NCBI GenBank assembly: GCA_966252055.1
Contig: CBINNO010000003.1
Span: 396 to 64,395, forward strand
Source of the DNA: an uncultured Rheinheimera sp.
GTDB taxonomy: Bacteria > Pseudomonadota > Gammaproteobacteria > Enterobacterales > Alteromonadaceae
Reading direction: 5' to 3'
Length of the DNA stretch: 64,000 bases
Both the position numbers and the translations under genes were made by a program. Shown here in pieces: positions 1-64,000 of the stretch (its first letter is position 1; each line of letters starts with the position of its first letter). The notes under the pieces were generated by a model that saw only the letters and a program-made list of their open reading frames with translations, was not told the origin of the DNA and made no database searches.

Positions 1-2913
1 TGCTGCGATATTGCTCAGGCCGCTGATAGCGGTCTGTTCCAGGGCGATAGTCTGGAGCTGTGGAAAACTCTGACTGATATGGGCAAAACTGGCCTGTGTC
101 AGCGGGTTTGCCGACAGATTGAGATAGGTAAGCCCGGAATGACTGAAAGTTAACAGTGTACTGTCGGTGAGGCCCTGACCGCGCAGCATGACATTTTGTA
201 GTTTACTGAGCTGATTAAAGCCGGCCAGATTTTGGACCGCTTGTGCCAAAGTTGCGGTACCAGACACATTCACAGTGGTCAGGTTTGTCATATGGCTGAC
301 GCCTGCCCAGTCCAGAATATTGGCATTGCAGTACAGATAGGTCACGTTGGTAAAAGTGCCGTAGCCACTGTCGGTCAGGCATTTTCGTAAGGACGCATCC
401 GGCACTGTCGTGGCGTTGATTGCCAGCTGCCCGCAGCTGACCGGCAATATGAATCTGCTTTGATTGGCGTGGTTACGCAGGGTGTCAATCTGTGCGCAGT
501 CAATGGCAAGCTGACCTTGCAACTGCAGGCTTTGGAACTGACCGGCTGCTTTAATCAGCTCGCTGATATCTCTGACGACCGGGCTTTTGTTGGTTGTCAT
601 ATACAGGTACTGCAGGGTGTTTGGCACCGTGAAATCGGGGAATTTTACCGGCAGATTATTATCCTGCAGATTCAACCAGAACAGTTGTTGCAGGCTGCCG
701 AGCACGCTGTAGTCCGATAGGGCGCTGTTATTGTATAGCGACAGCATAGTCAGATTCGGCAATGCGCTCAGATGACTGATATCGGTCAGTGGTGTTGTTT
801 CAGCATACAGGTTTGTCAGGGCTGTTGGGTTTTGCAGCGCACTGACGACGGACGACAAACTGGTCAGTTTAGTCATGCTGAGGTTTAAGTAATTCAACTG
901 TGCTGACAGGCTGAGACCACTTAAACTGCCGATGTTGTGACCGCCAATATCCAGTGAGCGCAGATTCGGCAACTGGTTCAGGAAGGTGAAATTGTTCGCT
1001 TGTGTGCTGCGGATGTAGAGGTGCTGCAGCGTGGTGGCGCCGCTAAGCCAGCTGAAATCATTAATAGCATTAGAGCTCAGGGTCAGTTCCTGTAAGGTGC
1101 CAAGCAGTGGTTGCAGCACAGGGATGATGGCATTGGTCAGCTGATTTTGTCGCAGGTTTAATGCGCGCAGGGTGGCCGGATACTGAATATTGGCGGCGGA
1201 GTCCGTCAGCTGCTGCCCGGACAATTCCAGATCAGTCAGACTGCTGAGTTTTTCCAGTGGTTTGAGACTGCCCAGCCTCAGTTGCAATGCCCCTGGCGTG
1301 ATATCCAGCAGCTGCAGATTCTTCAGCTGTTCAATGCCGTCCAGTTGCTGCACATCCTGACAGCTCAGCTGCATGATATCTTCGACATAGGTGTCGGAAA
1401 AATCAGCGATACAGGCCTGTAACCGGCTGTCGGCGACCGTGATTTCTTCTGGCAATGTCTGAGTAACGCCACAACTGGCAGGCCTGCGTACTTGCGCGAC
1501 TTTGGATGCTATCTGGTCCAGCTCGTTGCATGGAATGCCGACCTGGCCTTGCAGGTCCAGTTCCTGCAAAGTGCCGGGCTGATTGATCAGGCCGGCAACA
1601 GATTTGATGCGGGCATAACTGTATGCCCACTGGGTGTATCTGGATAGATCCAGTATTTTTAACGATGCCGGCAGTACTAAGGTGCCCAGGTTGGCGCTGT
1701 TAGCGGTGTTAAACAGCCTCAGGCTGTAGAGCTTATTGAGTTTGCTGACAAAGCCGAGGTTGGTGATATTTGGTGTGCTGCCAATCACCAGGTGCATTAA
1801 GTTCGGCAGGCTCTCAATGGTCGCTTGATGGGCTGCGGTAAAATTTGCCCCATTCAGTGCCAGTGTCACTAACTGCTGGTGGTTGTTCAGTGCTGAGATA
1901 TCAATATCTTTGTGATTAAATTGCTCCAGTGTCAGGCTATTGAGTGCCGGTAACTGACTGATAAAATTGAGGTTGCTCAAATCATACAAATAAGCGTCAG
2001 CAATACCCGGATGGTTGAGCCCAGCGATAGCTGCCGGATTGCTGATATTCAGGAAGATACTGCGCAAGCCGCTGATTTGGTTCATCAATGCAACCATATC
2101 GGGCTTGTCACTGAGTTCATCATCGGAGTGGCGTAATGTCTCCAATTGATCAAGCGACGCCAGAATTTGCCAACCGGCAGTCACTTTTAAGCGGTGCAGG
2201 CTCAGGTGTTTCAACCCTGCAATATTGGATAAAAAGCTCAGGCTGCTGATTTGATATCTTTCTAAGGTCAAATCCCGTAAATGCGGCAGTTCAGTCAGTT
2301 CGCTGAGGCCACTGAGCGGTGAATTTGCGCTGGCGCCGCCGACATAAAACTGGCGCAGTTCAGTCAGCGCTTTCAGGCCGGTTAAATCACTGACCGCCGG
2401 TTGCTGATAATGATAAAAGCAATAAAGGCTGGTGATCTGGTCAACATACAAGAAACCGGCGCTATTGGCAGATTCAGTAAGACATTGTTTTAACTGGGGG
2501 TCGGTGAAATTCAGGCTGCTGAGCAAGACGCGGTCCTGCTGTGATGTGACAGTCAGCGCTTTGATCTTACCGGTCACAGAGGCTCTGGTCACACACTGAT
2601 CCGGCTTACCGCCGCTCAGCCGGCATTCGATTTGTTCGCCGGCAGCTGTCTGGTGGATGACGCGCCGCTCAGTGTGTTGCGTTTTAGTGGGGCTGACCGG
2701 AGGCTGCACCTTGGGGTAAGCATTCTGCAGCTCAATCGGCCTGCTGTCGGGCTTTGCTATTGTCGGTGCAAATGGAGACGGCAGGCCTGCCTTTCCACTG
2801 GCGAACAAAGGCGGTTGCTGCCCGGGCGTCAATGACTGTGGCGACTGCGCTTGCCGGGCCGTCGCGGTCAGAGACAGCAGTAAGAGGGAAACTGCCACAA
2901 CTTGCTTATTCAT
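1..2913 (-). CDS. Secreted multi-block internalin-like leucine-rich-repeat protein (3' end beyond left window edge, at least 971 aa)
   Basis: Missing from the ORF track because it has no stop in the window. Manual translation from ATG 2913 (SD AGGGAGG) gives signal peptide MNKQVVAVSLLLLSLTATA, Cys caps (FTDPQLKQCL, VADSRLQACI, VPDASLRKCL) and LxxLxLxxN repeats; the same frame still reads as LRR at base 1 (QLQTIALEQTAISGLSNIAA). Confidence 0.9.
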   Translation of the reverse strand, partial: MNKQVVAVSLLLLSLTATARQAQSPQSLTPGQQPPLFASGKAGLPSPFAPTIAKPDSRPIELQNAYPKVQPPVSPTKTQHTERRVIHQTAAGEQIECRLSGGKPDQCVTRASVTGKIKALTVTSQQDRVLLSSLNFTDPQLKQCLTESANSAGFLYVDQITSLYCFYHYQQPAVSDLTGLKALTELRQFYVGGASANSPLSGLSELTELPHLRDLTLERYQISSLSFLSNIAGLKHLSLHRLKVTAGWQILASLDQLETLRHSDDELSDKPDMVALMNQISGLRSIFLNISNPAAIAGLNHPGIADAYLYDLSNLNFISQLPALNSLTLEQFNHKDIDISALNNHQQLVTLALNGANFTAAHQATIESLPNLMHLVIGSTPNITNLGFVSKLNKLYSLRLFNTANSANLGTLVLPASLKILDLSRYTQWAYSYARIKSVAGLINQPGTLQELDLQGQVGIPCNELDQIASKVAQVRRPASCGVTQTLPEEITVADSRLQACIADFSDTYVEDIMQLSCQDVQQLDGIEQLKNLQLLDITPGALQLRLGSLKPLEKLSSLTDLELSGQQLTDSAANIQYPATLRALNLRQNQLTNAIIPVLQPLLGTLQELTLSSNAINDFSWLSGATTLQHLYIRSTQANNFTFLNQLPNLRSLDIGGHNIGSLSGLSLSAQLNYLNLSMTKLTSLSSVVSALQNPTALTNLYAETTPLTDISHLSALPNLTMLSLYNNSALSDYSVLGSLQQLFWLNLQDNNLPVKFPDFTVPNTLQYLYMTTNKSPVVRDISELIKAAGQFQSLQLQGQLAIDCAQIDTLRNHANQSRFILPVSCGQLAINATTVPDASLRKCLTDSGYGTFTNVTYLYCNANILDWAGVSHMTNLTTVNVSGTATLAQAVQNLAGFNQLSKLQNVMLRGQGLTDSTLLTFSHSGLTYLNLSANPLTQASFAHISQSFPQLQTIALEQTAISGLSNIAA

Positions 2914-3042
2914 GAAACCTCCCTGTCGCACGGGTTGAGACAGGCAGCGATGCCGTCAACAATGCGGTATCTTGCTGAAATGACCAAAGCTCCGGATAAA
3001 CGGAAGCTTCTGTTCCCTGTCGATGCATTCATGCGATGCGAC

Positions 3043-3108
3043 AATATAGAATGATTGCCGTGGTGTGCCTGCGACATTTTCCGGCGTTCGTGCGTCAATT
3101 TTGTGCAA
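3043..3108 (-). promoter_or_regulatory. Direct-repeat operator plus -10 box, copy A (upstream of LRR gene)
   Basis: Minus strand TTGCACAAAAT-TGACGC-N15-TGTCGCAGGC, then TATATT 22 nt after the second TGTCGC. Aligns with copies at 7520 and 10619. Confidence 0.7.
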
Positions 3109-3241
3109 CCGCAGTTTTTTTTGACGTGAGTTGCGATCGCATGCTGTATTTGTTCCTGAATTAGCAAGCGTCTGTATCCGTAGTCCCTGTTTGAATCATT
3201 GTCGGGTCAGGGCGGCGGTCAGCCTCGATGAGCGACACCCG

Positions 3242-6200
3242 TTATGCTCTGACGAGCTGCTGTTGTTTGCGATACTCAGCAGCGGTCGTTTGCAGCTGGC
3301 TGCTGAACTGACGCTGCATCGTTTTCACTGTGCCAAAACCACATTGTTCGCTGATCGACTCAATACTGGCGTGGGGCTGACTGGCCAGCAACTGGCAAGC
3401 TTGCTGCAGGCGGTAAGCGTTCAGCGCGTCAAGCACTGTCATCCCGATGGCGCTTTTGCACAAACGATTGAGTTGGGAGGTACTTTTATGAAAGTGGCTG
3501 GCCAGACTCTCTGCTTTGATGGTCGCATCCGGGTAGACGACCGCAAAGACGGCATCCAGTTTCAAGCGGAATGACTGATATTCATCGGCTGGCTGTCCGG
3601 CCGGCGTCAGCAGATTTTGGCGTACCCGGCTGGTCAGTTGCTGATATTGTCGCATGACGGCTGAGACGGCACTGAGTAACACTTTACCGCTGACCGCCTT
3701 GGTCAGGCAGAGGCTGGCCTGGATTTGATATCCCTGCAGCTGAATTTCTTCGCTTTGCAATGCTGTCAGCACAATGACAGGAATATGACTGGTTTGCATC
3801 TGAGATTTCAGTAGCTGGATTAACTTAAAACCGCTGTCCTGCTGTTCCATCATGACATCGGTCACTATAAGGTCTGGCAGGTGTGTGCTGGCAAGAGCAA
3901 AAGCACTGGCGACGTTTGCGGCGGTAAAACACTGATAGTGGGGTTGCAGCAGCGCCGCCAAATCTTCCCGCAATTGATCATTGTCTTCAACCAGCAGGAT
4001 GCTGCCGGCGGTCCCAGCCGAAGTCGCGGAAGCTTCCGGCAATGTCGGCCGGACAACTGGTACACAAGGCAACAGAGTGTCGAGGGGGCCTGCAGCGTTT
4101 GGAGTCGTCAGCTGCTGCTCGTCACCAAGTGGCAGACAAACGACAAACTGGCAACCCCGGCCAGGTTCACTGTGCAGGGTGACAGTACCGCCAGCGTCTT
4201 CGACGCAGGTTTTCACCAGAAACAGCCCTTCACCACTGCCGGGGATATTTTCCTGTCCGCTGATTCTGTAGTGACGCAGAAACACCAAAGGCTGTTCATG
4301 CGGCGCAATGCCCGGGCCGTAATCACGTACGGAAAAATAAAGTTTGTTTGCGCGGGCGGTCAGTTCAATCTCAATAGTGTTTCCATCGTGGCTGTACTTG
4401 ATGGCATTGCTCAACAGGTTTGCGGTGACAAGTTCCAGTACGCCGGGTTGACCATAAAACGCGACACTGGCCAGTTGTAACCGGATCTCCAGCTGCTTTT
4501 CGCGGGCGTAGGGCAGGTAGCGCTGCACTTCCTGTTCGACAATCGGCTGGGCGGCAAGGTGTTGTCCTTCGCTGCTATGTGCCAGCCGTAATGCTTCGGC
4601 TTCAAGATGACGCTGCAGCAGCTGATGCAGGTCCTGGCAAGCCAGACTGGCACGCTCCAGGCAGCGCTGCATAGCGGGTTGCTGTGAACTTGTATCCGGC
4701 TGCACTGTTGCCGCGCTGAGCTGTCCGGCCTGTTCGAGCTGCAAGCGTAATCGCATCAGCGGTGTTCTCATTTCGTGGGCAGTGAACTGAAACTGAAGTT
4801 TCAGATTACGTGCCAGTACCGACTCACGGGCGATACCCTGTTCAATCCGCAGTTGTTGTTGTCGCTCTGTGCGGTCGCGCAGCGCTTTGTAAGCCCACAG
4901 CAACAGAACTGCGGTCAGGATATAAATCGCATAAGCAGGCCCGCTGAGCAGCGGGTGTGGCCGGATTTCAAAACTGAATAAAGCCTGGGGTTCGCTCCAG
5001 TGACCGTCGGGGTTGGCTGCTTTGAGCCAGAACTGATACTGGCCGGCAGACAATGCCGGAAAGCGGGCGCTGCGTTCTGAAACATATTGCCAGTCTTGTT
5101 GGGTACCCGCCAGACGGTAGGCGTAGCGCATTCGCTCCGGTGCCGCATAGTGCAGGCCGGTAAACCGCAATGTCAGCGCGTTCTGCTGATAACTGAGGCT
5201 GGCGAACGAGTCCGTTGGCAATGCTTGCTGATCGTTGACCTCGATGCTGCGCAGTTGTAACGCTGGGACCGCTGTGTTGTCCTGCACATCCTGGGGCCTG
5301 AAGCCATTCACGCCATTAACTCCGCCAAAATAGAACCGGCCTGAGGGGCCAAGGTGAGACACGCTGTAGTTAAATTCGGTTGATTGCAGTCCGTCTGCCA
5401 GCTGGTAGTGACGGATTTGTCCGTTCGCGGGGGTGAAACTGAAGATGCCATGACTGGATGCACACCACAAACGACCATTGTTGTCGCCCATCACACTGTA
5501 AATGACTTCGGTTGGTAACCCCTGCCGAACGCCGTAACGCTGCCATTCCGGCGAACTGCCTTGCCGCCAGGTCAGCCGGTTCAGTCCGCTTTCACGGGTG
5601 GCTACCCAATAAGTCTCTGCCGATGTTTGCCAGACACCATGCACCCAGTCGTGTCCCAGCGAGTTTCGGTTTTGTGGTTGATGCCGGAATTGGGTCAGTT
5701 GCCCGCTGTCAGGTGCCAGCCGTAACAGTCCCTGCTCACTGGACAGCCACAAGGCCCGGTCCCACGCCTGATAGATTTGCCAGATGCTGTTGCCGGCGAA
5801 AGCCGGATATTGTTCGGCGGAATACCAGTGCCTGATGCTTTGCAGATCTGGGTCGGCGCAGCCAATGCCCTGATTTGTGGCGAGCCACAGACACTCATCA
5901 GTGGCCAGCAGACTCAGCACTTCAGGCTGGCCCTTTGCCGTGGATGGCAGCAGGCCTTGCAACGGCAATGGCCTGAATTGACGTTCGGGTTCATCGAGCC
6001 ACAGTAGCCCTAAGCTGGTAGCGAGCACCAACAGGCCCTGACGACTGCGGGTGATTTGATGGATAGCCATACCCTGATTCTTTTGCAGTGGTAATGCATA
6101 CATCTCAGTGGTTGCTGTCGGGGCGCCGTCCGGCCCGAGCCGTTGCTTTTTCAGCACGGCGTCGTGACCTGTCCACAACCACTGTTGGCCCTGGCGCTGC

Positions 6201-7354
6201 TCTTCGAAAATACTGCGCACCCCACGGCCACCGATCGATTGGTCGCTGGCGAAACGCGGTGGGTTATAGTGCCAGAACTTGCGTGCGGTGGGCACCCAGC
6301 GCAGCAGGCCCGACTGTGAAGCTGAGAGCAGGACTGTGCCATCCCGGGTCTGATATAAGGTATCTAACCGACCGGTCAGTTCCCGCATATCCACGCTCAT
6401 CGGGCTGAAAGTATCCTGCTTTGCGTTGTAGCGAAACACCTGAGTGCCAGTGCTGACCAGCAGTTCATTGGCGGTATCGAGCATGCTGGCGACGCTAAAA
6501 AAACGGTCGTTTTGCACGTCAAGCGCAAAGGATTTCAGGTCGTTGAGCCGGATCAGCCCATCGCCAAACAGCCAGTGTCGCCCTTGTTTGTCCTGATAAA
6601 AAATCCTGCCACCGCGCAGCGCCTCCACGGCAGTGGCCTGCCGGGTGCCATGCTGTCGCATGACAGGCGAACCCTGCAACATGGACGTGCTGAAGTAGAG
6701 GGTGCCATCGGCCAGCTGGGTCCAGTCAATCACCGGGTAGCCGGTCAATACCGCGGTAAATTGTTGCATCTGTGCCGACCAGCGGTACAAGCCATTATCT
6801 GTGGCGACATACAGCTGATCTTGTACCACCTTCAGGCGGTTGATCATTGAAAATGGCTGGTTGGCGGCGACCATGATCGGCTCAAATTGGTCGGTTTGGC
6901 TGTTGTAGCGCCAGACGCCATGAGCGGCAGCGGCCCAGATGGTCTCGCCAAATTCGAGCATTGGATAAAAATGCCGCAGCGACTTTTCGGTCGCGGTGTC
7001 GTCCCGCAGATAATTGGCAAAACGACCACCGCCCAGATGACGGCTGATGCCATTCCAGGTGCTGATCCACAGCACGCCCTGGCGGGTTTCCAGCAGCGCA
7101 TTGACATAGTTGTGCGTCAGGGAGTCGGCTCTGTCCAGCTCGCGCATAAAGGTTTCGCTCTGATAGCCGTCGAATCTGACCAGGCCGGTGCCGGTGCCCA
7201 GCCAGAGGTAACCTGATTTATCCTGCAAAACCGTCGCAACAGAGCCTTGCTGCAGGCTCAGTGGAAACTTGTTGAAGTCATGAGTTTGTGCTGTCGCCTG
7301 TTGACACAGCCAAAGGCAAAGAACACGGATGATAAAAAGCCAGGTACTGCGCAA
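3242..7354 (-). CDS. Hybrid two-component sensor-regulator (beta-propeller + Y_Y_Y sensor, TM, HisKA/HATPase, receiver, AraC HTH), 1370 aa
   Basis: Signal peptide; Reg_prop repeats (LWLGTGTGLVRFDG, LWISTWNGISR); Y_Y_Y (YAYRLAG...YQFWLKAAN); TM AYAIYILTAVLLLWAY; H-box AHEMRTPL; N/G boxes NLLSNAIKY, DYGPGI, GSGEGL; receiver ILLVEDN...DLIVTDVMM; AraC ISEQCGF...F...EYRK. TTG start. Confidence 0.95.
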   Translation of the reverse strand: MRSTWLFIIRVLCLWLCQQATAQTHDFNKFPLSLQQGSVATVLQDKSGYLWLGTGTGLVRFDGYQSETFMRELDRADSLTHNYVNALLETRQGVLWISTWNGISRHLGGGRFANYLRDDTATEKSLRHFYPMLEFGETIWAAAAHGVWRYNSQTDQFEPIMVAANQPFSMINRLKVVQDQLYVATDNGLYRWSAQMQQFTAVLTGYPVIDWTQLADGTLYFSTSMLQGSPVMRQHGTRQATAVEALRGGRIFYQDKQGRHWLFGDGLIRLNDLKSFALDVQNDRFFSVASMLDTANELLVSTGTQVFRYNAKQDTFSPMSVDMRELTGRLDTLYQTRDGTVLLSASQSGLLRWVPTARKFWHYNPPRFASDQSIGGRGVRSIFEEQRQGQQWLWTGHDAVLKKQRLGPDGAPTATTEMYALPLQKNQGMAIHQITRSRQGLLVLATSLGLLWLDEPERQFRPLPLQGLLPSTAKGQPEVLSLLATDECLWLATNQGIGCADPDLQSIRHWYSAEQYPAFAGNSIWQIYQAWDRALWLSSEQGLLRLAPDSGQLTQFRHQPQNRNSLGHDWVHGVWQTSAETYWVATRESGLNRLTWRQGSSPEWQRYGVRQGLPTEVIYSVMGDNNGRLWCASSHGIFSFTPANGQIRHYQLADGLQSTEFNYSVSHLGPSGRFYFGGVNGVNGFRPQDVQDNTAVPALQLRSIEVNDQQALPTDSFASLSYQQNALTLRFTGLHYAAPERMRYAYRLAGTQQDWQYVSERSARFPALSAGQYQFWLKAANPDGHWSEPQALFSFEIRPHPLLSGPAYAIYILTAVLLLWAYKALRDRTERQQQLRIEQGIARESVLARNLKLQFQFTAHEMRTPLMRLRLQLEQAGQLSAATVQPDTSSQQPAMQRCLERASLACQDLHQLLQRHLEAEALRLAHSSEGQHLAAQPIVEQEVQRYLPYAREKQLEIRLQLASVAFYGQPGVLELVTANLLSNAIKYSHDGNTIEIELTARANKLYFSVRDYGPGIAPHEQPLVFLRHYRISGQENIPGSGEGLFLVKTCVEDAGGTVTLHSEPGRGCQFVVCLPLGDEQQLTTPNAAGPLDTLLPCVPVVRPTLPEASATSAGTAGSILLVEDNDQLREDLAALLQPHYQCFTAANVASAFALASTHLPDLIVTDVMMEQQDSGFKLIQLLKSQMQTSHIPVIVLTALQSEEIQLQGYQIQASLCLTKAVSGKVLLSAVSAVMRQYQQLTSRVRQNLLTPAGQPADEYQSFRLKLDAVFAVVYPDATIKAESLASHFHKSTSQLNRLCKSAIGMTVLDALNAYRLQQACQLLASQPHASIESISEQCGFGTVKTMQRQFSSQLQTTAAEYRKQQQLVRA

Positions 7355-7519
7355 AGTGGTTCACGTCCGTTGTAGAACTCATCATTTTAAATGTGCCAGA
7401 ACTGTCATAGCGCTGGCAAGGGGTTCAGGAGCCGCTGCCAGCACAGTGGTGGTCAGGTCAGCGGATTCAGGGACAGGCGTCCCGAATACGATTCCAGCTT
7501 TGCAATCGGGGTCTGTGTC

Positions 7520-7584
7520 TTGCGCAATTCTGTCCCTTGGATGCCGCTTTTTGTCGCAGCCATCAGTTTGTTCAGTGGTACATT
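7520..7584 (+). promoter_or_regulatory. Direct-repeat operator plus extended -10 box, copy B (upstream of 7739-10466 operon)
   Basis: TTGCGCAATTC-TGTCCC(7531)-N15-TGTCGCAGCC(7552), then TGG-TACATT (7579-7584) 21 nt after the second hexamer. Confidence 0.7.
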
Positions 7585-7738
7585 AAAGCCACGGCGAAAA
7601 GTCAAATCTGCCGGTCATGTCCGCATAAAAATGCAGCCGGAATGAGATGAGTAGTGAGATGTGCATTGTGCGCCAGGCCGGTCCTGTCGCATTGCTTTAT
7701 TGTCATGTTGCCGGCGCCAGCAAGAAAGGGAGACTCGT

Positions 7739-8452
7739 GTGCGAATCAGCGCAATCAACAGCTTTTGCGTTTTACTGGTTGCTGTACTGTTCAGTCAGGA
7801 CTTACTGGCTGAATCTGTTCAGGTAAAAAGCCGTGTCGACGGCCCCGGCATGCTGGAGCCCGCGCTGGCGGTGGTTGAACCGGGCGAGGCACTGCATTTG
7901 TTGATCAAGCCGGAGCCCGGTTACCGGCTGCGGCAAATATCCGGTTGCAACGGTCAGTATCAGGCCGGCATTTTTATTGTTGAGAACCCCAAATACAGCT
8001 GTGTGGTGGAGGCCAGTTTTGTGCCGGACGATGCCAGACTGGTTTCGCCAGCCCCGACACAAACCACGGGCAGCTCTGTCATCCAACAAACGCAAAATCC
8101 GGGGGCGCTGGCAACCGCCAAGACCGCCAAAAAAGCCGGCCGGATGCTGAAGTTTATTCTGGTGGCAAACCAGGTCATGCAACAGGTCAGCGTGACCAGC
8201 CGGGTGATTGCGGGCCTCGGTACCGTGCTGCCTGCGGTGCAACAGCTGCAAAAAAATCAACCGGCCACAGTCGTCGCAACGCCGGCCGCTGGTTATGCCA
8301 TTCAAAGCATATCGGGCTGCGGTCAACAAAGCGCCATCAGCCCGCTGCTGATCCCGTCTGTCAGCGCCAATTGCGTGGTCGACGTGATTTTTGTCCAGCT
8401 GAAAAATGCCCTGTGGGACCAATTTAACTGGGATCAGGCGACCTGGGGTTAG
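7739..8452 (+). CDS. Secreted protein with two divergent InlB B-repeat-like beta domains and C-terminal LWDQFNWDQATWG motif (237 aa)
   Basis: GTG 7739 after AAGGGAG; signal peptide MRISAINSFCVLLVAVLFSQDLLA; two repeats of PxPGYxxxxISGC...CVVEASF/CVVDVIF; paralogue at 26819. Confidence 0.85.
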   Translation: MRISAINSFCVLLVAVLFSQDLLAESVQVKSRVDGPGMLEPALAVVEPGEALHLLIKPEPGYRLRQISGCNGQYQAGIFIVENPKYSCVVEASFVPDDARLVSPAPTQTTGSSVIQQTQNPGALATAKTAKKAGRMLKFILVANQVMQQVSVTSRVIAGLGTVLPAVQQLQKNQPATVVATPAAGYAIQSISGCGQQSAISPLLIPSVSANCVVDVIFVQLKNALWDQFNWDQATWG

Positions 8453-8506
8453 TCCCCGGTCTGCTCAGTCAGGCAACTGCATGTTCAAACAAAAGCTGCG
8501 TCCAGC

Positions 8507-8530
8507 GGTGTGCCGGCCTGCCGGCACACC
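8507..8530. other. Perfect intergenic inverted repeat (stem-loop)
   Basis: GGTGTGCCGG-CCTG-CCGGCACACC, 10-bp stem and no U-tract. More likely an mRNA-stabilising or processing hairpin inside the operon than a terminator. Confidence 0.55.
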
Positions 8531-8579
8531 ACAATGACTGGCAGCACAGCAAAGCGCAGAAAAAAGGAAGATATCAACG

Positions 8580-10466
8580 ATGACATACTGGGTAAAAAAG
8601 CTGGTTCTCGCTTTGGCTGTGACGGCTCCGGTCGCGCATGCCGCCAATCTGGTGCAGTTCAGTGCCGGCCAGCCAGCCAAAGCGGCGGAAGTGAATGCCA
8701 ATTTTAAAGCGCTGAATGATGAGTTGGCAGCCGCCAAAAATTTCAGCGACCTGACCGAGGCCCAAATCCAGGCGCTGAAAAATGCGGTCGGCGCCGGCGG
8801 GGTCATTGACGGGCTGCAGGTTGATTGTACCGAAGACCCGGCGGCTCTGGTCAATGTGATAGAGACTAAAGGCAGGCATAACCAGTTTATGCGCGTCACT
8901 ATTAAAGGTGACTGCCATGCAGTGATGACTACGCAGTTCCACGGCTTTAATCTGTTTATCAATGGCGATGAAGCGGGCGCCCGTCTGATCCCCGATCCTG
9001 ACGCGGTGCAAAAGTGGAATTTGCTGGGTGGTTTTAACGGCGGTCTCTATCTCAATAATCTGACGTTGTTGCCGCCATCTGACGCCGATGCCGTGCTGTT
9101 TTCCCGGTCGTCACAGGGCTCGTTGACCAATGTGACGATTGAAGGAGGCAGTAATGGCGTCGTAGTGCAGGCGACAGCGCAGGTCTATCTGACCAATGTC
9201 AAAATACGCAACACCAGCCAGACAGGCATCTCAGCTTATACCGGCGGTTCGCTGCGATTCACCGGCAACAGCGACAACAGTGCGCTGATTGAGACCCACT
9301 CAGGAATTGGCCTGTTAGTCGATCTGGCGGGCGCCAGTATGGCGAACACTGAAATTAAAGCGCCAGTCGCTTTGGAATTGCGTAACGGCGGAACCTTAGC
9401 AGTCAACTTTGGCCGTCAACTGATCCTGCAGGGCAGTACCAGAATGTTTACCGGCGGTCAGCTGAGTGCGCAGGATATCGCTGTGACGGGGTCAATTCTG
9501 ATGCGGCAGGCCTCGTTGTTTGCTGACAGAGCCACCATTGTCGGTAACACCCGGTTGTTCGATGGCGCACAGTTTACGGTCCTGAGTGGCTCCATGCGGG
9601 CAACGGACCCACCATCAGCAAATTACGATGAGCATATGGTACTGGAAGTATCGGGCGGTTCTCAGGCGACTTTAGGCCGGCATGCGACTCAGATGCAGCT
9701 CGATGTGACCGGCTATTTGGTATTGAACAATGCCCGGGTTTCAGCGCTGTGGACCCAGCTGAATACTGATTTAAACATGGAAGCTTCGTCATTTTCGATG
9801 GAAAAATCTAACTTTCTCGGGCTTGCGCGCGACGCCAACAATCCCTACCAGGCCAATCTGAGCAGTAACTCAACCTGGCGACTGTTTCAGTCCAATGTTT
9901 CGGCAGGCAAAGTGTTGCTGATGCAAAGCACTTTGAATATCGATGGCGAGAGCGGCAACAATAACTACGGTAATACCGCCAACACCTACTTCCAGCTGGC
10001 GATGGGCAGTTCGTTGAGAGCCGCCAATTGCAAAGGTAACAGTTACTTTAATCTGGAAGGCAGCAGTTTGCAGTTACTGGATTGTGATTTCACTGAATCC
10101 GTGGTGTCGGCACATACTGGCAGTAAAGCCCGGATTGACCGTTCGAAGATTGGCCTGGTGCATGTGGATGGCGGCAGTACCGCGGGTTTCTACCAGTCAA
10201 AACTGACAGGCGCAGGATTTACCGACTGGGGCGACCAAAATTACAACATCGGCGCCAATTCTATGATGTATCTGGATGGCTCATCGCTGACCGTGACCAA
10301 ACATTTTAACAACAACGGCGTGCTGCGTTTGCAAAATGCCAGCGTGGATATGAAAAACTCCACAGTGCAATGTTATGCAAACCGCGGCTTTATTGAATGG
10401 TGGTCCGCCACGGCTGCCAGCACTATCGGTGTGCTGAGCGGCTGTAATTCTGCCCCGGCACCTTAG
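8580..10466 (+). CDS. Secreted parallel beta-helix (pectin-lyase-fold-like) protein with N-terminal FSAGQPAKAAEVNANF motif, 628 aa
   Basis: SD AAGGAAG; signal peptide ending AHA; short coiled coil, then G/S/N-rich repeats (LTNVTIEGGSNGVVV, LTNVKIRNTSQTGISA) typical of right-handed beta-helices. Confidence 0.75.
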   Translation: MTYWVKKLVLALAVTAPVAHAANLVQFSAGQPAKAAEVNANFKALNDELAAAKNFSDLTEAQIQALKNAVGAGGVIDGLQVDCTEDPAALVNVIETKGRHNQFMRVTIKGDCHAVMTTQFHGFNLFINGDEAGARLIPDPDAVQKWNLLGGFNGGLYLNNLTLLPPSDADAVLFSRSSQGSLTNVTIEGGSNGVVVQATAQVYLTNVKIRNTSQTGISAYTGGSLRFTGNSDNSALIETHSGIGLLVDLAGASMANTEIKAPVALELRNGGTLAVNFGRQLILQGSTRMFTGGQLSAQDIAVTGSILMRQASLFADRATIVGNTRLFDGAQFTVLSGSMRATDPPSANYDEHMVLEVSGGSQATLGRHATQMQLDVTGYLVLNNARVSALWTQLNTDLNMEASSFSMEKSNFLGLARDANNPYQANLSSNSTWRLFQSNVSAGKVLLMQSTLNIDGESGNNNYGNTANTYFQLAMGSSLRAANCKGNSYFNLEGSSLQLLDCDFTESVVSAHTGSKARIDRSKIGLVHVDGGSTAGFYQSKLTGAGFTDWGDQNYNIGANSMMYLDGSSLTVTKHFNNNGVLRLQNASVDMKNSTVQCYANRGFIEWWSATAASTIGVLSGCNSAPAP

Positions 10467-10515
10467 CCAATCCACAGCCAACCACCGGTTGCCCTGCAGC
10501 CACAAGCAATCCCGC

Positions 10516-10537
10516 CATGGGCCTGTAAAGGCCCATG
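10516..10537 (+). terminator. Probable terminator or stabilising hairpin after 10466
   Basis: CATGGGCCT-GTAA-AGGCCCATG, 9-bp stem with GNRA loop; weak U-tract. Confidence 0.45.
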
Positions 10538-10618
10538 CATCTTCTGTACGGCTGTGCGTTTCGGCTATAGGGCCGATGTCGTCAGCAGTTGCACGACGAC
10601 GGGGCTGCAGCGCGCATC

Positions 10619-10683
10619 TTGCACAAAACTGTCGCCATCAGGCACGGATTTGTCGCAGCCGGAAACAGGTGGAATGTTAAATT
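10619..10683 (+). promoter_or_regulatory. Direct-repeat operator plus extended -10 box, copy C (upstream of lipase-SLH gene)
   Basis: TTGCACAAAAC-TGTCGC(10630)-N15-TGTCGCAGCC(10651), then TGT-TAAATT (10678-10683) 21 nt after the second hexamer. Confidence 0.7.
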
Positions 10684-10846
10684 AATGAGTGACTTACCTG
10701 AGTTGCTGTGGATTGCGCTATTCACAACAAGACGGGGACTTTCTGACTTTTCCCACGAAGTAACGCAACGGATGAGCTCAACTATGTCTGCGACTAACAA
10801 GAGTTTTCGTTTTACTGAATGTGCCCGATATGGCACACGGAACCCT

Positions 10847-13800
10847 ATGGGTATCACACACTTTTTTTTAAACGCGATCTTGTGGGTTTCACTGTTTCTC
10901 AGTGCATCGGTGCACGCGTCTTCAGTCAAAAATTTCCGAACCGACCTGATGTGTCCGGAAAATTTCCATGAGCAGTCTAATTTTCATTACGACGCGCAGG
11001 CCGCGAAGGTGCTTGCCGAATTCGCCCGGGATGTCTACGTCATTAAAAGCGAACAAACGTTAGCACAAAGCAAACTGGCGTTGGAAAAGCTGATGAATGG
11101 CCGCTATGCAAACGCATTGGTGCTGAACAGCCAAGATTTACAAGGTGATATGCAGGCTTTCGTCTGGGAAAATGATGACAAAATAATTGTATCTGTAAAA
11201 GGAACTGATGAGCTGATCGATTGGGAGTTTAATCTGACAAATTACAGAGTCCCGTTGAGCGTAGAAAACAAGAGCGTACCGGGAGTTCAGGTTCATATGG
11301 GTTTTAATTTTTATGCGGATCGACTCATTGAATTACTTCAAGCAACACAGCAAGGGCAACAGATACTCAACAGAATTTTGCTTTCTGAAAAAGATGTTTT
11401 TCTGACTGGTCACAGCCTCGGTGGCGCTGTCGTAACCTTGTTGGCGGCGAAATTTCGGGAAATGGGGGTGTCAAAGGGACGGCTGCAAGTTTATACCTTC
11501 GGAGCACCTGCAGTCGGTGACGATGCATTTGTAAGTCGTTACGAACCCTACTTTGCCACAGGCTTTAATATTTTCCGCGTGAGGAATCAGGATGATGTAG
11601 TCCCTTATGTCACTTACCTGGATATAGACAAACTCACAATCTCACGCTGTGCAGCGACATCCTTTAAGCCTGGTCATCCGGCGGCAAACTTTGTCAGATG
11701 CCTGGCAGGCAAGACTGCCATGTCGGTGTTTAAACATCGGTTCGAACAAATTGGTTTTCTGCGCGCTCACTCATCTGCAGTCGCGAATTACGGACAACAG
11801 TTGGATGCCCGGCAATCAACTGTGTTAAGACCTACGGACTGGAACGTGCTGAACATGCTGACCTCAGATCGGGTGTTTGAGGTCTTTGCCGAACATAGCA
11901 GTGTTTTATACGCCAGCCATGTGGCGCAGAATCATCAATTAAGCACAGCACCCGCCTGCAATATTGATGGAAGCGTCCAGCGCGCTCAACAAGCTTACGT
12001 ACCGACCGTTTTTCATTTTGGTCTGACCCGTTTGAAAAACAGCGAGGTGAAGCTCAGTGCGCCAGTCACGTTGCAAGCCGAATCTGCCACTTATGGTTCA
12101 ATGCGTATTAAACTCGGGCTACCACCATTAAAAGGCCTTTTTGTGACGACCACAAAAACAGTGGATCTGACAGGCGCGGGTATCGTGATTGAGGTCAAAG
12201 ATAAAGCCACTGGCAAAAAGTTTTACCGCCGTGATTTTACCGTGAGCGCAGCGACCTCGGATGAGCCATTACTGCCAGAATTTTTACCAGATAATTTGCC
12301 ACAGAGTTTTTATACCGAACGCACCGGTCAGCAGGATTTTGTTTTACAGATCACTGCATTCAATACCAAACATCTATTTGATAACGGCTCAGACACTTTT
12401 CACTGGCAGCAAGACATTCATCTGGAAGCAGATGACGTGGACTACTTGTGGCAATACCAGCCAACCCGCTTACGGTTTCAGGACAGCAGCAAAACGGACT
12501 GGGACAGCAGCCAACACATGCTGTCATTGCAACAAGGCGAAAAATTCTCAGTTTGTTTAAGCAACAGTCCGCGCCAACTGACTCAGGTCACCAATATCCA
12601 GTTAGTGGTTGATGTTGTCGGTGCGGGCAGAAGGATTACTTTTCAAGCGCCGAGCTATGATGATGCGACCGGTTGCATGGAGTTTACCGCCAGCGAAACG
12701 GGCAGATTTAAGTTGATCCGGGTGGATGCTGAGGTGTTTCGGGATGATTTAAATCAGTCTGTGTACACGACCTTGGATTATTTTTATAGGGGCTATGTTT
12801 CTGTTACGGGTTCGTTTCAGCAAGGGGTTGGCAAACTCCTTTTTCGTGATGACTTTAATGGCGCTGAGCGAGGTCCAAATCCGGAGCATTGGATTGCTTC
12901 AGGATATGATGTGGTTGTGTCTAATGGTCATTTAGGAATGTATGCCAATGTCACCGATAATACAGGTAGAGTTAAAAGTAAAATTTCAATTCCATCTGGA
13001 AAAATCAAGGTGACTATTAAGCATTATATGTCACCTGGGGGGAGTTATTTCTTTCCGAAATTATCTTTAGGTCTTAAGAATGGAACATATTTAGGTGCTA
13101 TGTTTATGAAATCAGATTATTTTGCAGATAATTGTGGGGATTATGGAAATGCAAATAAAATCTCGATTTATACATCTGAGAGTCACTGTAATTTTTATTA
13201 TGCAGTAAATTCTTCTGACTTTTACAATAAATGGGTGGAAACAACTCTTATATTCGATCCGGCAACAGGTCTGATACAGTTAGATCTCGGAAATGATAAG
13301 TCAATCGATTTTGAGGTAACTTTGTCGCCGGAGTATCGGGCGGATGTCGACCATATCTACATGGATGGATATGGATGGTGGACATTTCATCAGCATCTAA
13401 TTGACTGGATCACTGTAGAGGCAGGCTCGGAGTATGATAGTAGCATACCGACAACCACCTTCCTCTCCGAAAACCTGCCCGATGGCACTTATCAGCTGGG
13501 GGCCGCTACCAAACGCTGGCGTTTTAAAACAGCCGATGTGGCTGTTGCTGGCTTAAAAGCCGTGCGGGTCAGTGCGGATGCGGCGCTTGGTATTCAAACT
13601 GCCGAAATTCCGTTGGGCGATGTCGCGGCTAACAGCGAGTTTCTGGTCGAGTTGCCGCTGCAGGTTAGCCGTGGCAATCAGGCGGTGGCGCGTTCGGTGT
13701 GGAAATTGGTTGATGGTACTGGTAAAGACGTGCAGATCAGCAACAGTAAAACCAATACCTTCTGGCTGTCGCTGCGGACAAACAGGCCTCCCCAGTTTGC

Positions 13801-15634
13801 CGCCTTGCAAAAAACGGCACTGGGCGGTGAGGTCGGCAATCTGTTGCAATTACCTTTACAGGCGACAGATGCTGACGGCGACGCCCTGACTTTTTCAGTG
13901 GTATTCGGCGGTGGCAGCATTATTGATAAAGTCAGCCGCGTGAGCAACAAAGCCTGGCAGGGTAGCTTTGCGCAGGCGGGGGTACAGCCGCTACAGCTGG
14001 CCGTTTCGGACGGGCTGGAGCAGGATCTGATCAATATCGATGCGGTGATTTACACCGGTAGTGGTCTGGCGAACTTTTTTGCCGATGTGCAATATCCGGG
14101 CACTGACGATATCAACAGCGTTTACAGTGCCGTGCACTTCCTGGCTGGCAAAGGCATTGTGATGGGCGCATCGACACAGGCGGGTGAGCGATATTTTGAA
14201 CCTGCGCGCGCAGCCACTCAGGCGGAAGCTTTAAAAATGTTGTTGCTGGCAGCGCAGGAGCGTGGCTTTGTCCAGCTGCAGCAAGCTCCCTATATTCCTG
14301 AGCATTATCAGAACCAGATCAGCCAGAACGGCCAGCTGTTCGACTACAGCTGGGCGGCTGACTATGCCTACACAGCAGAGCAACTGGGCATGGTTGATAA
14401 CCTGCAGTTGTTCGAACCGGCGGCTTTGCTTAGCCGTGAACAGGCCGCGTACTGGCTGGAACAGTTGCTGGAACTGGAATCCCCGCTGGCGGTGCTCAAA
14501 GCGCGTGGTCTGACCGATCGTTATCAATTCAGCGATGCAACAGCTTTTGCGCAGCCAGCGCATTATCAGGCCGCTTTAAAAACGGCGTTGTTCGGTTACC
14601 TCGGGACTTTGGGACAGAATTTCCGGCCGGCAGATCCGATCAACCGCGGCGACTTTGCGGTGATTGCGGCCCGGGTGCTGCGCACGGCCACTGTTGTTGG
14701 CCTGACCAGCCAGCAAGTGCAGCTTGCCGAGCGCTTTGGCCAGCAGATGCCGGTGGTGAAGCACGGGCAAACGCTGCAAATCAATGGCGTGACCGGTTTG
14801 GCGGTGTCTGAAATTTCGCAGCAGGGCCAGCTGATTAAAGAGGAATGGCTGGACCCGGCGCAAAGCTACGTCAGAATTGGCATCACACTGGATGATGGTA
14901 CTGCACTCGGGACAGCCCGGATGATTGATCAGCTGGCGTCTAAGCCATTGCTGCTTAATACCAATAACCTGCAACTGACCCGCAGCAGCATGATTAATTT
15001 GATTGTGCTGCTGGAAAATACCCGTTCAGGCGTAATTAGCGCACAGTATTTGCCGCTGGCACTCGATTTTGCCGACAAAGACGGTGATGGACGCCGCGAT
15101 GATGTGGACGCTTTTCCAGAGGATAACAGGTACAGCCGTGACGCCAATAAAAATGGTGTGCCTGATGAAGTTGAAGATTTGTTGCGCGAGCTCGGCATTG
15201 ACGGAACTGCCAAGGCGACGGTCAATGGGGTGGCACAAAGTTATAGCCTGGCCTATGCCATCGCTTTTGGCCTGGCTTACGACAGAACCACGACAGGATT
15301 GCCGCAGGATAAAACGGCTCCGGTGATTCAGTTGCCGCCTGTATTGACCATTCAGACACCACACAGCGACGGCTTGCCAGCGACAAACTGGCAGCTGGCA
15401 AATTATCTGGCTGCGGTAAAGGCTGTGGATAATCTGGATTTGCATGTCAAGCTGAGCCATGACGCCCCGGCCCGCTTTGCCATAGGCCAGACCTTGCTGA
15501 CGTTCACCGCGACAGATCAGGCCGGCAATATTTCTAAAGCCACCGCCACCGTCACGCTGGAGCTGGTTGCGGCCAAACCGCGCAAATCAAGGATGATGAA
15601 AATTATCTTGCTGAGCCAACCGCAGTCGCCATAA
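10847..15634 (+). CDS. Large secreted class-3 lipase / NBR1-Ig-like / cadherin-like / 3xSLH / TSP3-like / HYR mosaic protein (about 1595 aa)
   Basis: Start moved to ATG 10847 (signal MGITHFFLNAILWVSLFLSASVHA). Lipase_3 motifs VHMGF, FLTGHSLGG, YTFGAPAVG, NQDDVVP, EHSSVLY. NBR1-like FLSENLPDGT...TKRWRF. QATDADGDALTFS. SLH-like FADV...FEPARAATQAE, FEPAALLSREQ, FRPADPINRGD. DKDGDGRRDDVDAFP. HYR DKTAPVI...TFTATDQAGN. Confidence 0.85.
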   Translation: MGITHFFLNAILWVSLFLSASVHASSVKNFRTDLMCPENFHEQSNFHYDAQAAKVLAEFARDVYVIKSEQTLAQSKLALEKLMNGRYANALVLNSQDLQGDMQAFVWENDDKIIVSVKGTDELIDWEFNLTNYRVPLSVENKSVPGVQVHMGFNFYADRLIELLQATQQGQQILNRILLSEKDVFLTGHSLGGAVVTLLAAKFREMGVSKGRLQVYTFGAPAVGDDAFVSRYEPYFATGFNIFRVRNQDDVVPYVTYLDIDKLTISRCAATSFKPGHPAANFVRCLAGKTAMSVFKHRFEQIGFLRAHSSAVANYGQQLDARQSTVLRPTDWNVLNMLTSDRVFEVFAEHSSVLYASHVAQNHQLSTAPACNIDGSVQRAQQAYVPTVFHFGLTRLKNSEVKLSAPVTLQAESATYGSMRIKLGLPPLKGLFVTTTKTVDLTGAGIVIEVKDKATGKKFYRRDFTVSAATSDEPLLPEFLPDNLPQSFYTERTGQQDFVLQITAFNTKHLFDNGSDTFHWQQDIHLEADDVDYLWQYQPTRLRFQDSSKTDWDSSQHMLSLQQGEKFSVCLSNSPRQLTQVTNIQLVVDVVGAGRRITFQAPSYDDATGCMEFTASETGRFKLIRVDAEVFRDDLNQSVYTTLDYFYRGYVSVTGSFQQGVGKLLFRDDFNGAERGPNPEHWIASGYDVVVSNGHLGMYANVTDNTGRVKSKISIPSGKIKVTIKHYMSPGGSYFFPKLSLGLKNGTYLGAMFMKSDYFADNCGDYGNANKISIYTSESHCNFYYAVNSSDFYNKWVETTLIFDPATGLIQLDLGNDKSIDFEVTLSPEYRADVDHIYMDGYGWWTFHQHLIDWITVEAGSEYDSSIPTTTFLSENLPDGTYQLGAATKRWRFKTADVAVAGLKAVRVSADAALGIQTAEIPLGDVAANSEFLVELPLQVSRGNQAVARSVWKLVDGTGKDVQISNSKTNTFWLSLRTNRPPQFAALQKTALGGEVGNLLQLPLQATDADGDALTFSVVFGGGSIIDKVSRVSNKAWQGSFAQAGVQPLQLAVSDGLEQDLINIDAVIYTGSGLANFFADVQYPGTDDINSVYSAVHFLAGKGIVMGASTQAGERYFEPARAATQAEALKMLLLAAQERGFVQLQQAPYIPEHYQNQISQNGQLFDYSWAADYAYTAEQLGMVDNLQLFEPAALLSREQAAYWLEQLLELESPLAVLKARGLTDRYQFSDATAFAQPAHYQAALKTALFGYLGTLGQNFRPADPINRGDFAVIAARVLRTATVVGLTSQQVQLAERFGQQMPVVKHGQTLQINGVTGLAVSEISQQGQLIKEEWLDPAQSYVRIGITLDDGTALGTARMIDQLASKPLLLNTNNLQLTRSSMINLIVLLENTRSGVISAQYLPLALDFADKDGDGRRDDVDAFPEDNRYSRDANKNGVPDEVEDLLRELGIDGTAKATVNGVAQSYSLAYAIAFGLAYDRTTTGLPQDKTAPVIQLPPVLTIQTPHSDGLPATNWQLANYLAAVKAVDNLDLHVKLSHDAPARFAIGQTLLTFTATDQAGNISKATATVTLELVAAKPRKSRMMKIILLSQPQSP

Positions 15635-15680
15635 GAAAGGGAAAGCACCACTTGTGCCAGTCCTGGTCAGCCACACTGTG

Positions 15681-15709
15681 CCGGACCTTGTTGTGGGTTC
15701 AAGGTCCGG
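15681..15709. other. Intergenic inverted repeat
   Basis: CCGGACCTTG-N9-CAAGGTCCGG, 10-bp stem downstream of the lipase gene; no clear U-tract. Confidence 0.4.
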
Positions 15710-15848
15710 ACTCTGATGCCAAACCAGGGCTTAATGGGTACAATACAGGGCGCTGTTGTATCCATTCCTATGATTTTATTGTAAATTATCGGTGTTTAAC
15801 TATCAGGTGTCAGCCTGATCATGGAATGTTGTGCAAGGAAGGGTATCT

Positions 15849-18800
15849 ATGAAACCAGTTGTATCAGGTTGTTGTTCTCCTGCCGTTTTATTCAGAAAAT
15901 TCATGTTGGGGTGTCTGCTGTGCTTTTGTACTGTGTTTGGCACTGTGTTTGGCTCAATCCTGAGCGCTTCTGTCGCCTGGGCCGGTGATTTTTTCAATCA
16001 GCCCACTTCCCTTAGTTTTGAGCAGGAAACGGTGGTCCAGAAAGCGACTGCTGATAAGTTTTATGCTGTCGATCTGGTTGCAGGGCACAGCTATAGCGTG
16101 GTGGTCCAGAGCCAGCAAATCAGTGGCAGTGTGGCGGTGGATATTTACCAACCGGACAGCAACACTGAGGTGTACCGCTCTGAGGGCTACTTTTATAACA
16201 ATAGTTATTCCGTCATTGAGTTTACCCCGGCCGTCTCAGGCCGTTATACGCTGAAAATCCGCGGGGTTGCGGCGACAGTGCGCCTGCAAATCCTGCGCGG
16301 TTTTGCCAATCCCGGCATTCATGACAATCACCGCAGTATTTATCCGGGTTTGAACACGGCGCGTTATCTGAAAAGCGGTGCTTATGCCTTCAGTGGCCGC
16401 ACTGAGTACTTCCGCTTTGAAGGCCGGGTTGGTGATCAGATCAATATCAATCTGTTAAGCCTGCCAGCCAATGGCGGCAGCGCCCGATTCCGGCTTTATG
16501 TGCCGTCGGGCGATGAGCTGCTGACCAAATATGATGATTATCTGTCTTTAAATCAAAGAGCGGCTTTCAACTTCACTGCCTATCACAATGGCGTGTATTA
16601 CCTGCGTGTTGACCGCGATGGTGCCGGCAGTTTTGAAGTCGGTTTGTCCGGTGTGCGGGCCGACGTCGATGACGACAGCGACGGTTTAGCCAACAGTGCA
16701 GAGTGGTCGCGCGGCTCTGCCGTGGATAAAGCCGACACTAATGGTGATGGTCGTAATGACTATCAGCAGGCGCTGGCCGGCCAGCGTGGTCTTTATCCCA
16801 CCGAATGGCAACGCGCCGATGTGGCAGGGGCAAGTACATTGCAAACAGCCAAAGCTGTCCCTTATTTTGATCAGCCATTTAGTGTACCGATGGATGGCTT
16901 TGACAAATATGTCAGCTTTGAATTGAAGCAAGGCGAATCGGTTGCGCTGGATATCCGCGCTTTACGCGGCGCTGGTTCCAGTCAGGCTTATTTGTATGGA
17001 CCCGGCAGCTCACCTGTGCTGATCCGAAGTCTTGGCTATCTCAGCCAGGCGTCGGGTTTGTCTTATGAATTCACCGCGCGTTTAACCGGCACTTATTATC
17101 TGCGCATCGGCGCCGCTTTTGGTCTGGCGGATGTCGGGATTTACCGCGGGTTGACCAGTCCACTGCGGCAGGCGTCTTTATACCAGCAAACGCCGCTGAC
17201 GGCAGCTCAGTTACAAAGCGGGCGTTTGGCACACGATGGCCGGACTAGTTACTGGTACTTTCTGGCCAAAGCCGGAGACCAGGTCAGTTTGCAAGTCTCA
17301 CCGCTGCTGACTGCTTCCAGCCTGACAGTCTCGTTGTTTGCGCCGGGCGACAGCAATGCCTTTAAAAATCTGTCGTATTTGTCCAGCCAGGAAAACCGCA
17401 GCATCGACTTTATCGCCCGGCAGGAAGGCGTTTATCTGATGAAAGTGACAGGAGCGGCCGGCCAGCTGGATGTCATTCTCAATGGCGTGCAACAGGCGCA
17501 AGACACCGACGCTGATGGCCTGCCGGACGTATTGGAGTACCTGAGAGGGCTGGATCCGGCCAGACCGGATACCAACAACAACGGTGAGACCGATGCTGAA
17601 GAGCTGGCCGCCGGCCGGGCGGGTCTCTATGCCACCGAGTGGACAGCACAGGACGTGGCCTCCGCGTTAAATCCGCAAGTGGGTAAATTACTGCCTTACT
17701 TTAACCAGAAATTCAGTGTGCAATTTCCCGGGCAGGACACTTATATCCGGCTGCCGCTGGTGGCCGGCCAACCTGTCGCTATCCGAGTGCTGAACCACAC
17801 CAATGTGGGTTCAGTTATCGCGACTGTACGGGCGCCGGACGACAATTCGCGGGTCCGCTGGAGCTCCAACTTGTCTGACAATGAATCTGGGGTCTTATCG
17901 GTACAGCCGGCAACAACAGGGATCTACAGCCTCCATTTGTCGGGTTCGGCAGGTTTAGTCACTGTGCTGGTTGAGCAGGGCTTCAGCCATGCAGAGCGTG
18001 CCGGTGCGGTTTCAGCCTTTTTTGGCAGTCTGAATACCGCCAGATATCTGCAGAATGGCGAATACAGCCGTGGCACTGAGGACCAATACTTCAGATTTGA
18101 AATGCAGGCCGAAGAGCAAATCAGTGTTGCCCTGACTGCGCTGATGGACAGAGGTGACCTGACCCTCGAACTGTGGGGCGGCATCCGCAATGCCGAACGC
18201 CGGCTGGCGAATACTTACAGCATTTCAGACAAAGAAACGCAGCAACTCGTGTTTCGTGCCGCGCAAACAGGCGTGTATTACCTGAAAGTAAAAGGGAGTA
18301 CTGGTCGTTATCTGTTATCAGTCACTGGGCTGCGGCCGGACCTGGACAATGACCAAGACGGACTGTCCAACACGGCTGAGCTGGTGAGCGGTTTGGATCC
18401 AAACCGGCCCGATACTAATGGCAATCAGCTCGGCGATTTGCTGGAGGGACTGAATGGATTGGCAGGTCTTGATGCGGTTGAATGGCAGTCGCAAAGCTGG
18501 CAAAGCGCAACCAGCCGTGGCACCGCCCTGCCGTTGCCCACTGTTAATCGGCCGCTAACTTTGCATCTGGGGCTGGAAAAGCGCTATCTGAAACTCGAAT
18601 TGCAGGCGGGTGAGTATATTACGGTCGCCGGCAGAGCGCTCAGCACTCACAAAGACCCGTCGGTCAGACTGTACCGGCCAGACAGCGTAAACGCCTCGGT
18701 GGGTCTGCTCTATGACATGTACGACGACGAAGACACTGTCGCACTTGACTATCAGGCGGCACTCACCGGGACTCATTATCTGGAATTGCCGGCAGGCCCT

Positions 18801-19688
18801 GGCGTGCTGCAGCTGGCCGTCTATCGCGGTTATCGTAACAGTGGCGTAACGGACGAAGACCGCAGCTTTTATGGCACGGCTGGTACTGCGCAGCAGCTGG
18901 TGAGCGGGCAGTATTGGGTTGCGGCGCCGCAAAATGTGTTCAGATTCAGCGCGACGGCTGGTCAGAAAGTCAGTTTTGCGCTGACACCACGTACCAATAT
19001 ATCGGGCTTTAATTTTAAGGTGACTACTGCTATCGATCCCAGCCGGGCATTGATTGATTATCGTGACATCGATGACGGTGAGTCGAAGTCGTTCAGCCTG
19101 ACCGCTGCCGAAACCGGCGATTATCTGGTGTTTGTCGCCGGTGCGCAGGGCAGTTTTATATTGCAGCAAGAAGGGATTCAGGCGCCGTCTTATGCCTTAA
19201 ACACCCAAGCGGCACCGGCAGGCAGTGGTATTGTCACTTGCAGCAGCAACCCGGTCGGACATGGCGCTCAGAGTGAGTGCCAGGCGCAGGCCAACAGTGG
19301 CTATCAGTTCAGTCACTGGAGTGGCGACTGCAGCGGCAGCAGCTGTCTGCTGAGCAATGTCAGAAGGAACAAGCTGGTGCAGGCCAACTTTGCCCGCCTC
19401 TATCGTGCCAATGCGGTCAGTAATAACCAGCAGGGTGGCAGCATTGCGGTCAATACCATCAGCGGGATCGCCGGCAGTAAACTGCGTTTTAAAGTCAATG
19501 CAGCCGAAGGCTTTAAAGTCTCGCAGAATGTGGCGGGGGATTGCCCGGCCGGTCAGTGGATTGATGAGCACACTTATGAAACCGGCGCAATCAGCGCAGA
19601 CTGCGAAGTGAAATTCCTGTTTAATCCTGCCAAAACCAGGACGGGGCTGCCCTGGTGGGTGCTGACAGCCGCGCAACCGGCGAACTGA
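15849..19688 (+). CDS. Repetitive surface/adhesin-like protein: four tandem units of paired PPC-like beta-sandwiches with Ca-binding DxDxDG linkers, two InlB B-repeat-like domains, GLPWWV tail (about 1279 aa)
   Basis: ATG 15849 after AAGGAAGG. Linkers DDDSDGLANSAE, DTDADGLPDVLE, DNDQDGLSNTAE. Recurrent LNTARYL and GVYYL(R/K)V. ANSGYQFSHWSGDC. No catalytic motif seen. Confidence 0.8.
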   Translation: MKPVVSGCCSPAVLFRKFMLGCLLCFCTVFGTVFGSILSASVAWAGDFFNQPTSLSFEQETVVQKATADKFYAVDLVAGHSYSVVVQSQQISGSVAVDIYQPDSNTEVYRSEGYFYNNSYSVIEFTPAVSGRYTLKIRGVAATVRLQILRGFANPGIHDNHRSIYPGLNTARYLKSGAYAFSGRTEYFRFEGRVGDQININLLSLPANGGSARFRLYVPSGDELLTKYDDYLSLNQRAAFNFTAYHNGVYYLRVDRDGAGSFEVGLSGVRADVDDDSDGLANSAEWSRGSAVDKADTNGDGRNDYQQALAGQRGLYPTEWQRADVAGASTLQTAKAVPYFDQPFSVPMDGFDKYVSFELKQGESVALDIRALRGAGSSQAYLYGPGSSPVLIRSLGYLSQASGLSYEFTARLTGTYYLRIGAAFGLADVGIYRGLTSPLRQASLYQQTPLTAAQLQSGRLAHDGRTSYWYFLAKAGDQVSLQVSPLLTASSLTVSLFAPGDSNAFKNLSYLSSQENRSIDFIARQEGVYLMKVTGAAGQLDVILNGVQQAQDTDADGLPDVLEYLRGLDPARPDTNNNGETDAEELAAGRAGLYATEWTAQDVASALNPQVGKLLPYFNQKFSVQFPGQDTYIRLPLVAGQPVAIRVLNHTNVGSVIATVRAPDDNSRVRWSSNLSDNESGVLSVQPATTGIYSLHLSGSAGLVTVLVEQGFSHAERAGAVSAFFGSLNTARYLQNGEYSRGTEDQYFRFEMQAEEQISVALTALMDRGDLTLELWGGIRNAERRLANTYSISDKETQQLVFRAAQTGVYYLKVKGSTGRYLLSVTGLRPDLDNDQDGLSNTAELVSGLDPNRPDTNGNQLGDLLEGLNGLAGLDAVEWQSQSWQSATSRGTALPLPTVNRPLTLHLGLEKRYLKLELQAGEYITVAGRALSTHKDPSVRLYRPDSVNASVGLLYDMYDDEDTVALDYQAALTGTHYLELPAGPGVLQLAVYRGYRNSGVTDEDRSFYGTAGTAQQLVSGQYWVAAPQNVFRFSATAGQKVSFALTPRTNISGFNFKVTTAIDPSRALIDYRDIDDGESKSFSLTAAETGDYLVFVAGAQGSFILQQEGIQAPSYALNTQAAPAGSGIVTCSSNPVGHGAQSECQAQANSGYQFSHWSGDCSGSSCLLSNVRRNKLVQANFARLYRANAVSNNQQGGSIAVNTISGIAGSKLRFKVNAAEGFKVSQNVAGDCPAGQWIDEHTYETGAISADCEVKFLFNPAKTRTGLPWWVLTAAQPAN

Positions 19689-19707
19689 CAAGGTTCTTTT
19701 TCAAAAC

Positions 19708-19740
19708 AAAACCGCGCATCACAAGCGCGGTTTTTTATTT
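19708..19740. terminator. Bidirectional Rho-independent terminator
   Basis: AAAACCGCGC-ATCACAA-GCGCGGTTTT followed by TTATTT, between convergent genes ending at 19688 (+) and 19786 (-). Confidence 0.9.
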
Positions 19741-19785
19741 TTTTGGGCGACGTCTGGCGCTGCGGTTTTCAACTGAGGAACACAA

Positions 19786-22479
19786 CTAGTCTTTTACGGG
19801 CGCCGTGGCTTGTATTGGCTCTGCTTCCTTTGTCGTTGCCTGATCTTTGGAGGGCGCTGTGCTGTGGACAAAGCTGCTTGCCTGCTGTGCCAGCAGCACC
19901 CACCACGGCAGGCCTTTTGATACTGGTTTCAGGCCGGCAGGGTCAATCCAGAACCGGACTTTGATGACCTGAGGGACGCCACCCTGCACTGTCACGGTCA
20001 GAGTCAGTGTCAGCCAGCCACTGACGCCTCTGGCCGGCTGGAAAATAAGCTGGCCGTTGCTGACACTGAGACGGCCGTATTGGCTGTCGCCAGCGTCGGC
20101 AAAACTGGCGGCGGTGAGCACGGCATCGTTGGTCATGCGAAAGCGCAAAGCTGAGTCCGCGCTGCAAAGTTCCGGCAGCGCTATATTTGTGACAGGCAGT
20201 GTAAGGCGTAGTGTTTCCAGCGCCTCGCAACTTAAATGGCTGTTGCCAGTCAGGTCTAACTGATATAGCTGAGTCATTGGATGTAACAGAGACAAGTCCT
20301 GAATGGCAGAATACTGTAGCCCAAGAGACAACAGTTCTTTATTGAGGTTGCTCAGTAAGGTGAAATCGGTCACCCCGCTGCCGATGAGCGAAAAATAGCG
20401 CAGTGTTGGCAATCTGGTCTGGATCTGGTTCAGCGACATGAAGCCGGCGTGGCGGATCTCAAGCTGCCTCAGTTTGTCCAGATGGTGGAGGGGGCTATAG
20501 TCCTGCAGGGCCCGGTTATCTGCTGCAATGAGCAACAGATGCTGCAAATTGCTGGCAGCTGCAATACCTTCCAGGCTGTCCAGCGTTGCTGAATCTATGA
20601 TCAGGCTGGTAAGGCTGGCCGGCTGAGGCAGCAACGCCAGCACTTGTCCGGCATTGCGAATGGCCTGCCCTGATAGTTCTAAACTGCTGATTTGGGCCGG
20701 CAGCCTGACGCCATGCAGCTGCTCCGGGGTAGCGGGTTGCAGTGCCAGAGCAATTGTTTTACTGCCCAGCGTATGCAGCGGTTTGTAGTCAGTAATATGC
20801 GAGTTGCCCAGCAGGCCGATATTTTCAACATTGAGCTGCGAAATATTCGTCAGGTCATTGATTTGATTGTCCGATAACACGACTTGTCGAAGCCAGGGAA
20901 ATGCTGTGGTGATCTGGGCGAAACTGGCTTGTGTCAGCAGATTTCCGGGTAAAATAAGATTTTGCACCACCCTGCCGCTCAAGGCCTGTATCGTCTGATC
21001 TGTCAGCCCTTGTCTGTGCAATGCCAGGAAAGTCAGGTCCTGCAATTGCGCAAACTCTGCCAGGTTAAGCGCCGGACTGGGGGTTTCTTGGTTACCGCTG
21101 ACGAACAGCCGCGTCAGTTTGCTCAGATAGCGGATCCCTTGCCAGTTATGCACGTTGCCCTGACAGGACAGCGCATAGACCGAGTTGAGTCTTTTATAAC
21201 CCTTCTCTGCCAGGCACTGGCGCAGCACGGGGTCTGGTACTGTGGCGGCACTGAGCAGTTTTTGCTCGACACCACAGGTCTGCGGCAGCCTGAAAGCCGC
21301 ATGATTGGGGTGATTGCGAAGTGTTTCAATTTGTGCACAGTCGATCGTCACTTGCTCGCTGAGATCTAATCGCTTCCATTGCGCCGCCATGTTGACGATA
21401 TCACCGATATCCACCACGGTGGCATCCTCATGCCAAAAGGCGGGGATGTACAAATATTTCAGCGTCGCTGGCAGGACAAAATCCGGAAACTTTGTCGGCA
21501 GCAGGGCCCCACTGATATCCAAAGACTCCAGCTTGTTCAAATCTCCCAATATGCTGAAATCGCTGACTTTATTGAGCCCTTTGGCAACTAAATATTTCAG
21601 ATTAGGCAGTAAAGTTAAGGCTTGCAGGTCGGCAATTTCGGTAAAGCTGATGGTCAGCTGTATTAATTCCGTTGGGGCCGGCAATGCATTGATCAGTGTG
21701 CTCAGGTCGCTGATCGGGTTGTTAGGCAGCTCAAGGTACCACAGATTCGCCGGCAGTTTTGCGCCAGTTAACGACGTGATGTTGGCGTTGTCTAGCGTGA
21801 TTGAGATGAGGTTGGGCGGGAAAGTGATGGCCAGTTCGGCCTGGTCGATAAACAAGTCGGTGATGCTCAGGCCCCGAAGATGACTCAGCTGTTCAATCCG
21901 CTTGAGGTTGTAGAGACGCAGGCCGTACTGAGGTGAAGTTTTTAGGAGATAGAGGTACTTCAGGTTAGTCAGATGCTCAATACCGCTCAAATCGACCACG
22001 TTTAAACATGCCAGCGTGGTGATGTTTTCCAGCAATTCAATATTTGTGTTGCTGATGCATTCGCGCAGTTCAGGGTCAGCAAAGTCAACATCTGCCAGCG
22101 TGGTGCTGCTGGTGTGGCCGGGCTGGGCCATTGATTCAGTCAATGGTTCTTGCAGTGCCGGCAAAGGTTTGGCGTGCAGCTCAGTGACATGGCGGTCAAA
22201 TCCGGGCAGGCTGGCGGCAAGGTCCGCATAGAGCCGTGCAGAGGGCCGCCAGTGCGCCATGCTGCGTGAAGCCGCTTTGGCATTTGTTGTCGTCAGGTCA
22301 GCGAAATTGCTGGTTGTGGTATCGACCTGCGCAAAGTAGTCCGGTAAGCCGGGTTGAGACACCGCCTGCCACCAGACCAGCGGCTCAGCCGGAGCATGCC
22401 TGGCAAAGACGGCCATACTGAACAAGCCGGCGCACATGATGCCGGTGAAGATAGCGCTGCGGATAACCCTTTGATTCAT
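19786..22479 (-). CDS. Secreted multi-block internalin-like LRR protein with C-terminal Ig/cadherin-like domain and GLPWWV motif (about 897 aa)
   Basis: Start moved to ATG 22479 (SD CAGGGAG; signal MNQRVIRSAIFTGIMCAGLFSMAVFA). Caps VDFADPELRECI and VPDPVLRQCL; LRRs (LSGIEHLTNLKYLYL). Paralogous to the 1-2913 protein. Confidence 0.9.
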   Translation of the reverse strand: MNQRVIRSAIFTGIMCAGLFSMAVFARHAPAEPLVWWQAVSQPGLPDYFAQVDTTTSNFADLTTTNAKAASRSMAHWRPSARLYADLAASLPGFDRHVTELHAKPLPALQEPLTESMAQPGHTSSTTLADVDFADPELRECISNTNIELLENITTLACLNVVDLSGIEHLTNLKYLYLLKTSPQYGLRLYNLKRIEQLSHLRGLSITDLFIDQAELAITFPPNLISITLDNANITSLTGAKLPANLWYLELPNNPISDLSTLINALPAPTELIQLTISFTEIADLQALTLLPNLKYLVAKGLNKVSDFSILGDLNKLESLDISGALLPTKFPDFVLPATLKYLYIPAFWHEDATVVDIGDIVNMAAQWKRLDLSEQVTIDCAQIETLRNHPNHAAFRLPQTCGVEQKLLSAATVPDPVLRQCLAEKGYKRLNSVYALSCQGNVHNWQGIRYLSKLTRLFVSGNQETPSPALNLAEFAQLQDLTFLALHRQGLTDQTIQALSGRVVQNLILPGNLLTQASFAQITTAFPWLRQVVLSDNQINDLTNISQLNVENIGLLGNSHITDYKPLHTLGSKTIALALQPATPEQLHGVRLPAQISSLELSGQAIRNAGQVLALLPQPASLTSLIIDSATLDSLEGIAAASNLQHLLLIAADNRALQDYSPLHHLDKLRQLEIRHAGFMSLNQIQTRLPTLRYFSLIGSGVTDFTLLSNLNKELLSLGLQYSAIQDLSLLHPMTQLYQLDLTGNSHLSCEALETLRLTLPVTNIALPELCSADSALRFRMTNDAVLTAASFADAGDSQYGRLSVSNGQLIFQPARGVSGWLTLTLTVTVQGGVPQVIKVRFWIDPAGLKPVSKGLPWWVLLAQQASSFVHSTAPSKDQATTKEAEPIQATAPVKD

Positions 22480-22716
22480 CACGCGGTGAACTCCCTGTAC
22501 ATTAGTTTTTGTCCTCAGGTTTTGTCTGCTGGTTGCCCGGATGGCCCTGCTGAAAACACGGGCAGGAACAGGCCCCATGCCCACATTGTTGCTGTTTGAG
22601 AAACGTCCGTCAAAGCTTTTGTCTACTGCCAAAACGACCTTCAAAAAACCTTGCACAACCCCTGAACAAAGCCGCCAGCCGGGTGCATGACGCATCCCGG
22701 CGCCCGTTCAGGCTGC

Positions 22717-25700
22717 TTATTGCTGTGGCTGCGCCATTAACAGCAGTTGCAGCAGTCGGCTGTCTTTTTTGTTCAGCAGGATTTCAACGCTCGATTGCGC
22801 TGTGGCCTGATTGCCGCTGCTGTCGGTGCTGCTGAAATGGACTACTGTCACCCCGGGCAGGAACTTTTCCGGTGCGTCGTGGCTTACCACGACTGAGCTG
22901 TCAAAGTTATCGCTGGCGGTCACGCTGTTTAAAAACTGCTGGATACGCGGGTCTGTGCGGGCAATACCACTGCGGCCCGCTTTCAGCTGCAGCGGTGCCG
23001 GTACCTGGATCACCGGCGCGCTTTGATCGGTCAGATAAATCACCAGACTGGCGGCCGAGGTGTACCCATTTTGGTCGGTCGCTTCGAACAGCAGGATATT
23101 TTTACCGGGTTTGAGCCGGGCCGGCGTATGGACCTGACGAATAGTCAGTGGCTGATTAGCGAAATAGTCATGGGCCTTCAATTGACTTATCAGTTGTTGC
23201 ACCCGGCTGTCGGACAGACTCAGACCGTCTGGCCCTGGCGCAGGCAAAGTCACGGCTGCAGGGACGGTAAATTTAGGGCCGTAGGCGAAATTAACCAGCA
23301 TATAGACAGTACGGCTGGTGCTGTTGCCGGCCTGGTCGGTGGCGCTGAGCGTCAGCAGATGGGCGCCAGCGGCCCAGGGAGACTGATTGCTAAAACTGAC
23401 GTCAATATTGGCTGTCACCAAATCGGCCACGGTAAATTGCTCGATAAACTGATAGAACTCATAACTGTCGCTGGTGATCCCTGCGGTACTGTAGGCCGTT
23501 GCGACTGAGACGTCCGGCCCATTGATCACGGGCGCTGTAGTGTCCTGCACCCGTAACGTCTGATAGGCCACTGCAGTGTTATTGTCAAAATCGGTAGCCC
23601 GCCAATCAATCTGATGATCGCCGACTGCGTAGCTGCCTGTGGCAGTGCTCCAGGCCGGGATGCTGCCATCTTTGGCATCGGTGGCGGTGGGAGCAGTCAG
23701 CACAGCCTTAGTCTGAGGCCCGGTTGCTTCCATAGTGATGATGGGCAATGCCGCAAACACCGGTGCTGTGGTGTCGCCGGACTTACAACGTGAAGGCAGC
23801 TGGAAGCTGCGCAGCGGTATCAAAGCCCGCCAGGTGCGGTATGCGGAATCGCAGTCCAGCTGGCTGGCCTGGCTCAGGTAAACGTATTGCAGCCTGGTCA
23901 GCGTACTGAGTCCGTCGACAGTCAGCGGTACGCTGCTGCCAATCTGCAGATGGGTTAAATTGACCAGCGAGCTCAGTGGATTGAGGTCTGACAGATTGGA
24001 GGTTGTGATAGTCAAATTGGTCAGATTGTTCATTCCGCTCAGCCAGGTGGCCTGTTGCAGGTTGTCAGGGGATTGATAGTGATGACTGATATAAAGAACC
24101 CGCAGGTTGCTCAGTTGTGACAGTGGCTGGTAGCTGGCAATTTTGGTGTACTGGAGTTCGAGTTCCCGCAGGGCCGGCAAAGCAGCCAGCGGAGTCAGGT
24201 CGTTAAGTGTGTAGTTGTATAAGGTCAGCGCTGTCAATTCAGGCAGATTCGCCAGCCAGCTCAACGCAATACTGGCAGTGCCGGACAGCGTGACGTCCTG
24301 CAGTTGACGCAATGATGCCAGCGGGCTGAAATCGCTGATATTTTGACCGGAAAGATACAACCGGCTGATGTTGCTGAACTGTTCAAGGCCGGCTAACGAA
24401 CTGATACTGCCCAGTCCCGCGCAGTTATTGCCATATGAATAGGTACCAAACTCGGTCAGCTGCCCGGCGTAATGCATGGTTGGGTTTGCTGACTTAATCT
24501 GCTGCAGGCATTGTTTTAACACCGGATCTGTTACCTGCAGCAAGGCATCGCTGAAAGTCACCAGATTGCCCGGCTGATATTGACGGGCCAAACCATGCCG
24601 GATGGCATTGATGGCATAAGTTGCATCAGCGCCGTGTTCGTCATGCCGGTCGATACCACAAGGCTGGCCTTTGCATTGTTTGGCCGGGTTGGAGAACTGG
24701 TAGATTTTGCTCGCAGAAAAATAGCTTTCATAGGCCATCACCGTCGCAAAGCTGCGATCGACACCATAACCGCGGGCAAACGGCATGGAATAGCCAGTGT
24801 CGCCCTGGCGTTCTGAGTGTGCCAGCCCCATGTTGTGACCGGCTTCGTGGGCTAATACATAGTCTGAACAGGTGATATGCGTCAGACTGACCATGTAGTT
24901 TTTATTGTAGGAAAAACCACCGTTATTTGGACCGGTGGCGTACCAGCCCAAGCCGCAAATATTCGCGCTGGTCATCGGCGTCAGTAATGCGACCATATCG
25001 GCGCCTGCTTCGTAACGCCATTTATCCAGATCGGCAAAGGCGCCGGTTTTATCGGTCATTTCATCCAGCTGTGCATGACTCTCAGTGGCACTTAACGCAA
25101 CTTCCCGCATGGCGGCCAGCCGCATTTCGACAAAAACACCGCTGTCGCGATAAATCTGATTACTGACACTGACCAGGTGATAGAGCCGGGTTGCGATGTC
25201 GCCATTGTAAATGGCGGCCGCGGCAGGGCTGTACAGCATCAAAAAATCGATAGTGGCGATACTCTCATCGGTCAGCGGTGGATAAGTCTCGCCAGCCTGC
25301 ACTTGCTCATTGGCCTGAGGCTGCTTTTTCAGCTCAGGCGGCACCAATGCATCATCCTGACTAAAATCAAGGTCTTGCTGTAAGGTTGCTTCGGAAAAAA
25401 GTCTGGCTTCGCTATGCATGCCACGCACCACATAAGTGCCGTCGGCACTGACGATACGGGCAAAAAAACCTTTGGGTCCACGGGTGATCACCACCGGATA
25501 CTGTTCGCCATCCTGACGGATGTAACCGCTGAGGCTGACAATCTCTTTGGTATATTGTTTGACCGTAGTTATTTGCACTGCGACAGGGCCGCCGGGCAGG
25601 GCGAGCTGAACAGATTCAGCCGGTTGTACGGCGTCAATGGCGCTCAGGTCGAGGTTCAGTGACAGACCCTGTTGCTGAGCTTGCAGATGCCGCTCTGCCA

Positions 25701-25842
25701 GCGACTGATTGTCTGCACCTGTGCTTTGCTGGCCGAATGATGTGTCCTGCGCCGGTGTGATTTGCCAGAGTGTCTGACTGGCCCAGACACTCTGGCTGAC
25801 GACCGCCAGCCACATTATTGTCCCAGATAAAAATTTCAGCAT
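22717..25842 (-). CDS. Secreted M12B/reprolysin-like zinc metalloprotease fused to LRR block and three HYR-like domains (about 1041 aa)
   Basis: Start moved to ATG 25842 (SD AAAAGGAG; MLKFLSGTIMWLAVVSQSVWA). Pro-region; metzincin HEAGHNMGLAHS with Met-turn FATVMAY; LRR cap VTDPVLKQCL; DTTAPV...ATD repeats. Confidence 0.9.
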   Translation of the reverse strand: MLKFLSGTIMWLAVVSQSVWASQTLWQITPAQDTSFGQQSTGADNQSLAERHLQAQQQGLSLNLDLSAIDAVQPAESVQLALPGGPVAVQITTVKQYTKEIVSLSGYIRQDGEQYPVVITRGPKGFFARIVSADGTYVVRGMHSEARLFSEATLQQDLDFSQDDALVPPELKKQPQANEQVQAGETYPPLTDESIATIDFLMLYSPAAAAIYNGDIATRLYHLVSVSNQIYRDSGVFVEMRLAAMREVALSATESHAQLDEMTDKTGAFADLDKWRYEAGADMVALLTPMTSANICGLGWYATGPNNGGFSYNKNYMVSLTHITCSDYVLAHEAGHNMGLAHSERQGDTGYSMPFARGYGVDRSFATVMAYESYFSASKIYQFSNPAKQCKGQPCGIDRHDEHGADATYAINAIRHGLARQYQPGNLVTFSDALLQVTDPVLKQCLQQIKSANPTMHYAGQLTEFGTYSYGNNCAGLGSISSLAGLEQFSNISRLYLSGQNISDFSPLASLRQLQDVTLSGTASIALSWLANLPELTALTLYNYTLNDLTPLAALPALRELELQYTKIASYQPLSQLSNLRVLYISHHYQSPDNLQQATWLSGMNNLTNLTITTSNLSDLNPLSSLVNLTHLQIGSSVPLTVDGLSTLTRLQYVYLSQASQLDCDSAYRTWRALIPLRSFQLPSRCKSGDTTAPVFAALPIITMEATGPQTKAVLTAPTATDAKDGSIPAWSTATGSYAVGDHQIDWRATDFDNNTAVAYQTLRVQDTTAPVINGPDVSVATAYSTAGITSDSYEFYQFIEQFTVADLVTANIDVSFSNQSPWAAGAHLLTLSATDQAGNSTSRTVYMLVNFAYGPKFTVPAAVTLPAPGPDGLSLSDSRVQQLISQLKAHDYFANQPLTIRQVHTPARLKPGKNILLFEATDQNGYTSAASLVIYLTDQSAPVIQVPAPLQLKAGRSGIARTDPRIQQFLNSVTASDNFDSSVVVSHDAPEKFLPGVTVVHFSSTDSSGNQATAQSSVEILLNKKDSRLLQLLLMAQPQQ

Positions 25843-26156
25843 GATGCAGACTCCTTTTAATATGCCGGAACTGCTGCGCCTGTCAGCGCCGGTTCTGGTG
25901 GGCGAAAGCCCCTCAAACCCACTGGTGCAGCAGAGAAATACAGGCTTATGCTCGCTTATTTGTCTGTTGTTGTCATCTGATAAACAGTGGCCGCCGCGAC
26001 AGCGCAGATTCTGAGTGACAAGCATGGCAAAATCGGCGAGCATTCGCCGGCGTTGCGGGCCGTTTGGCCGCCTTATCTGCCCGGGTTGGGGCAGGCAATG
26101 GTGCTTGGCAGGTGGCCGCAATGGCAGAGCTGACATTGTATGACAGGGAGCTGAGG

Positions 26157-26690
26157 ATGAACGCCAAAACGATAATTGTTGGGATTTTCCTGTTAATGAG
26201 CGGATTCGTGCTGTATTTCTGGACTGCCGGATCACAGCAAGCGCTGGTGGCGCCAGTGCCTGTGTCCACGCCGGCGGCCAGCCCGGTGACTGAATCCTTG
26301 CCGGCAGTGTTACCCGGCGCTGCCGAGCCGTCAGCTGCGCCTGTCAGTGAGGTTGCGGCATTGCCTGACTCCACCGGAGCGCTGTTGTCACCGGACGATG
26401 AACCGCTGCAGCAAGACAGTGGTCCGGAAATTAATATAGGCCCGTTGATTGATCCGGAACACGATGATCCGAATTTGGGGTTGCCTCCATCTGAACCCAA
26501 AGAAATTGGCGAGTTGCTCGACCCGGAAACTTATATTCCGCCGGCACCGGCCAACGAAAAAGAAATCAATATTGGTCCGCTGTTGCCGCCACCCGGTGAA
26601 GACAGCGACCCCTGGCCTGAAGCCGCGCCGGAACAACCAAAAGAAATTGGCAAACCGATCGATGCCGGAGCTGAAGTGGAGCAACTTTAG
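26157..26690 (+). CDS. Membrane-anchored Pro/acidic low-complexity protein with IG-x-(I/L)-DP repeats (177 aa)
   Basis: ATG 26157 after GAGG; N-terminal hydrophobic anchor IIVGIFLLMSGFVLYFW; repeats EINIGPLIDPE, PKEIGELLDPE, EINIGPLLPPP, PKEIGKPIDA. Confidence 0.8.
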   Translation: MNAKTIIVGIFLLMSGFVLYFWTAGSQQALVAPVPVSTPAASPVTESLPAVLPGAAEPSAAPVSEVAALPDSTGALLSPDDEPLQQDSGPEINIGPLIDPEHDDPNLGLPPSEPKEIGELLDPETYIPPAPANEKEINIGPLLPPPGEDSDPWPEAAPEQPKEIGKPIDAGAEVEQL

Positions 26691-26818
26691 CTCTGAGTTC
26701 TGCGCCAGTGCAGCTGTCCTCAGCAACAGAACGGCCTGATTTGTATTCGGCCTTGCCCTTGACTACGCTTGCCTGACACGAGCGGGCGGAAAAAAGCACT
26801 GTGGTCGGCGGAGGGGTT

Positions 26819-27520
26819 ATGCGGGTATCTGTTTCATGTCTGCTGTGGCTGGGCATGGTGGCGTCACCGCTGGCAGTGAGTCAGGAAATACAGGTCAACA
26901 GCCGGGTCGAAGGCAGTGGTGAACTGCTCCCGGCTCGCGCCACGCTGGTGAGCGGCGAAGTGCTGCATGTGGCGATCAAAGCCGCTCCCGGATACCGGCT
27001 CAAACAAATCCATGGCTGCGATGGCCAGTATCAGGACAGCATCTTTATCACCGGCGCCGTGCGCTACTCCTGTGTAATTCAGGCCACTTTTGTGCCAGAT
27101 GCCGACAGGCTGCCGTCTGCGACTAACCCCGCGACCGAGGTCCAAACGTCACGTCCTCTGTCGTCTGACGCGCAGACGATGGCAGCAAGCAGCACACGGA
27201 AAAGCAATATCATCAAGTTTATCCTGGTGGCCCATCAGGTAAGCAAGATGGTGACAGTGACGGCCGGGATAAGCGCTGGCCTTGGCAGTATTACTCCGGT
27301 GCAACAGACGCTGCTGAAAGGCGAAAGTGCCAGCCTGCTGGTAACTCCTGCTGCGGGTCAGCGGGTGCTCAGCGTGACAGGCTGTGGCCTCAATACCAGC
27401 AACAGTGGTGTGCTGCAGACTCCTGCGCTCAGTGTGAACTGCCATATTTCAGTTAGTTTTGCCGCATTGGTGCAGGGGCTGTGGGACCAGTTCAACTGGG
27501 ATCAGGGCGCCTGGCAGTAA
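26819..27520 (+). CDS. Secreted two-domain InlB B-repeat-like protein with C-terminal LWDQFNWDQGAWQ (233 aa); paralogue of 7739-8452
   Basis: ATG 26819 after GGAGGGG; collinear similarity with the 7739 protein (QVNSRVEGSG vs QVKSRVDGPG; PGYRLKQIHGCDGQYQ vs PGYRLRQISGCNGQYQ). Confidence 0.85.
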   Translation: MRVSVSCLLWLGMVASPLAVSQEIQVNSRVEGSGELLPARATLVSGEVLHVAIKAAPGYRLKQIHGCDGQYQDSIFITGAVRYSCVIQATFVPDADRLPSATNPATEVQTSRPLSSDAQTMAASSTRKSNIIKFILVAHQVSKMVTVTAGISAGLGSITPVQQTLLKGESASLLVTPAAGQRVLSVTGCGLNTSNSGVLQTPALSVNCHISVSFAALVQGLWDQFNWDQGAWQ

Positions 27521-27615
27521 ACCCTTTATTGATGACAGGCAGTCCGGAATCAATGGGCTGATTCTTGTTGCCGAACAATGTTAGTATCTGCGTTTTTGCC
27601 GACAGGGTGTTGTGA

Positions 27616-28896
27616 ATGCTGCAGGAAACTCCCCGCGAAACGCCAATAGCGCCAAAGCGACTGGCCTATCTGGTCAGTCATGGTGCTTCTTATGCAAGCA
27701 ATGGGTATGCAATCCGGACTCATGGTATCGCCTGTGCATTACAGCAGGCCGGGCTGGAAGTCTTATGTTTTGTCCGGCCTGGCCGGCCATGGGATTTTGG
27801 TGCGGCGCACGATGCTGTGCCGCTGGAAGTGGTTAAAGATGGCATTCGTTACATTCACAGCCGCTGGCCGGCCGAAAAGCCAGGCAGCAGCGAAGAACTG
27901 ACCGCTGCCTCTGCAAAGATCTACACGGAACTGTTAGCTGTTTACAAACCGGATTTGGTGCTGGCCGCCTCCAACTATGAAGTTGGCTTGCCAGCGTTGC
28001 TCAGTGCCCGTGCTGCCGGCTTACCCTTCGCATATGAAATCCGGGGATTCTGGGAGATCTCGCGCAGTTCCCGCGAGCCTGAATTTGCGGACACACCGGA
28101 CTATCAGCAGCAGGTCCTGGCGGAAAGCTGGCTGGCCAGTCAGTCCATTGCGCTGTTTACGCTCAATGAAGCGATGCGACAAGAGCTGGTGCAGCGTGGT
28201 GCCGCGCCAGAGCGTGTCGCGCTGGTGCCAAACGGTATCACCCGGCTGCCGGCACTGAGTACTGCCGATCCGGTGCTTGCCAGTCAACTGGGTCTGCAGT
28301 CCGGCGATTATGTTTTTGGTTATGTAGGCAGTCTGCTGGCCTATGAAGGTTTAGATGATCTGATCCGGGCGCTGGCGACACTGCCGGCGACCAGTCGCTG
28401 GAAGTTGCTGCTGGTCGGCGAGCAACATCCTTTTAACGTGGCCCGCAGTCATCAGCAACCAGGTTTTTCCAGTGTATTGCTGGAGTTGGCTCAGAGTCTG
28501 GGCGTGGCAGAGCGTCTCTGTTTTACCGGACGGGTGCCACATGCTGAGGTGGGGGCGTATTATGCGCTGATCGACACTGTCGTATTACCACGCAAAGACT
28601 GGCCCGTTTGCCAGTTGGTGATGCCACTGAAAGGTATTGAGGCCTTGTCTTTTGGCATGCAATTGCTGGTCTCTGATGTGGCGCCATTAAAAGAACTGCA
28701 ACAGCTGTCGGCAACGGTCCGGGTGTTCCGGGCCGGAGACGAGACGGATTTACAGCAGCAACTGCAGGATTTACTGGACCAACGGCTGACATCAGTGCAA
28801 CGCGAGCAAATCCGTCAGCAAGTCTGGCAACAACATAACTATTCACAGGTGATTCGCCCGCTGATGCAATGGAGTCAGGATTGCACCAGCCGCTGA
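27616..28896 (+). CDS. GT4-family glycosyltransferase
   Basis: GT-B motifs FGYVGSLLAYEGLDDL, YYALIDTVVLPR, PLKGIEALSFG. Confidence 0.9.
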   Translation: MLQETPRETPIAPKRLAYLVSHGASYASNGYAIRTHGIACALQQAGLEVLCFVRPGRPWDFGAAHDAVPLEVVKDGIRYIHSRWPAEKPGSSEELTAASAKIYTELLAVYKPDLVLAASNYEVGLPALLSARAAGLPFAYEIRGFWEISRSSREPEFADTPDYQQQVLAESWLASQSIALFTLNEAMRQELVQRGAAPERVALVPNGITRLPALSTADPVLASQLGLQSGDYVFGYVGSLLAYEGLDDLIRALATLPATSRWKLLLVGEQHPFNVARSHQQPGFSSVLLELAQSLGVAERLCFTGRVPHAEVGAYYALIDTVVLPRKDWPVCQLVMPLKGIEALSFGMQLLVSDVAPLKELQQLSATVRVFRAGDETDLQQQLQDLLDQRLTSVQREQIRQQVWQQHNYSQVIRPLMQWSQDCTSR

Positions 28897-29666
28897 ATCT
28901 TGCTCTGCTGGCTGCCTTCTTGTTGAGTGGGCAGCCACTGGCTCTGGCTGACACTTTGTGGTCAGAGAATTTCAATGGCAATACAGCTCAGACTCTGAGC
29001 TGGCAGCAACTGCCCCTGATGCAGCTGGTGCCGGCTGCGGGGAAGGATGCCAGTCAGGCGCTGCAGGTGAACTACCTGGGGTACCCGCGTGGCAGCCAGC
29101 GGATTGTGCGGAATTTGCCGCTGTTAAAGCCGGTGCAGGCTGCGGAATTATCTTTTGCCTTGCGTTTTTGTCCCGGATTTCGTTTTGTCAGAGGCGGCAA
29201 ATTACCTGGATTTGGCTCACTGTTCCCGGTCACTGGCGGCAGCGCAGGTCAGCCGGATGGCTGGAGCGTAAGACTGAGTTTTGGTGCTGAAGGTCGGTTA
29301 GGGGCCTATGTTTATCAACAGCAACGCAAAAGCCGTTATGGCCAGCATTTCTGGGCTGAACATTTTCGCTTTGAGCCTGGCCGGATGTATCAGCTGCGTC
29401 TGCAGCTGGCGTTGAACAGCTCACCGGCACTGCATGACGGCTGGCTGAAAGTATTTGTTGGTGACCAGCTCGTGGTTGCAAAGCAACAATTACAACTGTT
29501 TGCCAGCCAAAATGACCGTTCGGCCATTCACAATCTGCTGTTTCATACCTTCCATGGCGGCTCGTCCCCTGACTATGCACCAAAAGATGCAGCAGGTCGC
29601 TACAGTACCGAATGTGCTTATTTTGATGACTTAACCGTTCGTCAGCAATCCGGAGTGGCCGGCTGA
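28869..29666 (+). CDS. Secreted polysaccharide lyase, PL14-like fold
   Basis: Signal-like N-terminus; GGKLPG, GWSVRLSF, DGWLKVFV, LFHTFHGG motifs characteristic of PL14-like proteins. Confidence 0.75.
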   Translation: MESGLHQPLNLALLAAFLLSGQPLALADTLWSENFNGNTAQTLSWQQLPLMQLVPAAGKDASQALQVNYLGYPRGSQRIVRNLPLLKPVQAAELSFALRFCPGFRFVRGGKLPGFGSLFPVTGGSAGQPDGWSVRLSFGAEGRLGAYVYQQQRKSRYGQHFWAEHFRFEPGRMYQLRLQLALNSSPALHDGWLKVFVGDQLVVAKQQLQLFASQNDRSAIHNLLFHTFHGGSSPDYAPKDAAGRYSTECAYFDDLTVRQQSGVAG

Positions 29667-31402
29667 TGTCTTTGTTGCCAGACCATAAAGAACAGGTCAG
29701 CCTGCCAGAGGTGTGGGTCGACGCAGACTGGTACTTGCAACAATATCCGGATGTGGCGATGGCCGGATTGGATGCGGTTCAGCATTACCGCGATTTTGGC
29801 CGCAGCGAAGGGCGCTGGCCCTGTGCGATGCCAGCGCTTGAACTGGAAACTGCATTGTGGCAGCGCGATAAACAGGCACTGATTCAATTACAGCAACTGT
29901 TAAGTGCCAACAATTCGGGCGAGCTGTTTGGTCACTTGCAAGCGGCACTGGCCGCATTGGTGCTGGCGAAATGGCATGCCAGCTGGGGGCGTTGGCCAGT
30001 CGTTGCCACACTGATGCCACAATTTTTTGCCGTACCAGCGGCGTTGGAACTGGTTCCGGCGCAATTGCCTTGGTTACTGGCTTTCAGCGCAGTGTGGCAG
30101 CAGGACCTGACTGCGGCGGCTGCGCTGTTGCAGCATCCGGGCTGGCCCGGCGGCACCAACAAAGTGCTGGCACAGTCGATGCTGTGGCCCGCTGCTGATC
30201 GTCTGCTTGGACTGCAACAAATCTGGCAGCAGGCCGGACTGATGGCGGCAGAGCCCTGGCAACAGGAAGCGCCGGTGTCAGCAAAGCTGCCGGCGGCCAA
30301 CAGCGCCGTATCTGGCAAAGAACCCGCGGCGCATTTCCCGCTAATCTCGGTCATAGTGCCGCTGTACAACGCAGGCCACACTATTGAGACGGCGCTGTTC
30401 AGCTTATTGGCACAGAGTTGGCCGGCGTTGGAGATCCTGGTCGTTGACGACGGCTCAACCGATGATTCCGCTGCGAGGGTGCGTCAGCTTGCCGCGCGTT
30501 ACCGTCAAATTCGTTTGTTACAACAACCCAACAGTGGCGCTTATGTTGCGCGCAATCTGGGGTTGCGTCATGCCAGAGGCGACTATATTACCACCCACGA
30601 TGCGGATGACTGGTCACATCCGGAAAAGTTATCCATGCAGGTGAGAGCATTGCTGGATAATCCGGCAGTACAGGCGTCAGTGTCGCATTGGGTACGTTGC
30701 ACCACGTTACTGGAGTTTCAGCGCTGGCGCCTCGACGACGGCTGGGTGTACCGCAATGTGTCGTCGCTGATGTTCCGTCGCCAGGTGCATCATCAGCTAG
30801 GGTTCTGGGATCGGGTTGCGGTGAATGCTGACACCGAATTTTACTACCGCATCCGGCAACAATTCGGCGCCGACGCCATTACGGAAGTGTGTGCGGGTAT
30901 TCCGTTGGCGCTGGGGCGCGTTGACCGGCAGTCGCTCAGTCAGACCGGGTTGACGCATTTGCGCACTATGTATGCCGGGATCCGGCGTCAGTATCATGAA
31001 GCAGCGCTGGCCTGGCAGCGACACAGCAAGTCGCTGTATCTGACCGCAGTGCCGCTGCGGCGGGCTTTTGCTGTTCCGGAGCGGATCTGTCGCGGCACAC
31101 CGGAACAGCAGGAACATAACCGGTTTCTGTTGATCCGCAGCTGTCCGTTGTTTGACGCTGACTGGTATTGCCGGCAACATCCGGTGCTGGCGACATCTCC
31201 CGACAAAGCCGCGTGGCATTATTTAAAGCAGGGGGCGGCGGCGGGATTTGCACCTGGGCCTGACTTTGACGGCGCCAGTTATGCGGCGAGGCACCAGTTG
31301 CTGGCAGGCGAGAACCCGCTGCTGCATTATCTGGCTGCTGAAACAGACCGGCTGGCCGGTGACTGGGAATTTGACAGTGAAGCTGCGCCGCCTTTGCGGT
31401 AA
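29666..31402 (+). CDS. GT2-family glycosyltransferase with N- and C-terminal WY..YPDV repeat modules
   Basis: ISVIVPLYNA, VVDDGSTDDS, NSGAYVARNLG, TTHDADDW. Confidence 0.9.
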   Translation: MSLLPDHKEQVSLPEVWVDADWYLQQYPDVAMAGLDAVQHYRDFGRSEGRWPCAMPALELETALWQRDKQALIQLQQLLSANNSGELFGHLQAALAALVLAKWHASWGRWPVVATLMPQFFAVPAALELVPAQLPWLLAFSAVWQQDLTAAAALLQHPGWPGGTNKVLAQSMLWPAADRLLGLQQIWQQAGLMAAEPWQQEAPVSAKLPAANSAVSGKEPAAHFPLISVIVPLYNAGHTIETALFSLLAQSWPALEILVVDDGSTDDSAARVRQLAARYRQIRLLQQPNSGAYVARNLGLRHARGDYITTHDADDWSHPEKLSMQVRALLDNPAVQASVSHWVRCTTLLEFQRWRLDDGWVYRNVSSLMFRRQVHHQLGFWDRVAVNADTEFYYRIRQQFGADAITEVCAGIPLALGRVDRQSLSQTGLTHLRTMYAGIRRQYHEAALAWQRHSKSLYLTAVPLRRAFAVPERICRGTPEQQEHNRFLLIRSCPLFDADWYCRQHPVLATSPDKAAWHYLKQGAAAGFAPGPDFDGASYAARHQLLAGENPLLHYLAAETDRLAGDWEFDSEAAPPLR

Positions 31403-31439
31403 AGTGGCGGCCGTCACCGCGAACCAGCATCAAAAGGAT

Positions 31440-32864
31440 ATGCCAGTGGATTTACCTGAACACGACTTGTCGGATGACCGCTTGCTGCGACAATCGGCCT
31501 TATTCGATTCGGCTTATTATCTGGCGCAGAACCCGGACGTAGCCGCTGCAGGGATGGACCCGGTTCAGCACTATCTGTTGTATGGAGCGGCGGAAGGCCG
31601 GGCTCCTTCTGCCCGCTTTTCGGCCACGGCTTATCAGGCTCTTTACCCGGATGTAGCGCTATCGGGACTGAATCCGCTGGTGCATTATCTGCGTTATGGC
31701 GCTCCGGCCGGCCGGCCTTTACACAGTAGTTTTGCCGGTTGGCAGGCCAGCCGGTCCGGCCCTATGGTGTTGTTGGCCGGGCACGCGGCCGGCTCAGTGT
31801 TGTTTGGTGCAGAACGGAGTCTGCTGGATGTGGCCAGGGCTCTCGATGCACTGGGATATCGGTTAGTGATCACATTGCCTCAGGCAGACAATCAGGCGTA
31901 TATCGAACAACTCAGACCTTTTTGTCAGGCTGTGGCGGTGTTTCCTTACCGCTGGTGGCAGCAGGACCGCTCTGTTGATCCAGAGGCGTTGGCGCAGTTC
32001 CGCCAACTGATGCAGCAATATCAGGTGCAGCTGTTGCATGCCAACACGCTGGTGCATTTTGAAGCATTACTGGCGGCCCGCGCGCTGGCGGTGAAAGTGA
32101 TATTACATGTGCGGGAATTGCCGGCGCTGGATGCTGAGTTGTGTCGCTGGCTGGCAGCCACACCAGAGCAGGTGTTGCAGCATGTACAACAGTTTGCGGA
32201 TTTGGTGATCACCAATTCAGATTTCACTGCCGGTTATTACCCGGACTGTCGTCTGCTCGCGGTGGTGCGTAACACCTTAGCGATTGATCTTTCTGATGTT
32301 TCTCCGGTTGGTGATTGTCATGTTCTGCGCCTGGCGCTGATCAGCAGTAATAGCGCGAAAAAAGGGCTGGATGATTTCACTGCACTGGCCGCACTGGCAG
32401 AGCAGCAGCAGTTACCGGTAAAATGCCTGCTGATTGGCCCGGAAAACGCAGAGACACAGCGCCTGCAGCAGCTGCAGGCACAAGGCCAGTTACCGGCCTG
32501 TTTCGAACTGCGGCCTTATTGCCCGGAGCCGGCCCAAGCGTTGCAACAGGCCGACATCGTGTTGAACCTCTCTCACTTTCAGGAATCGTTTGGCCGCTCT
32601 GTCCTCGAAGCGATGGCGGCAGGTCGTGTGGTGATTGGTTATCGGTGGGGGGCGTTGCCTGAGTTGATCCGCCACGGTGAGACCGGCTTTCTGGTGCCCT
32701 TTGGTGATGTCAGCTCGGTGTTGCTGACCGTCAGGCAGTTGCTGGCACAGCCGCAGCGGTTGTCACAGGTGGCAGTTGCTGCCCGTCAGTATGTATTGCA
32801 GGAGTTTACTGCAGAGAATTTCAGCCGGCAGCTGGCTGCTGCCTATCAATTGATGGACCTCTAA
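31440..32864 (+). CDS. GT4-family glycosyltransferase with N-terminal YPDV repeat modules (474 aa)
   Basis: Start moved to ATG 31440 (SD AAAAGGA); GAERSLL, QESFGRSVLEAMAAG. Confidence 0.9.
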   Translation: MPVDLPEHDLSDDRLLRQSALFDSAYYLAQNPDVAAAGMDPVQHYLLYGAAEGRAPSARFSATAYQALYPDVALSGLNPLVHYLRYGAPAGRPLHSSFAGWQASRSGPMVLLAGHAAGSVLFGAERSLLDVARALDALGYRLVITLPQADNQAYIEQLRPFCQAVAVFPYRWWQQDRSVDPEALAQFRQLMQQYQVQLLHANTLVHFEALLAARALAVKVILHVRELPALDAELCRWLAATPEQVLQHVQQFADLVITNSDFTAGYYPDCRLLAVVRNTLAIDLSDVSPVGDCHVLRLALISSNSAKKGLDDFTALAALAEQQQLPVKCLLIGPENAETQRLQQLQAQGQLPACFELRPYCPEPAQALQQADIVLNLSHFQESFGRSVLEAMAAGRVVIGYRWGALPELIRHGETGFLVPFGDVSSVLLTVRQLLAQPQRLSQVAVAARQYVLQEFTAENFSRQLAAAYQLMDL

Positions 32865-32869
32865 CTGAT

Positions 32870-35236
32870 ATGGTCGTGAATAAAGTGCTGCTGCAGCAGT
32901 TGCAGCAATCTCCGTTGTTTGATGGTCAGTGGTATCAGCAGCGCTATCCGGATGTTGCCCGCAGTGGTATGTCGCCGGCGATGCATTATCTGTTGCTTGG
33001 CAGCAAACTGCAGCGCCAGCCTGGCCCGGATTTCAGCTGTGTTGATTATCTGCAGGCACATCCGTCAGTGCAGGGCAGTGCATTCCTGCACTTTTTGCAA
33101 GCCGGCATGCCTGCTGCTGAACCCGGCAGCTCTGCGCTTGCCAGCTCTGAACCCGTGCCTGTTGCCGACCACAAAACGGTGACGGCTGATAAACCTGCCC
33201 GTCGTCATAAAAAAGCAAAAGAAGTCAAAGTTGCCGGCGATTTGAATAGTACCGGCGGGGCAGATACGGTGATCCGTGGTTGGCTGGCGGGCCTTGGACA
33301 ATCTGAACCCCGGCAGGCTCAAATCCGGCTGGATGGCCAGCTGCTGAGTGAAGTACTGGCGGACGGATATCGCGACGATTTGCTGGCAAACGGTGTCAAT
33401 CAGGGCGAGCACGCTTTTGAAGTCGTGCTGCCGCTCAGTCTGGTCGATGGGAAAAAACATCTGGTAGAGCTGATTGATGCCCAAAGCGGTGCGTTGATCT
33501 GCAGTGCTGAAATGTGTTGGCAGTTGCAGCGAAGTTTTACCGATTTTGATGGTTTTCTTGCCGCCAGTGCCACTAATCCTTATTTTCAGGCGCCATTTCG
33601 TGAAGAAGACAAAGCCGCTTTTGCCGTGACGGAAAACATCGCGCTCTGGCTGCATCAGCTGGCAGACGCGCTTGCAGCCCCCCCGTTAGTGTCCGTCATC
33701 ATGCCTTGTTACAACCGGCTGGATACTATAGGTGCGGCTGTCGCGTCAGTGCTGGCTCAGCGGTATCGCAATTTCGAACTTATCCTGGTCGACGACGCCA
33801 GTAGCGACGGCACTTTGGCCTGGTGCCAGCAACAGACGGATCCCCGGATCCGTCTGGTCGCGCTTGAGCGCAATGGTGGGGCTGCGGCAGCGCGCAATGC
33901 CGGGATCCGGCTCGCTTCAGGTCAGTACCTGATGTATCTGGATTCGGATAACGACTGGGATCCGCGCTACATAGGTGCAATGGTCGGTGCATTCAGCCAG
34001 CTGCCGGATGCCGACGCAATCTATTCTGGTCAGCTGATGTATCAGGGCAAAGCCGAACAACCTTCTGCAGTACGTTTTGGCAGCCTTAATAAGTCATTAT
34101 TGTTTAATAACAACTATATAGACATGAATGCATTCTGCCACACCCGTAGCAGTATGCTGGAGAAAGGCGGTTTTGATCCGCAGTTCAAACGGTTTGAAGA
34201 CTGGGATTTGTTTCTCAGTTACGCCAGTCAGCACCGGATGTATTCTGTGCCGGTGTTATTGTCCAATTATTACCTGTTCAAGACCGACAACAGTCTGACC
34301 GCGGAGCAGAAGTATGCCGCTCAGCTGCATGAAGTCCGGGCTAAGCACAGCGCAGTCTTGCCGCATCATCAAGGTGTGGGTGATTATCAAATCCAACAGC
34401 TGGCGGTCGCAACGGCGTCACTGAGCCGACCGGTTGCCGTGGTGATCCCAAGTTATCAGGCGCTGGATGATCTGCAGGAATGCATCGAAGGCCTGCACCG
34501 GCTGGCGTTGGGTGAGTTGCTGCAAATCATCGTGGTAGACAATGCGTCCGAGCCTGCTGTCGTGGCATACATCCGTGAGCAAACAGCGCTGGGCCGCATT
34601 CAGTCTGTCTGCAATCAGAAAAACTATGGCTTTACCTACGCGGTGAATCAGGGGGCTGCGTTGGCGCGTCCTGACGCAGATATAGTCCTGCTGAATAACG
34701 ATGCGCTGGTGATGCCAGGAGCATTAGAAGTGATGCAGCAGACCGCATGGCAGTATGTCGATTGCGCGATGGTGGTGCCCCAGCAAATCCTGCCGGGTGG
34801 TACTGAAACCATCACCACCCATGTACCTTATGCCAACCCGAAATTTGCGTGCGATGTCAATCTGTCGCGCCATCATGCCAATGTGATTGAGCCGGCGTTG
34901 TTTCACGATGGTGGTGTCAGTGAAATTTGTTTTGCAGCGTTTTTTTGTGTCTATATCCGTCGTGACGCATACGACAAAGCCGGTCCGCTGAATGCTGAGT
35001 ACGGACGCCATTATCGTTCTGACCGTATTTATTGTGATGTGATTCGTCATGTACTGCGGATGAAAATCCTGCATCAGCCGTCAGCTCAGGTGTTTCACAA
35101 GCTGCAGCGGTCGACCCGGACACTGCAAAAAGCCGGTCAGCAGAACGGCATGTTCGAGCTGATGTTCAGAAAAAACCAGTGGGATCCGGACAGCCAGCGT
35201 GAATTGGGTTTTGTCACCGCCCGCTGGGATATTTAA
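32870..35236 (+). CDS. Bifunctional (two GT2 domains) glycosyltransferase
   Basis: VSVIMPCYN...VDDASSDG...YLDSDN, and a second domain VAVVIPSY...VVDNAS...LLNND. Confidence 0.9.
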   Translation: MVVNKVLLQQLQQSPLFDGQWYQQRYPDVARSGMSPAMHYLLLGSKLQRQPGPDFSCVDYLQAHPSVQGSAFLHFLQAGMPAAEPGSSALASSEPVPVADHKTVTADKPARRHKKAKEVKVAGDLNSTGGADTVIRGWLAGLGQSEPRQAQIRLDGQLLSEVLADGYRDDLLANGVNQGEHAFEVVLPLSLVDGKKHLVELIDAQSGALICSAEMCWQLQRSFTDFDGFLAASATNPYFQAPFREEDKAAFAVTENIALWLHQLADALAAPPLVSVIMPCYNRLDTIGAAVASVLAQRYRNFELILVDDASSDGTLAWCQQQTDPRIRLVALERNGGAAAARNAGIRLASGQYLMYLDSDNDWDPRYIGAMVGAFSQLPDADAIYSGQLMYQGKAEQPSAVRFGSLNKSLLFNNNYIDMNAFCHTRSSMLEKGGFDPQFKRFEDWDLFLSYASQHRMYSVPVLLSNYYLFKTDNSLTAEQKYAAQLHEVRAKHSAVLPHHQGVGDYQIQQLAVATASLSRPVAVVIPSYQALDDLQECIEGLHRLALGELLQIIVVDNASEPAVVAYIREQTALGRIQSVCNQKNYGFTYAVNQGAALARPDADIVLLNNDALVMPGALEVMQQTAWQYVDCAMVVPQQILPGGTETITTHVPYANPKFACDVNLSRHHANVIEPALFHDGGVSEICFAAFFCVYIRRDAYDKAGPLNAEYGRHYRSDRIYCDVIRHVLRMKILHQPSAQVFHKLQRSTRTLQKAGQQNGMFELMFRKNQWDPDSQRELGFVTARWDI

Positions 35237-35253
35237 TTCAACGGAGTGCAGAA

Positions 35254-36087
35254 ATGCAGCATGCTTATCGCGCCAAAGGTTATGTTGGGCTGACACGGTG
35301 TTTTACTGTGTTGCTGCTGGGAGGTTTGCTTACTGCCTGTGGTTCAGGCGGCAGCAGCGGCAATGATGGCACGTCGCCAAGGCCACCGGTTGCTGACCGC
35401 TTTGTCAATCCGCAGGTCAGTTGTGGTGATTATCAACTGACTTTAAGTGCGACGTTACCCTGGAAGTTGTCGCGGCCCTCTGATTGGGTGGTGATGGGAT
35501 CGTCGTCGGCCTGGGGGGCCGGAGCCTCCAGTCCGGCCAGCAGCTGGGTTGGGTTACTCAAAGCTGCGACCGTGGCCAGTGGCGCCACCATTCACAACAT
35601 CGCGATGGGTGGGCATTCGACATACAGTGGTTTGAGTACACAATGTGTGGTCAATAGCAGCAGACCCAAAACTGTGCCGGAACACAATATCGAGAAAGCT
35701 CTGAGCCTGCAGCCGGATCTGGTTATTTTGTCGTATCCAAGCAACGATGCGGCCGGTAACTTACCGGCGATTGAGTCGGCGGCTAATCTGATGCTGATGC
35801 GCTGGCAGCTGGCACAGAAAAATGCTGCTGTGCTGGTGTTGTCATCGCAACCCCGCAATATCGAAAAAGAGCGCCAGGCGTTGCTGCTGGAACTGGACAG
35901 ATTGTTAAAGCCGGTCGTTGGTCCCTGTTTTGTTGAGCTGCACGCGTTGTTAGCCGACAGTGCTGGCAATCTGGCCGTCCAATACGATGCTGGTGATGGT
36001 GTGCATTTAAATGATGCGGGTCACCAGGTTGTCTTCCAGGCGGTGCGCGACCGGCTGCAAAGCCGGCAGTGTGTGGATATTTTGTAG
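35254..36087 (+). CDS. SGNH/GDSL-family hydrolase lipoprotein
   Basis: Lipobox LLTAC; block I VMGSSSAWG, NIAMGG, PSND, block V DGVHLNDAGH. Confidence 0.85.
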   Translation: MQHAYRAKGYVGLTRCFTVLLLGGLLTACGSGGSSGNDGTSPRPPVADRFVNPQVSCGDYQLTLSATLPWKLSRPSDWVVMGSSSAWGAGASSPASSWVGLLKAATVASGATIHNIAMGGHSTYSGLSTQCVVNSSRPKTVPEHNIEKALSLQPDLVILSYPSNDAAGNLPAIESAANLMLMRWQLAQKNAAVLVLSSQPRNIEKERQALLLELDRLLKPVVGPCFVELHALLADSAGNLAVQYDAGDGVHLNDAGHQVVFQAVRDRLQSRQCVDIL

Positions 36088-36116
36088 GTGGATTTGTTTT
36101 GAGTTTTTTTCGTGTC

Positions 36117-37469
36117 ATGTTACAGCGGCAAACCGACAAGGTGGCCGGGATCAAAAGGTGGTGTCTGGATTTTCCGGCGCAGGAAGAACAGCGCAGCCCT
36201 GCAGAGCTGACCGAACAGGGGCTGTGGTTTCAGGGCTGGATCCTGCGCGACCAGCTTGAGGATATCGAAGTTGAGCTGCAGCATGGCGGTCACACGGATC
36301 GTTTCGCACTCAATGTTGCCCGGCCGGATGTGATCCGTATCATCCTGAAAACGGACGCCAGCGCTCACCCGCAGCTGCATTGTGGCTTCGCATTTAAAAT
36401 CAGCCCAAGGTCGCGCGATTTTGTGCTGGGGATCCGTTGGCGTGGGCAGTTCGTGCCTTGGTTTCGTGGCGAACTGAATGGCGAATTTAAAGTTTTAAAA
36501 GGATTTGAGAACTGGTTGTTTCTGGACAATGACACCAATCAGAGTGTCGAGCAACATCTGGGGAAGTTATTGCTCAGTCCTGATTGTCAGGTGCAGTGGC
36601 AGCAGTATTTCGCCAGCAGCCAGCACTATCATCAGCAGTGGCATAAACCTTTTGCTATGTTGCTCGCCCCATCGAAAGAAGCAATTTACCCGCAATATCA
36701 TCCATATCCGAGAGCGGTACAGACCGCGATTGAACAGCTATTATCGTTGAGCCCGGCCGGGTATCCGCTGATTTATCCGCAAGCCGAGCTGCGTGCAGCG
36801 ACACAGCCGACTTTTCCAAAAACGGATACGCACTGGACCACATATGGTGCCGGGCTTGCGACCATTGAGCTGGCCGTGACGCTGGGTTTTGACCGGCAGC
36901 AGGTGACAGCGCTGTTCGCATCAGATCAGTACAAAACGGTGTCGCATTGTGGTGATCTGGGTAATAAATTGTATCCGCAGCAACGCAGCGACGAATTGCT
37001 GCAAGCCAGTTTTAGTTGCCATACCCTGATCCGCTATGACAACAAACTGGCTAATTTTGGCCGGATCATGGTGATTGAGAATCCCAAAGCTTTGCATAGC
37101 GGCCATTGCCTGCAGTTTGGTTCGTCGTCGTCGTATTCGATGCTGAACTTTATCAGTCGCCTGTTTGGGCGCGTGACGTTGATCCACACGGCCGGTAACA
37201 TTGATCCGACGATGGTAGACCTGTTCGCGCCGGATTTTGTCGTGGCACAAAGCAATGCCCGTTTTGTGGTGCGTGCGCCGGTTACTAACTATGTATTACC
37301 GGATGTGATGCGGCAAAAGCTGGCAGTGCTGAGCAGCGGGGAACGCGCTGCGTTGCTGCAAAAAGCGCAGCAGATGGCAGAAAACAGCACCTCGCCTGCG
37401 GTCTTGCAGGCGCATCAGTTGTTGCTCGATGCTATTGCTGCCGCAGGGGAGCCGGATACAGGACTCTGA
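36117..37469 (+). CDS. AlgX/AlgJ-like SGNH-fold protein (possible polysaccharide O-acyl transfer)
   Basis: GFENWLFLDND, LLAPSKEAIYP, KTDTHWTTYGA resemble AlgX-like motifs. Start uncertain (36069 or 36117). Confidence 0.7.
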   Translation: MLQRQTDKVAGIKRWCLDFPAQEEQRSPAELTEQGLWFQGWILRDQLEDIEVELQHGGHTDRFALNVARPDVIRIILKTDASAHPQLHCGFAFKISPRSRDFVLGIRWRGQFVPWFRGELNGEFKVLKGFENWLFLDNDTNQSVEQHLGKLLLSPDCQVQWQQYFASSQHYHQQWHKPFAMLLAPSKEAIYPQYHPYPRAVQTAIEQLLSLSPAGYPLIYPQAELRAATQPTFPKTDTHWTTYGAGLATIELAVTLGFDRQQVTALFASDQYKTVSHCGDLGNKLYPQQRSDELLQASFSCHTLIRYDNKLANFGRIMVIENPKALHSGHCLQFGSSSSYSMLNFISRLFGRVTLIHTAGNIDPTMVDLFAPDFVVAQSNARFVVRAPVTNYVLPDVMRQKLAVLSSGERAALLQKAQQMAENSTSPAVLQAHQLLLDAIAAAGEPDTGL

Positions 37470-37516
37470 GCCGTCTGCTGACGGCTGTGTTGCGCCAATT
37501 GTTGCTGTCTGAGGCT

Positions 37517-39625
37517 TCAGCGTAACAGCGGGCAGACGACTGCTTTTTCGTCCAGCGCAATGGAGTGATCCTCACGCTGGCGGGTCAGGTGTGGGCTGTA
37601 GCAAGGGTCGTCGCTGATAAGCGCGGACCATTGTTGCTGCATGTAGAGCACTTCGGCGCGTTCGCGGGCTTTTTTCTCTGGTGTGTCTTCGCGGCCGCGG
37701 CTTTTGGATTCATGGTGGTACAGCTCGGCATAAGGCGTCCACAGGTTCCGATAGCCGGCGGCTTGCACTTTCAGACATAAATCAACGTCATTAAAGGCCA
37801 CTGTCAGTTCGGTTTCGTTCAGTCCGCCGACACTGAGATAAAGCTCGCGCCTGAGCAGCAGGCAGGCGGCAGTCACGGCACTGTAGTTTTGCACGCTTTG
37901 TAGCCGGTGCTGGTAGCCGTCAGCCGCTGCCGGAAAATGCTTATGACTGTGGCCGGCCAGCCCCCACAAACCCAGTACCACGCCGCCATGTTGCACTGTG
38001 TGATCGGCATAAAGCAGTTTGGCGCCGACACAGCCAATCTGCGGCCGGGCGGCATGCTGCAGCATTTCGGCCAGCCAGTCCGGGCTCAGCACTTCGGTAT
38101 CGTTATTGAGCAGGCAGACAAAAGGCGCCTGGGTATGACGGACCGCAAAGTTGTTGATGGCGGAATAATTAAAAGCGGCGTCGTAACGCAGCACCCGTAC
38201 TTGTGGATGCTGACTGATGGTGGCGAACCAGGCCAAAGTGGCGGGCTCACAGCTTTGGTTGTCGACCAGCAGAATTTCAAACTGGCGATATTGGGTGTGC
38301 TGCAGCACAGATTCGACACAGCTTTGGGTCAGCTGCAGCCGGTCGCGCGTCGGCACTATGATGGTCACCAGCGCTGACTCCTGGGGCGGCACCGCCTGCG
38401 CTGTGGTCAGTGTGTCACCCCCCGGTGCGATATCCGGCACCAGTGCGCTGTCTGGCGGCAGCGGATAACGGACGCGGAATAAGTCGCCGTCTTCAGGCTG
38501 TACTTCGACCTGCAGCCCCTCTTGCTGGCGCACCAGCTGTTGGCGCAAATTGGCCAGTTCTGCCGCGAGCTTTACCGCGAGTGCTGGCGACGACGGCCTG
38601 ATGTGATGATGCAGCAAGAGCCGGGGCAGATGCCTGATCTGCGCAGCCAGCGGCCCTTCGAGACAAAGCAAAGCGTGCGCCAGCCGACTGGCGGCGTGCA
38701 GTTGCCAGCAGTCGTCGCCAAGTTGCTGCACCAGCGCACCGCGATACAACAGGGCCGGGCTCAGATAGTCTTGGCTCAGATAACTGTCATAACAAAACGC
38801 CGCTTTGAAATGCGCCAGGCGCGGGCTGTCCGGCACCTGCTCGTCATGGTCGCTGAACAGCAACTGGCAATCGGGCTCGCTGGCCAGAGCCTGCTGCAGC
38901 CAGCCGACCGCATCGGGATGGAGCCTGTCGCCAGCCTGCAGGGGCCAGTACCAGGCGTCTGGTTGTAGTTGGTGCGCTGTAACAATCCTCGGATCGGACG
39001 GCGGCGTGCTGCTGTGCTGCAACCATAATTGCCAGTCGGCCCGGCGTTGGCGGCGCAGCGACTGAACGCTTTGTTGCCACAGGCCTTGCTCGTCGGCGCT
39101 GAGCACAAAAATCAGTGGCTTTGCCGGGCCGCTGTGGTCCGGCGCGGCTTGCTGTCGTTTTTGCCATTGCTGATACGGGTTGGCGTACCGTTGCAGTTGC
39201 AACAGCAGCGGCTGATAGGCTTCCAGCAGCTTGCGCCGCACCTGCACCATGCCGGCGCGGCGATAACGGGCGACACAGAGGTCGAACAGGCGGCGCCAGC
39301 CGGTCTGCCGGCTGACCGTGGCAAACAGCAGGCTGTAGGCGTGCCAGGCCGGGATGCGGCGGATGCTGAATGCTGCGGGTATCGCGCCCTGCAGGCTCAG
39401 CCGCTGTAATTGGACGGCCGGCAGAACCAAAGATTGGCGGCCGTTGTGCTGACAGAGGGCGATTTCGGTGTGCAAGCCGTCGAGCTGTAACCGCAGTGCC
39501 TGAGCTGCACTGGCTTGCAGCAAAAACCAGCCGCTTTGTGGCTCTTGTCGTTGCAACATGATGCCATTGGGCTGCGGGCTGACTTGCCAGCCTTGTCGCT
39601 GCGCCTGGCGATAGCCGCCGCTCAT
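37517..39625 (-). CDS. GT2-family glycosyltransferase (about 702 aa)
   Basis: VTIIVPTRD, LVDNQS, FNYSAINN, LLNNDTEV, VTAACLL, AFNDVDLCL, HHESKSRG. ATGA overlap with the upstream gene supports start 39625. Confidence 0.9.
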   Translation of the reverse strand: MSGGYRQAQRQGWQVSPQPNGIMLQRQEPQSGWFLLQASAAQALRLQLDGLHTEIALCQHNGRQSLVLPAVQLQRLSLQGAIPAAFSIRRIPAWHAYSLLFATVSRQTGWRRLFDLCVARYRRAGMVQVRRKLLEAYQPLLLQLQRYANPYQQWQKRQQAAPDHSGPAKPLIFVLSADEQGLWQQSVQSLRRQRRADWQLWLQHSSTPPSDPRIVTAHQLQPDAWYWPLQAGDRLHPDAVGWLQQALASEPDCQLLFSDHDEQVPDSPRLAHFKAAFCYDSYLSQDYLSPALLYRGALVQQLGDDCWQLHAASRLAHALLCLEGPLAAQIRHLPRLLLHHHIRPSSPALAVKLAAELANLRQQLVRQQEGLQVEVQPEDGDLFRVRYPLPPDSALVPDIAPGGDTLTTAQAVPPQESALVTIIVPTRDRLQLTQSCVESVLQHTQYRQFEILLVDNQSCEPATLAWFATISQHPQVRVLRYDAAFNYSAINNFAVRHTQAPFVCLLNNDTEVLSPDWLAEMLQHAARPQIGCVGAKLLYADHTVQHGGVVLGLWGLAGHSHKHFPAAADGYQHRLQSVQNYSAVTAACLLLRRELYLSVGGLNETELTVAFNDVDLCLKVQAAGYRNLWTPYAELYHHESKSRGREDTPEKKARERAEVLYMQQQWSALISDDPCYSPHLTRQREDHSIALDEKAVVCPLLR

Positions 39626-40572
39626 CGCCATGCTCCGGCGGCGATCAATTGCTGCCACCAGTGTTGTTCGGCCTGCCAATGATGGCGCAGGCTGGCCTGA
39701 TGGTTGGGCAGCGCCTGATGATAAGGGCCTTCATGCGGTTCGCCGATGCCAAACAGCTGTAATTGGGCAGGGCTGATGCCTTCGCTGAGCAGCCACTGCG
39801 CGACCAGCGTGGCGGCACTCGGTGGTGCGGCAAACCGGCGCACCTGGGTTTGCCAGCAAGACAGTGGCAGTTGCAGGATTGGCGCCGCCAGATGTTGTAA
39901 ATACCTGAGCTTTTTCAGCTGCCACAACATCGCCGGGCCTGACAGGATCACCAGAGATGCGGGGACGACCGGACCGCGAAAGCCGGGAGCGACCACCCAG
40001 ATATCAGTACGGCTGCCAAGATCTGCCTGTGCGCATGGTTCGCCAAAACAATGGTTAAAGCGGATCACCAAATCTGCCGCGTCTATCGCTGCACCGGCGG
40101 CACGGCCCAGCAGTTGTGCGCCATTGCCCACGATAGCAATGCGGCTGGCCTGTCGGCAGCGCTGCAGCCATTGCGCCTGCAGCTGCGGTTGCTGGTTCAG
40201 TTGCCGCTTCAGCCAGTCCGGCTGGCGGCCCGGCCAATGCCCGCCTTCCTGCAGCAGACGACGCAGATCCGCGGCAACGCCGGGTGTGATACCCAGCTGC
40301 CAGCGACGCAGCAGATTGCTTGCCAACAACTGGCGCAATTGGCTGGCGCGGCGACTGCAAAGCGGATATCCCAGCGCACGGCGAAACTTCAGGTAGGCCA
40401 GTAAATCGGCTGCCCGCCGGCTTTGACGCCAAATCCGCCGAAACAGCCACAGGGTGGCCGGGTTATAGTGACCGGCCTGTTGCCGTTGTTTGGCCTGCTG
40501 GCGCTGATGTCTGAGCGAAACTTCAGAAGAACCCGGCAGTTGCCGGCTCCAGTGCTGACTGGCTGACTTCAT
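39622..40572 (-). CDS. GT29 (sialyltransferase-like) family protein
   Basis: Sialylmotif-L-like IAIVGNG...IDAADLVIRFN...GSRTD; sialylmotif-S-like PPSAATLV; HHWQAE. Confidence 0.65.
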   Translation of the reverse strand: MKSASQHWSRQLPGSSEVSLRHQRQQAKQRQQAGHYNPATLWLFRRIWRQSRRAADLLAYLKFRRALGYPLCSRRASQLRQLLASNLLRRWQLGITPGVAADLRRLLQEGGHWPGRQPDWLKRQLNQQPQLQAQWLQRCRQASRIAIVGNGAQLLGRAAGAAIDAADLVIRFNHCFGEPCAQADLGSRTDIWVVAPGFRGPVVPASLVILSGPAMLWQLKKLRYLQHLAAPILQLPLSCWQTQVRRFAAPPSAATLVAQWLLSEGISPAQLQLFGIGEPHEGPYHQALPNHQASLRHHWQAEQHWWQQLIAAGAWR

Positions 40573-41612
40573 CGGAGCTGCGCTATCTCAATCAGCTGGG
40601 TGGCAAACTGTTCAACACTGGACTGACGCAGCAGCCGGTCCCGCAGCCCCTGAGTCTGCTCGCAGTAGTACTCTGGGTCGGCTAAAGCCGTGAGCTGCTG
40701 ATACCATTGATCCAGATCTGTCGCCAGGACAGCCCCGCAATGCTGCATTCTTTGCATGTCGGGGATGGGGCTTGCCAGTGTTGGCGCATGCCAGTATGCC
40801 GCTTCAATCGCTTTGATGGCAGATTTATGCTGGTTAAACAGCGTGTTCTCCAGCGGCGCCAGATTGACCCAACTCTGGGCAACAAAGCGGTGGTACTTGC
40901 TGAATTTTTGTTTGTCGTGCTGGACGAGCTGCGCAGGCCGGCAGCGCAGCTCGTAGTCCAGCACGCCGGTGATATGTAACTGAATGCCCGGATGTTCATC
41001 GAGGAATTGTTCGAGTGGCGCCCGGATCATGGCGAAATCACGGTCATGGCTGCGGGTGCCAGGAAAGTAAGTCAGATTCCAGTGCGCCGGATGTTGCCGC
41101 TTTGGCGTAGCCTGATACCAGCTGTAATGGACGGTATTTGGGATCACCAGCACCTGACTGCTGTACAGCTGTTGCACAGACTGGCGCAAAGGTTCGGTGG
41201 AGACGGACACCCGCTGGAATTTTTTCAGCGCTGTGGCATGTGAGCGGTATTGTTGCTCAATTTTTCGCTGGGTGGACAAACCATTCAGCACCGCCGGACT
41301 CAGGTGTGCGGCGGTGGGGTCAAACACCAAATCATCAAAATCAGCGATGGTGATCACGCCTTGTTTATGCAAACGACGCAGCAGGAAACTCAGGCCAATC
41401 CGGCGTTTTGGCCGGTGGAACATCACCAGGTCATAGTCGCCACCTGCAGAAAAATCGTTGTAGTGCACCAGGTCTGCATCATGGCCTGCTGCGCGCAGGG
41501 CCAGCGCCAGATTCTCGCATCGATAGATATAAGAGGGATCAGCAAGAAATTTATCCTTGTTTTTGCTGAACGCGACAAAGGCAAATCGGAGTTTTTTCAA
41601 AACGCATTCCAT
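40569..41612 (-). CDS. Putative GT-B glycosyltransferase
   Basis: SYIYRCENL, ADFDDLVF, VNLAPLENTLFNQHKSAIKAIEA resemble GT4-like capsule transferases. Confidence 0.7.
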   Translation of the reverse strand: MECVLKKLRFAFVAFSKNKDKFLADPSYIYRCENLALALRAAGHDADLVHYNDFSAGGDYDLVMFHRPKRRIGLSFLLRRLHKQGVITIADFDDLVFDPTAAHLSPAVLNGLSTQRKIEQQYRSHATALKKFQRVSVSTEPLRQSVQQLYSSQVLVIPNTVHYSWYQATPKRQHPAHWNLTYFPGTRSHDRDFAMIRAPLEQFLDEHPGIQLHITGVLDYELRCRPAQLVQHDKQKFSKYHRFVAQSWVNLAPLENTLFNQHKSAIKAIEAAYWHAPTLASPIPDMQRMQHCGAVLATDLDQWYQQLTALADPEYYCEQTQGLRDRLLRQSSVEQFATQLIEIAQLR

Positions 41613-41630
41613 TTCACTCGAAAACGCTTT

Positions 41631-41659
41631 ATTGTAAACAATATTGACACAGTTGACTA
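41631..41659 (-). promoter_or_regulatory. Possible sigma70 promoter for the leftward GT operon
   Basis: Minus strand TAGTCA-N17-TACAAT ending 18 nt before ATG 41612, in an AT-rich divergent gap. Confidence 0.4.
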
Positions 41660-41680
41660 TGCAAGCAGCCGGTTTCCCCG

Positions 41681-43711
41681 GTGAATATGGAGTTTGCTGC
41701 AGGACATTGGATGCTTTGTACTCAAATTACCCGGATGTTGTCTACATCTGAGTTGTTACTAACTCCCTCAAAAGGCATCGCAGCGACCGTTTCTGTCCCA
41801 TTGTTGCTGCAAAAGCAATTACAAGTCGTGCCCCTTCATCGTCGTTGGCTGAGACCGGCGCCGGCCGGTCTGGTGTTGGCCTGGGGCCGCAAACCGTCTG
41901 CGCTGGCCGCTGAGGCTTTTGCCCGGCGCCATCAGCTGCCATTACTGCGGCTTGAGGATGGTTTTTTGCGCTCAGTGGGGCTCGGCAGTGCTGAACCGCC
42001 TTTGTCGTTGGTGGTTGACGATTTGGGCATCTACTATGATGCCGGTCAGCCGTCGCGACTGGAAGCATTGATCAGACAACCGCTGGATAGCGTCCAACAG
42101 GCGCGTGCCGCAGCACTGCAGGTGCAGTGGCAGCAGGCGGCGGTGTCGAAATATAACCACAGCCGCGATTTAGCCGTGCCCTTGCCACAGCCTTTTGTGC
42201 TGATCGCCGACCAGACGCGGGGTGATGCGTCCATTGGCTTTGGCCAGGCCGATGGCAACAGCTTTCAGCAGATGCTCGACAGCGCACGGCAGTTGTACCC
42301 TCATCATACGCTGGTAGTGAAAACACACCCGGATGTGATGGCCGGCAAAAAGCAGGGGCATTTCGATTTAGCTGAGCTTCGGCAGCAAGGTGTGCTGGTG
42401 CTGGCTGAGGATATTCATCCGGCCAGTTTGTTACCGCTGGCCAGCGCCGTGTTTTGTGTCACGTCGCAGCTGGGTTTTGAAGCATTGTTGTGGCAAAAAC
42501 CTGTGCACACCTTTGGCATGCCATTCTACGCCGGCTGGGGGCTGACGACGGACGCTTTACCAGCGCCGGCGCGGCGGCAGCCGGTCAGTCTGTGGCAATT
42601 GTTGCATGCGGCGCTGATTGATTATCCGGTGTATCTGGACCCTGAAACACGCCAGCCCTGCGAGGTGGAACGCCTGATTAACTGGCTGGCGCTGCAACGC
42701 CGCGAACAACAACGGTTGCCTGCCCGGTTGTATGCGGTCGGATTTTCCTGGTGGAAACGCCACTTATTGCGCCAGTTTGTGCGTGGCAGCCGGCTCAGCT
42801 TTGTGCGCTCACCTGACAAAGTGCCGCCCGGTGCCGACTGGTTGTGCTGGGGTAGCCGCTATCCGAAAAGTGCCGGTCAGATCCGCATCGAAGATGGCTT
42901 TGTGCGCTCGGTCGGCCTGGGGGTTGCCTTGCAAAAGCCGCTGTCCTGGGTGTTTGACCCGGTGGGTATTTATTACGACAGCACTGCGCCATCACAGCTG
43001 GAGCAAATCCTCAGTACCACAGTGTTCAGCGAATCCTTGCTTGAGCAAGCGGCGCAACTTCAGCAGCAATTGCTTGGGTTTGGCATCACCAAATACAACC
43101 TCGGCCAGCGCGACTGGCAGCGGCCGCCAGGCCGGCGGGTGGTGTTAGTTCCCGGCCAGGTGGAAACCGATGCATCAATACGGTTGGGCTCGCCTGTGCT
43201 GAAAAGCAATCTTGAGTTACTCAGACAGGTGCGGCAACAAAGACCGGATGCCTACCTGGTCTATAAACCTCATCCGGATGTGCAGGCGGGTTTGCGTAAA
43301 GCCGGCAGCGACGAGCAGCAGGCGCTGCAGTACTGTGATGAACTGGTGTTAACGCAGGATATGGCGCATCTGCTGACCCAGGTCGATGAAGTGCACACTT
43401 TGACGTCACTGAGTGGTTTTGAAGCGCTGTTGCGTGGCATCCCGGTTTGTTGTTATGGCCAACCGTTTTACGCGGGCTGGGGGCTGACGGAAGACTGGCA
43501 GCCGTTGGCGCGGCGTCAGCGCCGGCTGACTTTGCCTGAGCTGATTGCCGGTGCGTTGTTGCTGTACCCAAGCTATTTTCATCCGGTTTCCGGCGGCGCC
43601 TGCGGCGCCGCTGAAATCGTGACACAGCTGGCGGCAGGCCGCCATCAGCCATCAGTCCGGCCCTGGTGGCGGCCTGTGCTGGAATTTTATCTGCGACTTT
43701 GTCGGTTTTAA
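41681..43711 (+). CDS. kpsC: Capsule biosynthesis beta-Kdo transferase, KpsC/WcbA/LipA family
   Basis: Internal duplication LEDGFLRSVGLG / IEDGFVRSVGLG, KTHPD / KPHPD, GMPFYAGWGLT / GQPFYAGWGLT. True start may be ATG 41735. Confidence 0.92.
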   Translation: MNMEFAAGHWMLCTQITRMLSTSELLLTPSKGIAATVSVPLLLQKQLQVVPLHRRWLRPAPAGLVLAWGRKPSALAAEAFARRHQLPLLRLEDGFLRSVGLGSAEPPLSLVVDDLGIYYDAGQPSRLEALIRQPLDSVQQARAAALQVQWQQAAVSKYNHSRDLAVPLPQPFVLIADQTRGDASIGFGQADGNSFQQMLDSARQLYPHHTLVVKTHPDVMAGKKQGHFDLAELRQQGVLVLAEDIHPASLLPLASAVFCVTSQLGFEALLWQKPVHTFGMPFYAGWGLTTDALPAPARRQPVSLWQLLHAALIDYPVYLDPETRQPCEVERLINWLALQRREQQRLPARLYAVGFSWWKRHLLRQFVRGSRLSFVRSPDKVPPGADWLCWGSRYPKSAGQIRIEDGFVRSVGLGVALQKPLSWVFDPVGIYYDSTAPSQLEQILSTTVFSESLLEQAAQLQQQLLGFGITKYNLGQRDWQRPPGRRVVLVPGQVETDASIRLGSPVLKSNLELLRQVRQQRPDAYLVYKPHPDVQAGLRKAGSDEQQALQYCDELVLTQDMAHLLTQVDEVHTLTSLSGFEALLRGIPVCCYGQPFYAGWGLTEDWQPLARRQRRLTLPELIAGALLLYPSYFHPVSGGACGAAEIVTQLAAGRHQPSVRPWWRPVLEFYLRLCRF

Positions 43712-43789
43712 CAAAAACTGCCGACAGTTGGGGAATGCCGGGGTCTTGTGATAAATTACCGCGATTTATTGCTAATAAGGATATGCAGT

Positions 43790-44131
43790 ATGCTCAGTCG
43801 AATTTGGATTGCCGGAGCAATGCTGGTCTGTAGTTCCTGCAGTCAGTTGCTCCCTCAGTCGTCCAATGCGATGCCGGACCAAGCGCCGGACAATCTGCAG
43901 TACATCAGTCCCGTTTCCGCAACAGAGCTGGCTGTCGCCACTGACGGCCAACAGTTGTTGCTGGCTGATTCTCCTTGGGGAACTGATGTCAGATTGCTGG
44001 TACGCAAACGTTATTTTGCTGCCACAGGCCGCATTTGCCTCGACGCCCTGGCGAACGAAGAGCCGGTGCTGATTTGCGATTTTAACGAGGCAGGCTGGGC
44101 AGCGCAGCGTGTACTCAGTGAACAGGAGTAA
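43790..44131 (+). CDS. Small lipoprotein preceding the export gene (DVU3141-like)
   Basis: Lipobox-like LVCSSC; RYFAATGRIC motif; located immediately before the export protein. Confidence 0.6.
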   Translation: MLSRIWIAGAMLVCSSCSQLLPQSSNAMPDQAPDNLQYISPVSATELAVATDGQQLLLADSPWGTDVRLLVRKRYFAATGRICLDALANEEPVLICDFNEAGWAAQRVLSEQE

Positions 44132-44168
44132 TTGCGTGCAGTCCTGGATTTCAATCAATTTCTGTCAG

Positions 44169-45860
44169 ATGTGGCGCGTGCTTGGTGTCGGTCTGTTATG
44201 GAGTCTGTTGCCATTGCAGACAGCCACGGCGCAAAGTTTTGGCGATGTGCCGTCCGATCAAAGAGCGAATGTACTGCGGGCGGTTTCAAATCTGCAACAA
44301 CCCGTCAGCGCAACGAACTGGAAGGCCGGCACCATTGGCAAAGGGGCGGCAGACAAGCCGGCGGCCTCATCAGCGGCCATTAAACCTTTTGGCTCTGAGC
44401 TGTTCAGTGGCGGTTTTCGGGGCACCAGAGCGGACGGCCTGAATCCTGATTATAAAATTCTGCCGGGCGATCAGATCACGTTGAGGGTCTGGGGCGCGGT
44501 TGAAATCGACCGGGTGTTGCCGGTTGATGCGCAAGGCAACATTTTTATCCCAACCATCGGGCCTGTGGCCGTGATGGGGGTCAGCCATCAGCAACTGGAA
44601 CAACTGGTGCGCACTGCGGTGACCAAAGTGTATCCGGGCAGTGTCCAGGTCTACACCAATCTGCAGGGCGTGCAGCCAGTGGCGGTTTATGTCGCTGGTT
44701 TTGTGGCCAAACCAGGCCGTTATGCCGGCATTCCATCGGATTCCATTCTGTATTTCCTCGATCAGGCCGGTGGGGTTGACGAGCAATTGGGCAGTTATCG
44801 CCAGGTTCGGTTGTTGCGCCGCCAGCAGCAGATTGCGGTGATGGACCTGTACGATTTTATTTTGAGTGGCCGGCTGGCGCATGGTCAGTTGCAGGATGGC
44901 GATACCATAGTGGTAGAAAAACGCGGGCCTGTGGTCACGGTCAGCGGCAATGTCGGACGTTCTTATCAATATGAGCTGACGCCTCAGGCGTTGTATGGGC
45001 AGACCCTGATAGAGCTGGCACAGCTCAACGCCAGTGTGTCGCATGTGTTGTTGCGTGGCAGCCGGCAAGCGAAGCCGGTCGCCGAATATTTGTCGCTGGC
45101 AGCTTTTGCTACCACGCAGGTGGGCAATGGCGACGATGTGCAGTTTATGGCCGATCAGCGTTCCAATCAGCTGGTGATCCAGCTCGAAGGCAGCTATCAG
45201 GGCCGTTCCCACTTTGTGGTGCCGAAAAATACTACGCTGCGGGAGTTGCTGAATAACGTCCCGGTCGACCCGCAAGCCAGCGACTATCGTAATGTGTCGC
45301 TGCGGCGGGTCAGTGTGGCTGAACAGCAGCGCAAATCGCTGGAAGACAGCCTGCGCCGGCTGGAAACGACCTACCTCGGCGCGCCGTCTTCCACGGCCGA
45401 AGAGTCGGCGATCCGGGTACGTGAAGCCGAATTGATCAGCGCTTTTGTCGCCAGAGTGCGTGAAATCAGGCCCAACGGCCGGATGGTGCTGAGCGAACAG
45501 GGCGTGCTGCAGGACATCCGCCTGCAGGACGGCGATATCATCACGCTGCCGGCCCGCACCGATGCGGTGCTGGTCAGTGGTGAAGTCTATATTCCGCAAT
45601 CCAGCGTCTTTGTCGCCGGTAAATCAGTGTCTGATTATATCGACGCGGCCGGTGGTTTCAGTCAGCACGCTGATGAAGACAATATCCTCGTGGTGCGGCC
45701 CAACGGTGAAGTGCGAAAAGCGTCGGACGTAACGCTGCAGCCGGGTGACGAAATTCTGGTTCTGCCAGCGGTGTCGACCAAAAATCTGCAGCTGGCCAGT
45801 GCTATTACCCAAATTCTTTATCAGGTTGCGGTGGCAACTAAAGTCGCGGTAGACCTGTAA
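44169..45860 (+). CDS. kpsD: Polysaccharide export protein with SLBB repeats (KpsD/Wza family)
   Basis: PFGSELF, YKILPGDQITLRVWG, GNIFIPTIG, V.V.G.V..PG SLBB repeats, LQPGDEILV. Start uncertain (44109-44169). Confidence 0.88.
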   Translation: MWRVLGVGLLWSLLPLQTATAQSFGDVPSDQRANVLRAVSNLQQPVSATNWKAGTIGKGAADKPAASSAAIKPFGSELFSGGFRGTRADGLNPDYKILPGDQITLRVWGAVEIDRVLPVDAQGNIFIPTIGPVAVMGVSHQQLEQLVRTAVTKVYPGSVQVYTNLQGVQPVAVYVAGFVAKPGRYAGIPSDSILYFLDQAGGVDEQLGSYRQVRLLRRQQQIAVMDLYDFILSGRLAHGQLQDGDTIVVEKRGPVVTVSGNVGRSYQYELTPQALYGQTLIELAQLNASVSHVLLRGSRQAKPVAEYLSLAAFATTQVGNGDDVQFMADQRSNQLVIQLEGSYQGRSHFVVPKNTTLRELLNNVPVDPQASDYRNVSLRRVSVAEQQRKSLEDSLRRLETTYLGAPSSTAEESAIRVREAELISAFVARVREIRPNGRMVLSEQGVLQDIRLQDGDIITLPARTDAVLVSGEVYIPQSSVFVAGKSVSDYIDAAGGFSQHADEDNILVVRPNGEVRKASDVTLQPGDEILVLPAVSTKNLQLASAITQILYQVAVATKVAVDL

Positions 45861-45861
45861 G

Positions 45862-46647
45862 ATGCAAAATCGCAGTGCGCTGCAGGTCACCTGGCATGTC
45901 TGGCATGCCGTGTTTATGCGGGAAATCATGGCCCGGGTAACTGCAGACCGGATGGCAACACCATGGCTGATTATCGAGCCGGTGTTACATGTCACGATCA
46001 TGATCGGGATCCGGCATCTGCTTGGCCGCAGCCAGATGATCCCCGGTGCTGACTTTATTGGTTGGTTGCTGCTCGGCATCATGGCCTTTTTTTTGTTTCG
46101 CGACAGCATGACGCGCAGTATGAGCGCTATCAACGCCAATCAGGCGTTGTTTGCTTACCGTCAGGTGCACCCGTTTGACCCGGTTTTTATCCGGGCTTTA
46201 ATCGAATTAATGCTCAGGACAGCCATCATCCTGTTGTTGATCGGGGCACTGAACTTATTTGATCATCCGCTGTGGCCCGTTGACGCATTGCAGGCGTTAG
46301 AGGCATGGCTGGCGCTTTGGTGTCTGGGATTTGGCGCCGGATTGCTGTTCAGTGTGCTGCTCACTGTGTTGCCGGAAAGTGGCAAAGTGGTGCCTTTACT
46401 GATAGTGCCGTTTTATGTGTTATCCGGCGTGATGATCCCGCTGCAATACCTGCCACACAGTTTGCGTGAGGTACTGATCCTGAATCCTATTGTGCATGGG
46501 CTGGAGACCATCCGTCTCGGGTTTTTCTCGACGTATCACCTTCCATACAAAGTGGACCTGACTTATCTGTGGCTGTGGTCATGCAGTGTGTTGTTATTGG
46601 GGTTGATGTTGCATGTGCGTTATAAGCGGAGACTCACGGCGCAATGA
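45862..46647 (+). CDS. kpsM: Capsule ABC transporter permease
   Basis: REIMAR...WLIIEP, SGVMIPL, LILNPIVHGLE; six hydrophobic segments. Confidence 0.92.
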   Translation: MQNRSALQVTWHVWHAVFMREIMARVTADRMATPWLIIEPVLHVTIMIGIRHLLGRSQMIPGADFIGWLLLGIMAFFLFRDSMTRSMSAINANQALFAYRQVHPFDPVFIRALIELMLRTAIILLLIGALNLFDHPLWPVDALQALEAWLALWCLGFGAGLLFSVLLTVLPESGKVVPLLIVPFYVLSGVMIPLQYLPHSLREVLILNPIVHGLETIRLGFFSTYHLPYKVDLTYLWLWSCSVLLLGLMLHVRYKRRLTAQ

Positions 46648-47306
46648 TTGAAATCAGTCAACTCTATAAACGCTATCACGGGCCATTTGGTGGTGACTGG
46701 GTGCTGCGTGATATTAATCTGACCATTCCGGCTGGCGTCAGTGTCGGTCTGGTCGGGCGTAACGGTGCGGGTAAATCGACCTTATTGCGGCTTATCGGCG
46801 GTATGGACACGCCGGACCGCGGGCAGATCCGCCGGCTGGGCAAAGTCTCTTGGCCTATCGGTCTGACCGGTGGTTTTCAAGGCTCAATGACCGGGCGGCA
46901 AAACGTTAAGTTTGTCGCCAGGGTCCATGGTGGAGAGGCCAGACTCGACGACATTATCCGTCAGGTGCAGGCCTTTGCGGAGCTGGGAGATGCCTTTGAC
47001 AAACCTGTGAAAACTTATTCCAGCGGGATGCGCAGCCGGCTGGCCTTCGGGCTGTCGCTGGCCTTTGATTTTGATGTCTATCTGTCCGACGAAGCCACGT
47101 CGGTCGGTGACGCGGCCTTTAAACAAAAAGCCACGGACGCATTCAAGGCAAAGGTTGGCAAGGCCAGCCTGATTATGGTTTCCCACAGTGTCAGCATCCT
47201 CAAAGACCTGTGTCAGGCAGGGATCTGGCTCGATCAGGGCCGGGCGGTCTGGTATGACAGACTGGAAGATGCGATCCGCGATTATCATCAGAGTATCGGA
47301 CAATGA
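46644..47306 (+). CDS. kpsT: Capsule ABC transporter ATPase
   Basis: Walker A GRNGAGKST, signature YSSGM, Walker B YLSDE, VSH. Confidence 0.95.
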   Translation: MIEISQLYKRYHGPFGGDWVLRDINLTIPAGVSVGLVGRNGAGKSTLLRLIGGMDTPDRGQIRRLGKVSWPIGLTGGFQGSMTGRQNVKFVARVHGGEARLDDIIRQVQAFAELGDAFDKPVKTYSSGMRSRLAFGLSLAFDFDVYLSDEATSVGDAAFKQKATDAFKAKVGKASLIMVSHSVSILKDLCQAGIWLDQGRAVWYDRLEDAIRDYHQSIGQ

Positions 47307-48388
47307 AAAAATTACTGAAATCGCAGCCACACTGGTTGCTGGCGGGCGCCGCCCTGTTGTTGGCAGGCTTTTATTGGGGCGTGCTGGCCACTGACCGGTA
47401 TGTGTCTGAAAGCCATATTGTGTTGCAAAGCCCGGAAGTTAATCCGGCAGCATTCAGCGTCAGTTCGTTGTTGTCCGGCAGCAGTGGCTCCGGCGATTTG
47501 CTGTTGCTGCGGGATCATTTGCAGTCTGTCGACATGATAGAAAAACTGCAGCAACGGCTGGCACTGCGTGAGCACTACAGCGCCGACAGTATCGACTGGT
47601 TCTCGAGGCTCGGGGATGTTCAGTTACCGCAGGAAAAGTTTGTCGACTACATGCGAAAACGCATCACCATTGATTACGACGATTACGCGGCGGTGCTGCG
47701 GGTAAAAGTGCAGGCTTATGAGCCTTTGAAAGCGCAGCAAATTGCCCAGGCGTTGCTCGAAGAAGGCGAAGCCCACATGAACAAAATGGGCCAGCGGCTG
47801 GCGGCCGAGCAGGTGGCGTTTATTGAAACGCAAGTCGGTGCGCTGGAAAAACGCCTGTTCGATGCCCGTCAGGCGTTGCTGGACTATCAGAACCAATATG
47901 GCCTGGTGTCCCCGACGGGGTCGGTACAAAGTATTGCCACTATTGTCGCCCAGCTGGAAGGGCAACGGGCAATGCTGGAAGCCCGCCGCAACAGCCTCAG
48001 TCGTTTTCAAAGTAACAATACGCCCGACATGCTGAAACTCAACGCTGAAATTCAGGCGCTGGCGCTGCAGATAGACAATGAGAAACGCAAGATGGCCACC
48101 AAAAGTGGCGATGCGCTGAACAAAGTGTCGGCCGAGTATCAGACGCTGGAACTCAAAGCGGAGTTTGCGCTGAATCTGTACTCCAACTCTCTGCTGGCGC
48201 TGGAAACCACCCGGGTAGAAGCTGCGCGTAAACTGAAGCAGGTGTCGGTTTTGCAGCAGCCCAATCTGCCTGAGTATTCCACGGAACCCAGACGCGGTTA
48301 CAGCTGGTTAGTCTTTAGTTTCTTTACCTTGTTTGTTGCGGCTTTAGCGCATTTAATCCGCGCCATCGTGCTGGAGCACCGTGACTGA
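47303..48388 (+). CDS. kpsE: Capsule export polysaccharide co-polymerase (KpsE/WcbD family)
   Basis: Two terminal TM segments, DRYVSES, coiled-coil periplasmic region, QQPNLPEYSTEPRR. Confidence 0.92.
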   Translation: MKKLLKSQPHWLLAGAALLLAGFYWGVLATDRYVSESHIVLQSPEVNPAAFSVSSLLSGSSGSGDLLLLRDHLQSVDMIEKLQQRLALREHYSADSIDWFSRLGDVQLPQEKFVDYMRKRITIDYDDYAAVLRVKVQAYEPLKAQQIAQALLEEGEAHMNKMGQRLAAEQVAFIETQVGALEKRLFDARQALLDYQNQYGLVSPTGSVQSIATIVAQLEGQRAMLEARRNSLSRFQSNNTPDMLKLNAEIQALALQIDNEKRKMATKSGDALNKVSAEYQTLELKAEFALNLYSNSLLALETTRVEAARKLKQVSVLQQPNLPEYSTEPRRGYSWLVFSFFTLFVAALAHLIRAIVLEHRD

Positions 48389-49655
48389 TTTATCGTCGGG
48401 AACCGTGATAGGGCGACAGCGCGTTTTTCTGTTGCTGCAAAGCGTCTGTTCGCCGTTTTTCCGCCAGTTGGCCGGTGCGCTGGAGCAGGCCGGGCACCAG
48501 GTGATTAAGCTGAATTTTACCGTCGGCGACAGCTGGTATCATGCGCCGAAGCCGGCACTGAGTTTTCGCGGCAGTGCGGCGCAGTTGCCAGCGTTTTTGC
48601 GTGGGCTGTACCGGCAATATGGTGTCACCGATCAGCTGTTATTTGGCGATCAGCGGCCTTTGCATCAACAAGCGCTGCGCGCTGCCCGCCAGGCGTCGGT
48701 GCGCAATTTTGTGTTTGAGGAAGGTTACCTGCGGCCCTATTGGGTGACGCTGGAGCCTGAAGGCGTGAACGCCTGCTCTTTGTTGCCCAAAGAGGCGGAC
48801 TGGTACCGGCGGGCGGCGCAGTTGTTGCCGCCGGCTGTGGCGCCGGCAGAATTTCCGAATCCATTCTGGCTGCGGGCGCTGCACGATGTGCTCTATCACG
48901 CCGGCAGTTTCTGGAATCCGCTGTTTTATCCGCGTTATCGCAGCCACGCCCTGATGTGGGCGCCTAAAGAATATCTCGGTTATCTGTGGCGTCTGCCGGC
49001 GCTGAAGTTACTGGCACGCCTTGAAGCCCCGTTGCTGGACAGGCTGTCGCAGCGCCGTTTTTATCTGCTGCCGCTGCAACTGGATGGCGACGCCCAAATT
49101 CGCCAGCACTCACCTTTTGCCGACATGAAAGCGTTGCTGGCGCAGGTGTTGCCGTCATTTGCCGCTGCCGCGCCGGCTGACAGTCAGCTGCTGATTAAAA
49201 ATCATCCGCTGGATACCGGCTGGGTGCGCTATGGTGTTGAGATCCGCCGGCTGTGTCACGAGCTGGGCCTGCAGGGGCGGGTGCATTATGTACAAACCGG
49301 CGATCTGGCCGCGTTGCTGCCACATTGTGCCGGCGTGGTGACGGTCAACAGCACCGTCGGCTTACAGGCGCTGCAGGCCGGTTGCCCGGTCAAAACGCTG
49401 GGTAAGGCATTGTATGATTTGCCGGGACTGACCTTTCAGCCACCGCTGGCGCAGTTCTGGCAGCAGGGTGAGCCGGCAGAGCGCGCGCTGCTGGCCGATT
49501 TTCTGGCGGTGCTGCGTCATTGCACCCAGCTCAACGGCAGTCTGTATGCAGAGCCCGGCTTGTCGCTGCTGGTGCGCCATGCGGTGGCGCGTTTGTGCGC
49601 GGAGCGCAGTCCTTTGGAGGAATTATGTCAACAACTCAGCCAGCGCCGTTGCTGA
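48381..49655 (+). CDS. kpsS: Capsule biosynthesis Kdo transferase, KpsS/RkpJ/WcbO family
   Basis: FLLLQ...SPFF, VFEEGYLRP, LPLQLDGDAQI, KNHPLD, TVNSTVG. Confidence 0.92.
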   Translation: MTDLSSGTVIGRQRVFLLLQSVCSPFFRQLAGALEQAGHQVIKLNFTVGDSWYHAPKPALSFRGSAAQLPAFLRGLYRQYGVTDQLLFGDQRPLHQQALRAARQASVRNFVFEEGYLRPYWVTLEPEGVNACSLLPKEADWYRRAAQLLPPAVAPAEFPNPFWLRALHDVLYHAGSFWNPLFYPRYRSHALMWAPKEYLGYLWRLPALKLLARLEAPLLDRLSQRRFYLLPLQLDGDAQIRQHSPFADMKALLAQVLPSFAAAAPADSQLLIKNHPLDTGWVRYGVEIRRLCHELGLQGRVHYVQTGDLAALLPHCAGVVTVNSTVGLQALQAGCPVKTLGKALYDLPGLTFQPPLAQFWQQGEPAERALLADFLAVLRHCTQLNGSLYAEPGLSLLVRHAVARLCAERSPLEELCQQLSQRRC

Positions 49656-50419
49656 ACCGGTTGCTGATCACGGGCGCCACCGGCGCTATTGGCCAGGCGT
49701 TGGTGCGTGCTTATGCCACGCCCGGCAGCCATTTTTGTCTGCAGGGCCGCAACAGCGCTGTGCTTGAACAGTTGGCGGCGGAGCTGTCGGCCCTTGGTTG
49801 CAGCGCCGAGCTGGCGGTGGTTGATCTGACGGCACCGGCGGCACTGGCGGACTGGTGTCAGCAACTGAGCACACAGCATTTTGATCTGGTGATCCTCAAT
49901 CATGGCGTCAATATCAATCATGGCGAGGCAGTGGCGGGCGTACAGCCCGGCGAGCAGTGGGCGCAAGTGCAGCAACTGCTGCGGCTTAATGTCGAAGCCA
50001 GCCTGGCGCTGGTGCATGCGGTGTTGCCGTCGATGCGTGAGCGGCGCACGGGTCAGATTGCGCTGATGAGTTCGCTGGCGGCCTGGTATGGTTTGCCGGT
50101 GACCCCGAGCTACAGCGCCAGTAAAGCCGCGCTCAAAGCCTATGGCGAAGGCATGCGTGGCTGGCTGAAACCGCAAGGGGTCAAAGTCAATGTGGTGATG
50201 CCGGGTTATGTCGACTCGGCGATGAGCCGCGCCATGCCGGGCCCCAAACCCTGGTTGTGGACCCCGGAGCGGGCGGCGGCTTATATCCGGCAGGGCCTGT
50301 TGGCGAACAAAGCGCGCATCAGTTTTCCGTTTCCGCTGAATTTAGGCTGTTTTTTATTAGGATTCAGCCGGCCCTGGCTGGCTGAACGGATCTTAGGCTG
50401 GTTGAATTATCGTGGCTGA
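49625..50419 (+). CDS. Short-chain dehydrogenase/reductase (RkpH/WcbP-like), 264 aa
   Basis: ATG 49625 after GGAGG; ITGATGAIG, YSASK; gene context. Confidence 0.9.
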   Translation: MSTTQPAPLLNRLLITGATGAIGQALVRAYATPGSHFCLQGRNSAVLEQLAAELSALGCSAELAVVDLTAPAALADWCQQLSTQHFDLVILNHGVNINHGEAVAGVQPGEQWAQVQQLLRLNVEASLALVHAVLPSMRERRTGQIALMSSLAAWYGLPVTPSYSASKAALKAYGEGMRGWLKPQGVKVNVVMPGYVDSAMSRAMPGPKPWLWTPERAAAYIRQGLLANKARISFPFPLNLGCFLLGFSRPWLAERILGWLNYRG

Positions 50420-51965
50420 TCTGACTTTGGATAGCTGGCTGCCCGCCGCGTTGCTGCTGCAGTTATGGTGGGGTTTTGCCCCGGCGGCACTGGGCTGTAT
50501 TTTACTGGAAGCCTGTTTATTACCGCACGGCCGGCGTTTGTGGCGCCGTCCGCTGGCCATCTGGGCCGGCCATCTGGCGGTGTTGCTGCTGGTCTATGTG
50601 CTGGAGCTGCTGATGTTCCAGCGGCCCTGGTTTGCCGCCAGTCAGCTGTTGTTCTGGCAGGGCCTGATGCTGGTGGTGAACCGGGTTAAGCTGGCCCAGT
50701 TGTACGAGCCTTTTGTTTATCAGGATCTGCACTACTTCATTGATATTTTCCGCCATCCCAGGCTTTATCTGCCGTTTTTCGGGCTGGGCCGGCTGATTGT
50801 ATCGGTGGCGCTGCCTTTTGTGCTGGTGGCGTTTGCCATTCAGCTCGAACCGGCCTTGCAGCATCAATGGCAATGGTCGCAGCTTATCGCCGGCTGGCTG
50901 TTGCTGGTGGTGCTGATGCTGCTGGTTGGTTTGTACAGCTGGCTGCATGTTTCGCCGCTGGTTGGGGTGGATCCGGCGCTTGATCAGGCTGAAATGGGCA
51001 TGCTTGGCGGCTTTATCGCTTATGCCAAAGCAGAGCGGCAGCTGGCCCGGCTGGCAGAACCGCTGCAGGTGAGCCCGTCCGGCCCTCATCAGCCGCATCT
51101 GGTGGTGGTGCAAAGTGAATCCTTTTTTGACGCGCGTAAACTATGGCCGCAAATCAAACCTGAGTGTTATCAGTGGTTTGATGAGTTGCAACAGCAAAGC
51201 CTGTATGCCGGCGAGCTGGCGGTACCGGCGATTGGCGCCAATACGCTGCGCAGTGAGTTTTCGTTTTTGACCGGACTGACCAATCATCAGCAGGGGATCC
51301 ATCGTTTTAACCCGTACCGGCGGCTGGCGCGCCAGCCGGTCAGTACGCTGGCCAGCCGGTTACGGGCGCAGGGTTATCGTACTGTCTGCGTCCATCCGTA
51401 CCCTATCAGTTTTTACCAGCGCGACCGGGTCTATCCGCATTTGGGTTTTGATGAATTTATCGACCGCAAAGCTTTTACACATCAAAGCAATAACCACTAT
51501 GTCGGCGATATCGAAGTAGCGGAAAAAGTGCAGCAGATCCTGGCGCAGGCCAGCGGGCCTGTGTTTGTGTTTGTCATCACCATGGAAAATCACGGCCCGC
51601 TGCATCTGGAAAAAGTAGAAGTCGACGAACCGGCGCATTATTTGTCGGCATTGCCGCCGGCGATGGTGGCCGAGCTGACCGCGTATTTACGCCATATTGC
51701 CAATGCAGGCGAGATGGCGAAACAGCTGTGTCAGACGCTGCAGCAAAGCGACCGGGAAGGGGTGTTGTGCTGGTACGGCGACCATCTGCCAATTCTGCCG
51801 GCGCTGTACAAAGCCTGTGAGTATGACAGCCATCTGACCGATTATCTGATTTGGTCGACCCGGCCGGTCAGCGCACAGCCGCGGCGGCGCGAGCGGCCGG
51901 TCGACCAGCTGGCGAATCTGCTGCTGGAGCTGCAGACCAGCATGTCAGGCGAGCCTGGTCGCTGA
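50412..51965 (+). CDS. LtaS/sulfatase-family membrane protein (RkpI/WcbQ-like)
   Basis: N-terminal TM bundle; VVVQSESFFD, GANTLRSE (catalytic Thr), TMENHGP, YGDHLP. Confidence 0.88.
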   Translation: MADLTLDSWLPAALLLQLWWGFAPAALGCILLEACLLPHGRRLWRRPLAIWAGHLAVLLLVYVLELLMFQRPWFAASQLLFWQGLMLVVNRVKLAQLYEPFVYQDLHYFIDIFRHPRLYLPFFGLGRLIVSVALPFVLVAFAIQLEPALQHQWQWSQLIAGWLLLVVLMLLVGLYSWLHVSPLVGVDPALDQAEMGMLGGFIAYAKAERQLARLAEPLQVSPSGPHQPHLVVVQSESFFDARKLWPQIKPECYQWFDELQQQSLYAGELAVPAIGANTLRSEFSFLTGLTNHQQGIHRFNPYRRLARQPVSTLASRLRAQGYRTVCVHPYPISFYQRDRVYPHLGFDEFIDRKAFTHQSNNHYVGDIEVAEKVQQILAQASGPVFVFVITMENHGPLHLEKVEVDEPAHYLSALPPAMVAELTAYLRHIANAGEMAKQLCQTLQQSDREGVLCWYGDHLPILPALYKACEYDSHLTDYLIWSTRPVSAQPRRRERPVDQLANLLLELQTSMSGEPGR

Positions 51966-52127
51966 GCCGGGGCGCTACGGCCGCCACTATCTGCGGCAGG
52001 GATGTCATTTTTAGCAGGGCTGTCAGCTGCAGCAGCGCGTGTCCTCTGCAGCCGCCGGGCTGTTTGAGGGCCAGGCATGGCCGCTGACAGCAGAACTGCG
52101 GCCGCTGTGCTGGCCGTTTGAGTCCGC

Positions 52128-53450
52128 TCAGGCCTTGCTGGCGTTCACCAGCTGCGCCACCGCATGATCCAGTTCGGTTTCCGTATGACCTTCACAGATA
52201 AAAAACCGCAGACGGGCGGCCTGTTCGGGCACGGCCGGATACAAAATTGGCATCACGCAAAGCCCAAGCTGCTCGAGCGCAGTCGCCAGCCGGGCGGTGC
52301 GGATCGAACTGCCAACAATGGCCGGCACCACAGCAAAACCGCTGGCGTGACCGGTGTTAAAGCCGGCTTGCTGCAGTTTAGTCAGGAAATAGCGGCCATT
52401 GTGCTGTAAACGCTGCACCCTTTGTGGTTCGGCGCGCATCTGCTGCAAGGCGGCCAACGCGGCTGCCGCGACCGGCGGCGGCATGCCAACACTGTACAAA
52501 AAGCCGGGCGCCAGAAATTTCAGATGTTCGACCAGCGCATGGCTGCCGGCAATATAACCGCCGCAGCTGGCCAGGCTTTTACTCAGTGTGCCCATCCAGA
52601 TGTCGACGGCGTCACCGGGCAGGTTAAAATGTTCGCGGATCCCCAGGCCGTGCTCGCCCATCACACCAAAGGAATGGGCCTCATCGACCATCAGCAGCGC
52701 CTGATATTGTTGTTTCAGCGCCACCAGCGCCGGTAAATCCGGGTAGTCGCCGTCCATCGAATAAATGCCTTCCACCACAATCAACACCCGCTCATATTGA
52801 TGGCGATGCGTTTTCAGCAGTTGCTGCAGCTGGGCTAAATCGTTGTGAGCAAATGGCAGCCGGGTCGCGCCGGACAGCTGGCAACCCTGCAGAACGGAGT
52901 TGTGCACCAGTTCGTCGTGCAGAATTAAATCGCGCCGGCCAAACAGATAGCCGATAGTCGTCACGTTGGTGGCATGGCCGCTGACCATCACCACTGCGGC
53001 GTCGACCTGATAAGCGTCAGCCAGCGCCTGTTCCAGCTCGCGGTGAATGGCGCGTTCACCGGCGACCGGCCGGCTGGCCGACACCGAAGTGCCAAAGCGG
53101 CTGATCGCATCAGCCGCCGCCTGATTGACGGCCGGATGACCGGACAGGCCCAGATAGTTGTAACTGGCAAAATTGAGCAGCGGCTGGTCGTCGATGCGGG
53201 TATGGGCGCCGGCCACACCCTGATGCAGTTTAAAAAACGGACTGGGCAGCCCCAGCCGGCTGGCGCCATCCTGGATTATACGCAGCTGCTGATAACCCGG
53301 ATGGCGGGCAAAATCGGTGCTGGCGAGGGCCGCTGAACCTGGTCCGGCCGGTGGCGGCGCCTGTGTCGTCTGGTCCAGCTGGCGACTGAGCGCCTGCTGG
53401 ATCAGTTTGTCTTTTAAGGCGCCGGTCAGCGCTGCCAAAGGCTTTTTCAT
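52128..53450 (-). CDS. PLP-dependent alpha-oxoamine synthase (RkpG/WcbT-like)
   Basis: NFASYNYLGL, DELVHNS, YSMDGD, VDEAHSFG, GTLSKS (PLP lysine); directly downstream of the PKS. Confidence 0.92.
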   Translation of the reverse strand: MKKPLAALTGALKDKLIQQALSRQLDQTTQAPPPAGPGSAALASTDFARHPGYQQLRIIQDGASRLGLPSPFFKLHQGVAGAHTRIDDQPLLNFASYNYLGLSGHPAVNQAAADAISRFGTSVSASRPVAGERAIHRELEQALADAYQVDAAVVMVSGHATNVTTIGYLFGRRDLILHDELVHNSVLQGCQLSGATRLPFAHNDLAQLQQLLKTHRHQYERVLIVVEGIYSMDGDYPDLPALVALKQQYQALLMVDEAHSFGVMGEHGLGIREHFNLPGDAVDIWMGTLSKSLASCGGYIAGSHALVEHLKFLAPGFLYSVGMPPPVAAAALAALQQMRAEPQRVQRLQHNGRYFLTKLQQAGFNTGHASGFAVVPAIVGSSIRTARLATALEQLGLCVMPILYPAVPEQAARLRFFICEGHTETELDHAVAQLVNASKA

Positions 53451-53467
53451 CTGTACAACTTCTATGG

Positions 53468-56400
53468 TTAATCTGAAATCAGCCGGCGCTGCGGTTGCTG
53501 GGCCAGTTGTTGTTGCATTTCGCCGACTTCTGCCGCGTTGATTTGTTCACCATGCGCGCCGGCCATTTGTTTAATTTGGGCGCTCAGTGCATCTTCGGCA
53601 CCGTGTTGCTCGGTGATCAGTGCCAGCAGTTTGGCAGACAGACTGGTCAGCGTCGGTTGTTCCGAGATGGTCAGCACCGGCAGGCGCACGCCAAGCTTCT
53701 GCTCGATGGCGACCACCAGTTCGACGCCCATCAGCGAGTCCAGCCCCAGGTCCTGCAGCGGTGCGGTCGGCGACAGTTTGTCCGGGTTGGCACGTAAAAT
53801 ACCGGCCACCACCTGACGCAGTGTAGCAAGCAGATAGGCTTCGCCGTCGGCAACTGACATGCCTGCCAGCAGCGCGCGCATATCCTGCTGATCGCCGTCT
53901 GCTTCCTGCGGGCCCTGTTGCGACGCCAGCCAGCCAAAACGCTGATCGGCGGCGGCCGGCAGGAATTTACGCAACGCAGCAAAATCCATATCCAGCACTG
54001 CCACTTCCGCCAGGTCGCCATGCAGCGCCTGTGTCAGCGCCTGCATCGCCTGCGCGGTGCTGATGGCCTGGCCACCCATCCGGCTTTGCAGGGCTGCTTT
54101 GATCTCACTGTGGCGGGCAAGGAAACCGGCATCATCAATGGCGCCCCATAACATCGCGGTCGCTGGCAGTCCGGTGGCACGGCGTTGCTGCGCCAGCACT
54201 TCAAGGCCATAGTTGGCTGCCACATAAGCGCCCTGGCCCGGATTGCCGAACAAGGTGGTGGCTGAGGAATACAGCACAAAGAAGTCCAGCGCATCGGTGC
54301 GGGTCTGGGCGTCCAGCAGCCAGCCCCCCTGCAGTTTGGCAGCCAGCACTTTGTGTAAGGTATCCGGGCTCAGATTCTGCAGCAGGCTGTCTTCAATCAC
54401 GGCGGCAGCATGGATAACGCCTGCGATCGGCGCCAGCGTCTGGCGTGCTGTGGCCAGCGCGCTGGCCAGTTGCGTCTCGTCGCTGACATCACAGGCCGGA
54501 CACAGCACCTGCACGCCGGCGGCGGCAAATTCGGCCAGTATCGCGTCGGCATCCGGGCTTTGCGCGCCACGCCGGCTTAATAACAACAAGTGGCGGGCGC
54601 CCATCGCGACCAGTGCTTTGGCACTGGCGAGGCCAAAACCGGCCATGCCGCCGCTGACCACATAACAGCGGTCCGGCTGCAGCTGCAGTGGTTTAGGCTG
54701 GTATTGCACCGGCAGCCGGGGCGGATATTCCACCACGATTTTGCCGATATGGCGGGCCTGCTGCATCTGACGAAACGCCGCTTCAATCTGGCTGGCATCA
54801 AACCGCTGGTACGGCAAAGGCCAGAGTGTGTCGTCGGCAAACAGCTGCATCATCTCGCCGAACAGCCGGGCCGTCAGCGCCGGCCGGCAGGCCATCATCT
54901 GGTCCGCATCGATACCGAAGTAGCTGATGTTATTGCGAAATGGCCGCAGGCCAATTTTGCTGTTCTCGTAAAAATCCCGTTTGCCGAGTTCCAGAAAGCG
55001 GCCAAAAGGCTTCAGAATTTTCAGGTTGCGGTTGACCGCTTCGCCGGCCAGAGAGTTCAGCACGACATCGACCCCTTCGCCGCCTGTCAGCGCCAGCACT
55101 TCGTCGGCGAATTTCAGCGAGCGGGAATCCAGCACATCGGTCACACCCAGCTGATGCAAGAAGGCATGTTTGCCGGCTGCGCCGGCGGTGGCGATGATGC
55201 GGGCACCTTTCCAGCGGGCGATTTGGATCGCCGCGATACCGACGCCGCCGGCGGCGCCGTGAATGAGCACGGTCTCGCCGGCTTCCAGTTGCGCCAGCTG
55301 ATGCAGTGCGTAATACGCGGTAAAGAAAGTACTGGGGATAGTGGCGGCAGCGGCGAAGCTGAGCTGAGCCGGCAGCAAGGCCACGGCGCTGGCGCTGGTC
55401 ACGACACTGGAGGCAAAGCTGGCCGGGCCAAAGCCCAGCACGCGGTCGCCCGGCGCAAAGCCGCTGACACCGGCGCCGACCGTGCGGATGACCCCGGCGA
55501 ATTCCAGTCCGAGCGTCGGGCCGGCAAACCCTTGCTCCAGCGCTTCGTCGGACAACAGACCCAGTGCATACATCACATCGCGGAAATTAAGGCCAGTGGC
55601 CCGCACTTCAACCTGCAATTGGCCGGGGCCTGGCTGTTGTGCGGCACTTTCCCGCCAGTGCAGATGTTTCAGCTGGCCTGGCTGGCTGATGTCGAGCTGG
55701 TAATCGCCGGCAGCCGGTGGCAGCGCCACCGGTTCAATCTGCGGTGTGTGACGCTGACCGGCGCTGTTGTAATGTACTTCGCTGGCCGGGCTGCCGGCCT
55801 GCCATTCCTGCGCCAGCAGCGACAAGAGCGCAGCGCTGGCTGCATCGGCGGCGCTGGAGGCATTCGCGCTGCTGCAGGCGCTGGAGCAATAATCGAGCAG
55901 CCAGACCGGTGCCGGATGTTCGTTGCGTAATGTGCGGCCAAGGCCCCAAAGCGCGACGCTGGCCGGATAGGGAACTGGCTGACTGACGAGGCTGGCGCCT
56001 GGTAACAATAACCAGAGCGGGCAGCTGGCAGCATGCTGACTGGCCCACTGATGTAATTGCAGCAAAGCTTCGCAGGCTGCTGTTGTTTGTTGCAGCGCCG
56101 GGCCTGCTGCTGGCAGCGGCTGCCACAGCAGCTGGGTGCCGGCGGGCCAAGTGGCTGGTTGCAGCTCGCGCAGTTGGGCCACAGACGCCTGCGCCACCAC
56201 TTGCAGCAAGGCGCTATGTTCCGGCACCTGTGCCAGCGCTCTGGCGCCATCCAGCAACACCACCGGGCGAGCCACAGCGGCCAGCTGTGCCGGCGCCGGG
56301 GCCGTGGCGACCAGGATTTGCAGGCCGGCCTCTGGCAGCGTCTGCAATTCGGTGTGCCAGCCGGCCAGTTGTTGTTGCCAGAACGCCGGGTAGAGCAAAG

Positions 56401-59400
56401 ACAGCGCCGGATGTGCCGGGCCGAGCAATAAATCAGACCACAGGCCGGCTTGTTGCAGCGCAATCAGCAAACGGCCGCCAGGCTGGATAGCCGCGGCAGC
56501 TTGTTGTAAAGCAGTGGTTGCACTGGCTTCGTCGGCATAATGCGGCCAGAACCAGATCAGATCGGCGCGCTGCACTGCAGTCGTTGCGGCGACACCGGTC
56601 GTACCCGCTGCCAGTCGCAGCTTCGGATAGAGGCTGGCCAGTTGCTGCGCATCGGCCGAAGGTTCGGCGCTGTCAAATGCCAGCTGCAAGTTGTCGCGAA
56701 GGTGTGGCAATAACGCTGCACACAGCAAAGGCTCTGCCGGGCTGAATTCCAGCAGGTGCACCGGGCGGGGCGCAGTTTCTGCCCATTGCAGCAGCAATGA
56801 ACAAAGCGCCGGCAGCAGGCTGCTAAGCCGGTTTTGCTGCAGTTCACTGACGGCGTCAGCACCTGGTAAGGGTAAAGGCTGTGCATGGAGCAAGGCTGGC
56901 CAGCGGCTCAGCAACTGACCGGTCTGCAACAGCAGGGCGCTGTAGTCCGGATAGCTGGTCAGCAGTGCCCGCCACAGCTCGGCAGCGCTCAGGCCATCGT
57001 CAGCCGGCGTAGCAAAATCTGCCACTTCCAGCGCGGTGTGGGCCAGCAGCTGTGCCAGCCAGTCAAAGCCAGCGCTTTGTTTTAACTGTAAAACCGCGCA
57101 GTGATCTGCCCAATCCTGCTGCAGCGGTTGCAACTGCTCCTGCAGACTGCGCCGGATCACTTCGTTCAACAGCGGGTCGAGTTCCTGACACAACTGCTGG
57201 CGGCTCTGGCTGAGCAGGCTCAGCGCCGGCACGGGTATTGCGGTGGCTGTGGTCAGCGCCGCCGGCCGGATCTTTTGTTGCCACAGGGCAGGGGCCTGCC
57301 GGGCTGTTTTCAGCCGGGTGCGTTTAAATCTGGCCTGACTGAGCCGGGCGATTAAGGCGCCTTTGGCATCATACAGGCAGAAGTCGGCCAGGATGGAAAA
57401 CGGCGAATGGCGGTGCAGCTGCAGTTGGCCCAAAGCGGCGACACTGCGACGCTGGTGCAGTTCCAACCGGCCGATACTGACCGGGATATAAGTAAATTCG
57501 CTGGAAGTCTGCGGATACAGCGCCTGAATAATCAGCTGGAAGCAGCTGTCCAGCACGCCCGGATGCAGCAGGTACTGCGGATGGTCACAGGCGCTGCCGT
57601 CCACTTGTGCCAGCTCTGCCAGCACAGTGCGGCCGTCGCGCCAGCCACGGGCCACCTGCCGGAACAGTGGGCCGTATTGTAAGTCGAGGGCTGTGGTGGC
57701 CAGGTCCTGCTCGCTGCGGGTGAAGTCGGCCGGCCGGCTGGGCAGCACAGGCGCCTGGCTGACCGGGCTCGCCAGATCGGGCTGTAATAACAGGCGCGCC
57801 CTGGCATGCGGCTGCCAGCTGCTGCTGTTGAGCGGTCTGGAGCTGAATACCACAGCGCCGTCACTGGCGGTCACACGGCTACGCAGCAGCCGGCTCTGGC
57901 CGCTTTCAAACAGCAGCGGACTGTGGATCTCCAGATCTTCGGCCACCAGCGGCCCTTGCGGGCACAACACATCGGCACAGGCCAGTGCCAGCTCAGCGAA
58001 GCCACTGCCCGGCAATACCACTGCCTGACCCACCTGATGTTCGTTCAGCCAGGGCAGTAAGGCGGTGTCGAGTTTTTGCTGCCAGCAGTGTTCCTGCTGT
58101 GGCAACGGGTAACCAAGCAACGGATGCACCGCACGACGTTGCAGGCTGCCATTGGACTCGGCACTGGGTTCCAGCCAGCAACGCTGGCGCTGCCATTGAT
58201 AAGCCGGCAGGTCATAATGCGTGGCGGCAACCAAGGGGAAATACTGTTGCCAGTGGACCTGAGCGCCGCTCAGGATCAACTGATCCCGCAGTTTGTTGAC
58301 GTCGGCAATGCTGGCCTGCTGGCGTTTGACCGAGCCGAACACCGCGCCGCTTTGACCGTGCAGCGCGTCCTGCAGATAGGTTCTGAGCACCGGATGGCCG
58401 CCCAGTTCAGCAAAAAGATGATAACCATCGCGGACCAGTGCGCTGACGGCCCCATGGAACTGCACCGGTTCGCGGATATTCAGCCACCAGTAGTGGGCAT
58501 CCAGTGCTGTGCCGCTGGTTTTGCGACCATAAACGGTGGAATAAAAATCGATGTCGCCGGCTTGTGGCGTTAAACCGGCCAGCACTTGTTGCAGCTCGGG
58601 TGCTATCGGGTCCATCGCCGGGCTGTGGAAGGCATAATCCAGCGCCAGCCGGCGACAAAACAGCCGCTGCTCCTGCAGATGCTGTTCGATGATGGTCAAC
58701 GCTGACGGGGCGCCGGCCAGCGTGACCCCTTTGGCGCTGTTCACGCCGGCGATCACCAACTGGTCACTCAGCTGCAGTTCCTGCAGCAATGCGCCGGCCT
58801 GCTCTGCGCTGATCGCAGCTGCGCTCATCTGGCCTTGTCCGCGGGTCAGGCCCTGCAGCCGGCTGCGATGATAAATAACCTGGCAGGCTTGTTCCAGACT
58901 GAGAATGCCGGCCGCCCAGGCCGCGGCGACTTCACCGACGCTGTGGCCAACCACAGCTTTGGCTTGAAGGCCGGCCGCCCGCAACATGGTCGTGATGCCC
59001 AGCTGCAGTGCAAAGAGCGCAGGCTGGGCGTATTCCGTGGCGTCGATCCGCTCAGCGGCAAGTGCGCCGGCGAGTTCATCGCGCAGCCGGTAACCGGCCA
59101 GTGGCAGGAAAATCTGGTCTATCTGCGCAATGCAGCCGGCAAATACCGGGTCCTGCAGCAGCGCCGTGCCCATCGCCGGCCACTGGCAACCGTTGCCGGA
59201 ATAGACCCAGACCAGCGGCCCCTGATCTTTGGCACTTTGCACTGTGATGGCCGGGTGCTGGCCATCGCGCAGATAATGCTGCAGCGCGGCTGCGGCCTGC
59301 GTGGGCCCCTCGGCCCACAGCAACAGTCGCTCGGCAAACCAGTCGCGCCGGAACAGCGACTGATAACAATTGCCGTACCAGTCTGCGTCGTCAAGAGTGC

Positions 59401-60799
59401 TCAGATGCTGTTGCCAGACCTGCGCATTGGCACTGAGTGCTTCGCTTTGGACTGCGCTGATCAGTAGCGGCAGCGGCGCTTGCGGGCCCGTTGCCTTGCG
59501 GTTTTGCGGCGCGGCAACGGCCGGCGCGCTTTGCAAAATGACATGAGCATTCGAACCGCCAAAGCCAAACGAATTGACGCCGATAGTCAGCTGGCCCTGC
59601 GCTTTGAGTGGCAGATGCTGTTGCACCACCTGCAGATTGCCGCCGGCAAAGTCGATCGCCGGGTTCAGTTGGCGAATGCCAATGGTCGCCGGCACCAAGC
59701 GGTGCTGCAGGCTGTAAATCGCTTTGACCAGCCCGGCCACGCCGGATGCTGTTTCCAGATGCCCCAGATTACTTTTCACCGAGCCGATTGGCAGTGGCTG
59801 ATCGGCCGGTCTTTTACTGCCGATGGCTCTGCCAAGCGAGCGGGTTTCAATCGGATCACCGACCGCAGTGCCGGTGCCGTGCGCTTCGATATAGTCAATG
59901 TCGCATGGGTCAATACCAGCATCGCGGTAGATTTGCTCCAGCAATGCTTGCTGTGCTTTGCAGCTGGGGACCGTCAGGCCGGATTTGCGCCCGTCGGTGT
60001 TGACGGCAGACGCAGCGACCACCGCCAGGATCTGGTCGCCATCAGCGACCGCCTGGGCATAGTCTTTGAGCAGAAACAGACCACCGCCTTCTGAGCGGAC
60101 ATAGCCATCGCCACTGGCGTCAAACACCTGGCAACGACCGGTCGGCGACAACATGCTGGCTTTGGAAAAGACAATAAAACCATAAGGGTGCAAATGCAGG
60201 CTGACGCCACCACACAGCGCCATCTTGCTCTCACCTGACTGCACAGACCGCACGGCCTGATGAAATGCGACCAGCGACGAAGAGCAGGCGGTGTCGATGG
60301 CCATGCTGGGGCCACGCAGGTCAAATACATAAGACAGCCGGTTGGCGGCGATACTGGCGGTGTTGCCGGTTGCCACCGCCGAGTCAATCAGGCCAAGATC
60401 GTCGTTCAGACGGTAGGCATAGTCGGCGCTGGCAATGCCAATATAAACGCCGGTGTCAGAGCCACGCAGCTGTGCCATGGTGTAGCCGCTGTGGCAGATG
60501 GTTTCGTAGGCAAGTTCCAGCAACAACCGTTGCTGAGGGTCCATCTGTGCCGCTTCGCGCGGCGAAATACCAAAAAAAGCCGGGTCAAACTGGCTGACAT
60601 CGCCGACAGTGCCGGCGGCAAAAGTGTATGCGGTACCGGGATGCTTTTTATCCGGATGCAGGTAGGCACTGTGCGACCAGCGATCGGCCGGGACCTGACT
60701 GACCATATCCCGACCTGCCAGTAAATCGTCCCAATAATGCTGGGCATCCGTTGAGGGAAAACGGAACGACTGGCCAATAATCGCCACGGGTTTAGTCAT
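53468..60799 (-). CDS. Single-module reducing type I PKS, KS-AT-DH-(pseudo-MT)-ER-KR-ACP (RkpA/WcbR-like), about 2443 aa
   Basis: Start moved to ATG 60799 (MTKPVAIIG). KS DTACSSS/HGTGT/GHLE; AT GHSVG, YAFHS; DH HQVGQAVVLP; ER LIHGAAGGVG; KR GGMAGFG, GQGAYVAAN; ACP GLDSL. No thioesterase. Confidence 0.95.
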   Translation of the reverse strand: MTKPVAIIGQSFRFPSTDAQHYWDDLLAGRDMVSQVPADRWSHSAYLHPDKKHPGTAYTFAAGTVGDVSQFDPAFFGISPREAAQMDPQQRLLLELAYETICHSGYTMAQLRGSDTGVYIGIASADYAYRLNDDLGLIDSAVATGNTASIAANRLSYVFDLRGPSMAIDTACSSSLVAFHQAVRSVQSGESKMALCGGVSLHLHPYGFIVFSKASMLSPTGRCQVFDASGDGYVRSEGGGLFLLKDYAQAVADGDQILAVVAASAVNTDGRKSGLTVPSCKAQQALLEQIYRDAGIDPCDIDYIEAHGTGTAVGDPIETRSLGRAIGSKRPADQPLPIGSVKSNLGHLETASGVAGLVKAIYSLQHRLVPATIGIRQLNPAIDFAGGNLQVVQQHLPLKAQGQLTIGVNSFGFGGSNAHVILQSAPAVAAPQNRKATGPQAPLPLLISAVQSEALSANAQVWQQHLSTLDDADWYGNCYQSLFRRDWFAERLLLWAEGPTQAAAALQHYLRDGQHPAITVQSAKDQGPLVWVYSGNGCQWPAMGTALLQDPVFAGCIAQIDQIFLPLAGYRLRDELAGALAAERIDATEYAQPALFALQLGITTMLRAAGLQAKAVVGHSVGEVAAAWAAGILSLEQACQVIYHRSRLQGLTRGQGQMSAAAISAEQAGALLQELQLSDQLVIAGVNSAKGVTLAGAPSALTIIEQHLQEQRLFCRRLALDYAFHSPAMDPIAPELQQVLAGLTPQAGDIDFYSTVYGRKTSGTALDAHYWWLNIREPVQFHGAVSALVRDGYHLFAELGGHPVLRTYLQDALHGQSGAVFGSVKRQQASIADVNKLRDQLILSGAQVHWQQYFPLVAATHYDLPAYQWQRQRCWLEPSAESNGSLQRRAVHPLLGYPLPQQEHCWQQKLDTALLPWLNEHQVGQAVVLPGSGFAELALACADVLCPQGPLVAEDLEIHSPLLFESGQSRLLRSRVTASDGAVVFSSRPLNSSSWQPHARARLLLQPDLASPVSQAPVLPSRPADFTRSEQDLATTALDLQYGPLFRQVARGWRDGRTVLAELAQVDGSACDHPQYLLHPGVLDSCFQLIIQALYPQTSSEFTYIPVSIGRLELHQRRSVAALGQLQLHRHSPFSILADFCLYDAKGALIARLSQARFKRTRLKTARQAPALWQQKIRPAALTTATAIPVPALSLLSQSRQQLCQELDPLLNEVIRRSLQEQLQPLQQDWADHCAVLQLKQSAGFDWLAQLLAHTALEVADFATPADDGLSAAELWRALLTSYPDYSALLLQTGQLLSRWPALLHAQPLPLPGADAVSELQQNRLSSLLPALCSLLLQWAETAPRPVHLLEFSPAEPLLCAALLPHLRDNLQLAFDSAEPSADAQQLASLYPKLRLAAGTTGVAATTAVQRADLIWFWPHYADEASATTALQQAAAAIQPGGRLLIALQQAGLWSDLLLGPAHPALSLLYPAFWQQQLAGWHTELQTLPEAGLQILVATAPAPAQLAAVARPVVLLDGARALAQVPEHSALLQVVAQASVAQLRELQPATWPAGTQLLWQPLPAAGPALQQTTAACEALLQLHQWASQHAASCPLWLLLPGASLVSQPVPYPASVALWGLGRTLRNEHPAPVWLLDYCSSACSSANASSAADAASAALLSLLAQEWQAGSPASEVHYNSAGQRHTPQIEPVALPPAAGDYQLDISQPGQLKHLHWRESAAQQPGPGQLQVEVRATGLNFRDVMYALGLLSDEALEQGFAGPTLGLEFAGVIRTVGAGVSGFAPGDRVLGFGPASFASSVVTSASAVALLPAQLSFAAAATIPSTFFTAYYALHQLAQLEAGETVLIHGAAGGVGIAAIQIARWKGARIIATAGAAGKHAFLHQLGVTDVLDSRSLKFADEVLALTGGEGVDVVLNSLAGEAVNRNLKILKPFGRFLELGKRDFYENSKIGLRPFRNNISYFGIDADQMMACRPALTARLFGEMMQLFADDTLWPLPYQRFDASQIEAAFRQMQQARHIGKIVVEYPPRLPVQYQPKPLQLQPDRCYVVSGGMAGFGLASAKALVAMGARHLLLLSRRGAQSPDADAILAEFAAAGVQVLCPACDVSDETQLASALATARQTLAPIAGVIHAAAVIEDSLLQNLSPDTLHKVLAAKLQGGWLLDAQTRTDALDFFVLYSSATTLFGNPGQGAYVAANYGLEVLAQQRRATGLPATAMLWGAIDDAGFLARHSEIKAALQSRMGGQAISTAQAMQALTQALHGDLAEVAVLDMDFAALRKFLPAAADQRFGWLASQQGPQEADGDQQDMRALLAGMSVADGEAYLLATLRQVVAGILRANPDKLSPTAPLQDLGLDSLMGVELVVAIEQKLGVRLPVLTISEQPTLTSLSAKLLALITEQHGAEDALSAQIKQMAGAHGEQINAAEVGEMQQQLAQQPQRRLISD

Positions 60800-60933
60800 A
60801 CTTCTGATTCCATATCCATTGAAACTACGTGCAAATTCAGTGAACAGCAGCGTTACAGCAAGAAACTGACACAGCCCTGAACAGACAGGCGTATCGACAT
60901 AAAACGGACATTTTAACAAAGAAGCGATCAGTG

Positions 60934-60959
60934 AACAAACCTGCGTCCGGTGACGCAGG
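60934..60959 (-). terminator. Probable Rho-independent terminator of the ABC/amidohydrolase operon
   Basis: Minus strand CCTGCGTC-ACCG-GACGCAGG followed by TTTGTT. Confidence 0.65.
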
Positions 60960-61080
60960 CTGGCTCTGGCTAACTGATTGTTTTGGCTGGATCCACAACA
61001 GCCTGTGATGGCGGGATGGTGGCCCGACGTTCCGCCTGTCGGTTGTGCTGTCGGGCATCAGGCGTCGGACGTTGGACGTT

Positions 61081-62886
61081 TCAGCGACCGCCTGACAGGA
61101 ATGCCAGTTGGCGGACGGCAAAACCAAAAGATTCCGCGCCGGCAGCCGGCTGGGCGGCGCTCCACAGCAACAGGGTGATGCGCTCTGGCTGGACGCCCGT
61201 GAGCTCGCCAAGCCGGATGTCGTGTGATTGCCACTGTGCGCTGATGGGCAAGCTGACGGTGACAGGTCTGTTGCTGCCTTCACTGAAAATCATCAGCCGC
61301 ACGCCACTTTGCTGGCTGCCCGCAGTCGATTTAAGTTCAAACTGCAGGCGATCACTGGCGCTGAAATCCAGACCTTTGCTGAAGTCCGCCGCGGCCTGCC
61401 AGCTAAAACCAGCCCAGGGATAGTCGCTCTCTGGGCTGATCCGGCCGCTGACGCTGAATACCCCTTCAGCAACCTCCAGCCGGGCTGTGGACTGGCCGCC
61501 AAATAACTGATCGGTGCTGACGCTGAAACTGTCGCCCTGACTGGCCGGCAGTTTTTGCTGCGGATTGTTGCTGTGTCCATCGCTGCGCGCGGTCAGCAGC
61601 CCGGCTTTGACGGCGGCACGGCTGTCCTCTGTCAGGCTGAGGGGCACGGCAAAACCATTTTTAAACACCTGGCGTGCTTTGAGTAAATCTATCGGGTCGT
61701 CAAGTTGGGGCAGCAGCACAAAATCGGCGCGATAGCCGACGGCGATGCGTCCCCGATCCGACAGGCCAAAGGCTTGTGCCGGCAGCGCTGTGGCGCTTTG
61801 TAACGCCTGTTCAGCAGTGAGGCCTGCTTCCTGCAGCAACATCAGCTCCTGCACCATGCTAAGGCCATGCGAGGTGCCGCTGTTCGGCGCGTCGGTGCCG
61901 GCCAGAATGCGGATGCCGGCCTGTTGCATGCGACGGGTGTTGTCCAAAAGATTACGAAACAGCGCCGCCGGGATTTGCGGCTGTTTAGCGCCTGCCAAGG
62001 CCGCTTTGGCCGTGGCCGGCAATGACAAATCGGGCTTTGCCAGTAAAGCCGGCCCGGACGTGCCGCGCACAGCCGCTTCCAACACGGTCAGCGTTGGGAT
62101 CACAAACACCTGACGGCTTGCCAGTGTGGCCAGCAGCCGCTCGCTGATCGGCGAATCAAAAAAACTGTGTACCAGGCCATCGGCGCCGGCATCGGCCGCT
62201 TCTTCGGCAGACACTTGTTCGGCAATATGCACCACGGCTTTGAGCTGCTGCTGATGCGCCGCTGCGATCAAGGCCTGCAGCGTCGCTAGGCTGATCGAGG
62301 GCATCCGGCGATAGATCGCACGTTCAGACTGATAGACAATCTTAATAAAATCAGAACCTTCGGCTTTGCGGGCCGCGACAAAAGCCGCGGCTTCTGCGGC
62401 TGAGCTGATGGTCGGAATATTCAGACCATATTCGGTACCATGGCCTCTGGGCGCCGTGGCCAGGATGCCGGCATTCCAGCTGTCCGCCTGCAAGGTCTGC
62501 GCAGTACCGGCGCGCTGCTGTCGACGGCTCGTCAGCTCAGCGGCCGGGCTGAACATATCGATGGCGCTGGTGACGCCAAAGCTGAGCTGCTGCGCACGGG
62601 CGTTGTCCCAGCTGTGGACATGGGCATCAATCAGCCCGGGCAACAGCAGCTGCTGGCCGCCGTCAACGCGCGGCAGTTCGCTTGTTGGTGGTGCGTCGTC
62701 AATGGCGGCAATCAGGCCCGCTTTGACCGTCAGATAATGCATACCCGGCAAATAACGCTCGCCATCAAAGATCCGTACCGGACCGAGCACAAAATTTTGC
62801 CCCACCGGCACAGGGGGGGTCGGCAATGCCCGGAAGAACAGCACCAGCAAGGCGGTGATTGCAGCGAAAAGCAGCCATTTTTTCAT
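61081..62886 (-). CDS. Exported metal-dependent amidohydrolase with C-terminal CIA30-like carbohydrate-binding domain (601 aa)
   Basis: Start moved to ATG 62886 (MKKWLLFAAITALLVLF). LPGLIDAHVH, FIKIV, VVHI, LVHS, AGTDA, GYRADFVLL; C-terminal STDQLFGGQSTA...WAG...DFSASDRLQF. Confidence 0.85.
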   Translation of the reverse strand: MKKWLLFAAITALLVLFFRALPTPPVPVGQNFVLGPVRIFDGERYLPGMHYLTVKAGLIAAIDDAPPTSELPRVDGGQQLLLPGLIDAHVHSWDNARAQQLSFGVTSAIDMFSPAAELTSRRQQRAGTAQTLQADSWNAGILATAPRGHGTEYGLNIPTISSAAEAAAFVAARKAEGSDFIKIVYQSERAIYRRMPSISLATLQALIAAAHQQQLKAVVHIAEQVSAEEAADAGADGLVHSFFDSPISERLLATLASRQVFVIPTLTVLEAAVRGTSGPALLAKPDLSLPATAKAALAGAKQPQIPAALFRNLLDNTRRMQQAGIRILAGTDAPNSGTSHGLSMVQELMLLQEAGLTAEQALQSATALPAQAFGLSDRGRIAVGYRADFVLLPQLDDPIDLLKARQVFKNGFAVPLSLTEDSRAAVKAGLLTARSDGHSNNPQQKLPASQGDSFSVSTDQLFGGQSTARLEVAEGVFSVSGRISPESDYPWAGFSWQAAADFSKGLDFSASDRLQFELKSTAGSQQSGVRLMIFSEGSNRPVTVSLPISAQWQSHDIRLGELTGVQPERITLLLWSAAQPAAGAESFGFAVRQLAFLSGGR

Positions 62887-62897
62887 CACAGGACTCC

Positions 62898-63698
62898 TTA
62901 TTGCCGTTGCCGGCTTTGGCCGTAAAAACAGCGGCGGGCCAGGACGGCAAACAGCAGGCTGTACGCCAGCAGAACCGCGACACTGAGCCAGGCCGGTACC
63001 AGCATTTCGCCCGGCAGTTGCTGCTCCACCACCAGCCGGCCCAGATTGGCCAGATGAAAACTCGGCAGCAGCAGCGCAAACTGTTGCAACAGGCCGGGTA
63101 ACATGCTGATGGGCAGCCACAGACCGCCTAAAAAGGCCAGCGGCAGATAAATCAGGTTGATAGTGGCCGGCGCTGATTTGGCCGACAGCGTGAGCCCGAG
63201 CCACAAGCCGAGCAGACAAAAAGGCACAGTGCCGAGCAAAAGCACAGCAAAAAGCCCAAGCCACTGACCGCGCGGCAACACCACACCGGCCGCCAGCGCC
63301 GCACAGCCAAATAACAGCAGTAAAATCAGCGCCGCCAGCATCAGGCAGGACATGGTTTTGCCAAACAGCCAGCTGCCGACCGGCGCCGGCGAGACAAATT
63401 TTTGCATCAGCCAGCCTTGCGCTTTTTCGCTGGCGATATTGGCGCCGAAATTAAACAGCGCCGGTCCCATCACGCCAAAAGCGCCATAAGACACCAGCAG
63501 ATAAGCGGCCTGGCCCTGGCCGTGCTGGTTCAGCATCACGCCAAACAGGCTGTAAAACACCAGCGGAAACAACAGACAAGGCAGAATAAAACCCGGTGTA
63601 CGCCATAAAGTGATTAAATCGAGCCGGGCTTCGAGCTGATAGAGCGCCAGCGTGCGCGACAGCGACAGCCAGCGGCCAGGGGTAGGGCCAGCATTCAT
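62898..63698 (-). CDS. ABC-2 type exporter permease (266 aa)
   Basis: Six TM segments, LAFLGGLWLP, LLPSFHL; ATGA overlap with the upstream ATPase. Confidence 0.85.
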   Translation of the reverse strand: MNAGPTPGRWLSLSRTLALYQLEARLDLITLWRTPGFILPCLLFPLVFYSLFGVMLNQHGQGQAAYLLVSYGAFGVMGPALFNFGANIASEKAQGWLMQKFVSPAPVGSWLFGKTMSCLMLAALILLLLFGCAALAAGVVLPRGQWLGLFAVLLLGTVPFCLLGLWLGLTLSAKSAPATINLIYLPLAFLGGLWLPISMLPGLLQQFALLLPSFHLANLGRLVVEQQLPGEMLVPAWLSVAVLLAYSLLFAVLARRCFYGQSRQRQ

Positions 63699-64000
63699 AC
63701 GGTGATCTCCTGCGTTGGGTGGGTCAGTTCCAAAAAGGCCTGTTCCAGGCTGGCGGCTGTGACGGTCAGCCCGCTCAGTTGTGGGTCCAGCGTCAGCAAG
63801 CGGCGCAGACAGTTTTCCACATCCAGACAATCCAGTTGCCATTGCTGCGGCGCGAGCGGACTGACGCGCACCACGCCGGGCAGTTGTTGCAGCACTGTGC
63901 TTTCCAGTGCGCTGTGGCAGCGGATCTGGCGTTCCGGCTGGCTTTCTTTTAGCGCTGCCGGACTGGTGTCGGCGATAAAACGGCCGTCTTTGAGCAATAA
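63695..64000 (-). CDS. ABC exporter ATP-binding protein, 3' part (5' end beyond right edge)
   Basis: LLLKDGRFIADTSPAALK...ASLEQAFLELT, typical C-terminus of ABC-2 ATPases; frame open to the window end. Confidence 0.8.
   Translation of the reverse strand, partial: LLLKDGRFIADTSPAALKESQPERQIRCHSALESTVLQQLPGVVRVSPLAPQQWQLDCLDVENCLRRLLTLDPQLSGLTVTAASLEQAFLELTHPTQEITV

Follow-up and report, generated by a model that had tools for sequence, protein, structure and literature searches.

Two small secreted proteins and their surroundings

The window, by which we mean the whole 64,000-nucleotide stretch of DNA that was analysed, carries on its plus strand two genes for small secreted proteins, both putative adaptors: g7739 (positions 7739 to 8452; 237 amino acids, GTG start) and g26819 (26819 to 27520; 233 amino acids). 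The two had been described from the sequence as collinear paralogues, and BLASTP bears this out (43% identity, E = 9e-68). g7739 comprises a signal peptide (residues 1 to 24), a B-repeat-like domain (27 to 96), a linker (101 to 138), a second domain (149 to 220), and a tryptophan-rich tail. AlphaFold2 models a signal helix and two confident beta domains at these positions (pLDDT about 90) and leaves the linker disordered. A low-confidence helix at residues 133 to 147 spans a hydrophobic segment or "tag" (MLKFILVANQV), and the tail region, residues 222 to 237, is also modeled with low confidence (pLDDT about 50).

The B-repeat-like nature of both ∼70-residue beta domains, likewise part of the preliminary description, is upheld by phmmer homology and the predicted folds, with a Pfam score below the cut-off: PF18998 (Flg_new_2) reaches 17.8 and 17.9 bits against a gathering cut-off of 23.6. 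A precomputed PF18998 match is present in homologues P0006 and P0007. The phmmer search returned 1,037 representatives at E ≤ 0.001, hundreds of them multi-B-repeat proteins; many have 5 to 61 matched stretches, which fall on query residues 26 to 96 and 143 to 217. Foldseek with g7739 gave only weak matches, to MucBP or B-domain adhesins.

Downstream of g7739, after a gap of 127 nt, lies g8580 (8580 to 10466, plus strand), which encodes a signal peptide (residues 1 to 21), a conserved motif, and a beta-helix body. The gap holds a GC-rich inverted repeat, read directly from the plus strand at 8508 to 8531 (GGTGTGCCGG-cctg-CCGGCACACC); it is followed by no T-tract, is absent from the terminator scan listing, and is possibly a partial terminator or an mRNA stabiliser. 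The scan placed a terminator-like hairpin 3′ of g8580 at 10516 to 10537 (plus strand), where the g7739-g8580 operon likely ends. For cotranscription, RNA data offer only short contigs, taken from sequencing runs whose RNA origin is doubtful, and none of these contigs crosses 8453 to 8579. The g8580 body is predicted to be a right-handed parallel beta-helix (residues about 75 to 620, AlphaFold2 pLDDT > 90). Its top Foldseek match in the PDB is 8egr_A, one chain of the upper-tail entry for phage Andhra (E = 1.4e-3, TMq 0.41); PL6 lyases and the HK620 tailspike come next. Matches in BFVD are neck appendage proteins and tailspikes, and the Pfam Beta_helix model scores 23.1 bits, under its cut-off.

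The gene 3′ of g26819 is a glycosyltransferase at 27616, so that no partner of the g8580 type lies directly downstream. Upstream, at 26157 to 26690 (plus strand), is encoded a protein with an N-terminal transmembrane helix and acidic, proline-rich repeats (EINIGPLIDPE...KEIGELLDPETY); this protein type is a conserved upstream neighbour of the small tail protein in the window and in loci L002 and L060. The island, which includes several large tagged exoproteins, borders on a cluster for a Kps-type capsule and exopolysaccharide.

A 13-residue tryptophan tail on unrelated exported proteins

The tail of g7739 (LWDQFNWDQATWG plus stop; as a peptide, AVWDQFNWDQANWQ) was correctly placed at 8411 to 8452 on the plus strand, corresponding to L225 to G237 and the stop codon; that of g26819 (LWDQFNWDQGAWQ plus stop) lies at 27479 to 27520, also on the plus strand. 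The spacing is W-x4-W-x4-W, that is, two WDQxx pentads and a final W, and not the W-x5-W-x4-W given previously. The tail had also been called the most conserved part of the two proteins. It is strongly conserved, with 11 of 13 residues identical between the paralogues versus 43% identity overall, but in an alignment of nine family members it ranks as the second most conserved 13-column window (0.77, versus 0.80 for QISGCNGQYQAGI). Residues W226, D227, F229, W231, D232, Q233, and W236 (g7739 numbering) are invariant, and the consensus is [AL]-h-W-[DNG]-x-F-[NK]-W-D-[QEN]-A-x-W-x-stop, which takes the form LWDQFNWDQxxW in the window.

Conservation extends well outside this genome. We found 53 tail-bearing open reading frames in 28 DNA versions, including sequences from Alcanivorax and marine metagenomes; many of these loci belong to closely related Alcanivorax genomes, and the independent lineages or architectures number only about six. 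Exactly one residue follows the last tryptophan in 53/53 cases. The codons for D, F, N, Q, and A occur in both or all of their synonymous forms while the residues are kept; selection has therefore acted on the protein and not on the DNA, and pure chance or conservation at the DNA level, as at a recombination site, is ruled out.

All carriers are exported proteins: two-domain small proteins, lipoproteins of 450 to 1,460 residues with B-repeats or thrombospondin-type-3 repeats, and another protein of at least 1,462 residues. The bodies are unrelated to each other, and the tail is the sole segment conserved between proteins that otherwise share 22 to 26% identity or are unrelated. Stalks of many Alcanivorax relatives are B-repeat-like. 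Pfam, NCBIfam, and PHROG scans of the tail proteins, their partners, and the Alcanivorax stalks yielded no family for the tail, the partner N terminus, or the tags, and a full-text literature search for the motif strings returned no paper.

The preliminary description took the tail for a folded recognition or polymerisation element. Its pLDDT of about 50 and its position after flexible linkers or unrelated domains speak against a folded element and suggest instead a short peptide for docking. Nothing was found that would indicate polymerisation, whereas a role in recognition gains support from the gene that accompanies the tail.

Tail genes are paired with genes for a conserved N terminus

Co-occurrence of the tail with AxEVNxNF proteins, suggested at the outset, proved pervasive: such a partner is encoded by the next gene in 41 of the 43 loci with readable downstream DNA. 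(Forty-eight tail frames were scored, and five of these stand at contig ends.) The two without an adjacent partner, g26819 and the gene at L052, count against a docking reading. In these partners a signal peptide precedes the conserved N-terminal motif F-x-A-G-x-P-A-x-A-x-(E)V(N/D)-x-NF-x-x-L, after which come a coiled-coil-like region and a body that varies; outside true partners, the strict motif has a background of about 2 in 860 open reading frames. The gap between the two genes is about 26 to 70 nt in the marine and Alcanivorax loci, compared with 127 nt in the window, and one locus (L040) has two tandem tail-partner pairs. ORF listings of the flanks show the partner to be the sole constant neighbour across otherwise varied Alcanivorax neighbourhoods.

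The association also holds in reverse. All g8580 homologues on long contigs, gathered independently of the tail, share their locus with a small tail protein (L051, L060, L061/62, and L063/64), in varying order and at varying distance; the separation of 7 to 9 kb in L060 and L061 counts against docking.

Partner bodies are either a 628-residue beta-helix or one of at least four types of 215- to 250-residue domains, and the best conserved part is the N-terminal 40 residues. In g8580, the putative docking region runs from A22 to about A70 (ANLVQFSAGQPAKAAEVNANFKALNDELAAAKNFSDLTEAQIQALKNA; 8643 to 8789, plus strand); no other part of the family is as well conserved, although the monomer model gives this region low pLDDT. 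A profile of the partner N terminus retrieved only seven short fragments from a database of 5.8 billion proteins. Stalks (B-repeat, thrombospondin-type-3, small adaptor) and tips (beta-helix enzyme or adhesin, small beta domains) have clearly been swapped across genomes. Covariation between tail and partner is uninformative: one and the same tail sequence occurs with both main partner types, and what signal is left tracks clade splits. The N-terminal heptad pattern, which in the Alcanivorax partners has asparagine in core positions (AINDNxxRIxxLE), hints at a possible trimeric coiled coil.

The same motif in podophage tail proteins

The motif WD[QN]FNWD[QE]ANW also occurs internally in podophage tail proteins of the family phrog_5107, where W460, W465, and W470 belong to the 17 columns that never vary across the family. 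The 11-mer WDQFNWDQANW is present, identical or nearly so, in phage loci L042, L043, L045, L050, and L055. The likeness is confined to the motif: the PHROG scan of g7739 returned 0 families, and the protein has no full-length homology to the roughly 520-residue phrog_5107. The phage gene comes after a SU10_adaptor or tail tubular A-like gene and, in most phage loci examined, stands upstream of tail fibre or virion structural genes. In one locus (L044), the downstream fibre gene begins ...ATTLAKAADVNLIVNTLFNGL, resembling the partner motif. Gene order and depositors' labels place phrog_5107 at the nozzle or tail tubular B position; PDB sequence and profile searches with the phage protein found no relative. 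In short-tailed phages, fibres or tailspikes are attached to a tail platform, as in T7 (gp12/gp17) and P22 (gp10/gp9). The nozzle hexamer of SU10 (gp17) bears short tail fibres (PMC9509320).

A docking peptide as the preferred reading

We consider it somewhat more probable than not (roughly 55%) that the tail acts as a docking peptide, binding the conserved N terminus of the neighbouring protein and holding that partner in place. A short, modular C-terminal peptide would tether a second exported protein, usually encoded next door, through its conserved N terminus; in the window, g7739 and possibly g26819 would hold the tailspike-like g8580. The low monomer pLDDT of both conserved elements, beside confident domains, is what one would expect if these segments become ordered when they bind. 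Direct binding, as well as the stoichiometry and cellular location of the pair, we infer from these patterns. The tail is the same as the invariant W-x4-W-x4-W hallmark of phrog_5107, a family assigned to the fibre-bearing platform of short-tailed phages, and the pair thus looks like a phage fibre-attachment interface that bacteria may have reused, with exchangeable tips on exchangeable stalks. Whether by this route the phage W-pentad peptide and the N-terminal segment of fibres and tailspikes became a general plug-and-socket in bacteria is a more speculative matter; the analogy makes it conceivable, and we lean against it.

The adaptor itself would be kept in the envelope by its internal tag, or, in Alcanivorax-type relatives, by an N-terminal lipid anchor. 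Segments of this kind lie in g7739 (residues 133 to 147, GRMLKFILVANQVMQ; 8135 to 8179, plus strand) and g26819 (KSNIIKFILVAHQV; 27200 to 27241, plus strand) and resemble tags of large neighbouring proteins. The latter are C-terminal in the lipase/SLH protein g10589 (KSRMMKIILLSQPQSP; 15584 to 15634, plus strand), the PPC/B-repeat protein g15831 (RTGLPWWVLTAAQPAN; 19638 to 19688, plus strand), and the metzincin/LRR/HYR protein g22717 (DSRLLQLLLMAQPQQ; 22717 to 22764, minus strand); in the LRR protein g19786 (SKGLPWWVLLAQQA; 19879 to 19920, minus strand), 30 more residues follow. Against a profile built solely from the C-terminal tags of these four large proteins, the two internal segments take the top two places out of about 19,200 other positions. 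The internal tag reported earlier is thus recovered, but its likeness to the neighbours' tags is modest (scores of 16.2 and 14.0 versus a background top of 13.2).

The earlier proposal, in which the small proteins link tagged passengers to the g8580 fibre or the cell surface, appears unlikely. The passengers would be the lipase, the PPC protein, the LRR proteins, and the metzincin, and their tags would dock on the B-repeat domains or pair with the internal tag. The internal segment is indeed the best non-self match to the passenger-tag profile, and relatives at L051 (...KLPWWIYTQAVN) and L061 (...RGIPIWVILGAGTQA) repeat the island's arrangement of tagged proteins with a small adaptor and a beta-helix. 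However, the profile scores barely exceed background, and Alcanivorax-type tail proteins with neither a tag nor tagged neighbours still keep the tail-partner pair. These proteins have an N-terminal lipobox in place of the tag-like segment, a substitution that points to anchoring instead of cargo binding; tag and lipobox look like alternative anchors, so that the tag fits better as the adaptors' own.

Less likely again is that the tail is a tryptophan-rich anchor for polysaccharide, lipopolysaccharide (LPS), or the outer-membrane interface, with a target perhaps common to the phage nozzle. Its W/D/Q/N composition is that typically found on surfaces that bind sugars, the island in the window adjoins the capsule cluster, and g8580 homologues sit in polysaccharide loci. 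The Alcanivorax loci, however, lie outside polysaccharide clusters, a stretch of thirteen residues is short for a unit that binds glycans on its own, and the strictly conserved N terminus of the neighbouring gene would be left unexplained.

At a slightly lower probability still stands a C-terminal sorting, secretion, or processing signal, with the downstream protein a co-substrate or helper and not a binder. Like PEP-CTERM, GlyGly-CTERM, and LPXTG tags, the tail is a short conserved extreme C terminus of exported proteins, with its fixed single residue past the last tryptophan. Unlike them, it is W/D/Q/N/F-rich, has no transmembrane helix or basic cluster, and matches no NCBIfam model. No cognate processing enzyme (exosortase, rhombosortase, or sortase) was found in the window or in the scanned flanks of tail-bearing loci, and the Alcanivorax neighbourhoods hold no sortase-like or other conserved machinery gene, only the partner. 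Phage virion proteins, moreover, are not exported, and they carry the same motif internally. Known sorting tags resemble the "LPWWVL/LLLxAQPQ" tags of the large neighbours more than they do the tail, and these tags matched no known model.

That the tail just completes the B-repeat domain before it, as a last strand or helix with no separate role, is highly improbable: it does follow the final strand directly in the small proteins, but it is found after thrombospondin-type-3 repeats and G/P-rich linkers as well, has low pLDDT beside a confident domain, and is the only segment kept between distant or unrelated carriers.

Comparison with known systems

A docking peptide paired with a conserved N terminus would have a close counterpart in the short-tailed phage platform: the platform protein phrog_5107 has the same W-x4-W-x4-W, phage fibre and beta-helix proteins, like the partners, join a conserved N-terminal region for attachment to bodies that can be exchanged, and the g8580 body resembles both phage appendages and tailspikes. 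The bacterial motif differs in being a free C-terminal 13-mer on secreted proteins and lipoproteins, whereas the phage motif is internal to a large virion protein, and the bacterial pair has no other phage gene nearby.

Cohesin-dockerin pairs of cellulosomes likewise place short conserved modules on two different exported proteins with interchangeable bodies, one carrier being cell-anchored. They are unrelated in sequence and fold; the 13-residue tail lacks the duplicated 22-residue calcium-binding loop-helix of dockerins and has no Pfam match to it, and the polarity differs in that the tail peptide sits on the anchored stalk of the predicted pair. In Bdellovibrio MAT fibre proteins, a conserved N-terminal region is proposed to bind an unidentified cell-surface element (PMC10769870). 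Like the partners, MAT proteins have a signal peptide, a conserved N terminus, and variable adhesive tips of phage-like architecture (PMC10769870), but their beta-rich N-terminal domain spans about 130 residues, compared with a roughly 40-residue motif plus helix here, and no dedicated neighbouring anchor gene has been described. The domains of g7739 and g26819 and many Alcanivorax stalks resemble InlB B-repeat (PF18998) surface stalks; no described member has a tryptophan tail and partner, and the tail also occurs on bodies without B-repeats.

If the tail binds its partner, the two would form an undescribed and very small modular docking pair for envelope or surface assembly in Gammaproteobacteria. 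A set of "hypothetical" lipoproteins of the oil-degrading genus Alcanivorax would gain a role, and in the window a tailspike-like beta-helix protein would be linked to a capsule/exopolysaccharide island with large tagged exoproteins. The tail might then also be used as a 13-residue tag to display proteins, and there would be a testable hypothesis of fibre attachment for Mx8-like, Brucella Tb-like, and roseophage-like podophages. On the more speculative plug-and-socket view, any stalk ending in WDxFNWDxANW-x could carry any tip starting with a VNxNF segment; the tag would be a minimal, genetically portable means of display in Gram-negative envelopes, and the place where fibres dock in a widespread group of podophages would be indicated.

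Separately, a stretch at positions 1 to 3241, which had no Rfam match, looks gene-free only because of the way the ORFs were listed; a gene for an LRR protein on the minus strand runs off the start of the window.

Two secreted paralogues with a Trp-rich tail

The genes g7739 (7739-8452) and g26819 (26819-27520) encode small secreted proteins of 237 and 233 aa, each starting with a Sec-type signal peptide. The preliminary description had proposed that they are collinear paralogues, and they align end to end with 43% identity (E 9e-68). It also located the Trp-rich C-terminal tails exactly (8411-8452 and 27479-27520), but its W-x5-W-x4-W spacing needs correction: with Trp at residues 226, 231, and 236, the spacing is W-x4-W-x4-W, so that a closing W follows two WDQxx pentads. 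The claim that the tail is the most conserved part holds between the paralogues, where it is the best 13-mer (11/13), but not in the 9-member family, where it is the second-best window. In an AlphaFold2 model of g7739 based on a 9-sequence alignment, beta domains were predicted at residues 27-96 and 149-220 (pLDDT ∼90), along with a disordered linker (residues 101-138) and a weak helix (residues 133-147) covering a short hydrophobic segment, the tag GRMLKFILVANQV; confidence was low for the tail (residues 222-237). The two beta domains of the small paralogues are B-repeat-like. An exhaustive phmmer search matched >1000 B-repeat proteins, the Pfam PF18998 score of these domains fell just below the cut-off, and Foldseek gave weak matches to stalk domains of Gram-positive adhesins.

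Conservation of the tail on different bodies

Close homologues of the small W-tail proteins are rare (8 among 5.8 billion clustered proteins), and the tail is not limited to them. Scanning one genome per species and the JGI metagenomes with tail-derived patterns yielded tail loci in Alcanivorax species, one gammaproteobacterial MAG, and many marine contigs; the representative proteins P0056, P0081, P0094, and P0141 likewise end in AVWDQFNWD[QE]ANWQ. Restriction of the motif to this genome, which the preliminary description had considered, was not found: the collection reached 53 ORFs with the tail, in 28 different DNA versions, a count that includes loci fetched later via homologues of g8580, the product of the gene beside g7739. 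In all 53, a single residue (Q, G, A, or S) separates the last Trp from the stop codon. At each degenerate codon position of the tail, synonymous changes occur without altering the residues; the target of selection is therefore the peptide, not a DNA element.

The tail carriers vary widely in body. They comprise small two-domain secreted proteins with an internal tag (the clade of the window), lipoproteins of 680 to 760 aa with a lipobox (..IAGCGGGG), an N-terminal domain, a helical region, and several B-repeats, lipoproteins in which the tail follows thrombospondin-type-3 repeats (NCBIfam MtsC-like match, E 8e-29), and one protein of at least 1462 aa. Because the carriers differ and a G/P-rich spacer (..FVEDGSGPTAAVW..) often precedes the tail in the lipoproteins, the tail is a C-terminal module in its own right, separate from the fold that precedes it.

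A neighboring, putative partner of the tail

The gene g8580 (8580-10466, +) lies 127 nt downstream of g7739 and is followed by a terminator-like hairpin; its mature N terminus is ANLVQFSAGQPAKAAEVNANFKALNDEL. The gap contains a perfect 10-bp GC-rich inverted repeat without a T-tract (GGTGTGCCGG cctg CCGGCACACC, 8508-8531), which may control the relative amounts of adaptor and partner transcripts. In every Alcanivorax locus, the gene 3′ of the tail lipoprotein, after a gap of ∼40 nt, encodes a signal peptide, a conserved segment (..F[ST]A[GDN][ST]PA.A.[EG]V[ND].NF.ALI.AINDN..RI.ALE..), and a variable body of 150 to 190 aa, and the metagenome tail loci are arranged likewise. The co-occurrence with AxEVNxNF proteins that the preliminary description had suggested examining is pronounced: a partner is encoded directly downstream of 41/48 tail ORFs, five others lie at a contig end, and only g26819 and the tail ORF of L052 have no adjacent partner. 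In the tail loci, ∼2/860 ORFs other than true partners match the strict partner motif. In L040 (AZIG01007343.1) and L041, two genes for tail lipoproteins with thrombospondin-type-3 repeats stand in tandem, each with its own VNxNF partner, so that the entire two-gene module is duplicated.

The reverse test started from 10 homologues of g8580 found by their own sequence (35 to 55% identical), in which the N-terminal 40 residues are the best conserved part. Each longer contig with such a homologue encodes a small W-tail protein in the same locus, at varying order and distance: directly upstream in L051, directly downstream in L063, and 7 to 9 kb apart in L060 and L061. Thus, a C-terminal 13-mer and an N-terminal 40-mer co-occur on separate proteins, each on interchangeable bodies. 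Both segments are poorly predicted in monomer models beside confident domains, consistent with segments that fold on binding or oligomerization. The partner heptads (AINDNxxRIxxLE) carry a core Asn, a pattern known from trimeric coiled coils, and suggest a putative structure of that kind. Homologues of g8580 in relatives also adjoin a gene for a secreted Cys-containing protein of ∼120 to 130 aa (..YGGCIALINFDIKK..NGFCMVTRAEIR; L060:19382-19750 (-), L061:9222-9611 and 11841-12236, L063:9352-9705 (-)), which a regex search did not find in the window.

A similar motif in probable phage tail proteins

The tail-pattern scans also matched viral contigs, where WD[QN]FNWD[QE]ANW lies ∼50 residues before the C terminus of proteins of 515 to 680 aa, most of them assigned to phrog_5107. 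By tblastn, the family is present in 62 deposited phage genomes, all at <60% identity, including Brucella Tb-like phages, Myxococcus Mx8, Sulfitobacter, Rhizobium, and Bradyrhizobium phages, and EBPR podovirus 2. The motif of characterised members is degenerate yet stays in register (Mx8, TWDGSTWDVDVW; Bradyrhizobium phage, LWDSAIWDAAIW; Rhizobium phage, VWDVGLWDDAIW; Brucella phage, EWGTGVWGQSVW), and the three Trp are among only 17 invariant columns of a 10-member alignment. Depositors' labels range over "phage stabilization protein," "tubular tail B protein," "neck structural protein," and "amidase." The gene follows head genes and a tail tubular A-like or SU10_adaptor-like gene and, in most loci, precedes virion, tail-fibre, or tail-collar genes. 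From this gene order (L058 [Mx8 p52], L065, L066, and L067; viral contigs L042-L050 and L053-L057), the "amidase / lysis" label of phrog_5107 looks misleading, and the product looks like a tail structural protein in the nozzle/tail tubular B position, its invariant W-x4-W-x4-W motif lying ∼55 residues from the C terminus. Short fibres attach at the nozzle hexamer in short-tailed phages (SU10, PMC9509320). In the phage locus L044, the downstream S74-type fibre starts with ..ATTLAKAADVNLIVNTLFNGL, which resembles the bacterial partner motif. The body of g8580 is a predicted right-handed beta-helix whose best PDB match is a chain in the upper-tail entry of phage Andhra (8egr), with PL6 alginate lyases and tailspikes ranking next. 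Sequence and profile searches found no PDB relative of the phage W-motif protein.

A docking model

The evidence for gene pairing and motif conservation is strong, and the two proteins would form a modular docking system for a fibre-like protein. In the most likely mechanism, the tail would be a docking peptide that holds the partner via the partner's N-terminal segment, with the stalk or adaptor giving reach and anchoring and the partner giving activity. In the window, the partner would be the tailspike-like beta-helix g8580, a candidate polysaccharide-active enzyme or adhesin in view of the adjoining capsule/exopolysaccharide cluster. Sec or lipoprotein signals on all components fit the surface or periplasm. 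The small adaptors lack a lipobox and have an internal hydrophobic segment, and the Alcanivorax-type proteins have a lipobox and lack such a segment; this complementary distribution points to the tag as a shared anchor of adaptors and large tagged exoproteins rather than as the docking site of the latter on the adaptor.

In function, the closest known system is phage fibre-to-tail attachment; in concept, the tail-partner pair resembles cohesin-dockerin pairing; and the architecture recalls the MAT fibres of Bdellovibrio, with a conserved N-terminal domain proposed to attach to an element of the cell surface (PMC10769870). Membership tests placed the tail proteins in none of these families. No Pfam, NCBIfam, or PHROG model covers the tail, the partner N terminus, or the tags, and the motif strings were absent from the literature searched.

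Genomic surroundings

Directly upstream of g26819, 26157-26690 (+) encodes an acidic Pro-rich repeat protein (EINIGPLIDPE.., KEIGELLDPETY) with one N-terminal TM helix. The protein recurs in the island (L002:1373-1957, L060:19994-20521, L061:12444-12995, L063:9940-10912), again directly upstream of a small W-tail gene in L002 and L060. The true neighbor-partner of g26819 may be this acidic protein, and g26819 may serve it or share g8580. The predicted inner-membrane anchoring of the acidic protein would fit a periplasmic scaffold akin to alginate-type polysaccharide machines.

A hybrid histidine kinase/AraC regulator (3242-7354) is encoded upstream of g7739. Five genes lie between the paralogues: g8580 and those for a class-3 lipase with SLH domains (10589-15634), a PPC/B-repeat protein (15831-19688), an LRR protein (19786-22695, -), and a metzincin-LRR-HYR protein (22717-26235, -). 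The four large exoproteins carry tags at or near the C terminus (KSRMMKIILLSQPQSP, RTGLPWWVLTAAQPAN, SKGLPWWVLLAQQA, and DSRLLQLLLMAQPQQ; 15584-15634, 19638-19688, 19879-19920 (-), and 22717-22764 (-)) in two flavours, hhKIILLSQPQ / LLQLLLMAQPQ and GLPWWVL..AQ, with the variants KLPWWIYTQAVN and RGIPIWVILGAGTQA in relatives (L051:902-3451; L061:4363-9138). These tags lack a TM helix, match no sorting-signal model in NCBIfam or Pfam, and could constitute a sorting or anchoring signal not described so far. A gene truncated by the window start (1 to ∼2950, -) encodes another LRR protein of at least 970 aa (signal peptide MNKQVVAVSLLLLSLTATA), probably a further island passenger; the gene is missing from the ORF lister output, so that the region appears empty.

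The region 3′ of 27616 holds an exopolysaccharide cluster rich in glycosyltransferase genes and a capsule export set of the Kps type. Together with the genes that come after it, the Kps-type set covers 41681-51965 and 52128-60919 (-); it includes KpsC-like (41681), KpsD/Wza-like (44109), KpsM (45862), KpsT (46644), KpsE (47303), and KpsS (48381) genes. Genes for an SDR, a sulfatase-family protein, an AONS/serine-palmitoyltransferase-like enzyme, and a 2483-aa type I PKS (KS-AT-DH-ER-KR-ACP) follow the set, and the product may be a capsule-linked lipid, perhaps an amino- or sulfonolipid. DNA nearly identical to 7600-10500 occurs in rhizosphere, soil, freshwater, wetland, and wastewater metagenomes; the source organism is therefore a widespread non-marine gammaproteobacterium, in contrast to the marine Alcanivorax tail carriers.
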